Positions 1-64,000 of a stretch of DNA of 64,000 nt are shown one piece after another (within the stretch, counting starts at the first letter, position 1; the number at the start of each line of letters is the position of its first letter). The notes below the pieces were generated by a model that did no database searches, was not told where the DNA came from, and saw only the letters and a program-made list of their open reading frames with translations. The stretch lies in assembly GCA_965178125.1 (NCBI GenBank), contig OZ237738.1:1488001-1552000 (forward strand), written 5' to 3'. This DNA comes from Bilabrum cf. latius. Its lineage: Eukaryota. Position numbers and translations under genes: made by a program.

Positions 1-2
1 CC

Positions 3-1394
3 GTGGAGAAGGGGCAGATGTCGGCCGAGCAGGCCGAGCGGGAGCTGTGGAAGCAGCTATTCTGGAGACCCCTCGACACGCTGGACGTGCTTCGGCTAGA
101 GAGGAGGTGGGTGCTGATGGTGCGCGCTGCCAGAGACAGGATCTCGAGGGCGGTGCTGGGGCCTCCAGAGCTCGTGCACTGCCCCGCGCTGCGAGCCGCC
201 GCCCGGCAGCTGAGGGAAGACATGCAGCTGGCCAACAAGGCCGGACACGTGTTCGCGTGGAGCCTGCAGGAGGCCATGGAGGACTGCGCCGACCTCGCGC
301 AGGCGGCCTCTCCGATTTCCGCGCTCGAGGGTAACCGCACGCTACAAAGGACCGTGATGGACCTCTCCCGCCGGATGCGTCAGCGGCGGCTGGATTTCGC
401 CCTGGTGGACCCGAGGAAGCGACGCATCCTGATGAAGCTGCTGGCCCTGCGGTGCTGGCTGGGCCGCCGGCGGGTCGCCAAGGTGCCGTTGCGTCAGCTG
501 CGGGCGCTCACGATGGCCCTGCGGAGGGGGGACGCGGACGCGGCGGCTGCCACGGACCAGAGCATCCTGGACGGGCTGGAGGGGGTGCACGAGGTGGAGG
601 ACATCGACGACGACGATGAGGATGAGGATATAGATGAAGGGGCTGCTGGTGGTGGTGCGGGCGCTCGCGAAGACGCCGAGATGGGGGTGGGGCTGCCACG
701 TGCGGGGTCGCAGGCAGGGGCGGGCATGCTTCCTTCGCAGGGATCCGTGCTGCTGATGCCTGGCAACACGGACGAGAGGCAGGGGGCCGGTCTGTTCGGG
801 CTGCACCCCGGGGCCACTTCGCTGGCCGCTGTGCGGGCTGACAGCCTGGAGGGGCTGGGGCCCTCCACGCTGCAGTCGCTGACGGGCGCTGTGCTCGCGA
901 TGCTGCGGCGAGGGGCCGAGTCGGAGCGGGCCCGGGAGGAGGCCAAGAGGGCGGAGAGGGGCGCTGCGGCGCTGCTGTCGGGAGACCGGGTGCAGTCGGA
1001 CTCGGAGGACTCGGAGGGTGCCGGGGTGGACGAGGGCAAGGGCAAGGGGGCGAGCGGGGGGATGGAGGTGGAGGACGACGGGGGAATGGGGCTCAGGCGC
1101 AGGGGCAGGGAACAGAGGCAGGGGGGAGGGGGTCTGGGGGAGGCCGCGCGGCTTCGGTATGCCTCGCTGGTGCGGGGGGGGCGGCTGACCCGGAGGGAAC
1201 AACGGGAGCTGCAGGCCGCCCGGCTGCTCGTGCGTCCCCTCCGGGAGCGGTGGGACAAGCTGGTGTCCGGCTGGGAGGAGGCGTACAGGGTGGGGCACAG
1301 CGGGCTGGACCCCTCGGCGGGTGAGCAGGCCTCCATCGTGGGCTGGTACGAGGCCAGGAAGAGGCTCGAGGCAGCCACGCCAAGGCTGTGGTGA
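3..1394 (+). CDS. Hypothetical protein, 3' part (5' end outside window)
   Basis: Frame open from window edge to TGA 1392-1394. GC3-rich codons, acidic/Gly-rich linkers, no recognisable domain. Confidence 0.7.
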   Translation: MEKGQMSAEQAERELWKQLFWRPLDTLDVLRLERRWVLMVRAARDRISRAVLGPPELVHCPALRAAARQLREDMQLANKAGHVFAWSLQEAMEDCADLAQAASPISALEGNRTLQRTVMDLSRRMRQRRLDFALVDPRKRRILMKLLALRCWLGRRRVAKVPLRQLRALTMALRRGDADAAAATDQSILDGLEGVHEVEDIDDDDEDEDIDEGAAGGGAGAREDAEMGVGLPRAGSQAGAGMLPSQGSVLLMPGNTDERQGAGLFGLHPGATSLAAVRADSLEGLGPSTLQSLTGAVLAMLRRGAESERAREEAKRAERGAAALLSGDRVQSDSEDSEGAGVDEGKGKGASGGMEVEDDGGMGLRRRGREQRQGGGGLGEAARLRYASLVRGGRLTRREQRELQAARLLVRPLRERWDKLVSGWEEAYRVGHSGLDPSAGEQASIVGWYEARKRLEAATPRLW

Positions 1395-1619
1395 TGGAGG
1401 CTTTCGGCCCGCGGATGTATTGCGCGAGCTTTCCCGGTTGAATACAGTTCGAGATTTTGGACACGCGTACGGCTGTACTTGGTTCCGGGGGGTGGCCAAT
1501 CCGAAGCAAGCGGCGCCGCTTTTGGTTCCGTTAACCAGTTCCTGTGCACCGCTGGGTCAACAGCGTGTAGCTGCTGCTTGATCGTATTGCAGATCTGCAG
1601 TAGCCAATAAGTTGAATTC

Positions 1620-3587
1620 ATGTCATCTTCCGAAGGCTTTGAGCTTACTTTGAGCGCGGGATCTTTGAGCGCTGCGCAGGCTCGCAAGTATGAACGATCC
1701 GCGCTCGATGGGACCACTCTACCAAAAGGGGTTCCTCTCCCTGCATCCGATCCTAGAGTGGATCCTCTGTCCAGGCTATTTGTTAAGAATGACAAATCTC
1801 CCTTGGAATTGTTTTAGAAGAGGCTGGTGCGTTTGCTGGTGCCAAGCGCGAGGATCCAGCGCCACCTGCTGAACTTGAAGGAGGCTGTTCCTATGCCAGA
1901 GGACGGTACCGATGAGCAGGATGACGCGAAGGGCTTGGTCAGTAGGATGCAAGGGTCAGCTCTGCGCCAGCCCCCCGGGCAACCCGTGGTGATTATTATG
2001 CTTGAGACTCTACTCTCCCGTGGACCAGACGGGCCTCTGCTTCCATTCGATAGGCTGCCAGATGTCGTGTCAGCGGTAGACCGGACGGTATCGCAAGTAT
2101 GTCCACCTCCGAAGGGCGGTAATAGCCATGAACAGCCAGGCAATCCAGTGCATGCCCTGACGGGCGCGGCAGCCTCCGTCGCCAACTTGTAGCCAGCCCT
2201 CATGCCGCTGTGGTCACCCATGCCGGCGCGCGAGATGCCCGTCGACCCGACCGGCTGGGTCACCACCCAAAGCGGCATGATGCGGTGCCACGGCTCCTGC
2301 GCCTCCATACTGGACCACTTCGGGCGGCACACGCACTGCACGCTGCAGGGCCACGGCGCCGGGAGGGTGGTCATGAACGTTCCTCCGGGGTGGGACCCCC
2401 GCGCGCAGACTCCACACCAGGCCATCCTGCTGCCCTCGGATAAGCCGCAGTCCGACGTCCAGGTCGTGGTCGAGCTGCTCCAGCGCCTGCCCCCGGGCGA
2501 GAACTCCCCAGTCCCGGGCGCGCCCCCCGGGCACCACATCCTGTACCAGGGAATTGGCACGGTTCGGAGCCGACGCACGGGCCCGCAGGCACCCAGGGAC
2601 GGCGCCCCGCCCCTTCGCATCCGCCTTCACAAGCAGTCGTTTGCAGGAGGGGCCGCGGCTCCGTCCTCCTCGTCCTCGTCCCGCCCCGAGAGCGTTGACC
2701 TGGTGGTGCTGCACCTTGGGCAGCCCAGGCCAGGGGGGCTGCCGCGGGGAGCGCCGGCATCGCAGGCCATAAACCCGCATGCTCAGTGGTCGCTGGGCGC
2801 GTGGGGCTTCCGCACCACCGTGCTGCGGGCAGCCCCCTCAAACGCTGCAGAGGCCGCCCGCGCAGCCGCCGCCTCCGGAGCCACGGGTGGCGTGCTGGGG
2901 GCCGTGGCAGGGCTCGGGTGGAAACCTGCGCCCGTGCGGAGGGCGGTGGGACACGTCTGTGAGTGGCTGTGGGCCGCGGCGGAGGCGTGTGCGGCGGCGG
3001 GGCAGGCCAGGCGGGCGCAGTCGGCTGTTGCCGCGGCAGGCCGGCTGGTCCTGGTGGTGGGGTCCGGCGCGCTGGTGCTGGGCCAGGCAAGGGCGCTGCG
3101 ACTGGTGGCCGAGGCACTGGGCCCGGCGGCGAGCGCGAGCGCTGACGTGGTCCCGGGTCACGAGGTGCGCGGCATCTGCCACGCGCTGCTGGAGTCCTCC
3201 GGGCTGCGGGCCGGGGGCGCGTGCCCCGCCGCCGACGTGAGCACGCTGGCGCGGGCGGCTGACTCCATCGTGGCCACAGCTGCCGCCGCTGCCAGCGCCG
3301 TCACGCAACCGGGCGGCGGCGCGGGGCTCCGGCCGGGTCAGACCGAGGTGGCATTCGCCCTGGAGGTGGGGCAGCCCACTGCGGTGGAGGTGTGCGACCT
3401 CCTGCAGAGGGCGGGGCGCGCCGGAGACACGGGGGCCGTGGATCGGGCGCTGCAGCTGGTGGGGGCACTCGCGGCGGGTTTGCGGGCCAGCGGTGTGGAC
3501 CCCGAGGTGCTCTTCGACTCGCAGGGGGGGCAGGGTGTGGGGGCTGCGGGCGCGCGGGGGGCGGCAGCCGCAGCTGGGGACGACTCT

Positions 3588-3618
<31 letters not shown>

Positions 3619-6600
3619 CGGGTAGTGCGGAGGTGGGGGGGCTCCAGGACACGGGCCCCCTGCAGCAGATCGCCAAGTTCCTGGTCAGGTGCGCCGCCCG
3701 CTCCACGGGGCTGGCCTCTGTGGACATGGCAAGGGCGGCAGTGGCGGCCTCATCCGCGGGTGCTTCGGGCAGTGGTAACCCCACCGCCAGTCCCACAGCA
3801 GCCCTGCAGCCGCCCGCGGACGATGACCCGGTGGACGTGCCAGTACCCCCGTCCCTGTCCATTGACAGCCTACGGGCAGCCACAGAGGTGCTGCTCCGAG
3901 GGGCGGATGTCTGGAGCAGGGCAGACCCGGCCGGTTTGGCCACTCTGGGGTTCAGCGCCCTTGGCTCGTGCGGCGGGTCATCCGCTGGTCCGTCCTCCAC
4001 CCCCTCTCCCGGTGGGCCGGTCGATCTCCCCCGCGTGGCGCTCGTGCTGCGGGACGTGCTACTGCCCTTGGTGCGTGGAGGGGCCCAGAGGCGCATCGGC
4101 GGCTTCCTGCCCCTGCCCCTGCCCACCAGCACCGCCGCCGAGTACGCCGCCACCGGCGAGGTGCAGCGTCAGCGGGAGCAGGTGCGGCTCTTGCTGACGG
4201 CGGTGGAGGCCCTGTTCGAGGACAAGACGGGGCTGGGGCCCGCGCGAGACGAAGGGGAGAGCGCGGCTGTCCATGGCTTCCAGCAAGAGGACGGAGAGGA
4301 CGGGACGCACGGTGTGGACCTGCACCCGGACCCTGCCTCCGTGGACACCCTCGCGATCCAAGGGGGAGGAGAGGCAAACCAGGCCCCGGTCGAGGCCGTG
4401 CGACTGCTGCAGACGTACGCCAGGAGGCTGGCAGCAGAGGCGGTCCGGCGTGGTAGAGAGGCCGGCACGATGCTGGGCGCAGATCCAGGGCAGAGCCACG
4501 CGTCGGTGGTCGCACTGGTGGAGCTGCTGCGAGCGGCGGTGCCCCGGCTGGAGCGGTCGGCCCATCGCACGGGGGCGGGGAGCAGCACCTGCGCGGTGCT
4601 GGGGCCCTGCGTGGCCGATGCCCTAGGCGCTGCGTGTTCCCTGTTCAGGTCTCCCCTGCTGGCGGAGGGCGCGCTGCCCGCGGCCCTCGCTGCACTCAGG
4701 GTGTCCAGAGACGCGATGGCGGGGCTAGCGGCTGCCGGGCCGGCGGGGGCGGGGCACACGTTGGGGGCCGTGTGGCGGGCGGTGCGCCGTGCGGCTGCCT
4801 GGCTGGTCCCCCGTCTGGCCATGACCCTTATCAGCGGCCCGCTGGTGGGGTCGCAGGAGCTCAGGGCGGCGCTGTGGCTGCGGGCCCCCGTGCTGGCGAA
4901 GGGTCGGCGGGAGGCGCAGTCGGGCAGTGCCGCGGCCCTCGGCTCGGTGGGGCTAGAGGAGGACGAGGAGGAGAAGGAGGCAGCGAGGGCGAAGAGGCTG
5001 GCCAAAGAGTCCTTCGTTGCGGGGGGCGTGCTGGGCGTGGGGGCGGCGGGCGCCTGGGCGCAGGACTGGGCGGCCACTGGGCTGCTGCCAACGGCGGCGG
5101 GTGGCAAGGGTGCGGGGGTCGGTGGGGGTGCATCGAGCGCCTCTGGGTCGAGTTCAGCGGGTGGGGGGGTTGCACCCTCCCGGGAGGATGGAGAAGGGGA
5201 GGGCAAGCGACTGCTGTCCCGCGCCGAGATCAAACAGGCGGTGGCCGATAGCGTGGACTACCTGCGGCAGGTCAAGGTGCTGACGAGGATCGAGAAGAGG
5301 TCCAGGTACACCAAGAAGGGCACCGACAGGGCGATCCTGGCCGCACTCGTCACACACGCGGGGCCCTGGGTGCACCAGGAGGTCGCGGCCGCTGCCAAGC
5401 ACCTGACCACGGGAGGGAACAAGTCGAGCCTGACTCCGAGTCCCTCGCTGCAGCAGGTGGCCGAGGTGCTGGATATCGTGCGGGCCCGCATTGGCACCAA
5501 GTCGGACGAGGAGCAGAAGGCCGCCGCCGCCGCTGTGCGGAAGCAGTGCTCCTTCATCGCTCAGATGCACCCCGCGCTTGACAGCTCAGGGGTGGACGGG
5601 CTGCGGGGAGACGTGGGCCGTCAGATCCAGCAGCTGAGCGTGTCGGCCACCGCCCAGGTGCATGTGCGCGAGACCGGGCTGGGGCTGCTGCCCAGTCGAA
5701 TGGAGACCAGTGACGAGGACGACGACGAGGACGAGGGTGGGGACGAGGCCGGGGAACAGGGCGCGGGGCTGGTGGACTGGGAGGCCATGGTGGACCGGGC
5801 GATGCGGGCCCAGCGGGACCCCTGGTCCCAGTTTCTTCAGGGAACAACGAGGGCCCCCGAGGGGGGTGAGAGCCCGGGTCCTGTCGTAGAGGATCTCAAG
5901 AGCAGGGTGACTGGGATGGTACTCAAATCGCTGCGGTACTACCTGGAGGCGGACTCCAAGCCCGGCCCTGCTGCCCTGCGCGCCCTCATGCGCCTCCGAG
6001 GAGTGCGAGCCTCCCAGCGGGCCAGCGGCCTGCGGGCCATGGCTGCATTCTTGCGGGAGGCATTCAGGGAGCCACAAGACACGAGGGCAGGCGGCGAGTC
6101 GGGCAGCGACGGGGGCTCCTCCCCTGACGCGCTGCATCGGGCGCAGAGCCACGCGAGGAGGTCCCTGTCCCGCCTGTCTCACACAGGGGGCCGCAGGTGG
6201 GCGGATGCGCGGCAGATGCTCCGGGGGGGCCTGGGGCCGTTCGTGGCCGGGGCCTTCCGTTTGCTGGTGCCTGCCATGCGGGGCCAGTTTGCCTACCGGT
6301 GGATCCCAGAGGACGTGCGGGAGGCGGTGGATGAGGCAGGGGGAGGCGGTGGTGGTGTGCAGGAGGATGGATCGGGCGGGCTTATGGATGGTGGTGGAAT
6401 CGAGGGAGACGGCGGGCAGTTCGACGTGCAGGACGCTCTTCTCGCAGGAGGCGGCGTGGCGGACACGAGCGCGGCGGGTGCTCTCCAGGCCGATGGCGGC
6501 GCCTTCGGGGCTGCCTCGGGGGCCGGGTCCGATGCGATGCCCATGGCAGCCGGGGTTGGATCTGGGCGAGCCTCCTCCAGTCTGCGGGACAGGAGCCCGT

Positions 6601-9600
6601 CCATGATGGTGCTGCAGGCCGCCTCGGCTGCGGCCAATGGCGCGACTGGGGCATTAGGCATGATGCGCGCGACCATGGCCGCCCGAGGGGCCTCTGCTGG
6701 AGTGCTGGTGGGCCCTCAGCGGCCTGGGTCTGCCGCAGCCGCCGCGGCATTGCCTGCGTCCCTCGCTGCCGCGGGCTACGACACCGCCTCTGTGGACGCC
6801 CTGGAACCGGCCGCCACACTCCAGGACGCAACTGCCACTGCCCTGCAGCCCACTTGGAGCCCGGCGCACCCCTCGGCGCTGCTTGAGGGATGCGCCTCGG
6901 ACCTGAGGGAGGCAGTGCAGGCGGCCTTCGAGGCGCTCTACTGGGACGCCTCCACGGTCCTGCGGCAGTGCGCCGCTGCGCTAGAGGAGGCCGCCAGCTC
7001 GGCCGTCTCTGTGCCTGTCTCGCGGCCGGGCGTGTCTTCCATCGCGGGGGGCGGCCGCGGGGGAGCCGGCGGTTCGCTGTCCCTGACTGTGTCGGACGTG
7101 GCGGTGCTGCGGCCCGTGTGCTCGAGCGTGATGCGTGCGTGGAGCATCGACCTCAGGCCCACGGACGGGCAGTTGGTGGTGCGGTCTGGCCTTCTCCCTG
7201 CCCTCAGGCGGCTGGCCTCCCTGGAGGGGGCCGCGCTGCGGGCCGCGGGCACCTCTTCCCAATGGGACAGCCTGCAGGAATCTATCAAGGAGGGAGGACC
7301 CTCTGGAGATGCCAGCCTGCTGTCACCCGCGGACCGCCTCGTGTGGGCGAGCGCCGCTCTGCTGCAAGGGGGGCTGCCCAAGAGGAGGGCACTGGGGCTC
7401 GTGCTCAGGAGCATTTCCCGCGTGATGCCCGGTCCTCAGGCGGCGGCCTTTCTGGAGCAGCAGGGGCTGCGGGGGAGCCTCCGCGAGGTGCAGCGCACGG
7501 TCACCACGAGCCACTTGCTGCAGATCATGGAGGGGCTGTGCACCGCCCGCGCCCCGCCTCCGTCCCTGGAGGGGCTCTTCGACGAGCGCACGCCGCTCAT
7601 CGGGGTCAAGGCTCCCTTGCGCAGCGTGCCGGCGGGGCCCTCCAGCGGGGCAGGCGCGGGCAGCGGAAGCGGGCCTTCCATGTAGCCCGCGCCCCCCATC
7701 CGGCGCGCGGCCTCCTTTGACCCCCTAGAGGCAGACGATGGAGGGCTCCCCGATGGCCCGCTCCTGTCGCGGTCCATGCAGGGCCTGCTGCGTGGCCCTG
7801 AGGAGCTTCCCGTGCTGCAGAGCCTAGAGGACAGCGTCTGCATGCGGGGCAGGTACAGGGCCGTGGGCGCTGATGACGAGGCAGCCGCGGACAAGTCGCT
7901 CTCCGATAGAGCCGACCATCTCCTGCGGTACCTGGTGCTGTGCGCGCTCGCACGGGACACGAATGAGGAGAAGGTGGCCAGCGTGACGGAGTTCAGGGAG
8001 TCCGTGGGGCGCAGCGCGGGCGCCAGCGGGCAGGAGGTGATGACGGTGGGGTCCTTCGAGGGTCTCCAGTCTCTCCTGCAGCTGCGGGCGGCGGCGGTGG
8101 AAATAGTGGTGGCGGAGCTCTCGCAACTGGTGGCGCTGCTCATGCAGCCGGCCGAGGAGGGCATCCGCGGGGCGGGGATGGTGTCACGGTCACTGGCGAG
8201 GGGGCGCAGCGGGCGGGTGTCCTCCTCGGGCCGCACCCCTAACCCCGGGCGAAGCGCCAGCAGCGACAGCCACGGTGCCTCAGGGATGCGGAGCCCGTCC
8301 TCGGCCTCGGTCTCTGCCCCCGGGACGGGCGTACCCGAAGAAGGGTGGTCTCTGCTGGAGCCCCTGGAGCTGGAGGCGAGGTGCGACGGGCTGCTCAAGA
8401 CGATCGTGGTCTGCGGCCGCACGCAGTCCGGTGCGCAGCTGCTGGCGGTGCCCCGTATGGTACGCTGCCTCGTGCGACTGCTGCTGCCCCCCGGCCGTGG
8501 GTCCCTGTGGCAGACGGACCAAGGGGTTAAGGACTTCTCCACGAGATGCAAGCGTCTGGCACTCCAGGCGCTCTCCGCCATCGGAGGGCAGCTGTCGCCC
8601 GCAGATACCTCCCGTGCCATCCACCAGGCCATGCGGTCTGCCGGTGGCGGGTTGGAGGATCTCCTGGGCGGGGAATCGAAGGAGGCAAGCGGTGACGAGG
8701 AGAAGGATGATGAGGATGGGGACGGGGCGGAGGGCGAGGGCGCGAGGAAGCGCGATGAGGGGGCGGGGGCGGGGGCTGGTGCAGGGGGCACGGATCGGTG
8801 GGTACCGCTGCCTGGGACGCACCCCTTCGTGCACTTCCTGCTGCAGTCAGCGGGCGAGACAATCTGCGGGCGCGTCGTAGAGGGTTAGGCCGAGGGAGAG
8901 GGCATGGATGCTGCTGATAGCACCATGCCGGATGGGCTGCCTGCCCTGGCCCTGTTCGGGCCGGGCAAGGCCAGGCAGGCCCTCGCCTCCGAGGCGCTGA
9001 CGTGCCTGTGCGAGCTGTCGGCCGCTTCCACCGCCTGGCGATCGGAGGTGTGGAAGGCAATCGGGGCAGTGATCCGGAGGGTGCTGCCGGCCTTGCAGCG
9101 GCTGGTGCCCCTGACAGAGGCCTCCAGTGGGTCTGGCGAGAGCAAGGCGTCGGAGGGCGGGGAGGAGCGAGGGGCGGAACTGACGTACGCTGACGTGGTG
9201 GATGCGCTGGAGGAGGCGGAGGTGTCCCCTGCCGAGGTGCATCGTGCCGTGGCGGCCATCAGCCTGGTGGGCGGACCGTCCGAGTGCATCCGAGTGGGAG
9301 GCCGCGTGCGGGTGCTGCCTGCGCCCCGGCAGGCCACGGGGCACAATGACGAGGACGATTCGAGTCAGGGGGGCTGGGGCGTGGTGCTGTCGCTGGGCCG
9401 ATCACTCTTCGGGGAGCTGCTGGCATCGAGGAATGCTGAGCTCATGCAGAGCAACTTCGCGGGGAGGCAGCTGCCGCCCGTGGGTGGGGTGCTGCGGTCC
9501 TGGCGCAACCAGCAGCTGCACAAGGCAGACCCCGCGCTGCTTGGTCCCGGTGTGGGGCAGGCCATGGTGGTGCTGACCTCGGAGTCGGGCGAGGACGTGG

Positions 9601-12600
9601 ATGCCGCTGCAGCCACTGGGGGACGAGAGCGAGCCGGACACGCGGGTGCTGGCTTGCTGGACCACCTGAGCATCGGGTATCCGCAGCCGAGCCAGCTGCC
9701 AGTGGTGGTAGTGGGCGTGCAGCGGCTGGTACCTGTCGCGGCCGCCACCCGCCCGGGCAGCATGCCTGTCCCAGCGGCCGGAGACGAGTCCGGGGGCGAG
9801 TCTGGCGCCTTGGGTCGACCCCCATCCCTGGCCCGCATGTCCTCCGTGCCCACGGATGGAAGCACGGCAGGGCCTGCAGGGCTTGCGACGCTGCCCCGAG
9901 ACCTGCTTCAGTTCTTCCTGTCCGCGGTGCAGCTGCCTCCGGCCAACTACATCGACGGGGCGGACGGGTTCGGGGCGCAGTGTGCCGTGGAGCACGTGTC
10001 TTGGATGACTTTGCTGCGGCTGCACGCGGCCCGCTCCTTCCCCGCTCTCTCGCAGTACGGCCTGGTGCGCCCTGCCATCAGGGAGCTGCTGGCAGAGGGC
10101 ACGCGGGGGGCGGCGGCCGCGGGAGGTGGGGTCGGCTTTCAGGCCGTTCGTGCCCTGGTCAAAGCGGCGCTGCGGCCCCTGCACAACTCGACTCTGATCA
10201 CCCGCGCGAGCCTCTCCGAGAGGAGGAGAACCCTGCACCGGTGGCTGCTGGAGGCGAGGCAGACCAAGGGGGCCGCCTTCCTCTCTCCGCACACAGACAC
10301 GGCAGAGGCCGAGGACGTGCCCCGCGGAGACGGAGACGCGACCGTGACTCCGGCTCGAGCTAGCGTGCTGGCGGCAGTCGAGTCGCTGACCGGGCAGAAG
10401 CTGACCGGGGCGGCGGCGGCCGGCTCTGGCGGTGCAGGGGCCGCCGGCGGCGCGCTGACGGTGGCGGCACGTGTGGCCGGTTCCACCACCGGGACGGATC
10501 TGATGGCAAGCGGGCTGGTGACCACGCTCACGGAGATGACGGCAATGAACTCTACCATCTGCCGGGCGGCTCTGGAGATGTTCCAGGGTGACTCGAACCA
10601 GGCGGCGCAGTGGCTCCTTGACCCAGACAACAGCCGCTGGACGGGCCAAGGTGCCGCACACTCCCAGCTGGATGACCCCATGGTGGGGTCGTGGCGACAG
10701 GGCCAGGCCGCCATATCGGGAGGCAGCGCCAGGTCCAACAAGGCAGGGGCCGTCCACGACAGCGTGTCTGTTACGGACGAGAACGTCGCCGCCCTTGTGG
10801 CAGAGCTTCTTGCGGACCCATCGGCCGCCATGGGCCCAGCCGATACCAAGGCACTGACGCCGGCCGTCACGAGCGGCGGCAGTACGCGAAAATCGGTGGC
10901 TGGAGCGGCCGAGAGTGGCGCGGCGCTGGCGTCAGCCGCAGCCTCCGCTGGGTCGGGCACCTCTCACCGTCGCGGGGCGGGCCGGCAGCAGAGCGTGATG
11001 GCTCTCAGGATGCAGGAGGCCAGGACAGGAGGAGCCGGAGAAGCCGAAGGCGGTGCGTAGGGCGGCAACAGCAGCGGGGACGATGACTCAGATGCCTCAG
11101 CGGCTCTCAGCGGGGCGTACGCTCAGCTGCTGTCCGCTGCTGGCGTCCGCTTCACCTTTACGGGAGTGCTGCCGCCCAGGATGCTTGCGAGCGCGGCGGC
11201 AGCAGCGGCGGCCATGGGCGAGGCAGCAGTGCAGCAGCGCGCGTTTGTGCCCAACTTTTAGCAGGACAAGGGAGGCGTGCTTCCCGAGGGCATCTGGAGG
11301 GGCGCCGCCGTCAGCGTGAACGGGGGACTGAACGACGTCTCGATGGACGCGGCCTCCATGGGTACTGTGAGCTACGTGGACTAGGAGTACAGGTCCGGGC
11401 TGCTCGAGTCGCTGCGGTGCCGCGTGTCGTTCTGGAGCGAAGGCAGCGGCGCAGAACTGACCATCCCTATCCACCTGCCGGTGAGCGAAGACAAGGCATC
11501 CCCTGAGATCGGGCTCAACGTGACTCTGGGGAGGGCGCCTCTCTTCGGCAGCAAGGGCGCCTAGGAGGCACAGCAGCAGCAGCAGCAGCGAGGCGGCAAG
11601 AAGAACGCGGGGCCCAGCAAGCTGGTGGCGCTCCCGCTCAACCGACCCACGCTGGTGGGAAGCTCGGAGGTGACCGGACTCGCGGGGCTGGCCGCTTCGC
11701 TTGCCGTCACAGATGACGCGCTGGCCACGATGTACAGCCGCGAGGCCGTGCTGGTGCTGCTGCAGACCGCGCAGGCCAACGCCGAGCAGGCGCAGGCACT
11801 GGCCCCTCGGGGCGCGAGCCCGCAGTCGCTGCCTATCGACGTGCAGGACCTCTTGAGGCTCTTCCGCCTAGTCTCTGCCTCGGAGGTGGACTTCAAGGGG
11901 GCGGGCGGGACGCTCAGCAGGAAGGACGCAGCTGCTGCCGAGGCGCAGAAGCTGGCGGGATACCTAGCGCAGCTGGAGTCGCACGGACATGCGGGCGGGG
12001 CACACGCCGGCCTCTAGCAGCAGTCCACGGCCAACGTGCTGGGTGCTATCATGCGGAGAGCTCTGCTGTCAGAGAGCGAGGCGGTGGAGCGGGCAGCCGC
12101 GACCGGTGATGCAGCCGCCGTGCGCTCCATGAGCCAGCTGGGAACCCTGGCCGGCTCCGGGTCAGTGGCTGCGGCGGGGAGCGGCGCGGCGGGGGATACC
12201 ACGGCTCGGTATCCCATGGCGGCTGGGTTCATCAGCGAGGTGGTCCGGAACATCACGGGCGTGCAGACAGGAGCGGGTGGGTCCAAGGCAGTGGAGAGCG
12301 AGGCGCTGGTCCTGCACTCGATGCATCCACTGCCGCCCGGAGTGCCGTACTGGGTGGAGGCCCGGTTTCCCGGCGCCTCGCAGCTGCAGCTGGAATTTGA
12401 CTCGAGGACCAAGACTCCCGCAGTGACCATGCAGCAGGGGGGGGTCGTCACTGTGGCCAAGAAGGCCGGAGCTTCCGATTACACGGTGCGGGTGCTCCGT
12501 GGCCGCAGCCGACACGCTGAAACCATGCCTGCCCTCATTGACGGAGACAGCGTGCGCGTGACGCAGGGCATCTACTTTGGGGAGGTCAAGCCAGACCTGT

Positions 12601-15155
12601 GGGGGTGGAGGGTGCGCGTGATGCCGCTCCGTAACCTGAGTTGGAACCAGGAGTCTCAGGTGGTCAAGGGCCGCTCCCTGGAGTTCGGGACTTTCCTGCT
12701 GCGGTTCCTGTGCACGCATGCACCCGGGCTGGTGGCCACCGGTGCGCTGCACAGCCCCGTGGTCATTGACACGCTGACCAAGCACCTGCTGGAGCCAAAG
12801 CGTCCCTACAAGGCCCAAGTGCAGGACCTGCTGGCCCAGCTGCTGGCCACGCCGCAGCTGCTGCCCACCGAAGGGCCCGGCGCGGATCCGACCACCATCG
12901 CGGGGCTGGATCGGCTGGGGCAGGGGCTCTACGACAAGCTCAAGTCCAAGATCGATGCTGCCAGAGAGGACACGAGCGGTGTGCGAGTGCCGGGCCCGCA
13001 GCTGCAGCTGCTGCAGCTGGCGGTCATGGCCCGCCGCGCGGCCACTGTGGCCCGCGGCAGCATGCGAGGGGAGCCGCTCGGGGCCTCTGACGAGACCCAG
13101 AGCGTGAGCATGCAGGTGGACAGATACAAGGCTGGCAAGCACGTGATCGTAGGCCTCACCGCGTGGCCACCTTCCCACCCGTTCGACCAGCTCCAGTGGC
13201 TGATCGGCATCTGCACTGCATTGCGGTACAGGTGGCCGCTGCCCGAGCGTTTTCTGGCCTCATGCTACAAGATGGCACACAACAAGAAGGCCACCAGCGC
13301 CGGGCCCGCCGGCAGTCCCCGCGACCTGGTCGATGCCCAGAGGCTTATGACCACCTGGACGGTATCCGACGACGCACAGCTGGTGGGCTGGCTGCGGGAC
13401 CTGGCCAAGAAGTGGGACTGCAAGCAGCTGACCCTGCAGTACAATCAGTGGGCACGACCCACAGCGGAGCACCGCACGGCCTATCCGCTGCTGCACCGGC
13501 ACTGCGAGCCCTCCAACTTCAAGAGCTTGCGGCTTCGTGTGTCTGTTGTAGTGCTGCTGAACCAGCTGCTGGCCAAGGTGCTGCCCTACGTGGACGTGGA
13601 CGCGCTTGCAGAGGCCGCGCAGGACGACTCGCAGCAGGCGGGCGGCTCCTCTGGCGCGCTGGGGGCCGGCGGCGAGTCGCAGGAGGCCACTCCGGCGTCT
13701 GCCTTTGAGCCGACTGCGGTGGCGCATCGCGTGCTCAGCAGCGCGGGGCAGAGGGGCTGGACGCTGGCGGCGCACCTGGGCGCCCTGCGGCACTTCATCC
13801 TGCCCGACTGCAAGACCGAGTACCTAACCAAGGCCCTGAAGGCCACCGAGAGCAAGGCCGGGGACCGCAAGCCGGGCAAGGTCAAGCTGCACAACGGGAA
13901 GGCACTGCAGACGAGGGATCGGGGCCACGTGTCTGCGTCTCAGAGCCAGTGCCTGTTCATGCAGCTGGGCAACCAGATGAGGGGCTGGCCCGACAAGCAC
14001 CTGCGAGCCCCTCTGGACCACCACCAAAAGCTGTTTGGGGTCGAATTCCAGGTATTCAACTCTCAGGGCAACACCGTGGACGGGGAAGGCGTAGACGTTG
14101 GTGGGCTATACCGCGAGGCAATGTGCCAGAGCGTGATGAACATGTTCGACCCGTCCGTGCTCAACGTGTTCATGCCATCGCCCAAGCCCTCCGACTCGCT
14201 CGCGGGAGGATCGACTTTCATTGTCAACCCAGCCGCCACGCATCCCGCGGCCATGCGCGCCTTCGAGGCCGCCGGCATTTTGATCGGGGTGGCCATCCGC
14301 TACAATCACTCGCAAGCCTTCCAGTTTGCGGCCATGGTCTGGAGCAGGCTGCTGCAGCGGCAACCCGCTGACTGGATGATCGAGCAGGCGGACGAGGACT
14401 ATGCGCAGATGGAGCACCAGCTCCGCAAGGAGGCCTAGGATGTGGACGGTGGGCCGGGGACACCAGTGCCGGGGGTGCTGCGGCACCTGTCCACTGCCGA
14501 ACTCGTGTGGGAGGCGCACAGGTCGGACGGTACTCTCGTCCAGCTCACACGACCGCTCGACTTGCCTACCGCGCATGCAGCAGGGGCGGCCAGCGGTGCG
14601 GGGGGTCCGCCTGCTCCGACCAAGGGCGAGGTGCTGGCATACTGCCGAGCCCTGAGGGCGCTGCGGGCCACTGAGAACGAGCCTGCGTACGAGGCCATTC
14701 GCAAGGGGCTCGGGCGGGTGGTCCCCATGAACGCGCTGCGGCTCCTGACCGCGGAGGAGCTGGAGACGGCCGCGTGCGGAGAGAAGGACATCAACGTGGA
14801 CCGCATGTGGGACCACATCACCTTTACCCGCTCCAGCAGATACAGCAAGACACACCCGGTTATTCGACGGCTCAAGAATGTGCTGGAGAGTTTCTCTCCC
14901 AAGGAGAGGACTCTCTTCATCCGGTTCACGTGGGGCCGATCGCAGCTGCCCCCCCAGGGTGCCCAGTGGGAGAGGAACTTTGTGGTGGACAGGATTGCCC
15001 TCACGGAGCTGCAGAACCTGGGCGACAGAGCGCTGCCCATCGCGCACGCGTGCTTCTTTTAGATCGAGCTGCCTGAGTACTCCACAGAGAGGATAATGCG
15101 GGAGAGGCTGCTGGCTGCCATGCACTTGTCGGAAGGCTTGTTTGATATGGCGTGA
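1620..15155 (+). CDS. Giant HECT-domain E3 ubiquitin ligase with UBA-like domain (~4511 aa, TAG read as Gln)
   Basis: One frame from ATG 1620 to TGA 15153-15155, interrupted only by 11 TAGs (1815, 2190, 7683, 8886, 11058, 11259, 11382, 11562, 12015, 14436, 15060). HECT motifs GEGVDVGGLYRE, FIRFTWGRSQLP, LPIAHACFF[TAG]IELPEYST. UBA-like EMTAMNSTICRAALEMFQGDSNQAAQWLL at ~10530-10620. Confidence 0.9.
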
Positions 15156-15586
15156 TCCATAGCAAGAGTGGGATGGTGTCATCTATGGACTGCTTAGAGA
15201 CATTATGACGACCGGCAGTTTGATTCCAAGCTGGCTAGCCTTGCAATCGTTTCTAGATTTGTGCGGAGAATTCGGATTGTGGACAGAGCTGCTCTGGCTC
15301 ACGCACGGGTGGATGGTACGATGGCCAGTGGCAACCTCGGGCAATGCTATCATGAATTGCGTCTCTTGCATAGGGGCGTTCTGCGTCATTGATCTCTGCA
15401 TGCCATTCGCATATCTGCCGCTCGAACCCCACCAAGGAGGCGCCAGCTCGTCAGACGTGAGACCGCTACGGTCACGGCGCTGCCTCACCCGGATGCGACC
15501 CGGAATCAATTCAATCCGGAGTCGAATAAGGTGCCGTCTAGTCGCCACGATCCTGTCACAATTCAACGAGCACAATAGTAGTAAGC

Positions 15587-16000
15587 ATGCAATCATCGAC
15601 CGAAGGAGGAGCACTGAGCACCGGCGTCACCGCAGGGGAAGGCGGCCTCACCACCACGATGGTACCCAGGCAGCTGGCCCTGGACATGACGGAGCAAGAG
15701 GACAAGTATGTGCTGTCTGCACCAGTGCCGGGCATCGAGCCCGAGAACGTCAAGGTGCAGGTTAAGGATGGCACTGTGACGGTCCAGGTAAGGAGAGATC
15801 ACCACGCTGAAACCCACACGGACGGCAGCGGGGACGGAGACGGGGGCAAGGCAGCTGATGGCGGCACGTATCACTACGTGGAGGCCTCGAGTGGAATGGT
15901 CACGCGCACCATGCCGCTGCCCGACGATGCGGAAGAGAACGACGTCAGCGCAAAGGTTGAGAGCGGTGTATTGTCCGTAAACATGGGGAAGCGCTCGTGA
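15587..16000 (+). CDS. Small heat-shock protein (HSP20/alpha-crystallin)
   Basis: LDMTEQEDKYVLSAPVPGIEPENVKVQV...RTMPLPDDA...VSAKVESGVLSV matches the alpha-crystallin pattern. Ends TGA. Confidence 0.9.
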   Translation: MQSSTEGGALSTGVTAGEGGLTTTMVPRQLALDMTEQEDKYVLSAPVPGIEPENVKVQVKDGTVTVQVRRDHHAETHTDGSGDGDGGKAADGGTYHYVEASSGMVTRTMPLPDDAEENDVSAKVESGVLSVNMGKRS

Positions 16001-16439
16001 GAAGCCCCAAATACGTGAAAGGGGTGGGTGCCATGGATCGGCATGACGAGCGGCGCGCAGCTGCTGACGTGCGCTCTGTTCTGGCCCCTGTTTTCTGCGT
16101 GTATTGAATGAAATGGAGCTCTGCTCCGTGGCATATACCTATGAGTAAAGCATTATCATATTTTGAATTCATGGAATTGCTTGAGCGCTATTTCGAGCGG
16201 CTGTGGGCCACAGTAGACCACGAAGATCGCGCGGCCTGCAGACTCCAGAACAGTGACCGGTCAGGGAATCACAGAAACCGCATGAACGCCTGTATGGCCC
16301 AATTATAGGTCATAGATACTTGATTTAATCTTACCTTTTGCCCACTACTCGCAATCGGATCCCCAAGTGACTGCCCTGCCGCTCGCAATAGTCATGCCAA
16401 TCCCAAACAGGTGCCGCTGGTCCAAGGCCAGACGGGTTA

Positions 16440-19400
16440 TCAGTTATTGAACGCGATTTCGTGCGCAGTGACCGAGCACGATGCCCCACAAATTGCGAGT
16501 TGTACCCTGTGACCGCCGCCCGCCCCGCTCTGGTCTATGCAGGAGAGTCCCTCGCAGGATCCCATGTTGATCTTGGCACCGAATAGCTGGCTCCCGTCCG
16601 CCAGGCTATGAGCAAACAGGTACCCTGCCTCGGTCACAGACAGGACGATACTGCTCTTCGCCAGCACGGCACTGTACGTGATGGTGTCGAACGCCTCCGA
16701 GGTGTCAAGCTGGATGGCCCGGATCAGTCGAAGCGTGCCTCCGTCGTACACCCGCACAGTCTTGTCGTCGCTTGCCGTCACCAGCACTTGGTCGACACGA
16801 TCCAATGTACCATTACCACTGCCAACGCTTCTTGCGCCTGAACTTGCAGCCGCGGAGCCCGCTGCCGCACCGCCGGACGGGGCAGAAGTCATGGAGGTCT
16901 GGACCGCATTGCTGCTCCCAGGCAGCTGCTCCCAGGAAACCGCAGTCACGGCAAAAGTGTGCCCTCGCAACACCGCAACGCAATGCGCTTCGTGCTCAAA
17001 CCGTCCTCTATCCGCCCCCCGCTGCCCCGCCTCCTCCCCGGCAGGCCCTGCAGGGCCAGGCAGCACCCCTGCCTGGTGCTCCTCCGGGCCATGCCCCGTG
17101 CTTCCGAGTCGATTTGGGGCACACTCCTTGTCCATGTCCGTGTCCGTGTCCGTGTCCTCGCTATTGCATGATCCTTCCCACGGCAGCGGGGCCGATGCAT
17201 CCCACCACATGTCGGAGTCCGGAGGGGCACGCACCTGCTTGCCCCTCCCCATGTCTGCCACGATGACACGAGCGGTCCGGTCCTCAGATCCAGTCACCAC
17301 GTACCTGCCACAAGGAGACCACGACACGCTCCAGAGCTCTGCCCGCCGTCGGAGGCTCGCCTGCTGGTGCGCCAGCAAGAGGGCCTTCCGCAGCTCTCGG
17401 CTCCTCCTGACCCTAGCCTTGAGCTCTGCGTCCGCACTGCTGATGCTAGGGCGCGATGGGCGCGGCGGCCCTCCCGCGAGTGATGCCGAGGCCCGCTCGC
17501 CTCCCGGCGGTCCTGGTTCTGCGGGTGACCTTGTCGACGCTGAGGCTGATCCTGCCTCTCCAATGCCCCTGGCTTCACTTACGCGACCACCTTCGCTTTT
17601 GCTGCCCCTGTGAGCCTCCCTTTGCTCGCTCAGCGCTGGGCCTTGATCCCCCGCGCCCACCTCTGCTGCGATACTCCGCAGCTCTGCCCTGGCCCTTCTT
17701 CTGAACTCGGTCAAAGAGGCCGTGCTGGGCATCAGCAGCGACGTGGCGGGGGCCCCATGAGAGACCTACCTGTCCCTGTGCCCGATGGGCCCGAGTCCTG
17801 CCGATGCATGCACGGCCCCCTCCTTCTCTAGCGACGCAGCCTTGCTCCTGCTCGGCTCGACATCATGCGTGCCAGCGTCCACCGAAGCCCCGCCGCTGCT
17901 TCCCATGCTGCACAGCGAGTCCTCGCTCATGCCCCTCTGCAGCTTTCTCTGGGCCCACTGCCGGTCGCTCGTCTCTATCCTCGTGTGCGCCATATGGCTC
18001 ACTAGCACGCGGCCAGGTGGCACCTGTGGCTGCGACACGGCTGGCGCCTTCTGGGCCGAGCCGGGGAACACGTCCTGATGGGCGGGTGGCAACACATGCA
18101 GAGTCACGTCCACCTCCACGATGGCCACCCTGCCACTGGTGGTGGCGGCAGCGAGCTTGGGCGGCCCTCCCCTTGGGATGCTTGGCTGGAACCGCATTGC
18201 CGTGACGTTGCCGTCCAAGCGAACGCACGGTCCCACAACGCCGTGGAAGGCGTGCCATAGAACGATGGTCCCGTCCATGCAGCCCACCGCGAGGACCCTT
18301 CCGTTTGGGTGCCACGCAAGACTCCTCACCGCCTGCAGCATCTTGGCCCTGCGAGCCACCGGGAAGCAGCGAGGCGGGACCCGACGCGAGCTTGCACCCG
18401 AGCCCGGCTTGCGCGGCGGGCCGGCCTCGCTTGAAGTGTCGTGCATGCTACCGCCTGCAGAAGAGCCATCTGTGCGAGCAGTTCCGTCGCTCGTTTCCTC
18501 TCGCACACCCCGCATATCGAATAGGAGCACCTGGCCGGTGAAGTCGCCCACCGCCAGCCAGCGCCCGCACGGGGACAGCGCCACGCCGCACGCGGTCAGG
18601 CGCAGGAGAGATAGCTCGTGCCTGGTCTGCAGCCGCAGCACGGCGGCAGCGGGCGGCAACTGGCCTCCATCGGTTGGAATTGTTCCCTGGGCCCATCCCT
18701 TGCGCTCGGTCGGCAGACCCAGCCTGCGGAGCTGCGCAGTTTCAAGCGGTCCTGGCGACATGGACGTGCTGCTGCGCGTGCTGCTCCAGCCCTAGTCAAC
18801 CTGCTTCAAGCCGGCACCTGCATGGCTGACGCCGCTGCCACTGCTAGTCTGGCGCACACTGATGCCGTTCACTTCCTACAGCCCGCTGCCCAGAGTCACC
18901 GCCCGTAGCACATCGTCGTCCTCGTCCTCCAGCACCGGCCTGTCCTAATCTAGCGCAGGTGGGAGAGCGTCGTTGTGCTGATCCCCCATGGCCAATACGG
19001 CGGAATCGCGCGCTGCAGATGCAAACGCTCCCCTGCCTGCTCCACTGCCGCTCTTAGTGGCCACTACCACTGGAAGCCGGTCCGCCATGCTCTCAGTGGG
19101 CGTGCCTAGCAATGGCCAGCCGCTTGGCAACACTAGACGCCCCAGACTGGAAGGCTGTGCCTCCGCCTCCCCACCCCTCCCACGCACCTTCTCCCCGTTC
19201 GCTCCGAAGAGTCCCAGCCAGAACCTGGCGTGCTGTTCCCTGGCCGCCAGCTTGACCCGGAGTTCGCTCGCCTGCAGCGCCAGCTCTGCAGGGTCGGGCA
19301 GATCGAGGCAGCACCTGTATTCGGAGGAGAGCATCCAGAGGCGGAGGTGGGCGGGGCCGTCTGCGCAACGCTGCAGGAAGGTGGGCACCACGGAGGAAGG

Positions 19401-20293
19401 CACCGAGGGAAGAGGCTTGCCAGCGCGGATGGACAGCAAGGGCACTGGCTGCAGAACCTGCAAGTCATGCCAAGCCGTCGGGGCCGTATCCCCCCTGGGT
19501 CTTTTCCTGCCTGCTGCCTCGCGACTCGATGCAATCGGACTGGCGGACACACGTGATGCACTGGCTGGCATCGCACATAGCCCGATGACTTGCACGTCCC
19601 GAGTCTTCGTAACGCAGCATAGAGCACAAGGGCTTGCTCCTGGCAGGACCAGACCGACGGAGCTCTCTGTTGCTGCCTCACCTCGTTCCTCAGAGGCAGG
19701 AGCTGCGGCCCTGTGAGACACTCCGGCCGATGATTGCGCTGTAGCAGACAAGTCCTATCTGGCTCTTTTGGCGAGGGGGGCTGCGGTCTATTTCTCCAGC
19801 TCACGGACTGTGACCTTTGCTGCTCGATCAGCTCGGATGTTCCCGGCAACGTCCCGTGCAGCGTTTGCTTCGGTCTCCCCTGGACTGTATCCAACTGCAC
19901 CCAGAGGCACCCACGAGAGAGGCTGGAACATGGGCATGCTTGCCCCCCCAAAGCAGGCGCTGATCGCGAGCCCGCCAGCAAGATCAAGATGGTCGGGGTC
20001 GAGCGTGCTGCTACCATCCCCTGCACACGCACTCGCCTGCCGTCGACCCCATGCCGCTGATAGAACTACGATCCTTCGAGCGTCAGTGGCCATCGCGATC
20101 CTGGCACTGCCCTTCAGCTGAGGGCTTGCGCCGAGGGGTGGGTGCACTGCACTGTGGCAGGAGCCCAGCACGTGCCCCCACCGACGTGCTTTGGCATCAG
20201 CCGCGAAAGCGTACTGCCACGAGCCTAGTTCCCTCGGGAGGGAGGCCACGTCCAGCACGGCCACTCGCCATCCACTGCTTGATGCATCGATCG

Positions 20294-20333
<40 letters not shown>

Positions 20334-21290
20334 AGACACCTGTGTGCTGTTCTTACCACGAGTGCATGCAAGCAACGAGACGGCCAGGCCTCCCTGTTCC
20401 ACGGCGTCCTTGGCGACCCGGAGTCGATTCACGCATGCTTCTCTCCAGTCGCTTCGTGGATCAGCCTCGCCGGCTCCTATAGCTCCCACTGACCTTGATC
20501 CAGCTCTTGATCCAGCGTTTGTCTCTAGCCCTCTGTCTGACCCAAGCCCCGACCCTGCCAGTGACCCCGACACCTTTCGCCTGTTCCTTCGCGCGTGTGC
20601 CACAGCAAACACGCCCGATCCAAGGCAGGTGACAGCGCTGGCTGCACATCGCACAGCCAGCAGCGTGTCCAACCTCCAGGCAAAGGAGTGGCGGTCATAT
20701 TTCGATGAGGCACTCGCTCCTTTGCGACTCCCTGGTGTCTCATGTGCCGCCGAATCGCATGATCGCGCGACTTGCAGGATCGACAACCACTGGTCCGACG
20801 CGCTCCCGCCATCTTTTGGCATCTAGAAATGACTAGTACACGCCAGTACATGTCCATCCATGGAGAAAGCCATGGTGCCTACCGGCTTGCCGTTCCCGAT
20901 GCGAGCGCTGCAACGAAGGGTCCAACCCTAAGCATCGCACTCTTCAGCTCTCCCATCGAAGTGGCTGCTTTCAGTGTACTCAAATACTTCAACGACTCCA
21001 GAGTAGGTGCCAATAGCAATGCAGGCGGACTCCCCGGAGCGCTTGTCTTTGAAGCTGGCCACGCTTGTGATCAACGCAAGATCAGACGACTATAGCAAAA
21101 CATCGGGGCTTGCTTCTCCCACCATCCGCGGTTGTACGTTTGAAGATCTAACATCTGAGCCACCAAGAGCGAGCAATAAAGAATTGAGTGAGCAAGCTAC
21201 CACTGACTGATCTGGATCCAAGTCGAGCTCCGTAGATCCCGCGTGCACGGGCGTTCCAACGCCTCCGCAGCCACACACTGCAATATTCAT
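16440..21290 (-). CDS. WD40-repeat protein (~1616 aa, TAG read as Gln)
   Basis: ORF pieces 21090-21290, 19788-20822, 18945-19751, 17766-18761 and 16440-17732 share one frame, joined by 9 TAGs (21090, 20928, 20823, 19788, 19755, 18945, 18876, 18792, 17766). WD motifs VRSLAWHPNGRVLAVGCMDGTIVLW, WSPCGRYVVTGSEDRT, LRGHTFAVTAVSW, LVTASDDKTVRVYD. Ends TGA followed by TAA. Confidence 0.85.
20295..20333. repeat. (GCT)13 microsatellite encoding poly-Ser in the WD40 gene
   Basis: Direct read. AGC codons on the minus strand. Confidence 0.9.
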
Positions 21291-21422
21291 GACAAATTGA
21301 AATCAATCCAATCGCTGCATCGCATTAACGTACGTTTGCCGGAGATTGCTTGGCGATTGTGCTATAGTTCGGAGTCGAAAGAAAATACAGACAGGACACC
21401 CTCCCATAGTAGCCTAAGAACC

Positions 21423-22202
21423 ATGCAAGAGAACACGCAGCAGTATTTATTGATTCGATCGTAGCTGCAGCAGGCCCGTCAATCGATCGCGGAAGTGCAC
21501 ACTGCTCTGCAGCTCGTGAAACTGCAAGCGGACGGCACTCCTCCCGACAAAGTGGCGGACACCATGGCTCACATTGCCGATGTGCTTCGTAGGGCAGCCT
21601 CAACAGTCCCTCGAGAACTTAGTCACGTCTTGATACTTCCGAACGACGTGCGCTCCCTGCAGCCTGGTGAGAGTTTTCGAAACGTCGCGTCTGTGTAAGT
21701 ATTCGCTCGCAACGAGCGCTAGCCACCGGTACGGTCACGATTTCCTGACCTCGCAGAGCATGTGAGCAATATGCTTGGATCAGTGCTACCGCCGGAAGCT
21801 GCTGCGTCCAAGAGACGCGCAGAAGACGAGGCAAGAGCTGTGCTCCCGCAGCTGCCAGGTGCAACGGAGGGTGACGCTGCTGTGATGGGCAAATCCAGTG
21901 GAGATAAGGCCACCTCGGCGTCTAGTGCAGCTGCATACTCACCCGGTTTGACCGAGCAGGAGCTCTTGGACGACCGGCGGGGCGCTGCTGCCGATTTCGA
22001 CGGGCGGGTGGACGCCATGCTGGACGCCCTCTCGGCGGGTCGAGAGCGAGGGCGGGAGGAAGCAAGGAGACGAGCTGTGGCTCGCAAAATGGCAGGTGGC
22101 CCAGCTGGGCTGCCGCCTGCCAGCGGTGGGACTGAGCATAGTAGCCACGGTGGCCACTCAGGCCAGGCAAGCAGCAGCGGCAGTGTCCCGATGGAGTCCT
22201 GA
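21423..22202 (+). CDS. Putative Mediator subunit 8-like protein; join(21423..21666,21757..22202)
   Basis: ATG 21423, TAG 21462 in RS[TAG]LQQ, 90-nt intron GTGAG...CTGACCTCGCAG containing an in-frame TAA. Spliced LILPNDVRSLQPEHVSNMLGSVLPPE recalls the MED8 ML-S-x-L-x-PE motif. Ends TGA. Confidence 0.45.
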
Positions 22203-22288
22203 GGGTTTACGCTCCTGAAATTTTGCCCAATGGACGTTTCGCATGTTGCATGTATTATCTTCTGATATACCTGGTCGTAGTTTAGCTG

Positions 22289-22858
22289 TCATCGGTCCTC
22301 CTTGCCGGCTTCTGCTTCGGCCGCGTCCGCCGCCCCACCTGCAGCTGCCCCTGCGCTCTTCTTTCCTCGCGCGCGCTTCCCAGTAGAAGCCTTCAACACA
22401 CTGTGCTCCTTTGTCGCCGTTGCCATTGCCTGCACGTATTCAGCCACAAAGGCGGCTCTAGTCTCTGCCGATACAATCGTCTCCACCCTAACAACGTCTT
22501 CTGAATCCCTATCGCCAGGACCTTGCAGTCTATACAATATAAATGGACCCTCTGCGTCGCCCAGCAATTCTTTCGCTTCCTTAGGTACCGATAGCCTCGT
22601 AGGAACTGCGAAGGACCAAGACTAGAGAGGCAACACTGCCGCAGACGAGTTCAGAAACAGGATCCGAACGCACTGATCAGTAGCCAAATTAATCGTACTG
22701 TAATTATGTACTTGAGGTGATGATGCTGGCGGAGTTGCTTGGCTGGCCGACGACTTACATCGCTTCGAGGTTACCCTAAGTGTCCCTGCCTTCTCGGCCG
22801 CAGCGGCAAATTCATCGTTCAGGCACTTGAGAAATTCTTCCGTTGATACTATCTTCAT
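22289..22858 (-). CDS. SRP14: Signal recognition particle 14 kDa protein; exons 22858-22759, 22605-22289
   Basis: MKIVSTEEFLKCLNDEF...GTLRVTSKR fits the SRP14 N-terminus. GTAAGT...TTCGCAG intron 22758-22606 gives an in-frame join to ILYR...VETIVS...FVAEY. Basic tail, TGA. Confidence 0.8.
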
Positions 22859-23068
22859 ACTTGTGTCTTAACACCTGAGCGCGTGTAAGCAAGCCTCTGG
22901 CCTGGATGAAGACAGTATGTGGCGTGCTAATTCGTGGGCCGAGGCCTCGTCGCAGTGCCGTTGGCAATCGGGCAAGCGAGCCCCAAGGCCTGCATATCGC
23001 TCCGCTCTACCGTATGCAGCGCAAAGACATACTTGCAAGTACATAGATTATATTGCTTACGCGCACAA

Positions 23069-25924
23069 TCACGTCGGCGCCCCCGACCCGCCTATCCCGT
23101 CGTCCTTCCTCTCCTCGGTTGGCCCTCGCAGCCCGCCACCAGCAGCGCCACCCATCGCCGCTCCCCCCGTTTCAGCCCCAGAGAAATGGCCATGACCGCC
23201 GGCTCCCTGTGCTACGTCGACACCTCCCCCAAGCCCCGCCGATGAAGCCCCCGCGCGGGAGGCCCCCCCGGCAGAGAACCCACCCGCACCCCCGTCAGGC
23301 AGCCCCAGTCCCCCCATGCCGCTGCCGGCAGAGCCCATCCCGAGTCCCCCCATGTCGACGCCCATGCCCATCCCAGCCCCCATGTCCATGCCCGCCCCAC
23401 CCCCCATGGACGCCGCCAAGATCCCGTCCCTCTGCATCCTCTTCTCCCTGCGAGCCGCACGCACCCACTTGGCCTCCAGCCCCCGCAGCTGTTCCCTGGA
23501 GGCCTCGAGGCCCCTCTTGAGCTCGTCCACCAGGGCCTTCTGGTTCTCCATCTCACCCTTGAGAGCGCGCAGCTGCTTCTGCTTCTGCTTCAAGTTGCCC
23601 TCGTACGCCATCACCTGCTCCTCCACCTCGGGCCCCGGCTGCCTCGCTAGCACCTGCTTGAGCTCCACGTACAGCCGCTCCTTCTCCTGCACCTCCAGGT
23701 CACGCTTGGCCGCCTCGTCCTGCGCCTCCATGACACGCCTCCTCAGCCCCGCCGCGCGCTTGATGAGCTTGTACTTCTCGGGCTCTGTCACCTCCAGCGC
23801 CCTCCACCGGTGGACGTTGATTGGCCTCTTGAGCTCGTCCGTGAGAGACTTGACCTTGTGCCTCTCCGCGTTCAGCTCGGCCTCCAGCCGCCTTGCCTCC
23901 TTCTCCAGGTGGTCAAGGTTGCCCACCTGGGCCTCGCTGAGCTTTGCCTCCGCAGTCAGCTCCTCCACCTGCTTGAGTCCGATCTCCTCCTCTCGCCTGG
24001 CCTTGTCCCACTGGGCCGCGCCCCTGGCCAGCGCGCTCTTCTGCAGCTTGAGCTTCTCGTACACGCCGGTGAGCTCCTCCTCCCGCTTGGTCAGCTGCGT
24101 CCGCAGCACATCTCGCTCGCTCAGCACGGCCGCCAGCTCCTTCTCCTGTCTGGCCTGCTCTGCCTGCGCCTCGGACACGATCCGCAGCAGCTTCTCGATC
24201 TCCTGCTCCTGTCCGTGCCTCATGTGGGCGGAGGACTGCGCCTGCTTCTGGACCTACGCGAGCAGCGCCGTCTCTCGCTCCGTCTCCTTCTCCACCTTCT
24301 GCAGCTGAAAGTGCTGCCGGATCAGCTGCCTGTCCTTGGATGCCAGCTCGTCCTAAAGCCTCTCCACCTGGAAGGTCAGGCTCTCCCACTTGCGCTTCAT
24401 GCCGTCGATCTCCGCCTGGGCCTCGATCAGGCTGCGGCTGTACCCGTTTCGATCGGACCTGACCTGCTCGTACAGCTGCTGCTGCTTCTTGACCCTATCT
24501 CTGAGCCTAGAGGTGGAGTCGCCCAGCTCGTCCATCTCCACCTGGGCTGCCTTCACCCCCTCCACGCCCCTGAGCTGATCGTCCCTCGCCTCGGCGATGC
24601 CGGCGACGATGCGCTGCCTGTCTTTGTGCACGGACTCGATCTTGGACAGCAGCTCCCGCACCTGCTTGCGGTACCCGTTGATCTCGGACTCGACGTGTGC
24701 GCATGCCGACTGGTGCTGCTCAATCAAGGTCCGGAACACGCGCACTGCCTCGGACTTCGACCCGATCCCCTTCTGCAGCAGGTCCTTCTCCTGCTGCCTC
24801 TTGTCCAGCTCGCGGTCCAGCGCCCTCGTGCTCGCCCTCTATCTCTCGGCCTCTGCGTCCAGCTGCTTGGCCTCTTTCCTGAGCTTGGCCTCCTGGGAGA
24901 GCACCTCCTGGTGGGCCTTCTCCGCCGCCTTGATCTTCTCCAATGCCAGGGCGTGCTTCTGCTCGATCCTGCGGCTGTCCTTCTCCACTCGCGAGCACTC
25001 CTCGGCCCTACCCGCCGCCACCTGGTCCACGTCGTTGAGCTCCCTCGCCAGCCCCTCGTTGGTCTTGGCCTCAGCGTCCAACTCCTTGCTCCTCTTCTCG
25101 ATCATGGACCGCAGCCGCTCGTACACCTTAAGCAGCTTCTCCATCTGCCCCTTTCTCCGGTGCATCTCAGCGTCCGCCGCTCTGTGCTCCTCCTCTGCCT
25201 CTGCCCTCGCCTTCTCCGCATCGGTCGCCTCCCTGCCCAGCTGCTCAGCGTCCGCCTGCAGCTGCTTGAGCTCGGCGTCCGCGGCGGCCTTCTGGCTCTG
25301 CATGGACTCTGCCTGCTGCTTGGAGGCCGCAATCTCCGCGCTCAGCTCCTTGCGGGCCACCTCGAGGTCGTGCTGCCTGCCGAGCTCCTTCTCCCTCGCT
25401 GCCTCCAGGGTGCCGACCTCCGTGTCCAGCTGCGCGCACTGGCTCTGCTTGCTGTCCAGCTGCGCGGCTTTGCGGTCGCGCTCGTCTTCCAGGGCGCGCT
25501 TCTGCTCCAGCTGGTCCCGCTGCCAGTCGGAGCCCTGCCCGATCTCGTCGGCCATCTCCTCCAGGCGCTCCTTGCTCTTCTGAATCAGGCTCTGCTTCTC
25601 TTCCGCGCTCTTCTTCGTGCGCTGGGTTTCTTGCTGCGCCGAATCCAATTCTTCCGTCAGCTGCTGCTTTGCTGCCTCTAGATCAGCCTGCTCCTGCTGG
25701 GCCTCCTCGCGTGATCGCCTGTACCTCTCCAGCTCGTCTGCCAGCTCTGCCGCGCGCTTTGCGTACGACTATTCATTCTATCTAGATCGCAGCAAAGCCT
25801 CGTGGAGACGCTCGTACTTAGAGCGGAAGCCCCCGAGGGCGTCCGACGAGCGCTCCAGCTCTGCGAGTGTTTCGCGGGCCTCTGCCTCTGCTTTGATAAA
25901 CGCAGGAGGTGCCTCGCCAGCCAT
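23069..25924 (-). CDS. CFAP58: Cilia- and flagella-associated protein 58 (CCDC147), ~951 aa
   Basis: Coiled coil. N-terminal FRSKYERLHEALLRSR[TAG]NE, YEQVRSDRNGYSRSLIEAQAEI, PINVHRWRALE, LYVELKQVLARQPGPEV. Continuous frame with 5 TAGs (25778, 25769, 24839, 24353, 24254). Ends TGA. Confidence 0.9.
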
Positions 25925-26006
25925 CGCAAGATTTAGTTAGCGAATTCGCTAAATGGTGATTTTTGAGGAGAACTGATTCTAGGGTAGAGCCAATTGGCTT
26001 CGATTA

Positions 26007-27045
26007 GTGCGCCCAACGGATTGCTCTCGCCGAAACGGCGTGCTGGTCGTGGCTAATTCCGGTTTACAGGCCCAAGTTGCCGACGCGGCACAGTTGGCGA
26101 AGGGAACGGCAAGGCTAGCACGCTCCCGGATCTGGAGCAGGCAACAAGTCCTAGAGGCGGACTATGTGGCGGTCTGGTGGCGAGAGGCTGAACGCCTCAC
26201 GCCTCGCCAGGCCTTCCTCGCGCATGCTCCCTCACTGCGGACGTTCGACTGGGTCTGACTCCCAGGAGATCTCAACGCGATGCGCTTAGGACACGGGTCC
26301 TAGGCATGTATCGGTCTTAACCAGACCAACTATTTCTTCAGAGGCCTTTTCAGGTCCTGACTGGCTCCGCCAACGCGGGTACAGCTGGGTCCCCTGTTAA
26401 GGTGCGCGTTACTTTGGTGGCAGTCCTCGGATTGTCTCTGGTATTGAATTGCGTGCGAAAACTCTATTTTCTCTCTCTCTCTATCCCAAAACGGTGATCT
26501 TTCGGGATTTTGTGATCCAGCCTTCAGGCAGGATCGGAGATGGAGCCAGAGGGGTCCTCAAGCTGCTAGCACGCATCAGGCGTAAGCGGCTCGGGAAGAA
26601 TGGGAGCAAGTCAGTGGATGCCCAGGTCAGGTTCTGGGCTCGGGATATCGCCAGGTTGGTCGCCATGCGGAACGCAGCTTTCACGAGCAAATTTAACCTT
26701 AACGCTTGTGAGCTGCTGAAGCAGAGGGAGGCAACCGGCGCACAGGGAGCGGCCGCAGCAGGAGCTGGTGGTCAGGTGGGAGAGCTGGCAGCGGGAGTTG
26801 CGCAGCTAGGAGTGGCACTACAGCAGGCTGGTGGAGCTGGTGGTGCGTAGGGTTTGGATGCAGCTGGAGCGCCAGCTGTGCCCGCAGTACCTGCTGCAGC
26901 TGCAGTAGGAGCTGAGGGTGCAGCACCGGACGAGGCGGCTGATCCGAACGCAATCGAACACGAAGGCATCGCGAACGCAGATGGACCGCAAGCAGCGCAA
27001 CTCCCCCACGGAGGAGCGGCCCAGCTTGCGGAGCCCATGGCGTGA
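26007..27045 (+). mobile_element. Degenerate fragment of an RLE-type (CRE/R2-like) non-LTR retrotransposon
   Basis: FRDFVIQPSGRIGDGARGVLKLLAR...FWARDIARLVAMRNA (~26500-26680) fits the C-terminal end of restriction-like endonuclease domains. Upstream part has TGAs and a decayed Cys-knuckle-like stretch. No RT core seen. Boundaries approximate. Confidence 0.5.
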
Positions 27046-27678
27046 GCTTGCTGATCCGTTCGACCTGCCCAGCGCGATTGCCTCTTGGGGTGGTCGTTGT
27101 AGTTGGGTAGTGTGTGCTTTGACTCAGACATATTATATTCTCTCTCTCTCTTGGCCCGCGATCATGGCTGAAGCGGCGCCGTTGTCCATGGTCGACATGG
27201 ACATTGAAATTCATAGTAAGTTGGTTCCCATCGCCTGGCAAATTGTGTCGTTTCGGTCGCAATCTATCTATGCAGAGGGCTCTTAGTATTTTGAATAGTT
27301 TTGCAGATTTTTCTCCTGTCGCCATTTGGCGTTGGAATGTGACCGAGGATTCATGTGGTATATGCATGAACTAGTTCGACGGCACTGCGCCAGGCATACG
27401 ATTCCCAGGAGATGACTGCGCACCCGGTAAGACTACAATACCGAGCCGCAAGCACTGGCTAATTCTTGGAGCTCACAGTGAAACCAGCACAGAACCATTG
27501 CATGGCTTTCGCAGTGTTCGGTAAATGCAAGCACACATTTCACATGCCATGCCTAATGAAATGGCTGGAGCAGCAGGGAAAGCAAGGCAGAGCGCACACG
27601 TGCCCCCTGTGCAGGGCGGATTGGGAATTCTCTCAGTACTAGTCTCCCGCTCGACCATTGGCAGGCAGAGGAGCCCAT

Positions 27679-28230
27679 ATGGCGCAGCTAGACTTTTATT
27701 CTGAACCAACGAGCGACGACAGCGGAGGGTCTGGGGATGGATTGCTCCCTGGGTCCGAGGCGGGCGGGGGCGGCGTCGCTCGCATGGCGGACCTTGCCAG
27801 CATCGCGAGCAGCATGGACGACGGCAGCAGCGCGGGCTCCATCTCGATCGACTCTCCAGGGTCAGGGAACAGGGGCCGGGCTGGCGCCAGCAGCGGGATT
27901 GCAGCCGGTGGGGGTGCCGCGCCTGCTTCGGGTAGGCGCGGCAACAGCGTGGGGGGGGCCCGGCGCGTGTCCGCTGGGCAGTCGGTTCGGTGGCAGGACG
28001 AGTCCCCGGATGGCGGTGCCCGCGGGAGGAGCGGGGGTGCAGGGGGGCAGGGCGCCAGTGAGGGGAGGAGAAGAGGCCGTGGTGCAGCTGACGGCGGGGA
28101 GGCGGGGCCTGAAGCAGGAGGAAGGGCAAGAGCACGAGAGGGAGAAGGGGAGGAAAACGGTGGTGATGAGGAGGACTTGGACATGGACATGAGTGAGGAC
28201 GGGCTGGATACAACAGAAGAGTCTAGCTGA
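27679..28230 (+). CDS. Hypothetical Gly/Ser/acidic low-complexity protein (~183 aa)
   Basis: GC-rich ORF from ATG 27679 to TGA within AT-richer flanks. No domain recognised. Confidence 0.5.
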   Translation: MAQLDFYSEPTSDDSGGSGDGLLPGSEAGGGGVARMADLASIASSMDDGSSAGSISIDSPGSGNRGRAGASSGIAAGGGAAPASGRRGNSVGGARRVSAGQSVRWQDESPDGGARGRSGGAGGQGASEGRRRGRGAADGGEAGPEAGGRARAREGEGEENGGDEEDLDMDMSEDGLDTTEESS

Positions 28231-28789
28231 ATGAAATGCAGTACATTTTACTTGCAACGCAACGGGTCCGTGGCAAATGCACCCCAGTCAATAGAACGCT
28301 CCATCTACTGCACCTGGTGCTGCGAGGACGGGCCAGGCCTTTGCTGACATGGCCGTTCTCTTGCCCCCGTTTCGATACGCCGGCGCGCGATGCCTGCGAT
28401 AGGCCAGCAGAGATATGCAGCAAAATGATCACACGGAAATGCACTCGGTCGGTTGGATGCGACAAATCGGCAAATCTCCGCTGTGCTCATGCCTCGGAAA
28501 AGACTAATCAATATTCGCTCTCAGGTGATCGAGTCGAAAAAAAGTGGGATCGTCATCGGCAGCTTGTGATGTGGGACTTCGCAGCAGAGGTCCTGACACA
28601 GCCACAAAGCGATATCATTTTCTCACCTAACAAGCGACCGACTCTAGTTCATGACGAGACGACAAGCAGCGAGGGGGGGGGGACAGGGCGGCATAGCTGC
28701 CCATGCCCTATCCCCCCCCCTCCTCTCTCTCTCTTCGCGCATCATTGATGTCCATATATTTATCATGCATGCTATCCCAGCAGCAGGTG

Positions 28790-29623
28790 TCAGTACTCCA
28801 GCCCCAGCACCCTTCCTGCCCAGCTGGAGGCCAACAGTGCGAACAGGCAGCGCTTGGACTCGCCACGGGCAGCCTCCAGGCTGAAAGGGGTCCGGCTCGT
28901 GTCCTGAGGACAGCAGGAACGCTCCACTGAGAAATAATACGCGATTCCGACAATAGAGCCTAACACAAAGCCGGCGGTGATCTGCTCGGTGGTGTGGTAC
29001 CCCAAATACACTCTAGACCAAGCCACTGCTGCAGCTCCGCTGACGCACAGTGCGGCAGCTCCCCATCGAATAAGCAGAGAAATTGACCGCGGATATGCAC
29101 CTTCGTCTGGCGAAATCCACGTCCCTTCCTTGGATGAAAAATCATCAGACTTCTTATCCCCGAGAGCCTAGGGCAATCGCAACCGGCGGATAAAGTAGAG
29201 CCCGACAAACACTGCCGCAAATGACATGAACTGAGCATGGTCCGACGGCATGCCGTACGAGTGTACGTAGCTTGATGCAGTCGAGACGGGCCTGGGCTGC
29301 TTTATGATTTGCTTCAGCACTACATTCAGGCCTTCGTTCGCCAGCTGCCCGACTACAAGTGCCGCAACCCAAAGACTCCGGCGCGTCACAAAGCTTGCAA
29401 GGTAAGCAACTAGTAAAAAACTGCGAAAATTGCACCGAGTGGCCACATCATCCATGGTCAGTGCGACAGGCAGCCCGGCCCAAAGGTGTATTGTTGCAAG
29501 GCACAGACCTCACATTGGAATCAGCGAAAGCAGCGCAGCAATCAGTCCGACAGTATCTTCATCCTAGTAGAGTATAAAAGTGTACTTAAACGGTTTGTAG
29601 GCATCTGGAAATTTTCCTTCCAT
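28790..29623 (-). CDS. DOLPP1: Dolichyldiphosphatase (PAP2 family); exons 29623-29514, 29420-28790
   Basis: PAP2 motifs KQIIKQPRP, GMPSDHAQFM, SRVYLGYH. N-terminal PFKYTFILY[TAG]DEDTVGLIAALLSLIP. 93-nt GTGAG...CGCAG intron. TAGs at 29564 and 29168. Ends TGA. Confidence 0.88.
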
Positions 29624-29744
29624 CTGCTTGTGAGGCTCCTGCGGTGGCAGTTTGCCGTCTTCCCGGATCAAATCATTCTGCATATATAAACACACCTTAC
29701 AATAAAAATTCTAGCAAGAAGCGATTCGGTCATCTATTGAGGCC

Positions 29745-32196
29745 ATGGCTTCTCCTGATGTAGCCAGTATGGTACTTGATGAAGCTACCAAGCTTTTACA
29801 GGAGTGGTTTCGTGACATTCGCTCCCGTGCTGATCCAATGATCGTGAGTACCTCATATCGGCTTGCTACCCAGCGATCCTCCTGGCCTGCGCCCACAGAT
29901 AAGTCTCACTACCAGATCGCGTTGGATTTGCTCGCAGCTGCTCCCTGTTGTATGTTTGATCGCCTACTGGACTGTGCTCGTAAGTCTGCGGCTAGACTTG
30001 CTAGTGGTTCCAGCCAAATCGCTCGGGTTGCGGCGTCCTACCGTGATGGCTTTGCACGTGCTTGAGCCTATCGTGCTGATCATCCCTCTGTATGTTGCGG
30101 TATAGATGCTTGGTTTTGGCGTTGTCGCCCTTTGTGGACTGTGGATGGCGTGCTTGGCCGCAATGGCAGCGCACATCTGGCTGGATCTGCGGCGCCGAGG
30201 CCTCGCCCAGGCCCTGCCTGCCTCCTTGCAGGTGCTCCTCTTCGAAACGCGGCTGGTCGACTATCTCAGAGACAGCACCCTGGGCGCCAAACTGGCCAAG
30301 TATGTCCCGTTCATCGTCGGCATGACGGACGTCGAGGCAGCCGACTACCTGGCCAGGGCGCCCCCACGCTTCAGGGAGAGACTGCTCCGGCCGGGCCTCG
30401 TGGGCGAGCTGCCCGAGGGGCTGCAGGGGCTGCTGCTGCCCGCAGATGCAGGCGCGGCTAGTAGTCAGGCAGCAGGGCAGACCAACGAAGCAGCAGACGC
30501 GACCTCACAGACACGGACGCCAGCAGCGGGCGAGGGCCCCAAGACCGGCCCCTAGGAGCAGGAGGAACAGGCAGCAGCGCCGGACGAGCACGCTCCTTCA
30601 ACTGCGCTGGCAACGGGGCGAAGGACACCGGCACGGGGTGCAGCGCACGGCAGCGCCGACACGGACCTGCAGGTGGGTGTGGGGCCGGACGGCACCACCG
30701 GGGTGGCGCGCCAGCTGGGCCCCGCGCTGAGTGCTGCTGCGACTGGGGGGCTGGGGGTTGGAGGGCCCGGGTCTGTGTGGGGTCGAGATACGCCCGTTGC
30801 TGCTGCTGCTGTCCGGGCGGGTGGTCCTAGGGAACAACTGCAGAGCGCGGTGCGGGGCAGGAGCGGGAGAGGTACCCTCGGGGTGGCCCGGCGCGTTGCA
30901 TTCGCAGAGGGCTAGGGCGGGGACGAGGGCGGCACGGGTCTTGATCTTGATTCGTAGGGGGTGGAGGGTGGAGGAGTGGACGTGCTGCTGGAGGGTGACT
31001 TGGCCGGAGCACGCTCCAGCTCACGGCCGCCTCGAACCCCCGCGGTGGTGAACTTTGCGACGCCCCTGAGCGGAGTGGCGAGCGTGGCAGCGGACCACGA
31101 GCATGAGGCGAACCTGGAGCGCACTCCGGAGGGCTCGATCGGAAGCGCGGCCACAGGGAACAGTGCAGGGGGGTGGACAGCGGGCGTGATGCGCACGCCG
31201 GCCATGCGCTCGCTCCGCAGCGCCCGCCGATGGGTGCAGCAGTGGAGCGCGGCCCCGGCCGTGGTGCAGGACGCAGAGCTGGTGCTGCCCTCCGTGGCGG
31301 ATACAAAGGAGCAGCCAGGGGCAGACACCACCGATCGAGCGGGACAGTCCACCGGTAAAGCAGGGCCGGACGGCAGCGAAGCGCGGCAGCGGTCCGTACC
31401 CGGGACGGCCATCCGCCGCGCGGCGCGGTCCCTCGCGGCTGTGGCACCCATCGCGCTGCCTGCCCTGCGGCTGCAGATGCTCAAGAGACTGCTGAGCGCC
31501 CGTAAGAAGCAGACAGGCCAGCAGGATGCAGTGCACGGTGCTGCTTCTGCAGCATCAACCCAGGGGCAGTCCACGCCGCAGCTCTAGGGGAAGCAGGCTG
31601 GCGCAAGCGAGCGCGATGGGCAAGGGAAGCATGGCGGGCAAGAGGCGGAGGTGCAGGAGGAGGAGGAGGAGGAGGAGGCTGCGTGGCACCGGGCCTTCAT
31701 GGCCGGCCTCGTACGGAGGCGGATCGCAGGGGCGCTGCGCTCCAGTGGGGCGCTCGCCCTGGTAGGTGGAGCTGAGGCGGCTGTGGGCCGCGTGCTGCGG
31801 GCGGCCGACCAGACCGCGTGGCTGCAGCCCGGGAACCTGCAGACAGCCGCGGCGGTGCTCGCGCTGCTGATGGGCGGCGGACTCTTGGCCTCGGGGCGGG
31901 CCCGGCGCACGGCGGGCGGGATGGCGCTTGGGGCAGGCCTGGGTGCCGGCGCTGCGTCGGTGCTGCTGCTGCTCGCGGGCGCGGCGGTGCTGCGGGCCGC
32001 TCGAGCTAGGGCAGGGGGGGCGAGGCCGAGCGTGGGTGGACTCCAGGGCATGGTTGGAGCCGTGCTCGGGATGCTGCCAGAGCTGCCGGGGGGAAGGTCC
32101 ACCTGGATGCTGCTGCTGGCGCTTAGTGCAATGGTGTCCATGCGCAGAGGTGGGAGCCTACGGCGGATTCTTCAGGCCCTTGGGGCAGCCTCGTGA
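29745..32196 (+). CDS. Hypothetical multi-pass membrane protein; join(29745..29843,29899..32196)
   Basis: 55-nt GTGAGT...CACAG intron, then one frame with 5 TAGs (30103, 30553, 30913, 30955, 31585) to TGA. Hydrophobic segments near both ends. Confidence 0.7.
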
Positions 32197-32371
32197 CGGA
32201 CTAGACGGATCCCAGGATGTTGGAGTCTTTGTCTCTTCAGGATCTTTGTTGTGTACCGGTTATTGCCAAGTCTTCAACGTGTTTGGAGATGCCTTTCACC
32301 GGGCGTACTTGTCCACAATGTACTAAACATCCATTCTGGATACACACTTTACCACACAGCCTGCCAACTTG

Positions 32372-34123
32372 TCAGCTAGACTCGTCCGCCTTCTTGTCGT
32401 CACCATCCTCAACGAGAGCCCCACCGCCGTGCCCCGCGCCCACCTCCCTGGCAGCCTCTTCCTTGCTCTCCACCTCGATCCTTACCACGGCCTCCGAATC
32501 GCTCATCCAGGAGTGGTCGTTACTCCACACCAGCAGCACCTCGACAGGTCCACCAGCGGCAAACACCGCCTCCGCCTTGCTCCCGCCCCCCAGGCCGCCA
32601 GCCCCCTTCACCCTCAGCTTCTCAGCCGGCCCACGGCGGTCCGCATCCAGCCACACGGGCGCTCCCACTAGCTCTTCCCCGCCCTTCTCGGCCACCACGC
32701 TCTCCCAGTCCCCGGAGTGGCGCTCGTGTCCATCGGCCAGCACGGCACCGGCCCCAGCCAGCTCTTCCCACCCTCCGCTGGGCTTGGCCTGCACCTTGGC
32801 AGCCGCAGCTGCCACCTCTCCGGTCCACCGGTCGCTCCACTTGGCGGACTCGCTCGTCCTGCCATCCGGCCCATCAGCGGGGGGCAGCCCCGCCGCCTTG
32901 GCCTGCTCTTCGCTCATGGCATGCAGCCACACGCACCCGGACTCGTCCTTCTCTCCGCTGCTGCCCTTCGATGCACCCGCACCCGCGGCGCAGGGCAGCA
33001 CAACGGTGGCGGCTTTGCCTCCGTCGCTGGGCCCGATGGGCTCCGCACCGCTGGCCTTGACGTCCTCCGCGCTGGCCTCCCGCACGAAGAGCCGGAACTG
33101 CATCTCGTTCCTGGTGATGGCGTGCCGAGCCCGCACCACGCTGCCCGGCTCCACGAAGAACCGGGCAGAGATCGACTGACCGGCGGGCACGGTGAGCTTT
33201 GCGGAGCGAGGGTCGGGGCCCACGAAGTAGCCCGGGTGCACCTGGCCGCCCGGCCCGATGAGCGCGGAGCACTCGTCATCCCCCTCGGGCTGCCTGAGCT
33301 CACCCCCCAGGAAGGCGGGCAGCTGCTTGGTCTCCACGCGGTCCTTCAGCGCCGCCTCGGTGGCGGATTTGGCCGAGTAGATGTGCATCTTGACGCGGGT
33401 GCCCTCGTCCACAAAGTACTGCACGATCGTCCACACGCCAGAGAACAGCAGCGGGGCGTTGATCAGAAATACCGTGCGCACGACTTCCGGGTACATTGCT
33501 TCCTCCAGGGTCGTGCGCTTCTTGAGCACACTCAGCGTCTGCGACTGCGCCTGGCCGATCGAGAGGCCGTCGAGGTCGATGATTACTGACATCTTTCCCC
33601 GCAGCTCGCCCGCCTCTTCTGTTGCAGCTCGAAGCAGGCCTTCCTGCCGCTCGTGATAGAGCGCCACCCAGCGAAGAAAGCTTGCCTCTCCCACCGCGCG
33701 GTACATGCCAGGGAAATCTATGTTCCCGATCCGCTCAACCAGGAGGGGGTACCCGTCCCTGTCCCGCCCGACGAATCCGGTCGGAAAGTACCGCCTCATT
33801 ACCTCAGGCTCCTTCCACCACTCCAATATAGAGTCGATCTCATGCTCGCGCCTCCATCGCATTGCATTGACATACTGCTCTTTGGCTGCGGGGATATCTC
33901 CCTTGCGGGCATCCAAAAAGCGTTTCAACGCTTCATTCGACCCCCAGTACGTGCCCTCAGGAGCAATATCATCACCAACAGCAGCTCGTAGCTCCTTGAG
34001 CTGCTTCATTACATCGTCACTGAGCTTGTATGGGTTAGCATCTGATTTGTACGAGTCCTTCTTGACAACCCTAGATGGCGATTCAGAGGACGCACCTCCG
34101 CCTGCACCACCAACTGCTGCCAT
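32372..34123 (-). CDS. SEC14-like CRAL-TRIO lipid-binding protein with GOLD-like C-terminus (583 aa)
   Basis: LKRFLDARKGDI, GRDRDGYPLLVERIG, IIDLDGL, YPEVVRTVFLINAPLLF, LPAFLGG, LVWSNDHSW. Ends TGA. Confidence 0.92.
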   Translation of the reverse strand: MAAVGGAGGGASSESPSRVVKKDSYKSDANPYKLSDDVMKQLKELRAAVGDDIAPEGTYWGSNEALKRFLDARKGDIPAAKEQYVNAMRWRREHEIDSILEWWKEPEVMRRYFPTGFVGRDRDGYPLLVERIGNIDFPGMYRAVGEASFLRWVALYHERQEGLLRAATEEAGELRGKMSVIIDLDGLSIGQAQSQTLSVLKKRTTLEEAMYPEVVRTVFLINAPLLFSGVWTIVQYFVDEGTRVKMHIYSAKSATEAALKDRVETKQLPAFLGGELRQPEGDDECSALIGPGGQVHPGYFVGPDPRSAKLTVPAGQSISARFFVEPGSVVRARHAITRNEMQFRLFVREASAEDVKASGAEPIGPSDGGKAATVVLPCAAGAGASKGSSGEKDESGCVWLHAMSEEQAKAAGLPPADGPDGRTSESAKWSDRWTGEVAAAAAKVQAKPSGGWEELAGAGAVLADGHERHSGDWESVVAEKGGEELVGAPVWLDADRRGPAEKLRVKGAGGLGGGSKAEAVFAAGGPVEVLLVWSNDHSWMSDSEAVVRIEVESKEEAAREVGAGHGGGALVEDGDDKKADESS

Positions 34124-34351
34124 GCTTGTACAATGTTCAAATAAAAAGAGCCAGTATTATGCGCAATGCACGTCTATGTGGCTACGTGATAGGCTAGCGG
34201 GGGTTTGATCATACTTTTTGTCTTCATCTTGATGAAGAACAGTCCCAACCGGCGAAGAAATGTTGTGTGTTCGTTGCTGATATGGCGTGACGGTATAGAA
34301 AGACACGTGAATGCAAAGCGGTGCGTGTGTTGTCGCTTCTGCCATACAAAA

Positions 34352-37300
34352 TCAGAGCGCGGACGCCCTGAACCGCCTTTCCGCGGACCACCGCTTGTGC
34401 AGCGCCCGCAGCAGCCCCCTGGCCCCCCCATCGCCGGCCAGACCATCAAAGGCACCCTGCAGCTACGCAGGTCTGGCCTCATCCAGCAGCGCCAGCACGA
34501 AGGCCATGCAGTCCTCCGCAGCAGGGGTCACCCCAGCCAGCGCGATCTCCCCCTCACCCTTGACACCCTCTCCAGCCGATCTCCCAGACCGCCCAGACAC
34601 CCGGCTCAGCCCACGGAGCACTTGCACCAGCATGCACACCACGAGGGGACGAGCCCCTGACCTCAGGCTGGGAAGCGCCTCCACAAGCCGGGCCGCCCGC
34701 CCTGCGCACCACCTCCGGGCGGCCCCCTCGGCTCCCCCCAAGCCCCCCTTCCCACTCGCCAGCGCCTCGCATGAAGCAGGAGGCACCGCCACGGCCAGAG
34801 CGATGCGCCCGAGGAGGGAAGATAGGGCGGGAAAGGCGTCCGCTAGCAGCCTAGAGCGATGTCTGGCGGCCGCTCGACCCGCCTCCACCACCGCAGCCAG
34901 GCCCGCTGGACCCCATGCACCGCTCGAGGATGAGGTGCAGGAGGAGGACGAGGAGGACGAGGAGCATGTCGCATCCAGCACGCCCTCGGCTGCCTGCAGC
35001 GCGGCAGCCACATCGCGGGCCTCCATGGGCACCAGCGCCGGTCGCGCCAGGGCCACACCAGCCAGCTGGGCCTGCATCACGAAGCCAGCCGCCCGCATCG
35101 TAGGGAACACGCCGCCGGGCCACTCCCCGAGCGCCCTCGCGACAGCGGCGCACGCTGACGTGGCCGTGCTACCCAGGATGCGCCTCGTGCCAGCGTGCGC
35201 GCTCGAAGGGCCGCACGCAAGCAGGCACCGCACGAAAGCGATCGCGACCAGCACCCCGCTCGGCTCAAACGCCCCGCTCGAAGAACTCGAAGAAGCCGAG
35301 GACGCAGGTGTCCACTCCTGCTGCCCGCCAGCGGACCGGAGCGCCCCGAGCGCGGCAGTCAGGAGGCCGTCCACAGCGCGAGGAGACGCAGCGAGCACGC
35401 ACGTGCCCAGTGCCGCCTGCACCTTAGCGAGGGCCCTGCTGAGGGCCCCACCTCCAGGGCCCCCCGCCACTTTGCCCACCTCTGCTCGGCAGGCCGACAT
35501 CATCACCGGTCCCAACTTGGAGTCGAAGCCCGCGGGATCCGCAGGCGCAGTTGCCCCGGCACTGGCTGCCTCCGCGCTGTCCCCTGCCTTCTCTGCCCTT
35601 CTGAGGAGGTGTGCATGCGTGGCGCCACCCAGGATCGGACTCGCCCTGGCAAGCGCGAGGGCGAGCCTCGCCGGGCTGCCGGTGCTCGGCTGCGAGCTCA
35701 TGGCCTCGTCTGCCAGTTTGGCCACCAGTTGTTGCACGGGGGCAGTGCTCCGAGGTGGTGCTCCCTCGCTTCCAAAGGCATGCTCCATCTCGATCGCAGC
35801 CGCGCCGGCCAGCAGCTCCATGGAAACGGCCAGCTGGTCGCCGCTGATGCCCCCAGCTGCGGCTGAACTCGTGGCATCCGAAGCAGCTGCTGCCACTCCC
35901 TTGGCGAGAGAGGCATCCACCGCCAGGCAGTGAGCCACGGCATCCTCCGAGGCACCCAGACGGCCTCTCACCGGCAGCGCCCTACATGCACCCACTGCCT
36001 CATCCACGGGAAATGCTCCCTCCAGCACCTGCGAGGGGCCGCACAGCCGCTGCAAGGTCCACGGAGCGCAGGCGGAGGCCACCTGCAGCAGCACGCTGGG
36101 GCTGCGATCCGCGGCAAACTAGAATATGGAGCGAATCTCAGGCGCGGCTCGGGTGCCACCTCCCGACACCGAGGCAGCGATGGAGGCAGCCACCTGAGCC
36201 CCGCGGGGTCCCATGGCGATGGCGGCCCTGGCTGCAGCACAGAGGCTACCGTGCGCCTCGTGGATCCGGCTGCCCGCAGATGCACCGCACTGCAGCGCGC
36301 GAAGGACCCACAGCAGCAGCTCGAACCGGTTCTGGGCTTGCGTTGGCCCTGCTGCTGCTGGTGCGCCCGAAGCAGCGGGGTCAGTCGACGCGTGCCCCAA
36401 AGACGTAGCAGCTGCACACGCAAGTGCCGCTCCAGCGCGCAGCAGCAATGCCGCCTCCGCGGGAGAAGCATCCGCAAGCAGGGCCCCGGGGAGACGGAGA
36501 GCTCCATCGCTGTCGACGATGCTGGCCTGGGCGCCTGCGGACGCACCTCCAGCAACATCGCTGCTGCTGCTGCTGCTGCTGCCGGCATGAACCGCCACCG
36601 CGCCGATCTGCTCGCAAGCCAGCTCCAGCTCGGCAATGCATGCTTGCATAGCATCGCTGTCTGCGGGCGCACTCCCCGAGGCAAGGGTGCTGCAGGCATC
36701 GGCGGCACGAGAGACTGCGGATGATGCACTCGCGGGCGTCCGGGCTTTCTTGTCTTTCTTCTTGTCCTTGCCTTTCTTCTTGGCTGATTTCGGGGTCTTG
36801 CCGCCCGACTACGTGCTCCCGGGATCAGCCGAGCCGATTCTCGTTTCCTGCGTGCGGAGAGCTGTCTCGGTCACGGCCATGGCCCGACGCACGAGCGCTC
36901 GCCTCAGGAAGCCCCGCCGCACCACTGACTCGCAGGCAGCGGCCGATGCCTCCAGAGCGCCGTCTCCAGAGATGCCCGGAAGCCACGCCAGCTCGATCAG
37001 GCGATCGGCGCACACGCCCGCCACCTTCTCTGCCAAGGGCGACACGGACCTGCCAGCCGACACTGACCCTGCGCCACTGGACGGCCCGGAGGAAGCGCCT
37101 TCTCCCAGCCGGCACGCCGCCTCGAGCCCGTGCGCAGCAGCAGCTGCACCTAGCGCGGCGGTGGCGCCCTCGCCGCCTACTCCCGCGAGGTCAAGCAGCT
37201 CCACGACCGCCGCGGCAGGACCAGGGACCAGCCGCCCCCTGGCTTCCAGGAGCATCAGTCGAGCCTCCACGGCCGCCAGGCACGGGCCGCGAGGCGGGAC

Positions 37301-40300
37301 CCACCCTGCTTCCAAAGGACTGCTCTCGCCGCCACGCAGGCCCGCCCCGCGGACGACGTCCTTGAAAGCAACCGCAGGGGCGGATGCGCGGCCCCCGAGC
37401 AGCCACCAAAGGCTCTCGGGGTCCTCCCCTCGCGCCACGAGCCAGGCGCTCGAGGCGCGTGCCTGTTCAGCAACGGCTGTTGCGACTCCGCGGGCACCGC
37501 CTGACTGGGTGCCGGCAGCGGATGCTCTACTCTATGCTGCAGCTGCAGACAGCTCCACGCCGTCTGCCGCCGCTGCCAGAGCGTCGCCATCCTCCTCTTC
37601 CCCGTCGCTTCCACCGTCACTGTCGCTGTCTTCGGCATCCTCGTCCCCGTCTTCCATCGCAGCGCCGCTGTTTCCAGCCACCGCCGCGACGGCCACCACA
37701 GCCCCAGTGGCAGCGGTAGTCCCTGCAGCGGCTGCAAACAGGGCCAGCAGGCATCGCGACACTGCAACGCACTGCACACTGGCAGCGTCTCCGCCCTTCT
37801 GCAGCAGGCTGCCCTGGGCCTCGGCCAAGGGCTCGAGGCACGACCTCCGCAGCAGCCTGAGGCACCGACTAGCCGAGGCGCGGCCGGAGGAGCTCTGCGC
37901 GCCAAGGAGGGACAGCAGGCCCGTCTGCAGGGGCACCAGGGCTGCAAGCACGATGCAAGACACCTCGGCCGAGCCGGAGCTGCCGGAATCACCGCTTGTG
38001 GCAGACAGCAGCACCCTGCTTGCACGACCCAGCGCCACTGTGGTCAGCAGCGACATGGCCTCGACCTGCCCCAGCGGCGCCTCTCGTGCGCACTGGGACA
38101 GCTGGCGAGACAGCGAGGGGGACTCGAGTGCCGTTTGCAGCCTTCGAGCCGCCTAGCTCGCGCCCGGTTGTCCTCTCTCGGTGGCAGCCAGCGGAGCCTG
38201 CGCCACGGCCAGCAGCGCCCTCCATGCCCTGGGCAGCAGCCTCAGCCTCGCGAATGCCCTGACCGCTCGCACGATCGCTCCTGCCTGCGAGGCCTGGCTC
38301 TGGACGGCCTCTCCTGCCGCGCTGTGCCCGCTGGTACCCAGCAGCAGAGGGGCCAGCGCGGGCTCCAGGGCCGATTCCACCGCCGTGGTGGACACGTCGG
38401 CCGCAGCGGCCACTAGCTGCGCCAGTCCCTCCGCCAAGGCACGCTCTTCGCCGGTTGACGACGATCCCTAGGCTGCGCTCTTGGAGGCAGGAGCGGGGCA
38501 CAGAGCTGCCAGCTGCCTGTATCCCTCATCGGAGACCCACCGCGCCCGCAGTGCCTGGGCCGCGATGGCCCCCGCAAAGGCCCTCACCTCCGCTGGGAGG
38601 CTGGCGGGGTCCAGCAGCGTCTGGTCCCGTCCCCACCATGACGACGACGACGACGACGCACCCCCTTCCGGTCCGCCAGAGCCAGCCTCCTCCTGCCCCG
38701 CTGCCCTGGCAGATTCCACGGACGCCCTCACAACGAACCGAAGCATGCACTGCTGCGGGTAGGGGGCGCGCTCCGCTTCCGGAAGGTACACTGCGAACTC
38801 CCTGGCCAATGCAAGCAGCCCAGCCACGCATGAGAGGGAGGCAGCCTCCGGGGCACTGCCGCCCTCAGCTCCGGCTGTGCCACCGGCACCCTTGCCCTCC
38901 TTTCTGGCCCTCTTCTTGGACCGGCCTGCTCGTCCCGATGCGGTGCCGGTCGAAGCGCCGGATCCGCCGACTCCCGACCCATCAGCGGCGCCAAGCAGCA
39001 GCAGCTCCTCCTCCGCCTCCTCCGACAGCCGCACGCCCGCCCTCTCGTTGGCAGCCTCATTGGCCCTGTGCAGGATCCAAGGGGCGGCCAGAGCGAGGAA
39101 CTCTGCCACCAGCCCGAGCCCTGGGCCTGGGTTGAGCTTCCTGAGCCCCAGTGCCCTGGCCACCGCGGCTGCTCCGTCCCTCTTGCCCTTGGACCCTGCT
39201 GAGGAGGACAGCGACTAGGAAGACGGAGCCGGGCCGGCAAGATCAGACCGTCCCAGTGAGCCTGCCGCCGCCGCTGCCTGCAGCACCTCTCTCGCCAGCC
39301 GAGGCAGCATGCGGAGGGCCTGTGCGGGCGCCGGCTGCAGCAGCTCCATGGGGCCGAGGAAGGCTCCGTCCTGGGTGACAACTGCTGCGTCTGCCTGCGT
39401 CGATGACGAGGCAGCGCCCTTCTTGGCCTTCTTTGATTTCTTCTCCTTCTTCTTTTTCTTGCCATTCTCGGCTTCAGGCCCTGGTGCACCGGCCAGCAGA
39501 CCGTGCTTGCTGGCCGATGCTACCGCGCTCTCGTAGGCCCGCTGCACGGCGGAGGGCACCCCCCCTCCTCCTCCTCCTCCTCCTACCACCAGCTCCCTCA
39601 GGGCATCCAGGGCGACGTGCACGAACGGCCTGTGCCTCAGCGCATCCACATCTACCGGCCTGCTGCTACTACTGCCACCTGTCCCGCTGCTGCTGGAGCC
39701 CTGCAGCTCTGCCCTCCCACGCTTGCGGCCCGCTCTGCTAGGCTTCTTGTCGCCCGTGTCTGTCCCCTTCTCCGGTCTCGATTCCTGCCTGCCGTGCTCT
39801 GCCGCCACCGCCAGCTGCCACAGCGCAGTGGACCGCACCCCGGGCGCTCTCCATGCCTCCACACAGTCTGCCCTGAGCAGAAGGGCCCGGATGAGGTCCC
39901 AGCCCGCTGCCTGGAGGCCCCTCCACTGGGTCTGGAGCACGGGCGGGGCAGCTGTGGAGGTCGGGGGGGAGGAGGCAGCCAGCTGGGCTGCGGCAGGTGC
40001 CAGACCGTCCCGATTGCCGACTCGATCCGCGCACAGGGCCAGCAGCATGTGCACCAGTCCACTCTCGCACGCCCTTCTCACACCCGACCTCCCGCTCGAG
40101 GCAGAGCGGCATCCTCTCGCGGCTGCAGAGAGCGCGGCCCGCACAACAGCCACCAGGGGGCAGCGCCCAGTGCCCGTCGAGGCAGCCTCTCCCTTCCTAA
40201 TCCACTGTAGCGCAGGCGCTTGGGCGAGCAGGAGCGATCTCAGAAGCCTGGAGGAGAGCCAGAGGGCAGCGGCGGCGGGCATTGGAGGCCGGCGGCGGGA

Positions 40301-40875
40301 CGGGCCGTGCTGCGATGCCGATGCGCTTGAGACTACCGCAGCGCTGCGAGGCTCGTACAGAATCTTTGTGGTATTTTCGGCCATCCACAAGCATGCCGCT
40401 ACAAGGGCACCGACGCGCGAATCGTCAGAGCTGGTGGTACCTTGCTAGGAAGCAAACGCTGCTCGAATACACCAGCCCACAGTTCCATTCAGAGCCTGCA
40501 ATCCGGGTCACAAAGTTGGAAAAATAAAATTCACAGTAGGCATCCACAAGGTTAAATTGTTGCAGGGCTACAGGTCAGCCTGTATCTTACTTCGGCTACA
40601 ACAGTTGCAGCTTGCGACGAGCTCTCCACTAGAGCTCCTGGACGGCAAACCAACGTTCGGACTGCCCTCCACCTGTCTACCACCGAAACGTCTAACTCCT
40701 TCCCTGACTCTGTGGAGGAAGCGCTCGCAATTGCGATGTCTTTGAATGACTTCTGGATGCTGTGAGTAAGGAGGAACACCCAAGTGCAACAAGCGATGGT
40801 GAAAGCAACAGAAGGTCTGAGTGAGAGTCGTATCAGGCACCGCCCTTACACTTCGTCTAATACAGACGATGACAT
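34352..40875 (-). CDS. URB2: URB2/Npa2-like ribosome biogenesis protein (~2112 aa); exons 40875-40850, 40759-40591, 40495-34352
   Basis: Seven ORF pieces share one frame, joined by 8 TAGs (40445, 39215, 38468, 38153, 37532, 36809, 36119, 34463). C-terminus LLDEARPA[TAG]LQGAFDGL...GARGLLRALHKRWSAERRFRA fits the Urb2 C-terminal domain. Two GTAAG...CAG introns. Ends TGA. Confidence 0.65.
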
Positions 40876-41173
40876 GGCGACAGTTCAGTTCGCGAGCTGT
40901 GGCCGTGCGAATACCGCAGTTTCTGTTGGCTCGAGGGGGTTGCCAATGTGACAAGTGCGTTGCATGATCCGGGGATGGCGGGCCAATCATGATGGTGGAC
41001 CACTGCACTGTGCGCTGGCATGAATGATTGTCTAGTGTTGGTTGATGGCTGCAACTGCATACACGAGCGCAGTGTGCGGAGTGGGGTCGTGCTTGAAAGC
41101 CTCATGCGCTTTACCTGATCTCACCACAGGTCAAGCAACGGTGCCAGCAGTTGACCAAAGCACCAACACAGTG

Positions 41174-42539
41174 TCACACGTCATCGTCCTCAGCAGCAGT
41201 AGCTGCGCCACTGCCACTGCCCCCCGGAGCCGCTGCTTCTCCATCGGCACCAGCGCCGGCACCAGGTGCTGCGTCATCCGCTGCCCCCGCCCCTGCCCCA
41301 GCCCCATCGCCTTTCCCCGCAGTGCCCCCGCCACTCCCACCAGCCGCGGCCCCCGCCCCGCCCCCCGCCTGCCCCTCGGGATGTGCCGCATTGCTGGCCG
41401 CCAGCCACGCGTTGTTCCTCCTGCTGATGATCGCCTTCGCCTCCTCGATCTAGGAGAGAGGCAGCAATTTGTCCGGCCAGTACTCCTCCTCGTCGCACAG
41501 ATACAGCAGCTCCGACAAGCATGAGATCGGGTCATCGCCGCCTTCCTTCAGGGCGAGATGCACGGGCTCGTCTTCGTGTAAGAAGCAAGCGATGTCGGTG
41601 GCCGTCTCGCCGTCCTCGTTTGCCAAGGTGGGGTCAGCCCCAGCCATGAGGTATTCAGCCACCAGCTGAACAGTGTTCAGTCCGGCCGAACACATGAGCG
41701 CAGTTCGGCCGTCCTGCAGTGCCATGGGAAAGAAGTACAGGCCGAGCAGCTCATATTGTGGCTCAGTGTATAAGCTGACAAATTGACTGCAAGTCTCACT
41801 TCGTCCTATACATTGAAGTCAGCACCGCGTTTCCTCAGCAATCGAATGCAGCTAAGGCTGCACTGCTCCGCTGCAAGTATAACAGGTGTCTTTCCGTGCT
41901 GCACCGCCGAGGGGAAGGCGTACAAGACTATGCCTCGTGGTATGGGACATATGGCAATGACCCTGCTGCAGGAATAGCTCTCACTTTGTCTTGCGCGTTG
42001 CAGTCGGAGCCGGCTTCGATGAGCATCTCAAACAGGTGCACGTGCACGCGTTTTGTAGCTAGATGGATGGGCAGCTCGCCATACTGCGTGCATCACTCGG
42101 CTGATAAAACCATGGCAATGTCATTATTCAGTTTTCGGACGTGCGTGGTGCCAACCAGCGTACCACTGCGAAGACTTACAGCATTGGGTGCGTTCACGTC
42201 AGCCCCTGCCTGCAGCAAGCACTTCAAGAAATCCACATGCTCCCTTTTATGAAGACAGCACAAATGCAACGCAGTGTGCCCCGAAGGATTCTGTGGCGGG
42301 AGAGGAAGGGAGACCGGCGTCTTGGTAGAGCAGGTGCCAGCAACTCAAACACGGAGCATTGGATTGTGTTGGCAATGAGCAGCTAGCATCGAACCTCGCG
42401 AGTTTATGACTCATGATGTGCTTCTTACTTGTAGCCCAGCTGATAGTTCCTCTGCTCCTATCGAGCCACTTGCGAGGCGGCCTTGCAGCTCCTTCGTTCG
42501 ACATTCCTTGGCAATCTCGTACAAAGTCTTGGCTTCCAT
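41174..42539 (-). CDS. Ankyrin-repeat protein, copy A (~319 aa); exons 42539-42429, 42290-42180, 42083-41985, 41898-41800, 41713-41174
   Basis: GHTALHLCC, GELPIHLA, GKTPVILAA, GRTALM and GADVN/GADP motifs. Phase-0 GT-AG introns. TAGs at 41806 and 41450. Ends TGA. Confidence 0.88.
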
Positions 42540-42893
42540 GGTACGTCTCGGCGTCCCGTAGCTTTCAGCAATAATCTGCGCATTTGAGCGGCAAGTAGGC
42601 TGATCTGCAAGCATGAAGGCGACTGTCGCGAGCAGTAGTGGTCGGGCAGTCGAGAGCAGTCGCCCACGCATTGCGCGCGATGGCCTCACATCAGCGGCAC
42701 AGCGAGGCCGTAGAAGAGTGCAAGAATAGCCGCGTTTGGGAGGGTAAACGTGAACTAGGGCTATGTTGCGCAGGAGGGGAGGTGATCAATTTCCAGTAAC
42801 CGGCGGGTTCTGCAGCCACCGGCAGTGATGAGTGGACGTGGCAGATCAAGCCACACTGCACATAAAACCCAGACTACATTGCGGTCAAGGAAA

Positions 42894-44535
42894 ATGAAGG
42901 GAAATTGTATTGCACTTGTGCTTGTCGTTGGAGCTCTGGCTTGCGTGTCCTTGATAATCACTCATTCAGGCCAGCAGGTGCTCCAAGCGGGCGGTGCTCG
43001 TGGCGGCGCTACCAGAGTCTCGCGATTCAGGTCTCCTGGGCATGTCAGCCTGCCATCAGCCAACATGGACGCTTTCGATCAACAATCGGCTATGAATGAG
43101 ACAATTCCTGGCGAAAAAGTACAGTCAAAGCAGCAGGACATGCCAAGATTCGCCTCAGTCGCGGTCCCCTCGTTGACGCGGCCTCTCGCCCTCATCCACG
43201 GGATTAGCATGGCCAGACGCAACGCAAGGTGCGTTGACGGAAAGTTCAAGTGGGCAAGTGCCTGGGGAAACAACTGCGACCGCTTCAGAAAGGAGGGCGA
43301 GCCAGCATGCATCGCGGCAGCAGCCCAAAGCCTGCTGGCTGGCGTCGACGATGCCGGGATCTCGAGCGCTGGCGCGACTGACCGCGAAAAAGGATCCAAC
43401 GCAGCGGACGCCATTAACGAATTCTTCCAGGAGCCTGGTTTGATTCTCTGCCACCTGCATGTCGGCGACGATCTGCCTGCAGCAGTGGAGCAGCTGGCGG
43501 TCGCTCTCTACCCGGCGAATCTCGGCACGTCGAGGGCTGATTCCTCGCAGGTTTCAACGCGTACAGCGATGCGTACGGCACCCGCAACGATTACTACGAC
43601 TTCCTCGTTGGCCTCCCCGAAGAAGAGGATGACGCAACTCTTCTCTACTACAGGAGCCGCGCCAGCGATTTCCTTGGCAAGACACCACTGGAGGTTGCGA
43701 CCACCTTCCAGACCCACGGCGAGGATGTTGCCGGGCTCGTGTCCGCGTATCAGCAGGCAAAGTTCGTGCCTGGGGATGCACAGGTCATCGTGGACGACTT
43801 TCGGGAGAAGCTCACGGCTTGCTTGGACGCTCTGCCGATGAATGGGTCTCGCTACAGTGTAGTTGGCGATTGGATCAACGTCACGTCAGCCGGACTCAAC
43901 ACAATCAATATCGTCAAGTTGCAGCCCGCTAATAAACTTCATATGACGATCAAGCCGGCAACGTCGACGTAGGACTCCGTTTACCTTCACCATCTGGCCA
44001 GCCTGAACGAGACAGTCGTGCAACACTTCCGCGGCCCGGTTTGCGCTGCTCAGGAAGAAGTCATTGGGGTCCGCATGTCTGTTATGTCATCGCTTGAAGC
44101 AATTCGCGGCTCTACTGAATTCGGCAATTGGGCCGCACTTCGAATGCAAGCAGACAACGAGACCGGTCGCTACTTGCATGACGTCGAGCTGCACGCTTCG
44201 CTGATGCAGCGTCAGGTAGTGCGTCCAGCTCCAGAGATGGATCCAATACGGTTGGCGTGGACCGATCCGCGCATGGCTCCGCTAAAACGGTGTTTTCATG
44301 AGTGGCACGAGCACGCGCACGAAACGCTCGCAGAAGCAGGGCTCCACCTCCCTCTTGCGATGTCACGGCGTCACATGTCTGTACTGGCAAAATAGAGCGG
44401 AATAACATCTTGCCTAAGATATCTGATGAAGCCATCAAGAGGCACGTGCGCCGTATGGGGGCAGTCCTTGGACAAATCAATGGGTTCTGTGCGGCTCAAA
44501 CTGCAGCGCATGTCTGTGTCTTTCGCCGCGGCTGA
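42894..44535 (+). CDS. Type II membrane/secreted protein of unknown family, copy A; frameshifted near the 3' end (possible pseudogene)
   Basis: Signal anchor MKGNCIALVLVVGALACVSLII. Frame switch at ~43550, TAG 43970, 11-nt insertion at ~44363-44373 relative to copy B. The homologous C-terminus ends at TGA 44533-44535. Confidence 0.65.
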
Positions 44536-44705
44536 AGGTAAATTCCAGCAAATGTGCTGAAAGGAATACGTTTTTGTAGTCCTGATGCTGAGTGTTCCAG
44601 AAATTACTTGCTTCATCATTGAGTTCCACAAGGATTCGCGCATGCACCGAAGCTTCAAGTTCACTTCCTCTGCTTCTTCTTTCCCTTCCCTTTCTTCCCG
44701 CCCCC

Positions 44706-44807
44706 GAACACCCAAGTGCAACAAGCGATGGTGAAAGCAACAGAAGGTCTGAGTGAGATTCGTATCAGGCACCGCCCTTACACTTCGTCTAATACAGACG
44801 ATGACAT
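44706..44807 (-). pseudogene. Orphan copy of URB2 exon 1 and partial intron 1
   Basis: ATG TCA TCG TCT GTA TTA GAC GAA GT|GTAAGG identical to 40875-40844, truncated at the duplication junction before the acceptor. Confidence 0.7.
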
Positions 44808-45097
44808 GGCGACAGTTCAGTTCGCGAGCTGTGGCCGTGCGAATACCGCAGTTTCTGTTGGCTCGAGGGGGTTGCCAATGTGACAAGTGCGTTGCATGAT
44901 GGCGGGCCAATCATGATGGTGGGCCACTGCACTGTGCACTGGCATGAATGATTGTCTAGTGTTGGTTGATGGCTGCAACTGCATACACGAGCGCAGTGTG
45001 CGGAGTGGGGTCGTGCTTGAAAGCCTCATGCGTTTCACCTGACCTCACCACAGATCAAGCAATGGTGCCAGCAGTTGACCAAAGCACCGACACAGTG

Positions 45098-46429
45098 TCA
45101 CACGTCATCGTCCTCAGCAGCAGTAGCTGCGCCACTTCCACTGCCCCCCGGAGCCGCTGCCTCTCCATCGGCACCAGCGCCGGCACCAGGTGCTGCGTCA
45201 TCCGCTGCCCCTGCCCCTGCCCCAGCCCCATCGCCTTTCCCCGCAGTGCCCCCGCCACTCCCACCAGCCGCGGCCCCCGCCCCGCCCCCCGCCTGCCCCT
45301 CGGGATGCGCCGCATTGCTGGCCGCCAGCCACGCGTTGTTCCTCCTGCTGATGATCGCCTTCGCCTCCTCGATCTAGGAGAGCGGCAGCAATTTGTCCGG
45401 CCAGTACTCCTCCTCGTCGCACAGATACAGCAGCTCCGACAGGCATGAGATCGGGTCATCGCCGCCTTCCTTCAGGGCGAGATGCATCGGCCCGCTTTCG
45501 TCCATTTCACACGCGATATCCTTGGCCGTCTCGCCATCTTCATTCCTGGCGCAGGGGTCAGCCCCAGCCATGAGGCACTCAGCAAAGAGCCAGGCGTGCG
45601 CTAGGCTGCTAGTTCGCATGAGCGGAGTTTGCTTGTCCTGCGGTGTCAGCCTGCTCTAGACCAGCGGCAGTGCGAATTGGACTTTACGAAGCCGTAGGAT
45701 GACGAGGCGTATGCAAGCTTACTTTATTCGGTATGTTGAAATCAGCGCCGCGCCTTCTCAGCAATTGAATGCACCCAACAGCTCGAGCGGCAATGGCACG
45801 AGATACAGGCGTCATCCCAGACTGCACGGTCCAGTAGGCATCGGGAAAAAGTGGACAGATAAGCATATTTGGCTGGTTTCCCCTGCAACAGCAACAGCTC
45901 TCACTCTGTCTTGCGCGTTAAGATCAGACCCAGCATCGATGAGAAGCTCAAGCAGATGCTCGTGTCTATGTTTAGCAGCCAAGTGAATTGGCAACTCGCC
46001 TCGCTGCGTGAGGAAATTTTGCCAAATTCTTGCAACTAAAGTGTTGCCAGCAGTTTGATTGCACCGCAGTCACATAGCGTAGACTTACAGAGTTTGTCAC
46101 ATTCACGTCAGCTCCTGCCTCAAGCAAGCACTTCAAGAAATCGGCGTATTCCTTAATGTGCATGCAGCACAAGTGCACGGCAGTATTGCCCAGTTCGTTC
46201 TGCGGCGAGCGAGGAAACAAGACCGCCCTGTCAGGTTCTTTATGGGCCTTAGGATTACAATACTCTGCAAGCTACCAGAAGTTAGCACCGTAAGTCGTGA
46301 GCATGCATGAAATCTTACGTCCAGCCTCTTTGATAAATCATCTGCTGCAATCGAGCCGCTTGCTAGGCGGCCTTGAAGCTCCTTCGTTTGGCATTGATTC
46401 GCGATCTCATATAAGGTTTTGGCTTCCAT
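45098..46429 (-). CDS. Ankyrin-repeat protein, copy B (5 exons)
   Basis: MEAKTLYEIA start. Repeats GNTAVHLCC, RGELPIHLAAK...NAQDR, SGMTPVSRA...GADFN. Same intron positions as copy A. TAG 45374, TGA 45098. Confidence 0.88.
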
Positions 46430-46805
46430 CGCAGTCTTTGGCAACCGAGTAAGCTTGAACTGCGCTGTCATGCAAGGAACGGACTTTGTTGCCAATCTAG
46501 GCTCCAGCCTGTGATAATACGCAAGACCTCGTCGGGCAACCATTCGAATGCTATTGGCGCACAGCTGCAGTACTGTTTAGTGTTTAGCTTACAGTACAGA
46601 GAGGCAGGCGCTTTGCAGAGTAGACGAATTATTCTGAATTTGCAACGATTAATTCAAATCGGACGAGTAACACGCGTGTAATGGTGCGAACACAGTGTCC
46701 AGAAACTGGTACATGCGACATCCATGGATGATGGAGTGACCGTGCGAGCCAGTGCGGATGACAGCCCGTTTCGGCTAGAGTCAGGCTTGTACCAGACAAA
46801 GGGAA

Positions 46806-48436
46806 ATGAAGATCAGCGCTGTTGTACCAGTGCTAGTTGTAGGAGCCCTGGCTTGCGTGTCCTTGATAATCACTCATTCAAGCCAGCTGGTGCTCCAAGG
46901 AGATTAGAAAGGCGCGACGAGAGTCTCGCGATTCAGGTCTCCTGGGCATGTTGGCCTACCATCAGCTAATATGGACGCCCCTGCGCAACAATCGGCTATA
47001 GATGAGACAATTCCTGGCGACAAGGTACAGTCAAAGCATCAGGACATGCCAAGATTCGCCTCGGTCGCAGTCCCCTCGTTGACGCAGCCTCTCGCCCTCA
47101 TCCACGGGATTAGCATGGCCAGAAGTAATGCAGAGTGCGATGATGGCAAATTTAAGTGGTTAAAAGCCTGGGGAAACAACTGCGACCGCTTCAGAAAGGA
47201 GGGCGAGCCAGCATGCATCGCTGCAGCAACCCAAAGCCTGCTGGCTGGCGTCGGCCATGCCGGGATCTCGAGCGCTGGCGCGACTGACCGCGAGAAAGGA
47301 TCTAACGCAGCGGACGCCATCAGCGAATTCTTCCAGGAGCCTGGTTTGATTCTCTGCCACCTGCATGTCGGCGACGATCTGCCTGCAGCAGTGGAGCAGC
47401 TGGCGGTCGCTCTCTACCCGGCGAATCTCGGCACGTCGAGGGCTGATTCCTCGCAGGTTTCAACGCGTACAGTGATGCGTACGCCGAGCACAACGAGTTC
47501 TACAACTTTCTTGTTAACCTTACCGATGTAACGCCCGATCCAACTCTTCGCTACTACAAGAGCCGCGCCAGCGATTTCCTTGGCAAGACACCACTGGAGG
47601 TTGCGACCACCTTCCAGACCCACGGCGAGGATGTCGCCGGGCTCGTGTCCGCGTATCAGCAGGTTAAGTTCGTGCCTGGGGATGCACAGGTCATCGTGGA
47701 CGACTTTCGGGAGAAGCTCACGGCCTGCTTGGACGCTCTGCCGGCGAACAGGCCCCGCTACCACGTCGGCGCTGGTGGGGTTGACGTGACTCTCGGGGGG
47801 ATCGTCACCAACAACATCGTCAAGCTGTAGCCCGCAGACATGCTCCACATGACAATCAACCCAGTAGCCTCGGCGCAGGACTCCGTTCACCTGCATCACC
47901 TCATGACCCAAGACGCCGCCGTCGTTGAGGCATTCCGTGGACCCGTGTGCGCCGCCCAGCGTGAAGTAACCGGAGTCCGCATGTCCGTCATACAGTCGCC
48001 TCAAGCAATTCGCGGCTCTACTGAATTCGGCAATTGGGCCGTACTTCGAATGCAAGCGGACAACGAGTCTGGTCGCTACTTGCATGACGTCAAGCTGCAC
48101 GCTTCGCTGATGCAGCGTCTGCTCGTACCAGGTCCAGGTCCCGCCGCCAGGAGAATTCGCTTAGAATGGACCGATCCGCGCATGGCTCCACTGAAGCAAT
48201 GCTTTCATCAGTGGCACGAGCATGCGCACCAAACGCTTGTTGCAGCAGGACTTCGCTTCCCTCTTGCCATGCGCGTGTGTACAGGCAGGATCGAGCGCAC
48301 TGACATTTAGCCTGCCATATCTGATGCGGCCATCAAGAGGAGCATTGCTGGCGGCATGAAGCCCGTCATTGATCAGATCAATGGGTACTGCTCCGTTCAA
48401 GCTGCTGAGCAGGACTGTGCGCTTCGCCGTCCCTGA
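46806..48436 (+). CDS. Type II membrane/secreted protein of unknown family, copy B (apparently intact)
   Basis: MKISAVVPVLVVGALACVSLII anchor. TAGs at 46905, 47828, 48308. Same frame switch at ~47456. TGA 48434-48436. Confidence 0.7.
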
Positions 48437-48643
48437 GAAGCGAATTGCCACGACTGTGCTGCCTTGCTTCAATTGGCTGATGTGCCACTAGAAGTGGCGA
48501 TGAGGGCCTACTGAGAGATTAGCGTCGTGATGATGAATTGGCGGCGCGTGCCGCGGCGTGACCGTTTTCAATCAGGGTTCTCTTGCTTGCTAGATCCATA
48601 TGCTGAAAGTAAAGCCAAACCTATTCGCGCATTCACCAAAGCA

Positions 48644-51600
48644 TTACTTTCTCTGCTTTTTCTTTCCCTTCCCTTTCTTCCCGCCCCCGCTGGAGGCAGC
48701 AGCCTCCAACTCAGCGGCCTCTGTGTCTGCCCCTCGCAGCTCCTCGTCCCACACACCCCCCCTGCCGCCGTTCCTGACCGCACCCGCCAGCCTCCATGCC
48801 GCTGACACCTCCCTCATCGCCGAGTTGGGCGGCCCTCCATCCTCCTCTGCAGGCTGCTCGCCCCCCTCCTCCTCCTCATCACGCCCCGCCTGCAGGCCCT
48901 TCCGCTCGCCGCCCGTGGTGCTAGCCAGTGCGCGTGCGTGCAGTGCATCCACTACCAGCCCGCTATCATCCTGGAGCACCCGTCCCGCCTGCTCCGCCAG
49001 CTCCTCGATGGCCAATGGGGGCTGAGTCACCAGATGACGACCCACGGCCGACCCACCAGCACCAGCACCAGCACCAGCACCAGCACCGTTGACTCCTCGC
49101 CTCAGGGCGGCCGCTCCCGATTGGGCACTCGACCAGGCCGACAGCGCCTCCCGCACAGCGCCAGGGGGGCACTCCTTCCGCAGCGCCCGAGAGGTGGACA
49201 AACCGGCGGTTGGATCCCCCGCAGCCACAGCAGCTGCGGCTGCCTCCAGGGCGGCTGCCTCATCGTCCTCGTCCCCGCCCTTCTTGCCCTTGCCCTTCGC
49301 CTTGGGCTTTACCTTGCCCTTGCCCTTGGCTTTCCCTTTGTCTTTGCCCTTCCCCTTGCCTTTGCCCTTCCCGCTAGCCTCCTCCCCTTCCTCCTCTTCA
49401 GGCAGCTGCACCCAAGCAGGCACAGCCACCAGCCGCTGCCCCTCCGACAGGTTGGGCCCAGCCCCAGTCGCACCCCCGACGACAGGGGAGAGCCCGTTGG
49501 TGCTCCCGCCGAGCCGCAGCCACTCCCCAAGCACCGACCTGCTCCCACTCCCACCTCCACCCCCACCGGTGCCCTGTCCGGGCACGGCCTGCTCCTGCTG
49601 GCTCGCGCTCCGAGCCGCCTCCCCGAAATCGTCCCAGCACTCCACCACCTCCTTGGCATCGCCACCGAAGCAGGCGGATGCACTCCTCAGGACCGCCCCA
49701 CGCCGTGCCACGGCCGCGTCCTCCCGCACACCCCTCCTCCAGGCGTCTTCGGCTGCCCCGGCCACGGCCTGTGGCCGGCGAGAAGCAGCCCGCCTGGCCC
49801 ACAGCAGGGCCGACAGCAGGTGCTGGATGCTGGCAAAAGGGGCGGGCAGGTGCATCCACTCCCTCGACCACTCCCCTCCCTGGTCCTGGTCCTGATCTTC
49901 ATCTTCATCGCCCCCTGCTGCCCCCGCCTCGCCTGCCCCTGCCTCCAGCACCTCGTCAGCAGCACGAGAGGCATCGAGGGCGGAGAGAGCTGCCCCACTA
50001 GCACGGCCATGCTTGTGCTTGTCCTGCCTGTGCTTGTCCTCTTCCTCCTCCTGGCTGGCAGCAGCAGCAGCAGCGGCAACACCGCTGGCCCCGCCCGCTT
50101 CAGCACCCCCGTGGCTCACTGACCCGACTCTATTCAACCGCTCCAGCAGCCCTGGATCTTCTGCGTCCACCTCCAGCACGGCCTGCTCCACCTCTGCGAT
50201 GGCACCTGCAGGCACACGGGCCGGCTGCAGCGCGCGCCTCAGCTGCTAGGCAGACATGCTCCATGTCAGGCCGCTGGTCCCGCCCCCGCTGCCGGCTCGC
50301 TGGTCCACCGCAAGGGCGGCGAGAGCCTGGGCGGGCGCAAGAGGCGCCACTGGAGCTTCTGCGACTGCAGCAGCATCCTCGGTGCCATTTTCCATTGCTT
50401 CCTTCCCCTCCCCGTCTTCCCCGGCAGACACACCCGCAGACACGGGGGGCCCCTCCCAGTCCGCACGCAGGCCGGCGCCCCCCTGCCCCTCCTCCTCTGC
50501 AGCCGCCCTCGTTGCCTCGAGCAGCCAGCCGGACAGGGCCAGGGCGAGTCTCCTGGCGCCGCGCCCGTCCTTGGCAGGCATCCAGCGGAGAGACTCCTCC
50601 GTGGACCGCGTGGCAGCCTCTTGTTCCCTGGGGGAGAGTGGCCTCTGCAGCCAGTCCTGCATGCACGCGTCCATCACGGCCTCTCCCGGTTCGGCCCCCC
50701 GCCGCTGGCCCTCGCTGATGGCCTGCTGCAGACGCTCGGCGGCGAGGCCCCAGCGAGCTCCGCCGCCACCCCGCCCCAGGCCAGCTGCCGTGCCAGCCAC
50801 CCACGCACCCAGAGCAGACCAGTCCGTGACCACGCCGGGCTCGCTGGGGCCAGAGCTGAACATGCCCACGAACATCCCGCGGGACGTGCAGGTGCCCAGC
50901 GCCCGCTGCCAGGCACTGCCGCCCGCTGCCAGGACTCGGCCCCCTTGCAGCGGCGCGGCACCCGCGGCAGAGCGCATGAGCGCCGCCTGCACGTCCTCCA
51001 GCGGCAGCCCGATATCCTCGTCTTCCTCTTGTTCTTCTTTTTGCGTACCATCGCCCTCCTGGCCGCCCTCCCCCTGGTCCGGGTCGTCTGCAGGGCTGGC
51101 ACGAGTCGCGTTCCTGCACCACCCGCACGCGGCAAGTACCTCTGCGGCTGTGCTCTCCGCTGCGGGCCAGGCGTCCACAGGTGCCAGGTCCAAGCCACCT
51201 TCTTCTTCGGCGGCAGCGCCTGACTCAACTCTGCCCTCGGTCGGCCCGCCTTCGTCTGCCTCGGGTGGCAGCAGACCCACCGCCTGGATGTGCCTAGCTG
51301 CCTCAGCCTCTGCTTCATCGAGAGACAGGGGGACAGGAACCACCTGTTCCTCCTGCTGCTGCTGCTGTTCCTGCTCGAGATCGATGCCGAAGATGTCTGC
51401 CAGGCTGCTGCCTGCAGCCCAATTTCTCTCGGCAGGCACCTGTCTCTCAACTGACGCAAAGGCATGCGCTGCCCTTGCCTTCCTGGCGCGGTGCTCGGCC
51501 TCTGCAGCCTGCAGGTGCCCCACTAGCACCTCCGCAGCTCCGGCAGAGGGCCGCAGCACGTCATGCCCCGCCTCTTCGTCGGCTCCGAGCACTCCCGCGG

Positions 51601-54600
51601 GAGGAACCGCGCCCACAGCGCGGGATGCTTCGGGTCCAGCGGACAGACCCGCGCGGTCCTCTGGCAGAGCAGCGTCTGCCCTCGTGGCCTCTGCCACCCA
51701 GGCTGCACCCGAGTCATGCTCGCCTGCAAAACTGCTGACACCGGCGCCATCACCATCAGCGCCAGAATCAATGGCAGGCAGGGCATGGAACACCGTGGAG
51801 GGGACGGCGCTGCGGATCGGAAGACCAAGGGCCGCACGCACCCCGCTGCCGCCCCGGGATCCACCAGGGCAGGCCATAGTGGCCCGCCTCAGTCGGTCCA
51901 CCAGCACGCGCACAGCCTGACGGTCCTTGCTCGCCTGCAGGGCGGCCCGCTCCTCCGACAGAGCTGCAAGCCCCGCGGCCTCCTGCGCGGCTGCCAGCAC
52001 GGCCTGGGCCCCCGTGACCGCAAGGGCCGCGACGCGCTGCGCGGCGCGCACGGCTTCCGTCCGAGCGGCCAGCACGGCGGCAGGGGGCAACAGCACCAGT
52101 GGCTGCCCCCCTGACCCACGCACGGTGCACTGCTCGACTGTCTCTTGCATTTCCTCATCGCGCTGCTGCTGCGCCTGCTCCCACTCCTGCCGCAGAGACT
52201 CCAGGTCCCGAGGGCCGGCAGCCGCGCCTTTGCCCTTGCCTTTACCCTTGTCCTTCCCCTTGCCCTTGGCGGCCTTCTTCTTGTCCTTCCCCTTGGATTT
52301 CCCCTTGCCGCTCTTCTTACCCTTGTCTTTCGCGGACGACGCAGCCTCAGCTGCCGCCTCGGCCTCGGCCTCGGCCGCCTCTGCTGCCGCCTCGAGCGCC
52401 TCCTCGATGGCATCCCGTGCCTCCTCATCCGCCTGCTGCTCCTCCTGCGCGAGAAGGATGGCGGCCGACTCAGCCTCTGCCGCCTCCAGCCGGACCCGCG
52501 CCCGCACGGCCCGCAGCCGTTTGCTCTCCGCACGAGCCAGAAGAGCACGGGCGGCCAGCTGCCGGCGGGCCCACGCGTCTGCGTCCGCAATCACCGCGCA
52601 GCACACCGCAAGGGCCTGCCACGCGGCACCGCGGACTGCCGCGGCGCATGCCTCCACGGCTGCCCTGCGCCACTCGCGCTGCCCCCTCCGCCACGAGGCC
52701 TCCCGCCGCGCCTGCCTGCGTCGTGCAGCCGCCCCCTTGCGCTCCTTGGCATCCCATTCCGCCCACGGGCCATCCTCCTCCTCGCCTGCCGCGGCCTTCT
52801 TGCCCTTGTCTTTGCCACCCTTCTTGCCCTTGTCCTTCTTGCCGCCCACATCGCCGCCATCGTCCGCTGCGGCAGCAGGAGCCACAAGGGCCAGAGGGCC
52901 GGGACCGGGGCTGCAGCCGCCTCCCACCCACGGTGCAGGCGGAGGGGACTCACCCCAGGCAGGCAGCAGGTGCAGGACACCGCTCTCTTCCCCGTCGTCG
53001 TCCCCCGTTTCGTCCTCATCGGGCCCTCGCTGGCCCACAAGCAGCGGCATCGGCAGGCCGGTTTCGAGGCAGGCGCGAGCCTCCCTCTCCTCCTCGTCAT
53101 CACTCTCGGAGGCCTCGGCATCCGCAGCGCCCTTTTTGCCCTTGCCCTTGTCCTTGCCCTTACCCTTGCCTCCTTTCCCGGCATCGTCTTCCTCGTCGTC
53201 AGGCAAAGGCTCACCCGCGGCCCATGCCAGCCGAAGGGCCCGCGTCCGGCCGGCAGACTGCAGCGCCTGCACCCACTCGCCCCAGCTGCCCGTGGGACCC
53301 TCCTCCTCGGCAGCGCCACTTCCCTTGCCCCCCTTCTTGCCCTTGTCCTTGGCCCCCTTCTTCTTGCCCTTGGCGGCTTTGCCACCCGAGGCATCGTCCG
53401 ACCGGTCCGCGCTGGCGCGCACCGCGTCCCATCCGAAACCGAACCACGCATCGGGCGCACTTACGGACGAACCGTGCGGACCCCCAGACTCCCCACCGTC
53501 ACCAGCGCCCGAAGCTGGGGCACCGGCGCCGTCCGCGCCCTCCTGCTGCTTGGATGCACCGGAGTCCATGGCCGGCAGGGACAGCAGCAGCTTCCCGTGG
53601 AGCATCTCCTCCACCGCCCTGGCCCCCGCCTCGCCCGCAGGCAGCCTCTCGTCCAGCTGGGCCACCCTGACCGGCTCTGGTGCGCCTCCCGCGGGACCTG
53701 CCTCCAGGTGAGCCCTCGGCTGGGCGAGGGCCCGTAGGACGGCTTGCTGGGTGTGGGGTGTAAGGGTGGTCCGGAGGGAGGGAGGCAGGGCGGCGAGGAG
53801 GGCGGCGATGGCCGACTGCATCTGCTGGGCGTCGTCGCCGGCGCCTTCCTCGTCTGCTGCCGCCCCCTTCTTGTCCTTCTTGCCCTTGTCCTTCTTCTTG
53901 TCTTTCCCCTTTTTGTCCTTGCCCTTGCCCTTCTTCCCGCCGCTTGCCTCCTCTTGGTCGTCACCTTCGGCTGGCATCACCATGGGGCAAGAGCCCAGCG
54001 AGCCTGCCCCGAGTCCCTGCGGCACGGGCAGGCCACCCGTCACGCCATCGAAACGCACCATCGGTCGCGCGGGAAGGACCAGATTGCCACGGGCAGTAGC
54101 ACCAGATGCGCTTGCAGTACCCGCAGCATCCTGTCCACTTGCGGCCTCTGGAGACTGGTGCTGCTCCTGTGCATCGCCTGCATCCACCACCAGTCGAACG
54201 GAGGCACCAGCAGCAGCCGCCCCCGCTGCCAGGCACGCCTCTCGCCCCGCAAGGGCACGCCACGCCTCCCAGGATGCCACGCTGCCCCATGCCTTGGCAG
54301 AGGCAGCGGCCGCCCTCGGAGCCGCGTCGGCTGCCGCCGAGGCAGATCGCACGGCCCACCGCCTCAGGCCCGCAAGCCATGTCGACACGTCCTCGGCAGC
54401 CTGCGCCGCGGCGAGAAGTTCCGCTTCTGCGAGGCGCCGCGCACTGCGCCTCGCCTGCGCACCGTCGCCCTTGTGAGATGCGAGCGCCGTCGCTGCCCTG
54501 CGCTTGCCCTGCTCCAGCCACGAGAGCGGGTCCAGCGGGTCCTGAGGCATGGGCAGCGACACAACGGCTCTGTCGCTTCCTGGGACTGGGGGCGGGCTAT

Positions 54601-57600
54601 CTCCAGCAGATCCCGAGGCCTCGCCGCTTTCGGTTCCTGCAGCCTGTCCGTCTTCATCTCCAGTCAGCCGTTGCACCATGGCGGCCTCTGGGGCCAGTCG
54701 CAGGTGCACCCTGTACCGGAGCTGCCGGCGGGCGGCGATGCCGTTTCCGTCCACAGCGCGCCTCTCGTCTGCCTGGGCGAGGACCATCCTGCGCTGAGCC
54801 TCCTCCTCAATGGCCTCTCGCAGCGAGGGTGCCTGTCGCGAGGGGGATCCCCGTCCCAAGGGCGCGGCAGACACGGCGAGTGATGCCGCTTCCAGTGCCA
54901 CGCCCACTCCAGTGGCGTAGGCACGTTCGGTGGCAGCGGCAAAACGAGCCACCACAGCGGCGGAGGGCAAGTGGTGCTCCACCAGCGCGCCATTCCCGCC
55001 TGGTAGCACCCCGCGCATCCGCTGCAGCAGTCTCGTGTGCCCGCCCTCCTCGGCATCAGCGGCAGCGGCAGTGATGCTGGCAGGGAGTCGGGGCACCAGC
55101 GCGAGGGCGTCGGCACCACCCGCTTCGGCATGCTCGGCTTCAGCCTCGTTCTATGCCGGGACATCCGTGGCGCCCTCGCCTTCGGGCTGCTCCTGGCTTG
55201 TGCCCTGCGGCTCATCTCGGGCAGCAGTCTGGTAGGGACGGACGGCTAGAGGCGGGGCAGGCTGCAGTGTGGCCCACAATGAGGAGGAAGAGAAAGAGGA
55301 AGAGGGGTGCTCTGGGCCGATGCCCCCACCCACTGCCAGGGCCAACGACCATGCATCAGCGCGCCTGGCCGCCTCAAGGGCCCGCTCGATCGTGTCTTCG
55401 TCGTCTTCCTCCTCGCCCTCATCTTCCTCTTCTGCACTTCCGTCCGTCTCTGCCCAACCCGAGGGAACAAGACCTTCGCCCCCCTTCTTGTCCTTCTTGC
55501 CCTTGTCCTTCTTCTTGTCTTTTCCCTTCTTGTCCTTGCCCTTACCCTTGCCAGCATCGCCCTCGTGCTACCCTTTCTCCCCCTCGGCTGGAAGCGGGGC
55601 AAGCACCTCTGCTGCCTCCAGCCACTCGGGCAGCTCTGGGGCGGCCTCCTCGCCCTCTTCGTCCTGCGGGCTTGCATCTGATATGTCTGCGTCACTTTTA
55701 TCTCCCTCTCCCTTCTTATCCTCTCCGTCTGCATCGATCTGCTTGCCGTCGGCCTTGACTGCCAGAGCCACCAAATCTCTCCTGAGTCCAGCAGCGATCG
55801 ACCGCTCCTGCTCCACCGACTCGGCCACAAGCTGCTTTGCCCGCGCCAGCTTGTCAGCTGCCGTCTCGGGAGCAGCATCAGAGGCAGCAGCAGCAGACTC
55901 GCCGTCAGCAAGCGCCTCCTTGCCGTCCACTTCCGCCGCTCCGCCAGCCGCAGCCCCAGCCTCCTCACCTTCGCCCGCCTCCTCGAGGCCCAGCAGCTCC
56001 CGCAGCTAGCGAAGCAGAGCCGCCGATCGCTCCCTGCGCGCCCTCACCGCGCCGGCGAGGAGGACAGCCGCCTCGTGTCTGGCAGCAGCCTGGGCTGCCT
56101 GCAATCTCGTGGCCTCGGTGCGGGGCCGGAGGTCGACTTGGCCTATTGAGAGCCCACGGATGCCTCCGCTAGACAGTGCCCCGCCCGTTCCTTCCCCGCT
56201 GGCAGGGTCATCCTCCTAGTGACCACCACTCTCCGCCCCACGGGACCCGAGCAGCGCGCCGTGCCCCTCCAGACATCGCATCAGCGCCTCGGCATTTGCG
56301 GCCTACCGCTGAGAAGCCGCCCGGTCCCTCCTCTCCGCATCTCCGGCAGCCCACGAGGCTAGCCGGGCCGCCTTCAGGGCCGATTCCTGAGCCACCTGCA
56401 GGGCACGAGTGACCATATCGGCGGCTGCATCGGAAGAGGGGAGGGCCTGCGCCAGGCTGCGGCTTCCTTGAGGGCACCAGGGCACGAGCTCAAGGCCAGC
56501 TGCCTGCTCCTGCCCGTCGCCCCCCTCCATTCCACCGCTCGACAGGCCCCCTTGGAAGGAGCGCCACTCCGCCAGCCTGGAGCCGAGCGTGGATCGAAGC
56601 AGCAGGTGGGCAGCTGCGTAGGCACCGTGGGGGTCGTACGGCGGGCCCCTGTCCCGCCTGGGGGCAAGGTAGGCCCCCGAGGGCGGGGCAAGACTGGCGT
56701 GCAGCGTGGCGGGCCCTGCCTCCACCCTGGCGTCCAGCTGCCACGCCGCTGCGTCGGGCAGCTCGGCCTCGCTCAGACCCCCGAACAGGTCGGCCACCGA
56801 GGGATCACTTTCCGCACCAGCACCGGGGCCATCGTTGTTCCCTGACCCTCCAGAGCCATCTTCTCCCGCGGCCTTCTTGCCGCCCAGCTGCTCCCATACC
56901 TCGAGCACCAGGGGAGAGGAGGCCGCGGGCTCCGCCCCTCCCTCGATTGCACCCCGCTGACCAACGCGCGGGAGCTGTGCGCCCTCCTTGCCAGCAGCGA
57001 AGCTGTCCCTGCAAGCGGCAGGCGCGTCCAGGGCGAGGAGCTCCCTCCTCCTCGCTGCTGTGGAGGTCGCCTCAAGCCCGGGAGTGTCTGTCCGCGGCAG
57101 CCACTCCCCCCCATCGATCCAGCCCAGGGCTGCATGGGCTGCCAGGTCCTCAGGCATGGTCAGACACACCGTGGCGGCTGGGGCGGGCAGCTGCCTGGAC
57201 GGGTGCCCGTCGCTGATCGCCCCGGTGCTGCCTCCTGCTGGGGGTGCAAGGGCCAGCCGCACCGCCCGCCCCGCTGCTCCCCGCGTCTCCACCGCCCCCT
57301 CCACCAGCTCAGCGAGCAGGGCAGACGAGAGCGCTCTCCTGACCGAGTCGGCTGGGCTCTCCAGCTCGCCCCAATGCGTCCCTGTCTTGTCCTCTCCGTC
57401 TTGTTCCCCGTCTGCCTCGTCGAGCAGCAGGCCCCCGCCGGCGAGCCTGTCTGCAAGCAGTCCCACCGCCGGGTCCGACACTCGCCGGGCAGCCCCATCC
57501 TCGCCCGCGCCGCCCAGCAGCGCCGTCCTCGCCCAATCTGGATACCCCCTGGACCGGGCCTCCTCCCGCGCCTCCTCGTCCACGGCCTATAGGGCCCGCC

Positions 57601-60600
57601 GGCCGAGTCCAGCGGCGAGGGCGAGGGCGCCAGCTGCCTCGGGGGAGCGCCAGGCGTCGTGGTCCGCGGCGTGCGGCCACAGGGCAGCCTGAAGCGCTGC
57701 GGCGTGTTCCCTGGACTGTGGGTACCCCAGCAGAAGCCAGCCGCAGCTGCCCGATACCTCCTTGCCATCCTCCTCCTTGGACTCTCCCCTGTCTTCTCCT
57801 TCTTTCAGGTGCTCCCCTGCATCGGACACTGAAGGCATAGAGCCGCCGCCACCCCTGCCCGATTGTTCCTCATCGGTGGGCTCCGGCCCCTCCCCGGGCA
57901 CGGGGCCTGGGACCCACCCGTCAGCCCTTCCCCACGCCCTCACGGCCAGCGACACGGCCAGCGCCATCAGCGCGGCGGGGGGACGAGCCGCTCCCACGGC
58001 CCACGGCGCGACGAGCAGAGCAGCTGGCGACAGGCGCGCGGGCCGAGTCCTGCTCCGGGCCCACGCGGCCAGCTGCAGGCCGAGCTGTCTGCATGCCTCG
58101 GCGGCTCCTGCGTCTCCCGCTGGCAGGCAGGACGCGGGCGGGTCTGGCGCCCTGAGCCCCGCCGATGGGGGCACCACGGGGAGCTGCGCGGCGCCGCTGC
58201 GGAGCCACTCCGCAGCCTCCTCCTGCATGTCTGCATCAGCGGGAGCACCCTCACCCCCGGCAACTGGGTAGCCCTCCTCCTGGCCATCACCACCCTTGCT
58301 CTCTTGTTCCTCCTCTTTGCTTTCTCCTGCACCCGCTGCACTGGCCCCTTCGAACACGGCCGCGTAAGCGGGTTGCCACCACGCCAGTCGACCGCCGCGG
58401 GTCGCGTCCGTCCCGCTCGTCACACCACCTTGCACCCAGACCCCCGCGGCCCTGCGCAGACCCTCCCATAGCAGACGGGAGGGGTCCACGACAACGAGCG
58501 GCAGGCCCCCGTCCTCTCCTCCGCCGCCGCCTCTGCCACGGGCGGCTGCCTCGCTCACCCGCCGAGCCACGGGCCACAGCAGCCTCTCGCAGCCCGGCGG
58601 CGCGCACAGCGCCATGGCAGCCGGCGGCAGCGCGGGCACGTCCACCTCCCCATCCAGTGCCCCGCCCGCCGCCCGGCCCAGAGGCACGGCCGCCAGGCCG
58701 AGGAGGCGCTTGGCGGTGGGGAGGTAGGCTGCGCTGGCAGCTCGGCCGGAGGGCGTCGCCGCCGTCCCGTCTGCACTTGCCGCCTGCTGCAGGGGGGGCA
58801 GCGGCAGATCCGCGCCGCCCGCCCGCACCCAGCCCCTGTCCAGCTGCTCGATGGCCCGCGCCCAGCGGTGCAGGCGCGCGAAGAACGCCGCCCGCCATGC
58901 GTCTTTGGCCTCCCGTGAGGCGACTGCACCGTCGTGCGGTGCACCTCCCCCCCTCGCCAGCCGCAGCACGGCACCGCATGACTCGGAGGCCCACGAGTGA
59001 GTGTCCTTGGCCAGGGCCAGGCCACTCCCGGCCTACCCCTCCGAGTCATCACTCGAGGCACAGAGCTCGGCGAGAACCTGCGACCAGGGAGCGTCGCTAT
59101 CTCCCTCGAAGGCGGAGGACGGGTCGCTCGCCAGCAACGCGGCACGGAAGGCAGAGGCACCGGAGCGCGCCGCCCCTGCCTCGGCCTCTGCCGCGCCCCA
59201 GCCCGCCCGCACTCGGCCGCTCGCTCCCTGCACCGCGTGGCCGCCGGCAGCCCCGTCCCCGCCCCGCTCCAGGGCCAGCACCCTGGCGGCGAGTGCGGCC
59301 CCGAGGCCCGTGCCGCCGCCGTCCCGAGTAGCACCCGGAGAGGCAGCTCCATCCGGCGCCGCCGCTGCAGCTTGTTGCCAGCAAGGGTCGGCTGCTCGCC
59401 GCAGCCCCTCGGAGGCCTCCTGCAGCCAAGAGGCAGGGCCCGGGGCAGGGACACCACTCCCATCCCCCTACTGTTCTTGGTCTTTGCTTTCGTCATCCCC
59501 CGAGTACGATACGCGCCCCACACCACCAGCATCCCCCGCCGCCTCGAGAGCGGTCTCCAGGGCGGCCGCAAGCTGTCCCAGGCCCGTGGGCTTGGGTTTG
59601 GCAGCGGGGCCACCGGCTGGGCTCCCCTGCCCCGCATCAACACCGCCGCCGCCGCCGCCGTCGCTCTTGCTCTCGCTCTCACTGGCACCGGCACCGGCAC
59701 CGCTCACGTCGGTTCCGTCGGCGCGGCGCCGCGAAGCCACGGCCAGGCCCGCGGCCACGGCCCTGTCCACGGCGGCCTGCGCGTGCCCCATCGCGGCCTC
59801 CACCTCGTCTGCGTGTTCCCTGGCCTGCACCTCGTCGGCCCCGCGCATCGAGTCCTCCACGCTGCGCCTGAGCTCAGCCAGCTCCTGGTCCCGCCACGCC
59901 TGCGCCGCCGTCCGCGCCGCAAGCTCGGCACCCATGGCCGCTTCCTTGGACTCCTCCGCGTCCCGGTCCAGCCTCGACTTGCGCATGCCCTTGGCGGCCT
60001 CATCTGCGCTGCGGCGGGCCGCGGCCACTGCCTCGGCGGCGGCAGCGGGCTGCCTCGCCAGTGCCGTCGCCAGCGCCACCACCCTGCCGGCGGTGGTGCG
60101 GCCCCCGCGCAGGGCCACGGCCTGTGCAACCGCTGCCACGCGCCTCCTCGACCTCTTCATCAGGCTGCGCTCCTGCTCGGCCCGCCTGCGCCTCAGCCGA
60201 GCTGCTCCAGGGTCATCCAGCAGCCCGCCGGGCCTCTCCTTGCCCGCACCATCAGGCGCACCACCACCACCACCACCCTTGCCAGCGGCAGCAGCAGCAT
60301 TTGAACTCGCCGGCCCCTGCTGCCTGGGCAGCGTCAGCCCCGCCGCCAGCACCTTCCTCGCCACCGCCCTCCTCCTCTCCTCCCGGGGCAGCGCGGCCTC
60401 GGCGTAGTCAGCCTCCGTGGGCTGCCTGCTGCCAGAGGGCCCCGCCCCCAGCTCTGCCTCGGCCTCCAGCACGACCCCCTCATCCTCCTCCTCCGCCTGC
60501 AGTTCATCGTGGTTCCCGTTCCGCCCCCGGGACACTCCACCCCTGCCGCCGCCTGCACCCCCCACCAGCAGGCCCGACTCAGCCAGGGCGTGCTCATCCT

Positions 60601-61729
60601 CCTCCTGCCAGCCCACCCCCACCACGCCCAAGCGACCGGCCGTGGCCTCAAAGGCCGCGATCGACTCGGCCGCCTAATTTGACGTCACGGCGCGCACGGC
60701 CGCTCGCTTGGCGGCCCGCTTGCGAGCTGCATCGGCCCGCTGCCTCGCGACCGTGGCCTCTCGCGCCAGCGCCACTTCTTGCGCCCGCTGCCACTCGCGG
60801 GCCCCGTGCGCCGCCCGGGCCGCCGCCGCCATCCTGTGTGCCCTGAGCGACTGCAGCCTGCCCAGCCTCTGCCGCTGCAGCCAGGCCTGGTGCGCGTCTC
60901 GCTTGCGCCTCTGGAGGGCGTCCCTCTCCTGCCTCAGCTCCTCGATCTCGGCCGCGTGCTTGCGGAAGGAGACGGCCTCCAGTCGGCGGCCCTCCGGCGG
61001 TGCCTTGATCTGCAGCGTCTGGGCCACGCCCTGATCCATGGCCTTGGCGAACTGCGCGGGGGCGGGGGGGGCCGCGCCGCTGAATGTGGCTGCGAGCAGC
61101 TTCCTGGGAGCCTGTTCCTCCTTGCCCTCTGGCTCCTTCGAAGAAGCAGAAGCGGCGGCGGAGCCTTGTCTCCGCTGGGGCAGGTGGGGGTGCTCGTCCC
61201 TATCCCCGGTCGCTGCGAGGTGTTGGGAGGGAGCGGGGGCCCGGCTCTCCCGGGGCTTGACCAGAGAGCCGCGGCCCACGGGCCTGCGAAGCAGCGGGGC
61301 GGCTACGCCCCGGAGCTGGTACACGATCCGAATGGCAATTTCCTGGGCGCCTTTCTCCTGCCGGGCCACTCGGCCGACGTCGTCTGCGGTGGCGCGGATG
61401 CCCAGGCGGCGCAGGGTGGCGCTCGCCCGAGACCAGTTCTCAGAGGCTACGGCCGCCCGCGGACCATCGCGCCACTTGGGCCAGTCCTGCTGCTATCCAA
61501 GCGCCCACAAGCAGCGACCCATCAGATTTCCCGATTGCAGCGACGCGGTCAGCGCCGTGTCGGACTTGAGAGCTTTGAGCACCCGTTCGGGCTTGCCGCC
61601 TCCCACGAGGGGGCGCAACTCCGAGCCGGGCGGTACATCCAGCAATGACACGCGGGTAGAATCGTCTGCACGCTTCGTCAGGGGGAATAACACAGTGTCC
61701 CGAAGCCAGGCACGAAGCTGCTTGCTCAT
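48644..61729 (-). CDS. Giant SPEF2/CPC1-like flagellar protein with N-terminal calponin-homology domain (~4361 aa)
   Basis: One frame from ATG 61729 to TAA 48644, with 11 TAGs (61493, 60674, 59468, 59033, 57587, 56303, 56216, 56006, 55568, 55151, 50246). N-terminus MSKQLRAWL...SGNLMGRCLWALG[TAG]QQDW...NWSRASATLRRLGI...RIVYQL matches the SPEF2 CH domain, followed by coiled coil. Confidence 0.75.
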
Positions 61730-62025
61730 GATACGATCGGCCGCAGCGCAACAGGCAAGGAAGAGCTAGAATTCTACTACAGATCGCTAGCGATCCTCTT
61801 GAGCAGTTTCCCAATCACAGTCGAATTAGCCTGATAATGCAAAGTCGCTTAATGTGCGCCTAGACGGCTCACAGCAGGTATTTTTGGCAACTCTAGCCGT
61901 TGTCGCTGGTACGGTAAAGTTTTAGCCAGCACAATTATATCAGATTCGAATTGGCCGCGCCGTCAATCACAAGGATAGCCGCTCACCCGCTTCTCCATAA
62001 TGAAATAAACTACAGGCTAATGTTG

Positions 62026-63231
62026 TCACGCAGTCTCGTTCCAAGCCCAGGGCCTCGTCGGGTCCGGCCTCCCCGCCGCGTGCTGCTGCAGCACTGCCAG
62101 TAGCTCCAGGGCCGCCTCCTTGGGCTGGTAGTCCACGTCAAAGGGGAGCGGGTACTGGTCCGTCCCCAGCCATGTGCGCCTGTCCGTGAATCCCCACGCG
62201 ATGAACGCGTTGCAGCCGGGCCCCTTGCCCGGCTCGCTGGCCTTGGCCGCCAGGCACGCCGTGAGCGCGTCCCCGTATACCTTGGCTTGCTTCTCCCTCT
62301 CTTTCTGGTTCTCGGCCCCGGGCCCGCACTTGGGGCAGCGCACGTCCATCTCTGTGATCTGCGAGGCCAGGCCCATGGCGGCGAGCTGCTTTAGGTTCGC
62401 GAGCACCTCCTGCGGGTTGCGCGGCTGGTCCACCGTGACGTGCATCTGCAGCCCCACGCCGTCGATGGGGATGCCCTTGGCCTGCATGTCCTTCACGTAC
62501 TCCACCTGCCGCTGGGACTTGTACGAGTCGGCCTGCTCCGCGCCGTAGTCGTTCACGAACAGAGCCAGGGCCGGCCAGCCGTCGGGGGTCTGCCGGCCCA
62601 GCCCCGCGGCATCGCGCGCGGCCCCCGCCGCCTGGAATGCCACGTGGACGTAATCGGGGAGCTTGGGGTACCAGGTGTTGTTCTTCAGGTCTGCGTGCGC
62701 CGGCCAGCACTGCTCGGTGCTCTGGCAGAACGGCTCGTTGACCACGTCCGTCACGAAGGGGATCTGGCCGACCGAATGGATCATCTCCGTCACGTGCTGT
62801 GTGAGGGCCTGCTTCAGCTCCGCGCCGTCGAGGTTCTTGAGCCAGTCAGGGTTGTAGCTACCCCAGCAGAGATTGTGCAATCGGACATTCCCTTGCATGA
62901 TGTCGTGCGACCACTTCTAGCTGTATGAACACTCAGTGGTGTTTAGGGCCGCCGGGGGCGGCAGCGGCTGCGTCTCTTGCCACTTGCAGCCGTTGCCCAG
63001 CACCGTCGTGTCGAACTACGTTTTCAATGTGTACTCATACATGGGATCGGACTAGTTCACCATGAACTTGTAGTTGTGCTCGGCGCCAATATAGATCCCA
63101 GCAGCGAGCGCCGCTTCGCGCAGCGTTTGGTTCATTTTCTGCAGACCGACATGCTTGTACAGCAGCTCTGCAGTACTGGTTCCAAGTGTGCTAAGAACGA
63201 ATGCCGCAGCAGCAGCTGTTGAGACCTTCAT
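62026..63231 (-). CDS. Secreted glycoside hydrolase family 10 (endo-1,4-beta-xylanase-like), 401 aa
   Basis: Signal peptide MKVSTAAAAAFVLS. KT[TAG]FDTTVLGNGCKW, HNLCW, DVVNEP (acid/base), LFVNDY, PIDGVGLQMH, ITEMDV (nucleophile), WGFTD. TAGs at 63052, 63016, 62917. Ends TGA. Confidence 0.93.
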
Positions 63232-63461
63232 TGAACCAATTTTTGCCGCAGTTGCACCTTGGTGCATCCCAAGCAGCCTGCTGAGCGTGACGATGACGCG
63301 CCTTGGATCCACACACACACACTACACTGTCGCCCACGAAGCACTCGCAATGATGCGACCCATGATGCACAATACTCGCTGGTCTGGACATCATCTGCCT
63401 CGATAGGTTCGCAGCTATTCCGCATGTACGTGTGCTACAAACGTGCCTACCGTACACCAAA

Positions 63462-64000
63462 TCAATCATCGTCGTTCGTGAGATCGAGAGGCACCGACTG
63501 GGTCCCTTCAATGCCCTCCACGGCCTCCCTCACCCTGGCCTGCGCGCGAGCAGCGGCCCCGCGCTGAGGCCGGGAGGCCCTTGCGGCGGCAGCCACGCTG
63601 GCGCTGACACCTCCATCATGTTCGCCCTCGGAGCCGTTGCCATCATTATCATCGTGGTCCTCGTCTTCATCGTCTTCATCGCTGTCCACCCACTGCGCCT
63701 GCCTCTTGCGCCCCTTGCCCCTGCCCCTGCCCGTCGACCTGCCGCCCCTGCCACTGCCCCTGCCCCTGCTCCTGCCCCTGCCCCTGCCCCTGCCCCTGCC
63801 CCTGGAGCTGCGGAGCTTGCTGGCAGCCTTGCGGCGGCTGGCGGGCTTGCGAGAGGCGCCGCGCCCTCCCGCTCCCTTCCTTGCGGAACCGGGCGCCCCG
63901 GCCCCACCCATCGCACCAAGCGACACGGGCAACTCGGCGGCCCCATCGGCCCGGGCCAGCCGCAGGCAGGCACGAGCCAGACGAGCGGCCTCTGCGACTG
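63462..64000 (-). CDS. C-terminal part of a probably nuclear protein with RG-repeat (GAR) and acidic tracts; 5' end outside window
   Basis: GRGRGRGRG encoded by (CCCCTG)n on the + strand, DSDEDDED, terminal VPLDLTNDDD then TGA. Confidence 0.65.
   Translation of the reverse strand, partial: VAEAARLARACLRLARADGAAELPVSLGAMGGAGAPGSARKGAGGRGASRKPASRRKAASKLRSSRGRGRGRGRGRSRGRGSGRGGRSTGRGRGKGRKRQAQWVDSDEDDEDEDHDDNDGNGSEGEHDGGVSASVAAAARASRPQRGAAARAQARVREAVEGIEGTQSVPLDLTNDDD

What the first reader, a model, noticed from the sequence alone, without database searches (positions are those of the whole stretch)
1620..63231. Non-canonical nuclear genetic code: UAG is a sense codon (Gln) while UGA and UAA terminate
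Seen: about 60 in-frame TAGs in 13 genes on both strands. Each joins same-frame ORF pieces with no frameshift and no in-frame TAA/TGA in the modelled exons. The genes include conserved housekeeping or structural genes (DOLPP1, URB2, CFAP58, HECT E3). No gene model ends in TAG. Established: nuclear UAG and UAA are nearly always reassigned together. UAG-only reassignment is rare (UAG=Gln in the fornicate Iotanema spirale and some phyllopharyngean ciliates; equivalent to NCBI table 15). Inference: this GC-rich flagellate looks like neither group, so this may be an independent, possibly undescribed reassignment. It predicts a tRNA-Gln(CUA) and an eRF1 that no longer reads UAG. Neither is in this window.
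Basis: partly seen in the sequence, partly recalled or inferred. Interest (0 to 1): 0.97.

Follow-up and report, generated by a model that had tools for sequence, protein, structure and literature searches.

The report
UAG read as glutamine, GC-rich protist
This stretch of a GC-rich, flagellated eukaryote's nuclear DNA uses the usual stop codon TAG as an ordinary codon, most likely for glutamine, while TGA and TAA still end genes: a rare variant of the genetic code in an unexpected kind of genome.

Summary
In nine long reading frames (15,651 codons) there are 52 in-frame TAG, 0 TAA and 0 TGA. The two shifted frames hold 54-55 TAG, 12-25 TAA and about 205 TGA. Only reading TAG as sense joins the pieces into genes of 4514, 4393, 2051, 1620 and 955 codons carrying HECT, WD40, CFAP58 and GH10 domains. 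Spliced transcript contigs keep TAG unchanged, which rules out editing, splicing and assembly error at the sites covered.

Glutamine is the best reading. Proteins 78-97% identical to the window's have Q at 7 of 11 TAG sites (W, L, S and a gap at the others). Two paralogue pairs inside the window show TAG opposite CAG. One conserved GH10 column is Q in 31 of 45 homologues. Against this, three CFAP58 sites align with conserved Lys, and two or three sites with Leu/Ile.

The relatives' reading frames break at the same TAG positions, and a metagenome contig has an in-frame TAG in cathepsin X, so the code is shared by relatives.

The tRNA and the release factor could not be examined. One TAG just after the APC11 RING domain could still be a terminator. 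This is a new member of a known kind (table 15 type).

The parts
1620..15155 (+). HECT-type E3 ligase gene. It has 4511 codons and no intron seen. There are 11 in-frame TAG, with first bases at 1815, 2190, 7683, 8886, 11058, 11259, 11382, 11562, 12015, 14436 and 15060. It ends in TGA.
   Evidence: ORF under TAG=Q. Pfam HECT E 1.6e-40 at residues 4200-4512 of 4514. PDB HECT alignments run through the TAG at residue 4484. Relative P0123 (93% identical) has Q at three TAG sites and ends exactly before the TAG at 4484.
16440..21290 (-). WD40-repeat protein gene of 1616 codons. It has 9 in-frame TAG; the highest coordinates of those codons are 21092, 20930, 20825, 19790, 19757, 18947, 18878, 18794 and 17768. 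It ends in TGA.
   Evidence: Fragments of relatives (P0124, P0126, P0127, P0129) tile the gene and break at TAG 71 and TAG 505. P0126 ends at the same TGA.
21423..22202 (+). Small gene of unknown family with a 90-nt GT..AG intron (21667-21756). One TAG at 21462. It ends in TGA.
   Evidence: Spliced contig X5 record 19 covers 21418-21665 and 21756-22232 with 0 other letters. TAG and stop. No Pfam family.
23069..25924 (-). CFAP58 (flagellar coiled-coil protein) gene of 951 codons. It has 5 in-frame TAG (25780, 25771, 24841, 24355, 24256) and ends in TGA.
   Evidence: Pfam CFAP58_CC E 4.8e-44. PDB CFAP58 chains E 4.7e-88 to 1e-79, aligned over residues 12-838. Contig X5 record 20 (23403-25994) covers all five TAG with 0 other letters.
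27159..28230 (+). APC11-like RING-H2 gene with two introns (27216-27306, 27427-27514). One TAG (27372) lies inside the RING domain. A second TAG (27640) lies 4 codons after it and is followed by 195 open codons up to a TGA.
   Evidence: Pfam zf-ANAPC11 on both exons. PDB APC11 alignment runs through the TAG. Spliced contig X5 record 21 covers both TAG with 0 other letters. The coding score of the tail is undecided.
28790..29509 (-). PAP2 / dolichyl-diphosphatase-like gene. One TAG (29170) lies upstream of the C-terminal phosphatase motif. It has a 93-nt intron (29421-29513) and ends in TGA.
   Evidence: Pfam PAP2 E 5.2e-17 over residues 48-196, spanning the TAG at residue 114. Spliced contig X7 record 28 covers 28732-29420 with 0 other letters.
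29938..32196 (+). Gene of unknown family whose product has hydrophobic, Ala/Gly/Leu-rich stretches. It lies downstream of a 94-nt intron (29844-29937). It has 5 in-frame TAG (30103, 30553, 30913, 30955, 31585) and ends in TGA.
   Evidence: Contig X5 record 22 (29938-30760) covers two of the TAG with 0 other letters.
32372..34123 (-). CRAL_TRIO lipid-transfer protein gene. It has no TAG and ends in TGA.
   Evidence: Pfam CRAL_TRIO E 2.5e-23.
34352..40384 (-). It has 7 in-frame TAG after the first ATG (39217, 38470, 38155, 37534, 36811, 36121, 34465) and ends in TGA.
   Evidence: No Pfam family at E up to 1 for the C-terminal 482 residues, nor at 0.01 for the whole protein.
40774..48600 (.). Tandem duplication of about 3.9 kb (copy 1 about 40774-44700, copy 2 about 44706-48600). 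Each copy holds a plus-strand gene and a minus-strand ankyrin-like gene. Paralogous codons: TAG 47828 opposite CAG 43922; TAG 43970 opposite CAG 47876; TAG 48308 opposite TTG 44410; shared TAG at 41452/45376. Both plus-strand genes end at an aligned TGA.
   Evidence: the repeat finder. MAFFT alignment and codon walk. Stops.
48644..61729 (-). Gene of 4361 codons, low-complexity and Lys/Gly-rich, of unknown family. It has 11 in-frame TAG after the first ATG and ends in TAA. It is the only TAA-ended model.
   Evidence: Downstream of the TAA the frame reaches TGA after 24 codons.
62026..63231 (-). Secreted GH10 xylanase-like gene of 401 codons. It has 3 in-frame TAG (63054, 63018, 62919) and ends in TGA.
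   Evidence: Pfam Glyco_hydro_10 E 2.7e-57. PDB alignments. Relative P0003 (297 of 316 identical) has Q at all three TAG. The column at the second TAG is Q 31, E 11, H 2, N 1 among the 45 of 50 aligned homologues with a residue there.

Best explanation
The organism uses a nuclear genetic code in which UAG is an ordinary sense codon for glutamine. UGA is the usual terminator and UAA a rarer one (the NCBI table 15 pattern).

Shown here:
- UAG stands in frame in expressed, conserved genes.
- It is kept in mRNA.
- Selection does not avoid it in frame.
- It alternates with CAG between close relatives and between paralogues.

Inferred, not shown:
- Decoding is by a tRNA-Gln with anticodon CUA, derived from tRNA-Gln(CUG) by one anticodon change. 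Such a tRNA reads UAG but not UAA.
- The release factor eRF1 has lost efficient recognition of UAG.
- My own suggestion is that GC pressure, which makes UGA the dominant stop, lowered the cost of freeing UAG.

The code is shared by at least one close relative and probably by more distant environmental relatives.
For: 1. Frame statistics. There are 52 in-frame TAG against 0 TAA and 0 TGA in 15,651 codons. TAG is as frequent in frame as off frame (55 and 54), whereas TGA is 0 against about 205 (P 1.6e-37).

2. Only TAG suppression builds the genes. Essential parts lie downstream of TAG:
- the HECT C-lobe
- the GH10 domain, Pfam match at residues 90-427 of the ORF, i.e. downstream of and across its TAGs
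- the C-terminal part of the PAP2 domain, residues 48-196 spanning the TAG at 114
- the second half of the APC11 RING.

3. mRNA. Contigs of runs X5 and X7 lack seven GT..AG introns that the DNA-like runs X1 and X2 keep. They cover 13 TAG sites with 0 other letters. Six of these sites lie in contigs that are themselves spliced.

4. Residue, from close relatives (78-97% identical). Q at GH10 113, 125 and 158; at HECT 3258, 3469 and 4276; and at WD40 1179. That is 7 of 11 sites; the others are W, L, S and one gap.

5. Residue, from paralogues inside the window. Two reciprocal TAG/CAG pairs.

6. Relatives' reading frames end opposite window CAG at three places (residues 1093, 1122, 171), and opposite window TAG at three (71, 505, 4484).

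7. The conserved GH10 column is Q 31, E 11, H 2, N 1 among the 45 of 50 homologues with a residue there.

8. Summed BLOSUM62 over the 13 close-relative and paralogue partners: Q 39, E 9, K 2.

9. UAA. There are 0 in-frame TAA where 5.9 are expected from the CAA:CAG ratio (P 0.003), and one gene ends in TAA.

10. UGA ends 16 of 17 models. Homology confirms this for HECT, WD40 (P0126 ends at the same TGA), GH10 and the paralogue pair.

11. The mechanism is taken from passages of PMC5304391 and PMC11687900: a CUA anticodon reads UAG but not UAA, and lineages with reassigned stops show changes in the eRF1 N-domain.
Against: - CFAP58: the TAG sites at residues 56, 528 and 561 align with Lys in 3 PDB CFAP58 chains and, for 56 and 528, also in P0001. 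Residue 53 aligns with Glu/Asp.
- Over deep homologues alone the BLOSUM sums do not separate the candidates: K 18, Q 15, E 14.
- WD40 site 809 is Leu in the close relative and Ile in a metagenomic one, inside a conserved stretch. One paralogue pair is TAG/TTG. Sites 786 and 837 are Trp and Ser in the relative.
- One relative's frame ends opposite a window AAG.
- I could not see the relatives' DNA. That their Q are CAG or CAA, and that their frame ends are TAG, is inferred from the way the predicted proteins start and stop.
- No tRNA gene is present in the window or in L001. No eRF1 and no proteome data were available, so the decoding machinery is untested.
- The TAG at 27640 sits 4 codons after the APC11 RING domain, about where human APC11 (84 residues) ends. 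The coding score of the 195-codon tail (0.149 bits per codon) is reached by 25 of 616 non-coding windows and lies in the lowest 2% of coding windows. UAG may therefore still terminate there.
Confidence: 0.8

Rival explanations
1. UAG has two meanings: glutamine inside genes, and still a terminator in some contexts. On this view the reassignment is incomplete or context-dependent.
For: The APC11-like gene has a TAG 4 codons after the RING domain, about where the 84-residue human protein ends. The 195 codons behind it score low for coding (0.149, against a coding mean of 0.456).
Against: - The same gene has a TAG inside its RING domain that must be read through.
- No non-coding window reached the tail's score in the first control (0 of 290), and only 4% did in the second.
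- The tail has no TGA or TAA in frame, against 1 and 7 TGA in its other two frames.
- Yeast APC11 is 165 residues long, so a tail after the RING is not unheard of.
- Where homology reaches the C-terminus (five genes), the end is TGA.
- The 3' UTR would be at least 258 nt (contig to 27898). From recall, known ambiguous codes mark true stops by closeness to the poly(A) tail.
Confidence: 0.1
2. UAG is a sense codon but not, or not only, for glutamine. It might stand for Lys, Leu or Glu, or for a mixture inserted by near-cognate tRNAs when eRF1 reads UAG poorly.
For: Conserved Lys at three CFAP58 sites. Leu/Ile at WD40 809 and TTG in a paralogue. Glu in human cathepsin X opposite the TAG of L001. 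Every non-Q partner seen (W, L, S, K) has a codon one base away from TAG.
Against: - At 93-94% identity, Q stands at 6 of the 6 alignable sites in GH10 and HECT. Under Lys or Leu these would be six non-conservative replacements in proteins that differ at 6-7% of sites.
- The paralogue pairs are TAG/CAG.
- The GH10 column has no K or L among 45 residues.
- Genes with 11-13 TAG need near-complete decoding at each site, which argues for a dedicated tRNA.
- The non-Q partners are what one expects if new TAG codons also arise from TGG, TTG, TCG and AAG at weakly constrained sites.
Confidence: 0.07
3. The TAGs are not translated: pseudogenes, assembly or sequencing errors, unrecognised introns, or RNA editing of UAG to CAG.
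For: None found. Only one feature looks damaged, an 11-nt insertion that shifts the frame of duplicated gene copy 1.
Against: - 0 TGA and 0 TAA in 15,651 codons.
- Identical sequence in contigs of four runs.
- TAG is kept in spliced mRNA contigs.
- The seven introns seen are about 88-233 nt with GTRAG...CGCAG ends, and none of them removes a TAG counted here. The one TAG that lies in an intron (22624) was not counted.
- The relatives keep the same frames.
Confidence: 0.01

Closest known systems
Iotanema spirale (Fornicata): UAG = Gln, UAA and UGA stop (Panek et al. 2017, PMC5304391; abstract and passages seen)
   Same: UAG alone is reassigned, to glutamine, in a non-ciliate flagellate. UAG was never seen as a terminator. 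A tRNA-Gln(CUA) and an altered eRF1 are predicted.
   Different: In I. spirale UAA is the main stop (104 UAA against 15 UGA among 119 gene ends). Here it is TGA (16 of 17). The window is 56-73% GC.
Ciliates with UAG = Gln only: Protocruzia tuzeti, Hartmannula sinica, Trochilia petrani (McGowan et al. 2024, PMC11687900; abstract and passages seen)
   Same: The same code table. [quoted passage not shown]
   Different: In those genomes UAA is the commonest and UGA the rarest stop, and GC is 27-54%. There UAG makes up 18-32% of Gln codons, here 7% (52 of 723). The window has ordinary GT..AG introns of about 90 nt and very GC-rich genes.
UAR = Gln codes (NCBI table 6 pattern): many ciliates, hexamitin diplomonads, ulvophycean green algae, Streblomastix, Amoeboaphelidium (listed in PMC11687900)
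   Same: A stop becomes glutamine, and a suppressor tRNA-Gln is expected.
   Different: There UAA is also glutamine. Here there are 0 in-frame TAA in 15,651 codons, and one gene ends in TAA.
UAG = Leu (uncultured rhizarian exLh; three TARA phyllopharyngean genomes) and UAG = Ser (Scotinosphaera) (PMC5304391, PMC11687900; passages seen)
   Same: UAG is uncoupled from UAA.
   Different: The residue differs. Here Leu/Ile partners stand at 2-3 sites and Ser at 2, against Q or CAG in 13 comparisons.

Membership tests
Nuclear code with UAG = Gln, UAA and UGA = stop (NCBI table 15 pattern) | UAG occurs in frame inside conserved, expressed protein-coding genes | tested here: met
   52 in-frame TAG in nine genes. 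They lie within or upstream of HECT, GH10, PAP2, APC11 and CFAP58 domains, and they are kept in spliced mRNA contigs.
Nuclear code with UAG = Gln, UAA and UGA = stop (NCBI table 15 pattern) | UAG is decoded as glutamine | tested here: met
   By comparison only. Q at 7 of 11 sites in close relatives. 2 TAG/CAG paralogue pairs. 3 relatives' frame ends opposite a window CAG. GH10 column Q in 31 of 45. The Lys columns of CFAP58 speak against it. There is no proteomic proof.
Nuclear code with UAG = Gln, UAA and UGA = stop (NCBI table 15 pattern) | UGA remains a terminator | tested here: met
   0 in-frame TGA against about 205 in each shifted frame. 16 of 17 models end in TGA. Homology confirms this end for HECT, WD40, GH10 and the paralogue pair.
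Nuclear code with UAG = Gln, UAA and UGA = stop (NCBI table 15 pattern) | UAA remains a terminator | tested here: met
   0 in-frame TAA where 5.9 are expected if it were a Gln codon used like CAA (P 0.003). One gene ends in TAA, but a TGA follows 24 codons later, so that single end is weak evidence.
Nuclear code with UAG = Gln, UAA and UGA = stop (NCBI table 15 pattern) | UAG is not used as a terminator | tested here: inconclusive
   No model needs a TAG end. The TAG at 27640, just after the APC11 RING domain, could be one.
Nuclear code with UAG = Gln, UAA and UGA = stop (NCBI table 15 pattern) | A tRNA with anticodon CUA and glutamine identity | not testable with these tools
   No tRNA gene in the window or in L001. 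No genome is held for the window.
Nuclear code with UAG = Gln, UAA and UGA = stop (NCBI table 15 pattern) | eRF1 N-domain altered so that UAG is poorly recognised | not testable with these tools
   eRF1 is not in the window.
UAR = Gln code (NCBI table 6 pattern) | UAA also in frame as a sense codon | tested here: not met
   0 of 15,651 in-frame codons are TAA. TAA=Q joins no gene frame.
Ambiguous codes without dedicated stops (Condylostoma / karyorelict type) | All three stop codons also occur as sense codons | tested here: not met
   No in-frame TGA or TAA.
UAG = Leu code (rhizarian exLh type) | UAG stands at conserved leucine positions | tested here: not met
   Leu/Ile partners at WD40 809 and at one paralogue site only. 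Q or CAG in 13 comparisons.

The most novel reading that the evidence does not exclude
An independent and so far undescribed UAG-to-glutamine reassignment that marks a whole clade of very GC-rich (65-72%) flagellated protists known mostly from environmental sequence.

It would be the first such case in which UGA, not UAA, is the dominant terminator, which suggests codon capture under GC pressure rather than AT pressure.

Former UAG stops, such as the one just behind the APC11 RING domain, would be frozen in place. They are now read through into new C-terminal tails, or still terminate in part.
Probability: 0.4. Interest if true: 0.85.

Novelty: new member of a known kind. Interest (0 to 1): 0.74.

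Why it matters
Nuclear codes in which UAG and UAA have different meanings are rare. The passages I read name about half a dozen lineages. All the UAG=Gln cases named there stop mainly at UAA: the ciliates have 27-54% GC, and no GC value for Iotanema was in the text I searched.

A case in a 65-70% GC genome that stops almost only at UGA widens the conditions under which the code can change. It also gives a test bed for how eRF1 can drop UAG while keeping UAA and UGA.

There is a practical consequence too. Standard gene callers cut this organism's proteins at every TAG. The public protein collections hold its relatives' genes only as fragments that break at TAG. Annotation of this genome and of related metagenome contigs needs table 15.

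Tried and rejected
No whole genome is held for the window, so no genome-wide codon inference, tRNA or eRF1 search was possible.
- No tRNA gene and no Rfam family at gathering score in the window.
- The homologue search with CFAP58 gave only 2 hits, because the word filter was saturated by coiled coil.
- The first metagenome scan, with the HECT C-terminus, found no relative. The second gave 47 loci, of which only L001 looked like a relative. I did not examine L002-L047, which are 27-43% identical to the query apart from one 55% match over 41 residues.
- L001's record could not be searched further.
- The protein atlas search with the CRAL_TRIO protein gave only family-level look-alikes from animals and plants and no clue to lineage.
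- Pfam found nothing for six ORFs of the duplicated region, for the 4393-codon gene, for the 2051-codon gene, or for the two small genes at 21.4-22.9 kb. I had guessed SRP14 for the gene at 22289-22867 from its sequence; Pfam did not support that.
- RNA: no listed holder is on record as RNA. I treated X5 and X7 as RNA-derived only because their contigs lack introns. The X5 contig over APC11 stops at 27898 and depth is low beyond it. A part without cover is not evidence, so I did not use this for or against termination at TAG 27640.
- The coding-potential score could not settle the APC11 tail.
- Six literature searches found no paper describing UAG=Gln in a GC-rich non-ciliate, non-fornicate eukaryote. 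The library lacks most subscription journals, and supplements were closed.
- The organism's lineage was not determined, and I did not try to trace the coded runs.


Full report
What the window is. The 64 kb are 56-73% GC. They carry closely packed eukaryotic genes on both strands. Pfam finds HECT (E 1.6e-40), WD40, CFAP58_CC (4.8e-44), CRAL_TRIO, Glyco_hydro_10 (2.7e-57), PAP2 (5.2e-17) and zf-ANAPC11. Contigs of two runs (X5, X7) skip seven short stretches with GT..AG ends that contigs of two other runs (X1, X2) keep. The window therefore has spliceosomal introns of 88-233 nt with GTRAG donors and CGCAG acceptors, and X5 and X7 hold spliced transcripts.

The observation. Under the standard code the longest frames are 1830 and 1634 codons. 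Reading TAG as sense joins same-frame pieces into frames of 4514, 4393, 2051, 1620 and 955 codons. Reading TAA as sense joins none of them. Reading TGA as sense opens only spurious frames in this GC-rich DNA and does not lengthen the gene frames. In nine frames read from their first ATG (15,651 codons) there are 52 TAG, 0 TAA and 0 TGA before the terminal stop. The two shifted frames hold 55 and 54 TAG, 12 and 25 TAA, and 206 and 204 TGA. So TAG is as common in frame as out of frame, while the other two stops are absent. If in-frame stop-like codons were drawn from the off-frame mixture, this outcome has P about 1.6e-37. Small genes and a duplicated pair add about ten more TAG.

Not an artefact, not edited, not spliced out. 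DNA-like contigs of X1 and X2 match the window with 0 other letters across 16400-20286, 20341-26125 and 27121-31639. Transcript contigs cover 13 TAG sites with 0 other letters:
- all five in CFAP58 (X5 record 20)
- two in the WD40 gene (record 18)
- six in contigs that are themselves spliced: 21462; 27372 and 27640 in APC11; 29170 in the PAP2 gene; 30103 and 30553.
The one TAG that does lie in an intron (22624) was not counted. Essential parts of several proteins lie downstream of a TAG in the same frame: the HECT C-lobe, the GH10 domain (Pfam match at ORF residues 90-427), the C-terminal part of the PAP2 domain (residues 48-196, spanning the TAG at 114) and the second half of the APC11 RING.

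Which residue: evidence for glutamine. The strongest evidence comes from close relatives found in the public protein collections. These proteins were called with a standard-type code, so they exist only as fragments.
- P0003 (297 of 316 residues identical to the GH10 protein) has Q at all three TAG sites.
- P0123 (1168 of 1261 aligned positions identical to the HECT C-terminus, 5 of them gaps) has Q at three TAG sites and a gap at a fourth. It ends exactly before the fifth, in the middle of the HECT domain.
- For the faster-evolving WD40 protein, P0126 has Q at residue 1179. P0124 (86% identical) has W, L and S at 786, 809 and 837. P0127 and P0129 end exactly before the TAG at 505 and 71.
- The fragments also end opposite window CAG codons at residues 1093, 1122 and 171, and once opposite AAG.
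- Inside the window, a 3.9-kb tandem duplication gives direct DNA evidence: TAG 47828 opposite CAG 43922; TAG 43970 opposite CAG 47876; TAG 48308 opposite TTG 44410; and one shared TAG. Two further sites lie in poorly aligned stretches (opposite CGT next to a 6-nt gap, and CAC at 46% identity), and two fall outside the conserved frame or the coding part. I did not count those four.
- In an alignment of the GH10 protein with 50 of the 120 listed homologues (taken from the top 67 of the list), the column at the second TAG is Q 31, E 11, H 2, N 1 and 5 gaps. The other two columns are variable.
- Summed BLOSUM62 scores over the 13 close-relative and paralogue partners give Q 39, E 9 and K 2.

Which residue: evidence against glutamine.
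- In CFAP58, TAG sites 56, 528 and 561 align with Lys in three solved CFAP58 chains and, for two of them, also in P0001. Site 53 aligns with Glu/Asp, and site 366 with K, S, S and E.
- WD40 site 809 is Leu in the close relative and Ile in a metagenomic one.
- Over deep homologues alone the sums are K 18, Q 15 and E 14, which decides nothing.
My reading is as follows. CAG-to-TAG is a synonymous transition and dominates in constrained proteins. TGG, TTG, TCG and AAG, each one base from TAG, supply new TAG codons where Gln is tolerated. Every non-Q partner seen has such a codon. A mixed or different decoding cannot be excluded without peptides. That their Q are CAG or CAA rests on the fact that the same proteins stop at positions where the window has TAG.

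The other two stop codons. All 17 gene models end in TGA (16) or TAA (1). This follows in part from how the frames are defined. Homology confirms the end for HECT (the domain reaches the last residues), for the WD40 gene (P0126 ends at the same TGA), for GH10 (L001's orthologue ends within four codons, after the same unusual tail) and for the paralogue pair (aligned TGA). TAA never occurs in frame. If it were a Gln codon used in the CAA:CAG proportion, 5.9 would be expected (P 0.003). Behind the single TAA end, a TGA follows after 24 codons, so that end is weak on its own.

An open point. The APC11-like gene has one TAG inside the RING domain and a second one 4 codons after it, about where the 84-residue human protein ends. 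Yeast APC11 is 165 residues long. Behind the second TAG, 195 codons stay open up to a TGA. Their coding score (0.149 bits per codon) exceeds all 290 non-coding windows of a first control, but 25 of 616 in a fuller control reach it. It also lies in the lowest 2% of coding windows. Either a former stop is now read through into a new tail, or UAG still terminates here. I could not decide between these.

Relatives. The same frame breaks in P0123, P0127 and P0129 show that the close relative shares TAG positions. P0125/P0278 and P0183/P0279, which come from metagenomes and are 35-62% identical, are again fragments of the WD40 orthologue that end opposite window CAG. A metagenome contig, L001, is 68-74% GC. 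It encodes squalene epoxidase, an ABC transporter and a GH10 enzyme 42% identical to the window's with the same C-terminal tail. It also has a cathepsin X gene with one in-frame TAG upstream of the conserved His-containing segment, aligned with Glu in human cathepsin X. The code therefore seems to belong to a lineage, not to one strain. How these organisms are related was not tested.

Mechanism. Nothing in the window bears on it directly: there is no tRNA gene and no eRF1. From passages of Panek et al. 2017 (PMC5304391) and McGowan et al. 2024 (PMC11687900):
- a tRNA with anticodon CUA reads UAG but not UAA, which allows UAG alone to change
- such a tRNA can arise from tRNA-Gln(CUG) by one base change
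- eRF1 of lineages with reassigned stops often carries N-domain changes.
I infer the same here. That GC pressure made UGA the near-universal stop and so lowered the cost of freeing UAG is my own suggestion and is untested.

Comparison with known cases and novelty. The code table is the known UAG=Gln pattern. In I. spirale, UAA ends 104 and UGA 15 of 119 genes. In the phyllopharyngean ciliates, UAA is the commonest and UGA the rarest stop, and GC is 27-54%. Here TGA ends 16 of 17 models, and TAG makes up 7% of Gln codons (52 of 723). Six literature searches found no description of such a code in a GC-rich non-ciliate. The library is incomplete, supplements were closed, and the runs that hold the window date from 2025, so a description may exist or be on its way. 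I file this as a new member of a known kind, of high interest to specialists.

Noticed in passing
window 40774-48600: A tandem duplication of about 3.9 kb holds two gene pairs (46-98% nucleotide identity along its length). Copy 1 of the plus-strand gene has an 11-nt insertion after the codons for ..PLAM (about 44362). This shifts it out of the C-terminal frame that copy 2 conserves, so copy 1 may be decaying or may have a new C-terminus.
   Followed up: partly
window about 26000-27150: A high-copy repeat lies between CFAP58 and the APC11-like gene. Contig depth there is 1000-7000, against about 45 in the flanks, in the DNA-like runs, with many variant copies. No Rfam family matched. It is also present in the RNA-like runs.
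   Followed up: no
window 16927-17453 and 20287-20340: Short high-copy or low-complexity stretches lie inside the WD40 gene (summed contig depth 2686 in that bin against about 46 in the flanks). By position they match the Asp-Thr repeat and the poly-Ser run in the protein. The read tool skipped repeats at 20287-20340 and 31640-31687.
   Followed up: no
L001 3512-4558: A metagenome contig (68-74% GC) has a cathepsin X gene with one in-frame TAG upstream of the conserved His-containing segment. The squalene epoxidase and ABC transporter genes (about 1950 codons together) have none, so TAG is much rarer there than in the window.
   Followed up: partly
window 48644-61729 (minus strand): The 4361-codon protein carries several near-identical Lys/Gly/Asp-rich motifs (KGKGKDKKGKDKKKDKGKKDKKG and variants) spread along its length. 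It has no Pfam family.
   Followed up: no
window 27640: A TAG stands 4 codons after the end of the APC11 RING domain, about where the 84-residue human protein ends. It may be a former stop codon left in place after the code change.
   Followed up: partly
proteins P0003, P0123-P0129, P0125, P0183: Public protein collections hold the relatives' genes only as fragments that start or end at the TAG positions, some with a GTG-type start read as Met. This is a sign that standard gene calling mis-annotates this lineage.
   Followed up: yes

What the first reader, a model, noticed from the sequence alone, without database searches (positions are those of the whole stretch)
43922..47878. Reciprocal TAG/CAG swaps between duplicated genes identify the residue as Gln
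Copy A reads AAG TTG CAG CCC (43922) where copy B reads AAG CTG TAG CCC (47828). Sixteen codons later copy A reads TCG ACG TAG GAC TCC (43970) where copy B reads TCG GCG CAG GAC TCC (47876). TAG behaves as a synonym of CAG in both directions, with protein conservation continuing downstream. This is an internal control needing no database. One further TAG (48308) aligns with TTG, a single-base change.
Basis: seen in the sequence. Interest (0 to 1): 0.88.

Follow-up and report, generated by a model that had tools for sequence, protein, structure and literature searches.

The report
Stop codon TAG encodes glutamine here
In this GC-rich eukaryotic genome the usual stop codon TAG sits inside genes and behaves like a glutamine codon, so annotation with the standard code would wrongly cut its proteins into pieces.

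Summary
In a 3.9-kb tandem duplication, copy A has CAG (43922) where copy B has TAG (47828). A has TAG (43970) where B has CAG (47876). B's TAG 48308 faces TTG in A.

Two swaps alone are weak. A mutation-only model makes CAG the partner 21-46% of the time. Both copies also carry a frame change, and A carries a second one.

The conclusion still holds:
- Nine window ORFs (15,782 codons, the longest 4,514 aa) hold 54 in-frame TAG and no internal TAA or TGA.
- A metagenomic relative (L001, about 70% protein identity) also has in-frame TAGs. Of 16 aligned TAG sites, 11 face CAG or CAA (log10 likelihood: Gln -10.0, next Glu -21.3).
- A 94%-identical xylanase has Gln at 3 of 3 window TAG sites.
- One TAG lies in a GH10 column that is 59 Glu and 44 Gln of 110.
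- TAG 47828 lies in a KLQPAD motif kept in a 35%-identical homologue.
- TAA is not sense: 0 seen, against 6.2 and 14.8 expected. TGA and TAA end the ORFs.

This is a UAG-only-to-Gln nuclear code (NCBI table 15 type). The tRNA, eRF1, mRNA and peptides could not be examined.

The parts
40774..44705 (.). Tandem duplication, unit 1. It holds an ankyrin-like gene on the - strand and copy A on the + strand.
   Evidence: Direct repeats spaced 3890-3983 nt. blastn self-hits 40774-41659/44706-45583 at 94% and 42918-44362/46830-48271 at 85%.
44706..48690 (.). Tandem duplication, unit 2. It holds an ankyrin-like gene on the - strand and copy B on the + strand.
42894..44535 (+). Copy A of a lineage-restricted gene with a hydrophobic N-terminus and no Pfam family. 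It reads in frame 0 to about 43540, in frame 2 over 43541-44362, then in B's frame over 44377-44535 after an 11-nt insertion. The homologous TGA stop is at 44533-44535.
   Evidence: Translations, alignment, third-position excess of differences in each frame, dN/dS 0.31/0.31/0.20, no Pfam hit.
46806..48436 (+). Copy B. It reads in frame 0 to about 47446 and in frame 2 over 47447-48436, with TGA at 48434-48436. In-frame TAGs are at 46905, 47828 and 48308.
43922..43924 (+). CAG in A facing TAG 47828-47830 in B, within a K-L-Q-P-A-D/N motif.
   Evidence: The distant homologue P0138 has Q here (KLQPADELH).
47828..47830 (+). TAG in B facing CAG 43922 in A.
43970..43972 (+). TAG in A facing CAG 47876-47878 in B.
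   Evidence: P0138 has I at this variable position.
47876..47878 (+). CAG in B facing TAG 43970 in A.
48308..48310 (+). TAG in B facing TTG 44410-44412 in A.
   Evidence: (family D9). A zero-difference contig of run X5 spans 48012-48614.
43538..43541 (+). Frame change from frame 0 to frame 2, shared by both copies (B: 47444-47447). It lies inside a 149-nt block, 43418-43566, that is identical in A and B.
   Evidence: P0138 is collinear with the frame-0 part and the frame-2 part. Identical run. No stable RNA fold downstream.
44363..44373 (+). 11-nt insertion in A relative to B, which shifts A's frame. B's frame stays open in A up to the shared TGA.
1620..15155 (+). 4,511-codon gene with a C-terminal HECT domain. 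It has 11 in-frame TAG and ends in TGA.
48644..61729 (-). 4,361-codon gene with 11 TAG after the first ATG (13 in the open frame). It ends in TAA. Its N-terminus is orthologous to L001 9453-11126.
   Evidence: All 13 TAGs lie in zero-difference contigs of run X5 (table 8).
16440..21290 (-). WD40-repeat gene with 9 in-frame TAG, ending in TGA.
   Evidence: Relatives P0133-P0135.
23069..25924 (-). CFAP58 (flagellar coiled-coil) gene with 5 in-frame TAG, ending in TGA.
34352..40384 (-). 2,010-codon gene with 7 TAG after the first ATG, ending in TGA.
29848..32196 (+). ORF with 5 in-frame TAG, ending in TGA.
62026..63231 (-). GH10 xylanase gene. TAGs stand at codons 113, 125 and 158 of the open frame (nt 63052-63054, 63016-63018, 62917-62919). 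It ends in TGA.

Best explanation
The window is nuclear DNA of a GC-rich eukaryote whose genetic code has lost TAG (UAG) as a stop and reads it as glutamine. TGA, and apparently TAA, still terminate. TAG is therefore a third, minor Gln codon, about 7% of Gln codons here and about 21% in the relative L001. C-to-T and T-to-C changes at the first position of CAG/TAG are then synonymous. That is why two recently duplicated genes show CAG/TAG in both directions.

Shown here:
- TAG is a sense codon in selected genes.
- It behaves as Gln in paralog, ortholog and family comparisons.
- TAA is not a sense codon.
- A second, diverged member of the lineage shares the trait.

Inferred, not shown:
- Decoding by a tRNA-Gln with anticodon CUA, one anticodon change away from the CAG reader.
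- An eRF1 that no longer recognises UAG.
- A path in which the near-exclusive use of TGA as terminator freed TAG for capture.
For: **TAG is sense.**
- Six long ORFs have 51 in-frame TAG, 0 internal TAA or TGA, and 6-72 TGA in each off-frame.
- Nine ORFs, 15,782 codons: 54 TAG, with 8 TGA and 1 TAA, all terminal.
- About 219 TAA+TGA would be expected at the off-frame rate of 1.44% per codon.
- ORFs of 4,514 and 4,393 aa open only if TAG is read.
- One ends in a HECT domain that runs to the family's C-terminus.

**The TAGs are not assembly errors.** Contigs of run X5, with 0 differences, cover B's 48308, all 13 TAGs of the 4,393-aa frame and the 3 of GH10. An X7 contig covers 3 (table 8).

**TAG behaves as Gln.**
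- Window against L001, 924 aligned codon pairs at 69.5% and 70.9% identity. The 16 aligned TAG sites face CAG x9, CAA x2, GAG x2, TCA, TCG and AAC.
- 11 of 16 is like the 0.60 self-conservation of ordinary Gln codons.
- Against the background Gln frequency of 5.3% the binomial tail is 3.5e-11.
- Log10 likelihoods: Q -10.0, E -21.3, H -21.8, K -22.1, S -23.9, L -42.1.
- An adjacent reciprocal swap occurs: window TAG-CAG against L001 CAG-TAG.
- P0013, a 94%-identical GH10, has Q at 3 of 3 window TAG sites.
- The GH10 column of TAG codon 125 holds 59 E, 44 Q, 3 N, 3 H and 1 L among 110 residues of 119 homologues.
- B's TAG 47828 faces CAG in A and Q in the 35%-identical homologue P0138, in the KLQPAD motif.

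**The copies were under selection.** dN/dS is 0.31 (176 codons), 0.31 (226 codons) and 0.20 (22 codons) in the true frames, and 0.57-2.0 in wrong frames.

**TAA is not sense.** Expected 6.2 in the window and 14.8 in L001 if TAA:TAG equalled CAA:CAG. Observed 0 and 0, with P 0.002 and 3.6e-7.

**The trait is shared by relatives.**
- L001 has 35 in-frame TAG in 3,517 codons.
- Relatives' predicted proteins P0135 and P0134 stop exactly before window TAG codons 71 and 505.
Against: - 8 of 22 distinct TAG sites do not face Gln.
- In the WD40 gene an 85%-identical relative has W, L and S at TAG codons 786, 809 and 837. The first two stand in otherwise perfectly conserved flanks.
- In CFAP58 none of 5 TAG sites faces Q in the two solved homologues shown: E/D, K/K, K/S, K/K, K/K.
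- The HECT TAG faces R, V and M in the solved homologues shown.
- Against a pure single-step mutation model, 14 of 22 has P = 0.00002 to 0.07, depending on the transition bias assumed.
- No tRNA gene is in the window or in L001, L002 or L004, and no eRF1 is available.
- No run on record as RNA holds the stretch, so retention of UAG in mRNA and the residue in the protein are unseen.
- The duplicated genes that prompted the finding carry frame changes, so their present expression as full proteins is unproven.
- Whether TAG also terminates some genes cannot be judged from 12 ORF ends.
Confidence: 0.88

Rival explanations
1. The genomic TAGs are corrected in the mRNA by U-to-C editing to CAG. The code would then be standard, and the DNA would only look recoded.
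For: It predicts the same DNA pattern: TAG interchangeable with CAG, and Gln in relatives. No run on record as RNA was available to exclude it.
Against: - Run X6, guessed to be RNA, has zero-difference contigs over 49597-50392 and 55839-56236. These contain three TAG codons left unchanged. The RNA label is only a guess.
- Site-specific U-to-C editing of hundreds of nuclear codons is not an established mechanism (my own knowledge, not from a call).
- Stop-to-Gln recoding is well documented (passages of PMC11687900 and PMC5304391).
Confidence: 0.04
2. TAG is sense but encodes another residue: Glu as in peritrichs, Lys, Leu, Ser or Trp.
For: - CFAP58 TAG sites face conserved K at three positions.
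- WD40 sites face W, L and S.
- 2 of 16 L001 sites face GAG and 2 face Ser codons.
- The GH10 column at codon 125 has more E than Q.
Against: - The empirical likelihood favours Q by 11 or more log10 units over every other residue.
- K appears at 0 of 22 sites, and at 0 of 110 in the GH10 column.
- The 94%-identical GH10 shows Q, Q, Q.
- The KLQPAD motif has Q.
- W, L and S are all single second-position neighbours of TAG. They fit missense changes at tolerant sites.
Confidence: 0.04
3. [quoted passage not shown] This is known for other stop codons in some ciliates and in Blastocrithidia.
For: It cannot be excluded. ORFs were defined by TAA/TGA, so a terminal TAG would go unnoticed. Only 12 ORF ends were seen, 9 in the window and 3 in L001.
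Against: - Where a family fixes the C-terminus, the ORF ends at TGA. This holds for HECT, matched to profile position 304 of 306, and for GH10, with the same tail in L001 and other relatives.
- No TAG stands in the last residues of these proteins.
Confidence: 0.08
4. The two copies are dead pseudogenes, and their TAGs are nonsense mutations that say nothing about decoding.
For: - Both copies change frame at 43538-43541 / 47444-47447 relative to the collinear homologue P0138.
- A also has an 11-nt insertion.
- CAG is the likeliest mutational neighbour of TAG anyway, at 21-46%.
Against: - dN/dS is 0.31, 0.31 and 0.20 in the true frames on both sides of the frame change.
- Differences between the copies pile up on third codon positions.
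- The shared frame change lies in a 149-nt block identical in both copies. It may therefore be recent gene conversion or a consensus error.
- The code inference does not depend on these genes.
Confidence: 0.1

Closest known systems
UAG-only to Gln nuclear code with UAA and UGA kept as stops (NCBI table 15 type). Reported for the fornicate Iotanema spirale and the ciliates Hartmannula sinica, Trochilia petrani and Protocruzia tuzeti (passages of PMC11687900; PMC5304391; PMC9161772).
   Same: Only UAG is reassigned, and to glutamine. UAA is not a sense codon. In-frame UAG is common in ordinary conserved genes.
   Different: - Those organisms are ciliates and an anaerobic metamonad.
- This window is 55-73% G+C. 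It has intron-free ORFs up to 13.5 kb and genes for HECT, CFAP58, GH10 and CRAL-TRIO.
- TGA is almost the only terminator, at 11 of 12 ORF ends.
- Its lineage is unnamed.
- The tRNA-Gln(CUA), and the change in eRF1's GTS motif reported for Iotanema, could not be looked for.
UAR (UAA+UAG) to Gln (NCBI table 6). Found in many ciliates, some ulvophyte green algae, hexamitin diplomonads, oxymonads and the aphelid Amoeboaphelidium protococcarum (passages of PMC5304391; PMC6299283).
   Same: Stop-to-glutamine reassignment, and TAG interchangeable with CAG.
   Different: TAA is not used as a sense codon here: 0 seen against 6.2 expected in the window and 14.8 in L001. One long ORF ends in TAA.
UAG-only reassignment to other residues. 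Leu in Rhizaria sp. exLh and in uncultured phyllopharyngean ciliates; Ser in the green alga Scotinosphaera (passages of PMC11687900).
   Same: The meanings of UAG and UAA are uncoupled.
   Different: The residue differs. Log10 likelihood here is -42.1 for Leu and -23.9 for Ser, against -10.0 for Gln.
Amber-recoded bacteriophages that read TAG as Gln (crAss-like, Lak and others). Seen only in search listings and abstract starts.
   Same: Same codon and same residue. Standard-code gene callers fragment the genes.
   Different: Those are viruses of bacteria that carry suppressor tRNAs. Here the genes are cellular eukaryotic genes (HECT, CFAP58) in a chromosome-like 64-kb stretch.

Membership tests
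UAG-only to Gln nuclear code (NCBI table 15 type) | In-frame UAG is frequent in genes that are clearly functional. | tested here: met
   54 in-frame TAG in nine ORFs, with no internal TAA or TGA. Pfam domains HECT, CFAP58_CC, WD40 and GH10 are intact.
UAG-only to Gln nuclear code (NCBI table 15 type) | UAG positions correspond to glutamine in relatives and homologues. | tested here: met
   - 11 of 16 sites against L001; log10 likelihood Q -10.0 against E -21.3.
- 3 of 3 against P0013.
- The Glu/Gln column and the KLQPAD motif.
- Exceptions: W, L, S in the WD40 gene and K-rich columns in CFAP58.
UAG-only to Gln nuclear code (NCBI table 15 type) | UAA is not a sense codon. | tested here: met
   0 internal TAA in 15,782 window codons and 3,517 L001 codons. 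Expected 6.2 and 14.8 if TAA were used like CAA relative to CAG.
UAG-only to Gln nuclear code (NCBI table 15 type) | UGA and UAA terminate genes. | tested here: met
   Window ORF ends: TGA 8, TAA 1. L001: TGA 3. HECT and GH10 end where their families end. The single TAA end is not checked against an orthologue.
UAG-only to Gln nuclear code (NCBI table 15 type) | UAG is never used as a terminator (complete reassignment). | tested here: inconclusive
   Only 12 ORF ends were seen, and ORFs were defined by TAA/TGA.
UAG-only to Gln nuclear code (NCBI table 15 type) | A tRNA-Gln with anticodon CUA. | not testable with these tools
   No tRNA gene in the window or in L001, L002 or L004. No whole genome is held.
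UAG-only to Gln nuclear code (NCBI table 15 type) | eRF1 altered so that UAG is not recognised, for example in the GTS motif as in Iotanema (PMC9161772, passages). | not testable with these tools
   eRF1 is not in the window, and no genome is held.
UAG-only to Gln nuclear code (NCBI table 15 type) | UAG kept in the mRNA and Gln found in the peptide. | not testable with these tools
   No holder on record as RNA. Only contigs could be laid. No proteomics.
UAR to Gln code (NCBI table 6) | Both TAA and TAG are used as Gln codons inside genes. | tested here: not met
   TAA is absent inside all 13 ORFs examined. Reading with table 6 barely lengthens the long ORFs.
UAG to Leu / Ser / Glu codes | UAG positions correspond to Leu, Ser or Glu in relatives. 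| tested here: not met
   Partners at 16 sites: L 0, S 2, E 2. Log10 likelihoods -42.1, -23.9 and -21.3, against -10.0 for Gln.

The most novel reading that the evidence does not exclude
This is an undescribed, independent origin of the UAG-only-to-Gln code in a GC-rich, non-ciliate eukaryotic lineage. At least two diverged members share it: the window organism, and the L001 organism at about 70% protein identity. TGA serves as near-exclusive terminator. TAG and CAG turn over fast: no TAG is shared among 16 aligned sites at 70% identity. If so, a stop codon can be captured under GC pressure rather than the AT pressure usually invoked, and the uncoupling of UAG from UAA becomes testable in a new background.
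Probability: 0.4. Interest if true: 0.75.

Novelty: new member of a known kind. Interest (0 to 1): 0.62.

Why it matters
**Annotation.** Every gene caller that uses the standard code will cut this organism's genes at TAG. The public protein collection already holds such fragments from its relatives: P0134 and P0135 end exactly at TAG sites, and P0014 and P0016 start just after one. Any annotation, proteome or phylogenomic matrix for this lineage needs TAG = Gln.

**Biology.** Nuclear codes that separate UAG from UAA are few. The passages read name four UAG-to-Gln cases, UAG-to-Leu in a rhizarian and in one ciliate lineage, and one UAG-to-Ser case. A GC-rich example that ends genes almost only with TGA bears on how a stop codon is freed and captured. 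Paired with its eRF1 and tRNA-Gln genes, it would give a further natural test of how eRF1 tells UAG from UAA.

Tried and rejected
- **38-nt GT..AG intron** (43529-43566 / 47435-47472) to join frame 0 to frame 2. Rejected: P0138 is collinear across the junction with no room for it.
- **Programmed -1 frameshift.** No slippery heptamer was seen. The downstream RNA folds no better than shuffles, z -0.48 and +0.47. Left open, not supported.
- **Read laying**.
  - Only 40 of 955 differences and 15 of 161 joints were printed. I could not read the letters of relative X12 at TAG sites or at the frame change.
  - The joints 45486>45554 and 45583>46102 have no CT..AC ends. They coincide with the places where unit 1 and unit 2 lose similarity. 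I read them as unit-1 contigs laid on unit 2, not as introns.
- **No RNA holder listed**.
- **CFAP58 search at near lengths.** One distant hit only.
- **Representative search with copy B.** 3 hits in 1.84 billion proteins, so no family name.
- **tRNA scans.** None found.
- **Rfam on the window.** No match.
- **Pfam on L001's other ORFs.** One weak Nipped-B_C hit.
- **Protein atlas.** It says only 'Eukaryota'.
- **L002.** Same species as L001, 11 differences in 7,049 nt, so not counted separately.
- **Whole genome.** Not held.
- **The search of earlier findings.** Closed.
- **Literature.** Seven searches found no paper on a GC-rich non-ciliate with UAG-only = Gln. Supplementary files were not consulted.
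- **An aphelid or green-algal identity.** Considered, but left as untested guesses.

Full report
**1. The observation**

- Copy A has AAG TTG CAG CCC with CAG at 43922. Copy B has AAG CTG TAG CCC with TAG at 47828.
- Sixteen codons on, A has TCG ACG TAG GAC TCC (TAG at 43970) and B has TCG GCG CAG GAC TCC (CAG at 47876).
- B's TAG at 48308 aligns with A's TTG at 44410.

The copies lie in a two-unit tandem duplication, 40774-44705 and 44706-48690. Each unit also carries an ankyrin-like gene on the other strand. Over 1208 ungapped positions the copies differ at 173, in a mosaic pattern. Some 60-nt windows show 0-4 differences, while 43851-44090 shows 17-27 per window. The two swaps lie in that most diverged part.

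**2. Are the swaps more than chance?**

Not on their own. I weighted TAG's eight sense neighbours by their abundance in this window and by a transition bias of 1 to 4. CAG is then the expected partner in 21-46% of cases. Two or more CAG among three alignable sites has probability 0.11-0.44.

**3. State of the duplicated genes**

Each copy starts with a hydrophobic N-terminus (MKGNCIALVLVVGALACV... and MKISAVVPVLVVGALACV...). It reads in frame 0 for about 215 codons and then continues in frame 2.

A search of 1.84 billion representative proteins found three hits. One of them, P0138 (291 aa), aligns with the frame-0 part (27% over 124 residues, E 4e-7). It then aligns, without a break, with the frame-2 part (35% over 174 residues).

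So both copies carry a frame change at 43538-43541 / 47444-47447. That is equivalent to one base missing or two extra. This rules out the 38-nt intron I had first considered.

The frame change sits inside a 149-nt block (43418-43566) that is identical in A and B. This points to recent gene conversion, or to a consensus error made twice. The downstream RNA folds no better than shuffled sequence, so a programmed frameshift has no support.

A also has an 11-nt insertion at 44363-44373. Beyond it B's frame stays open in A, up to the homologous TGA.

Selection has nonetheless acted on both parts since the duplication.
- Differences pile up on the third codon position of frame 0 upstream and of frame 2 downstream.
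- dN/dS is 0.31 (176 codons), 0.31 (226 codons) and 0.20 (22 tail codons) in the true frames. It is 0.57-2.0 in the wrong ones.

The genes are not old pseudogenes. Whether they are intact today is open.

The family has no Pfam model. Its only other relatives found are a 2,495-aa protein with 25 repeats of one segment and a weak third hit.

**4. TAG is a sense codon throughout the window**

- Read with TAG as a residue, the window opens into ORFs of 4,514, 4,393, 2,051, 1,620, 955 and 782 aa.
- These six frames hold 51 TAG and no internal TAA or TGA. Their off-frames hold 6-72 TGA each.
- Over nine ORFs (15,782 codons) there are 54 in-frame TAG. 52 of them lie after the first ATG.
- The only TGA (8) and TAA (1) are terminal.
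- At the off-frame rate of 1.44% per codon, about 219 TAA+TGA would be expected.

The ORFs carry eukaryotic domains: HECT at the very C-terminus of the 4,514-aa protein, CFAP58, WD40, CRAL-TRIO and GH10.

Zero-difference contigs of run X5, which bears a different organism code, cover 17 of these TAG codons (table 8). They are not slips of this assembly.

**5. Which residue?**

Three kinds of comparison were possible.

(a) Close relatives in the public protein collection.
- A 94%-identical GH10 (P0013) has Q at all three window TAG sites.
- In the WD40 gene, fragments from an 85-97%-identical relative stop exactly before TAG codons 71 and 505. This fits TAG at the same codons.
- The same relative shows W, L and S at TAG codons 786, 809 and 837.

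(b) A metagenomic relative.
- L001 (L002 is the same species: 11 differences in 7,049 nt) carries the GH10 gene and the N-terminus of the 4,393-aa gene. Protein identity is 69.5% and 70.9%.
- It has 35 in-frame TAG in 3,517 codons.
- I aligned with X at every TAG so as not to favour any residue. The 16 aligned TAG sites (5 of the window, 11 of L001) face CAG x9, CAA x2, GAG x2, TCA, TCG and AAC.
- One case is a reciprocal swap in adjacent codons: TAG-CAG in the window against CAG-TAG in L001.
- The 11 of 16 matches the self-conservation of ordinary Gln codons in the same alignments, 0.60.
- Using the substitution counts of those 924 codon pairs, the log10 likelihood of the partners is -10.0 for Gln. 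It is -21.3 for Glu, -21.8 for His, -22.1 for Lys, -23.9 for Ser and -42.1 for Leu.

(c) Deep conservation.
- GH10 TAG codon 125 falls in a column with 59 E, 44 Q, 3 N, 3 H and 1 L among 110 residues of 119 homologues.

Over 22 distinct TAG sites the nearest comparator is Gln at 14. The rest are Leu 2, Ser 2 to 3, Glu 2, Trp 1 and Asn 1. Lys and Tyr never appear.

**6. Evidence that does not fit neatly**

- In CFAP58 the five TAG sites face E/D, K/K, K/S, K/K and K/K in the two solved homologues printed.
- The W and L in the WD40 relative stand in perfectly conserved flanks.

I read these as single-step missense changes (AAG, TGG or TTG to TAG) that are survivable because TAG is read through as Gln. 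That is an inference. These sites do not outweigh the likelihood above, but they should be rechecked genome-wide.

**7. TAA and TGA**

TAA never occurs inside the 13 ORFs examined. If it were used like CAA relative to CAG, 6.2 would be expected in the window and 14.8 in L001 (P 0.002 and 3.6e-7). Reading with table 6 barely extends the long ORFs.

Eleven of 12 ORF ends are TGA and one is TAA. The code is therefore UAG-only to Gln, not UAR to Gln.

Whether TAG also ends some genes cannot be judged from 12 ends. The HECT and GH10 genes end at TGA where their families end.

**8. Mechanism**

Shown:
- sense use of TAG;
- Gln-like behaviour;
- TAA excluded;
- the trait shared by a diverged relative.

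Inferred from what is established for other stop-to-Gln codes (passages of PMC5304391, and PMC9161772):
- a tRNA-Gln(CUA);
- an eRF1 that has lost UAG recognition.

Neither could be sought. No genome is held. No tRNA lies in the window or the loci.

The rival of U-to-C editing predicts the same DNA pattern. It is only weakly opposed by unchanged TAGs in contigs of a run merely guessed to be RNA.

**9. Comparison with what is known, and novelty**

The passages I read in PMC11687900 list UAG-only to Gln in Iotanema spirale, Hartmannula sinica, Trochilia petrani and Protocruzia tuzeti. They list UAG to Leu in a rhizarian and in uncultured ciliates, and UAG to Ser in Scotinosphaera.

This window shares the defining behaviour of the first group. 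It differs in genome character: 55-73% G+C, very long intron-free ORFs, and a TGA terminator.

Seven literature searches found no description of such a case. I file it as a new member of a known kind.

**10. Verdict**

- The vehicle genes are themselves imperfect.
- The code is the table 15 type.
- Interest is moderate to high. It is essential for annotating this lineage, and it is a further natural case of uncoupling UAG from UAA, in an unusual GC-rich setting.

Noticed in passing
window 43418-43566 and 47324-47472: A 149-nt block is identical in both copies, although the copies differ by 14% overall. It contains the shared frame change at 43538-43541 / 47444-47447. This suggests recent gene conversion, or a consensus error repeated in both copies.
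   Followed up: partly
window 44363-44373: An 11-nt insertion in copy A shifts its frame. B's frame remains open in A for 53 more codons, up to the homologous TGA. The lesion therefore looks recent, or is an error.
   Followed up: partly
window 40000-48700: G+C falls to 0.55-0.60 over the tandem duplication, against 0.65-0.75 in the flanking genes. The duplicated genes encode proteins with hydrophobic N-termini from a lineage-restricted family.
   Followed up: no
window 61490-61495 and L001 9699-9704: Adjacent codons are swapped between orthologues: the window has TAG-CAG where L001 has CAG-TAG (LWALG-X-Q against LWAIG-Q-X).
   Followed up: yes
window 18791-18947 (WD40 gene, codons 786 and 809): Two TAGs face W and L in an 85%-identical relative, within about 50 otherwise identical residues. 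These would be radical Q/W and Q/L differences in a conserved stretch if TAG is Gln.
   Followed up: partly
window 23069-25936 (CFAP58): Three of five TAG sites fall on positions where both solved homologues shown have Lys.
   Followed up: partly
window 53401-63400 (runs X1-X8): Runs labelled with four different organism codes, from four studies, hold half or more of this stretch's sampled words. Laid contigs of three of those codes (runs X5, X6, X7) match it with zero differences, at low depth beside very long unrelated contigs in one. The source organism may be a co-cultured or contaminating minor member. I did not try to identify any sample.
   Followed up: no
L001 6424-9180 (- strand): The relative has an extra 918-codon ORF with 8 in-frame TAGs between the GH10 gene and the large gene. 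These two genes are adjacent in the window. The ORF has no Pfam family.
   Followed up: partly
window 48644-61825 (- strand): The 4,393-aa protein carries many Lys/Gly-rich repeats (KGKGKDKKGKDKKKDKGKKDKKG). One is the 70-nt repeat 53863-53932 / 55480-55549. Contigs of several runs jump between these repeats.
   Followed up: no
proteins P0014, P0016, P0017, P0022, P0023: GH10 homologues at 46-48% identity share the unusual C-terminal tail ...DPTRPWAY. All are N-terminally truncated gene calls, and one starts right after the TAG column. More distant members of the lineage may also read TAG as sense.
   Followed up: no
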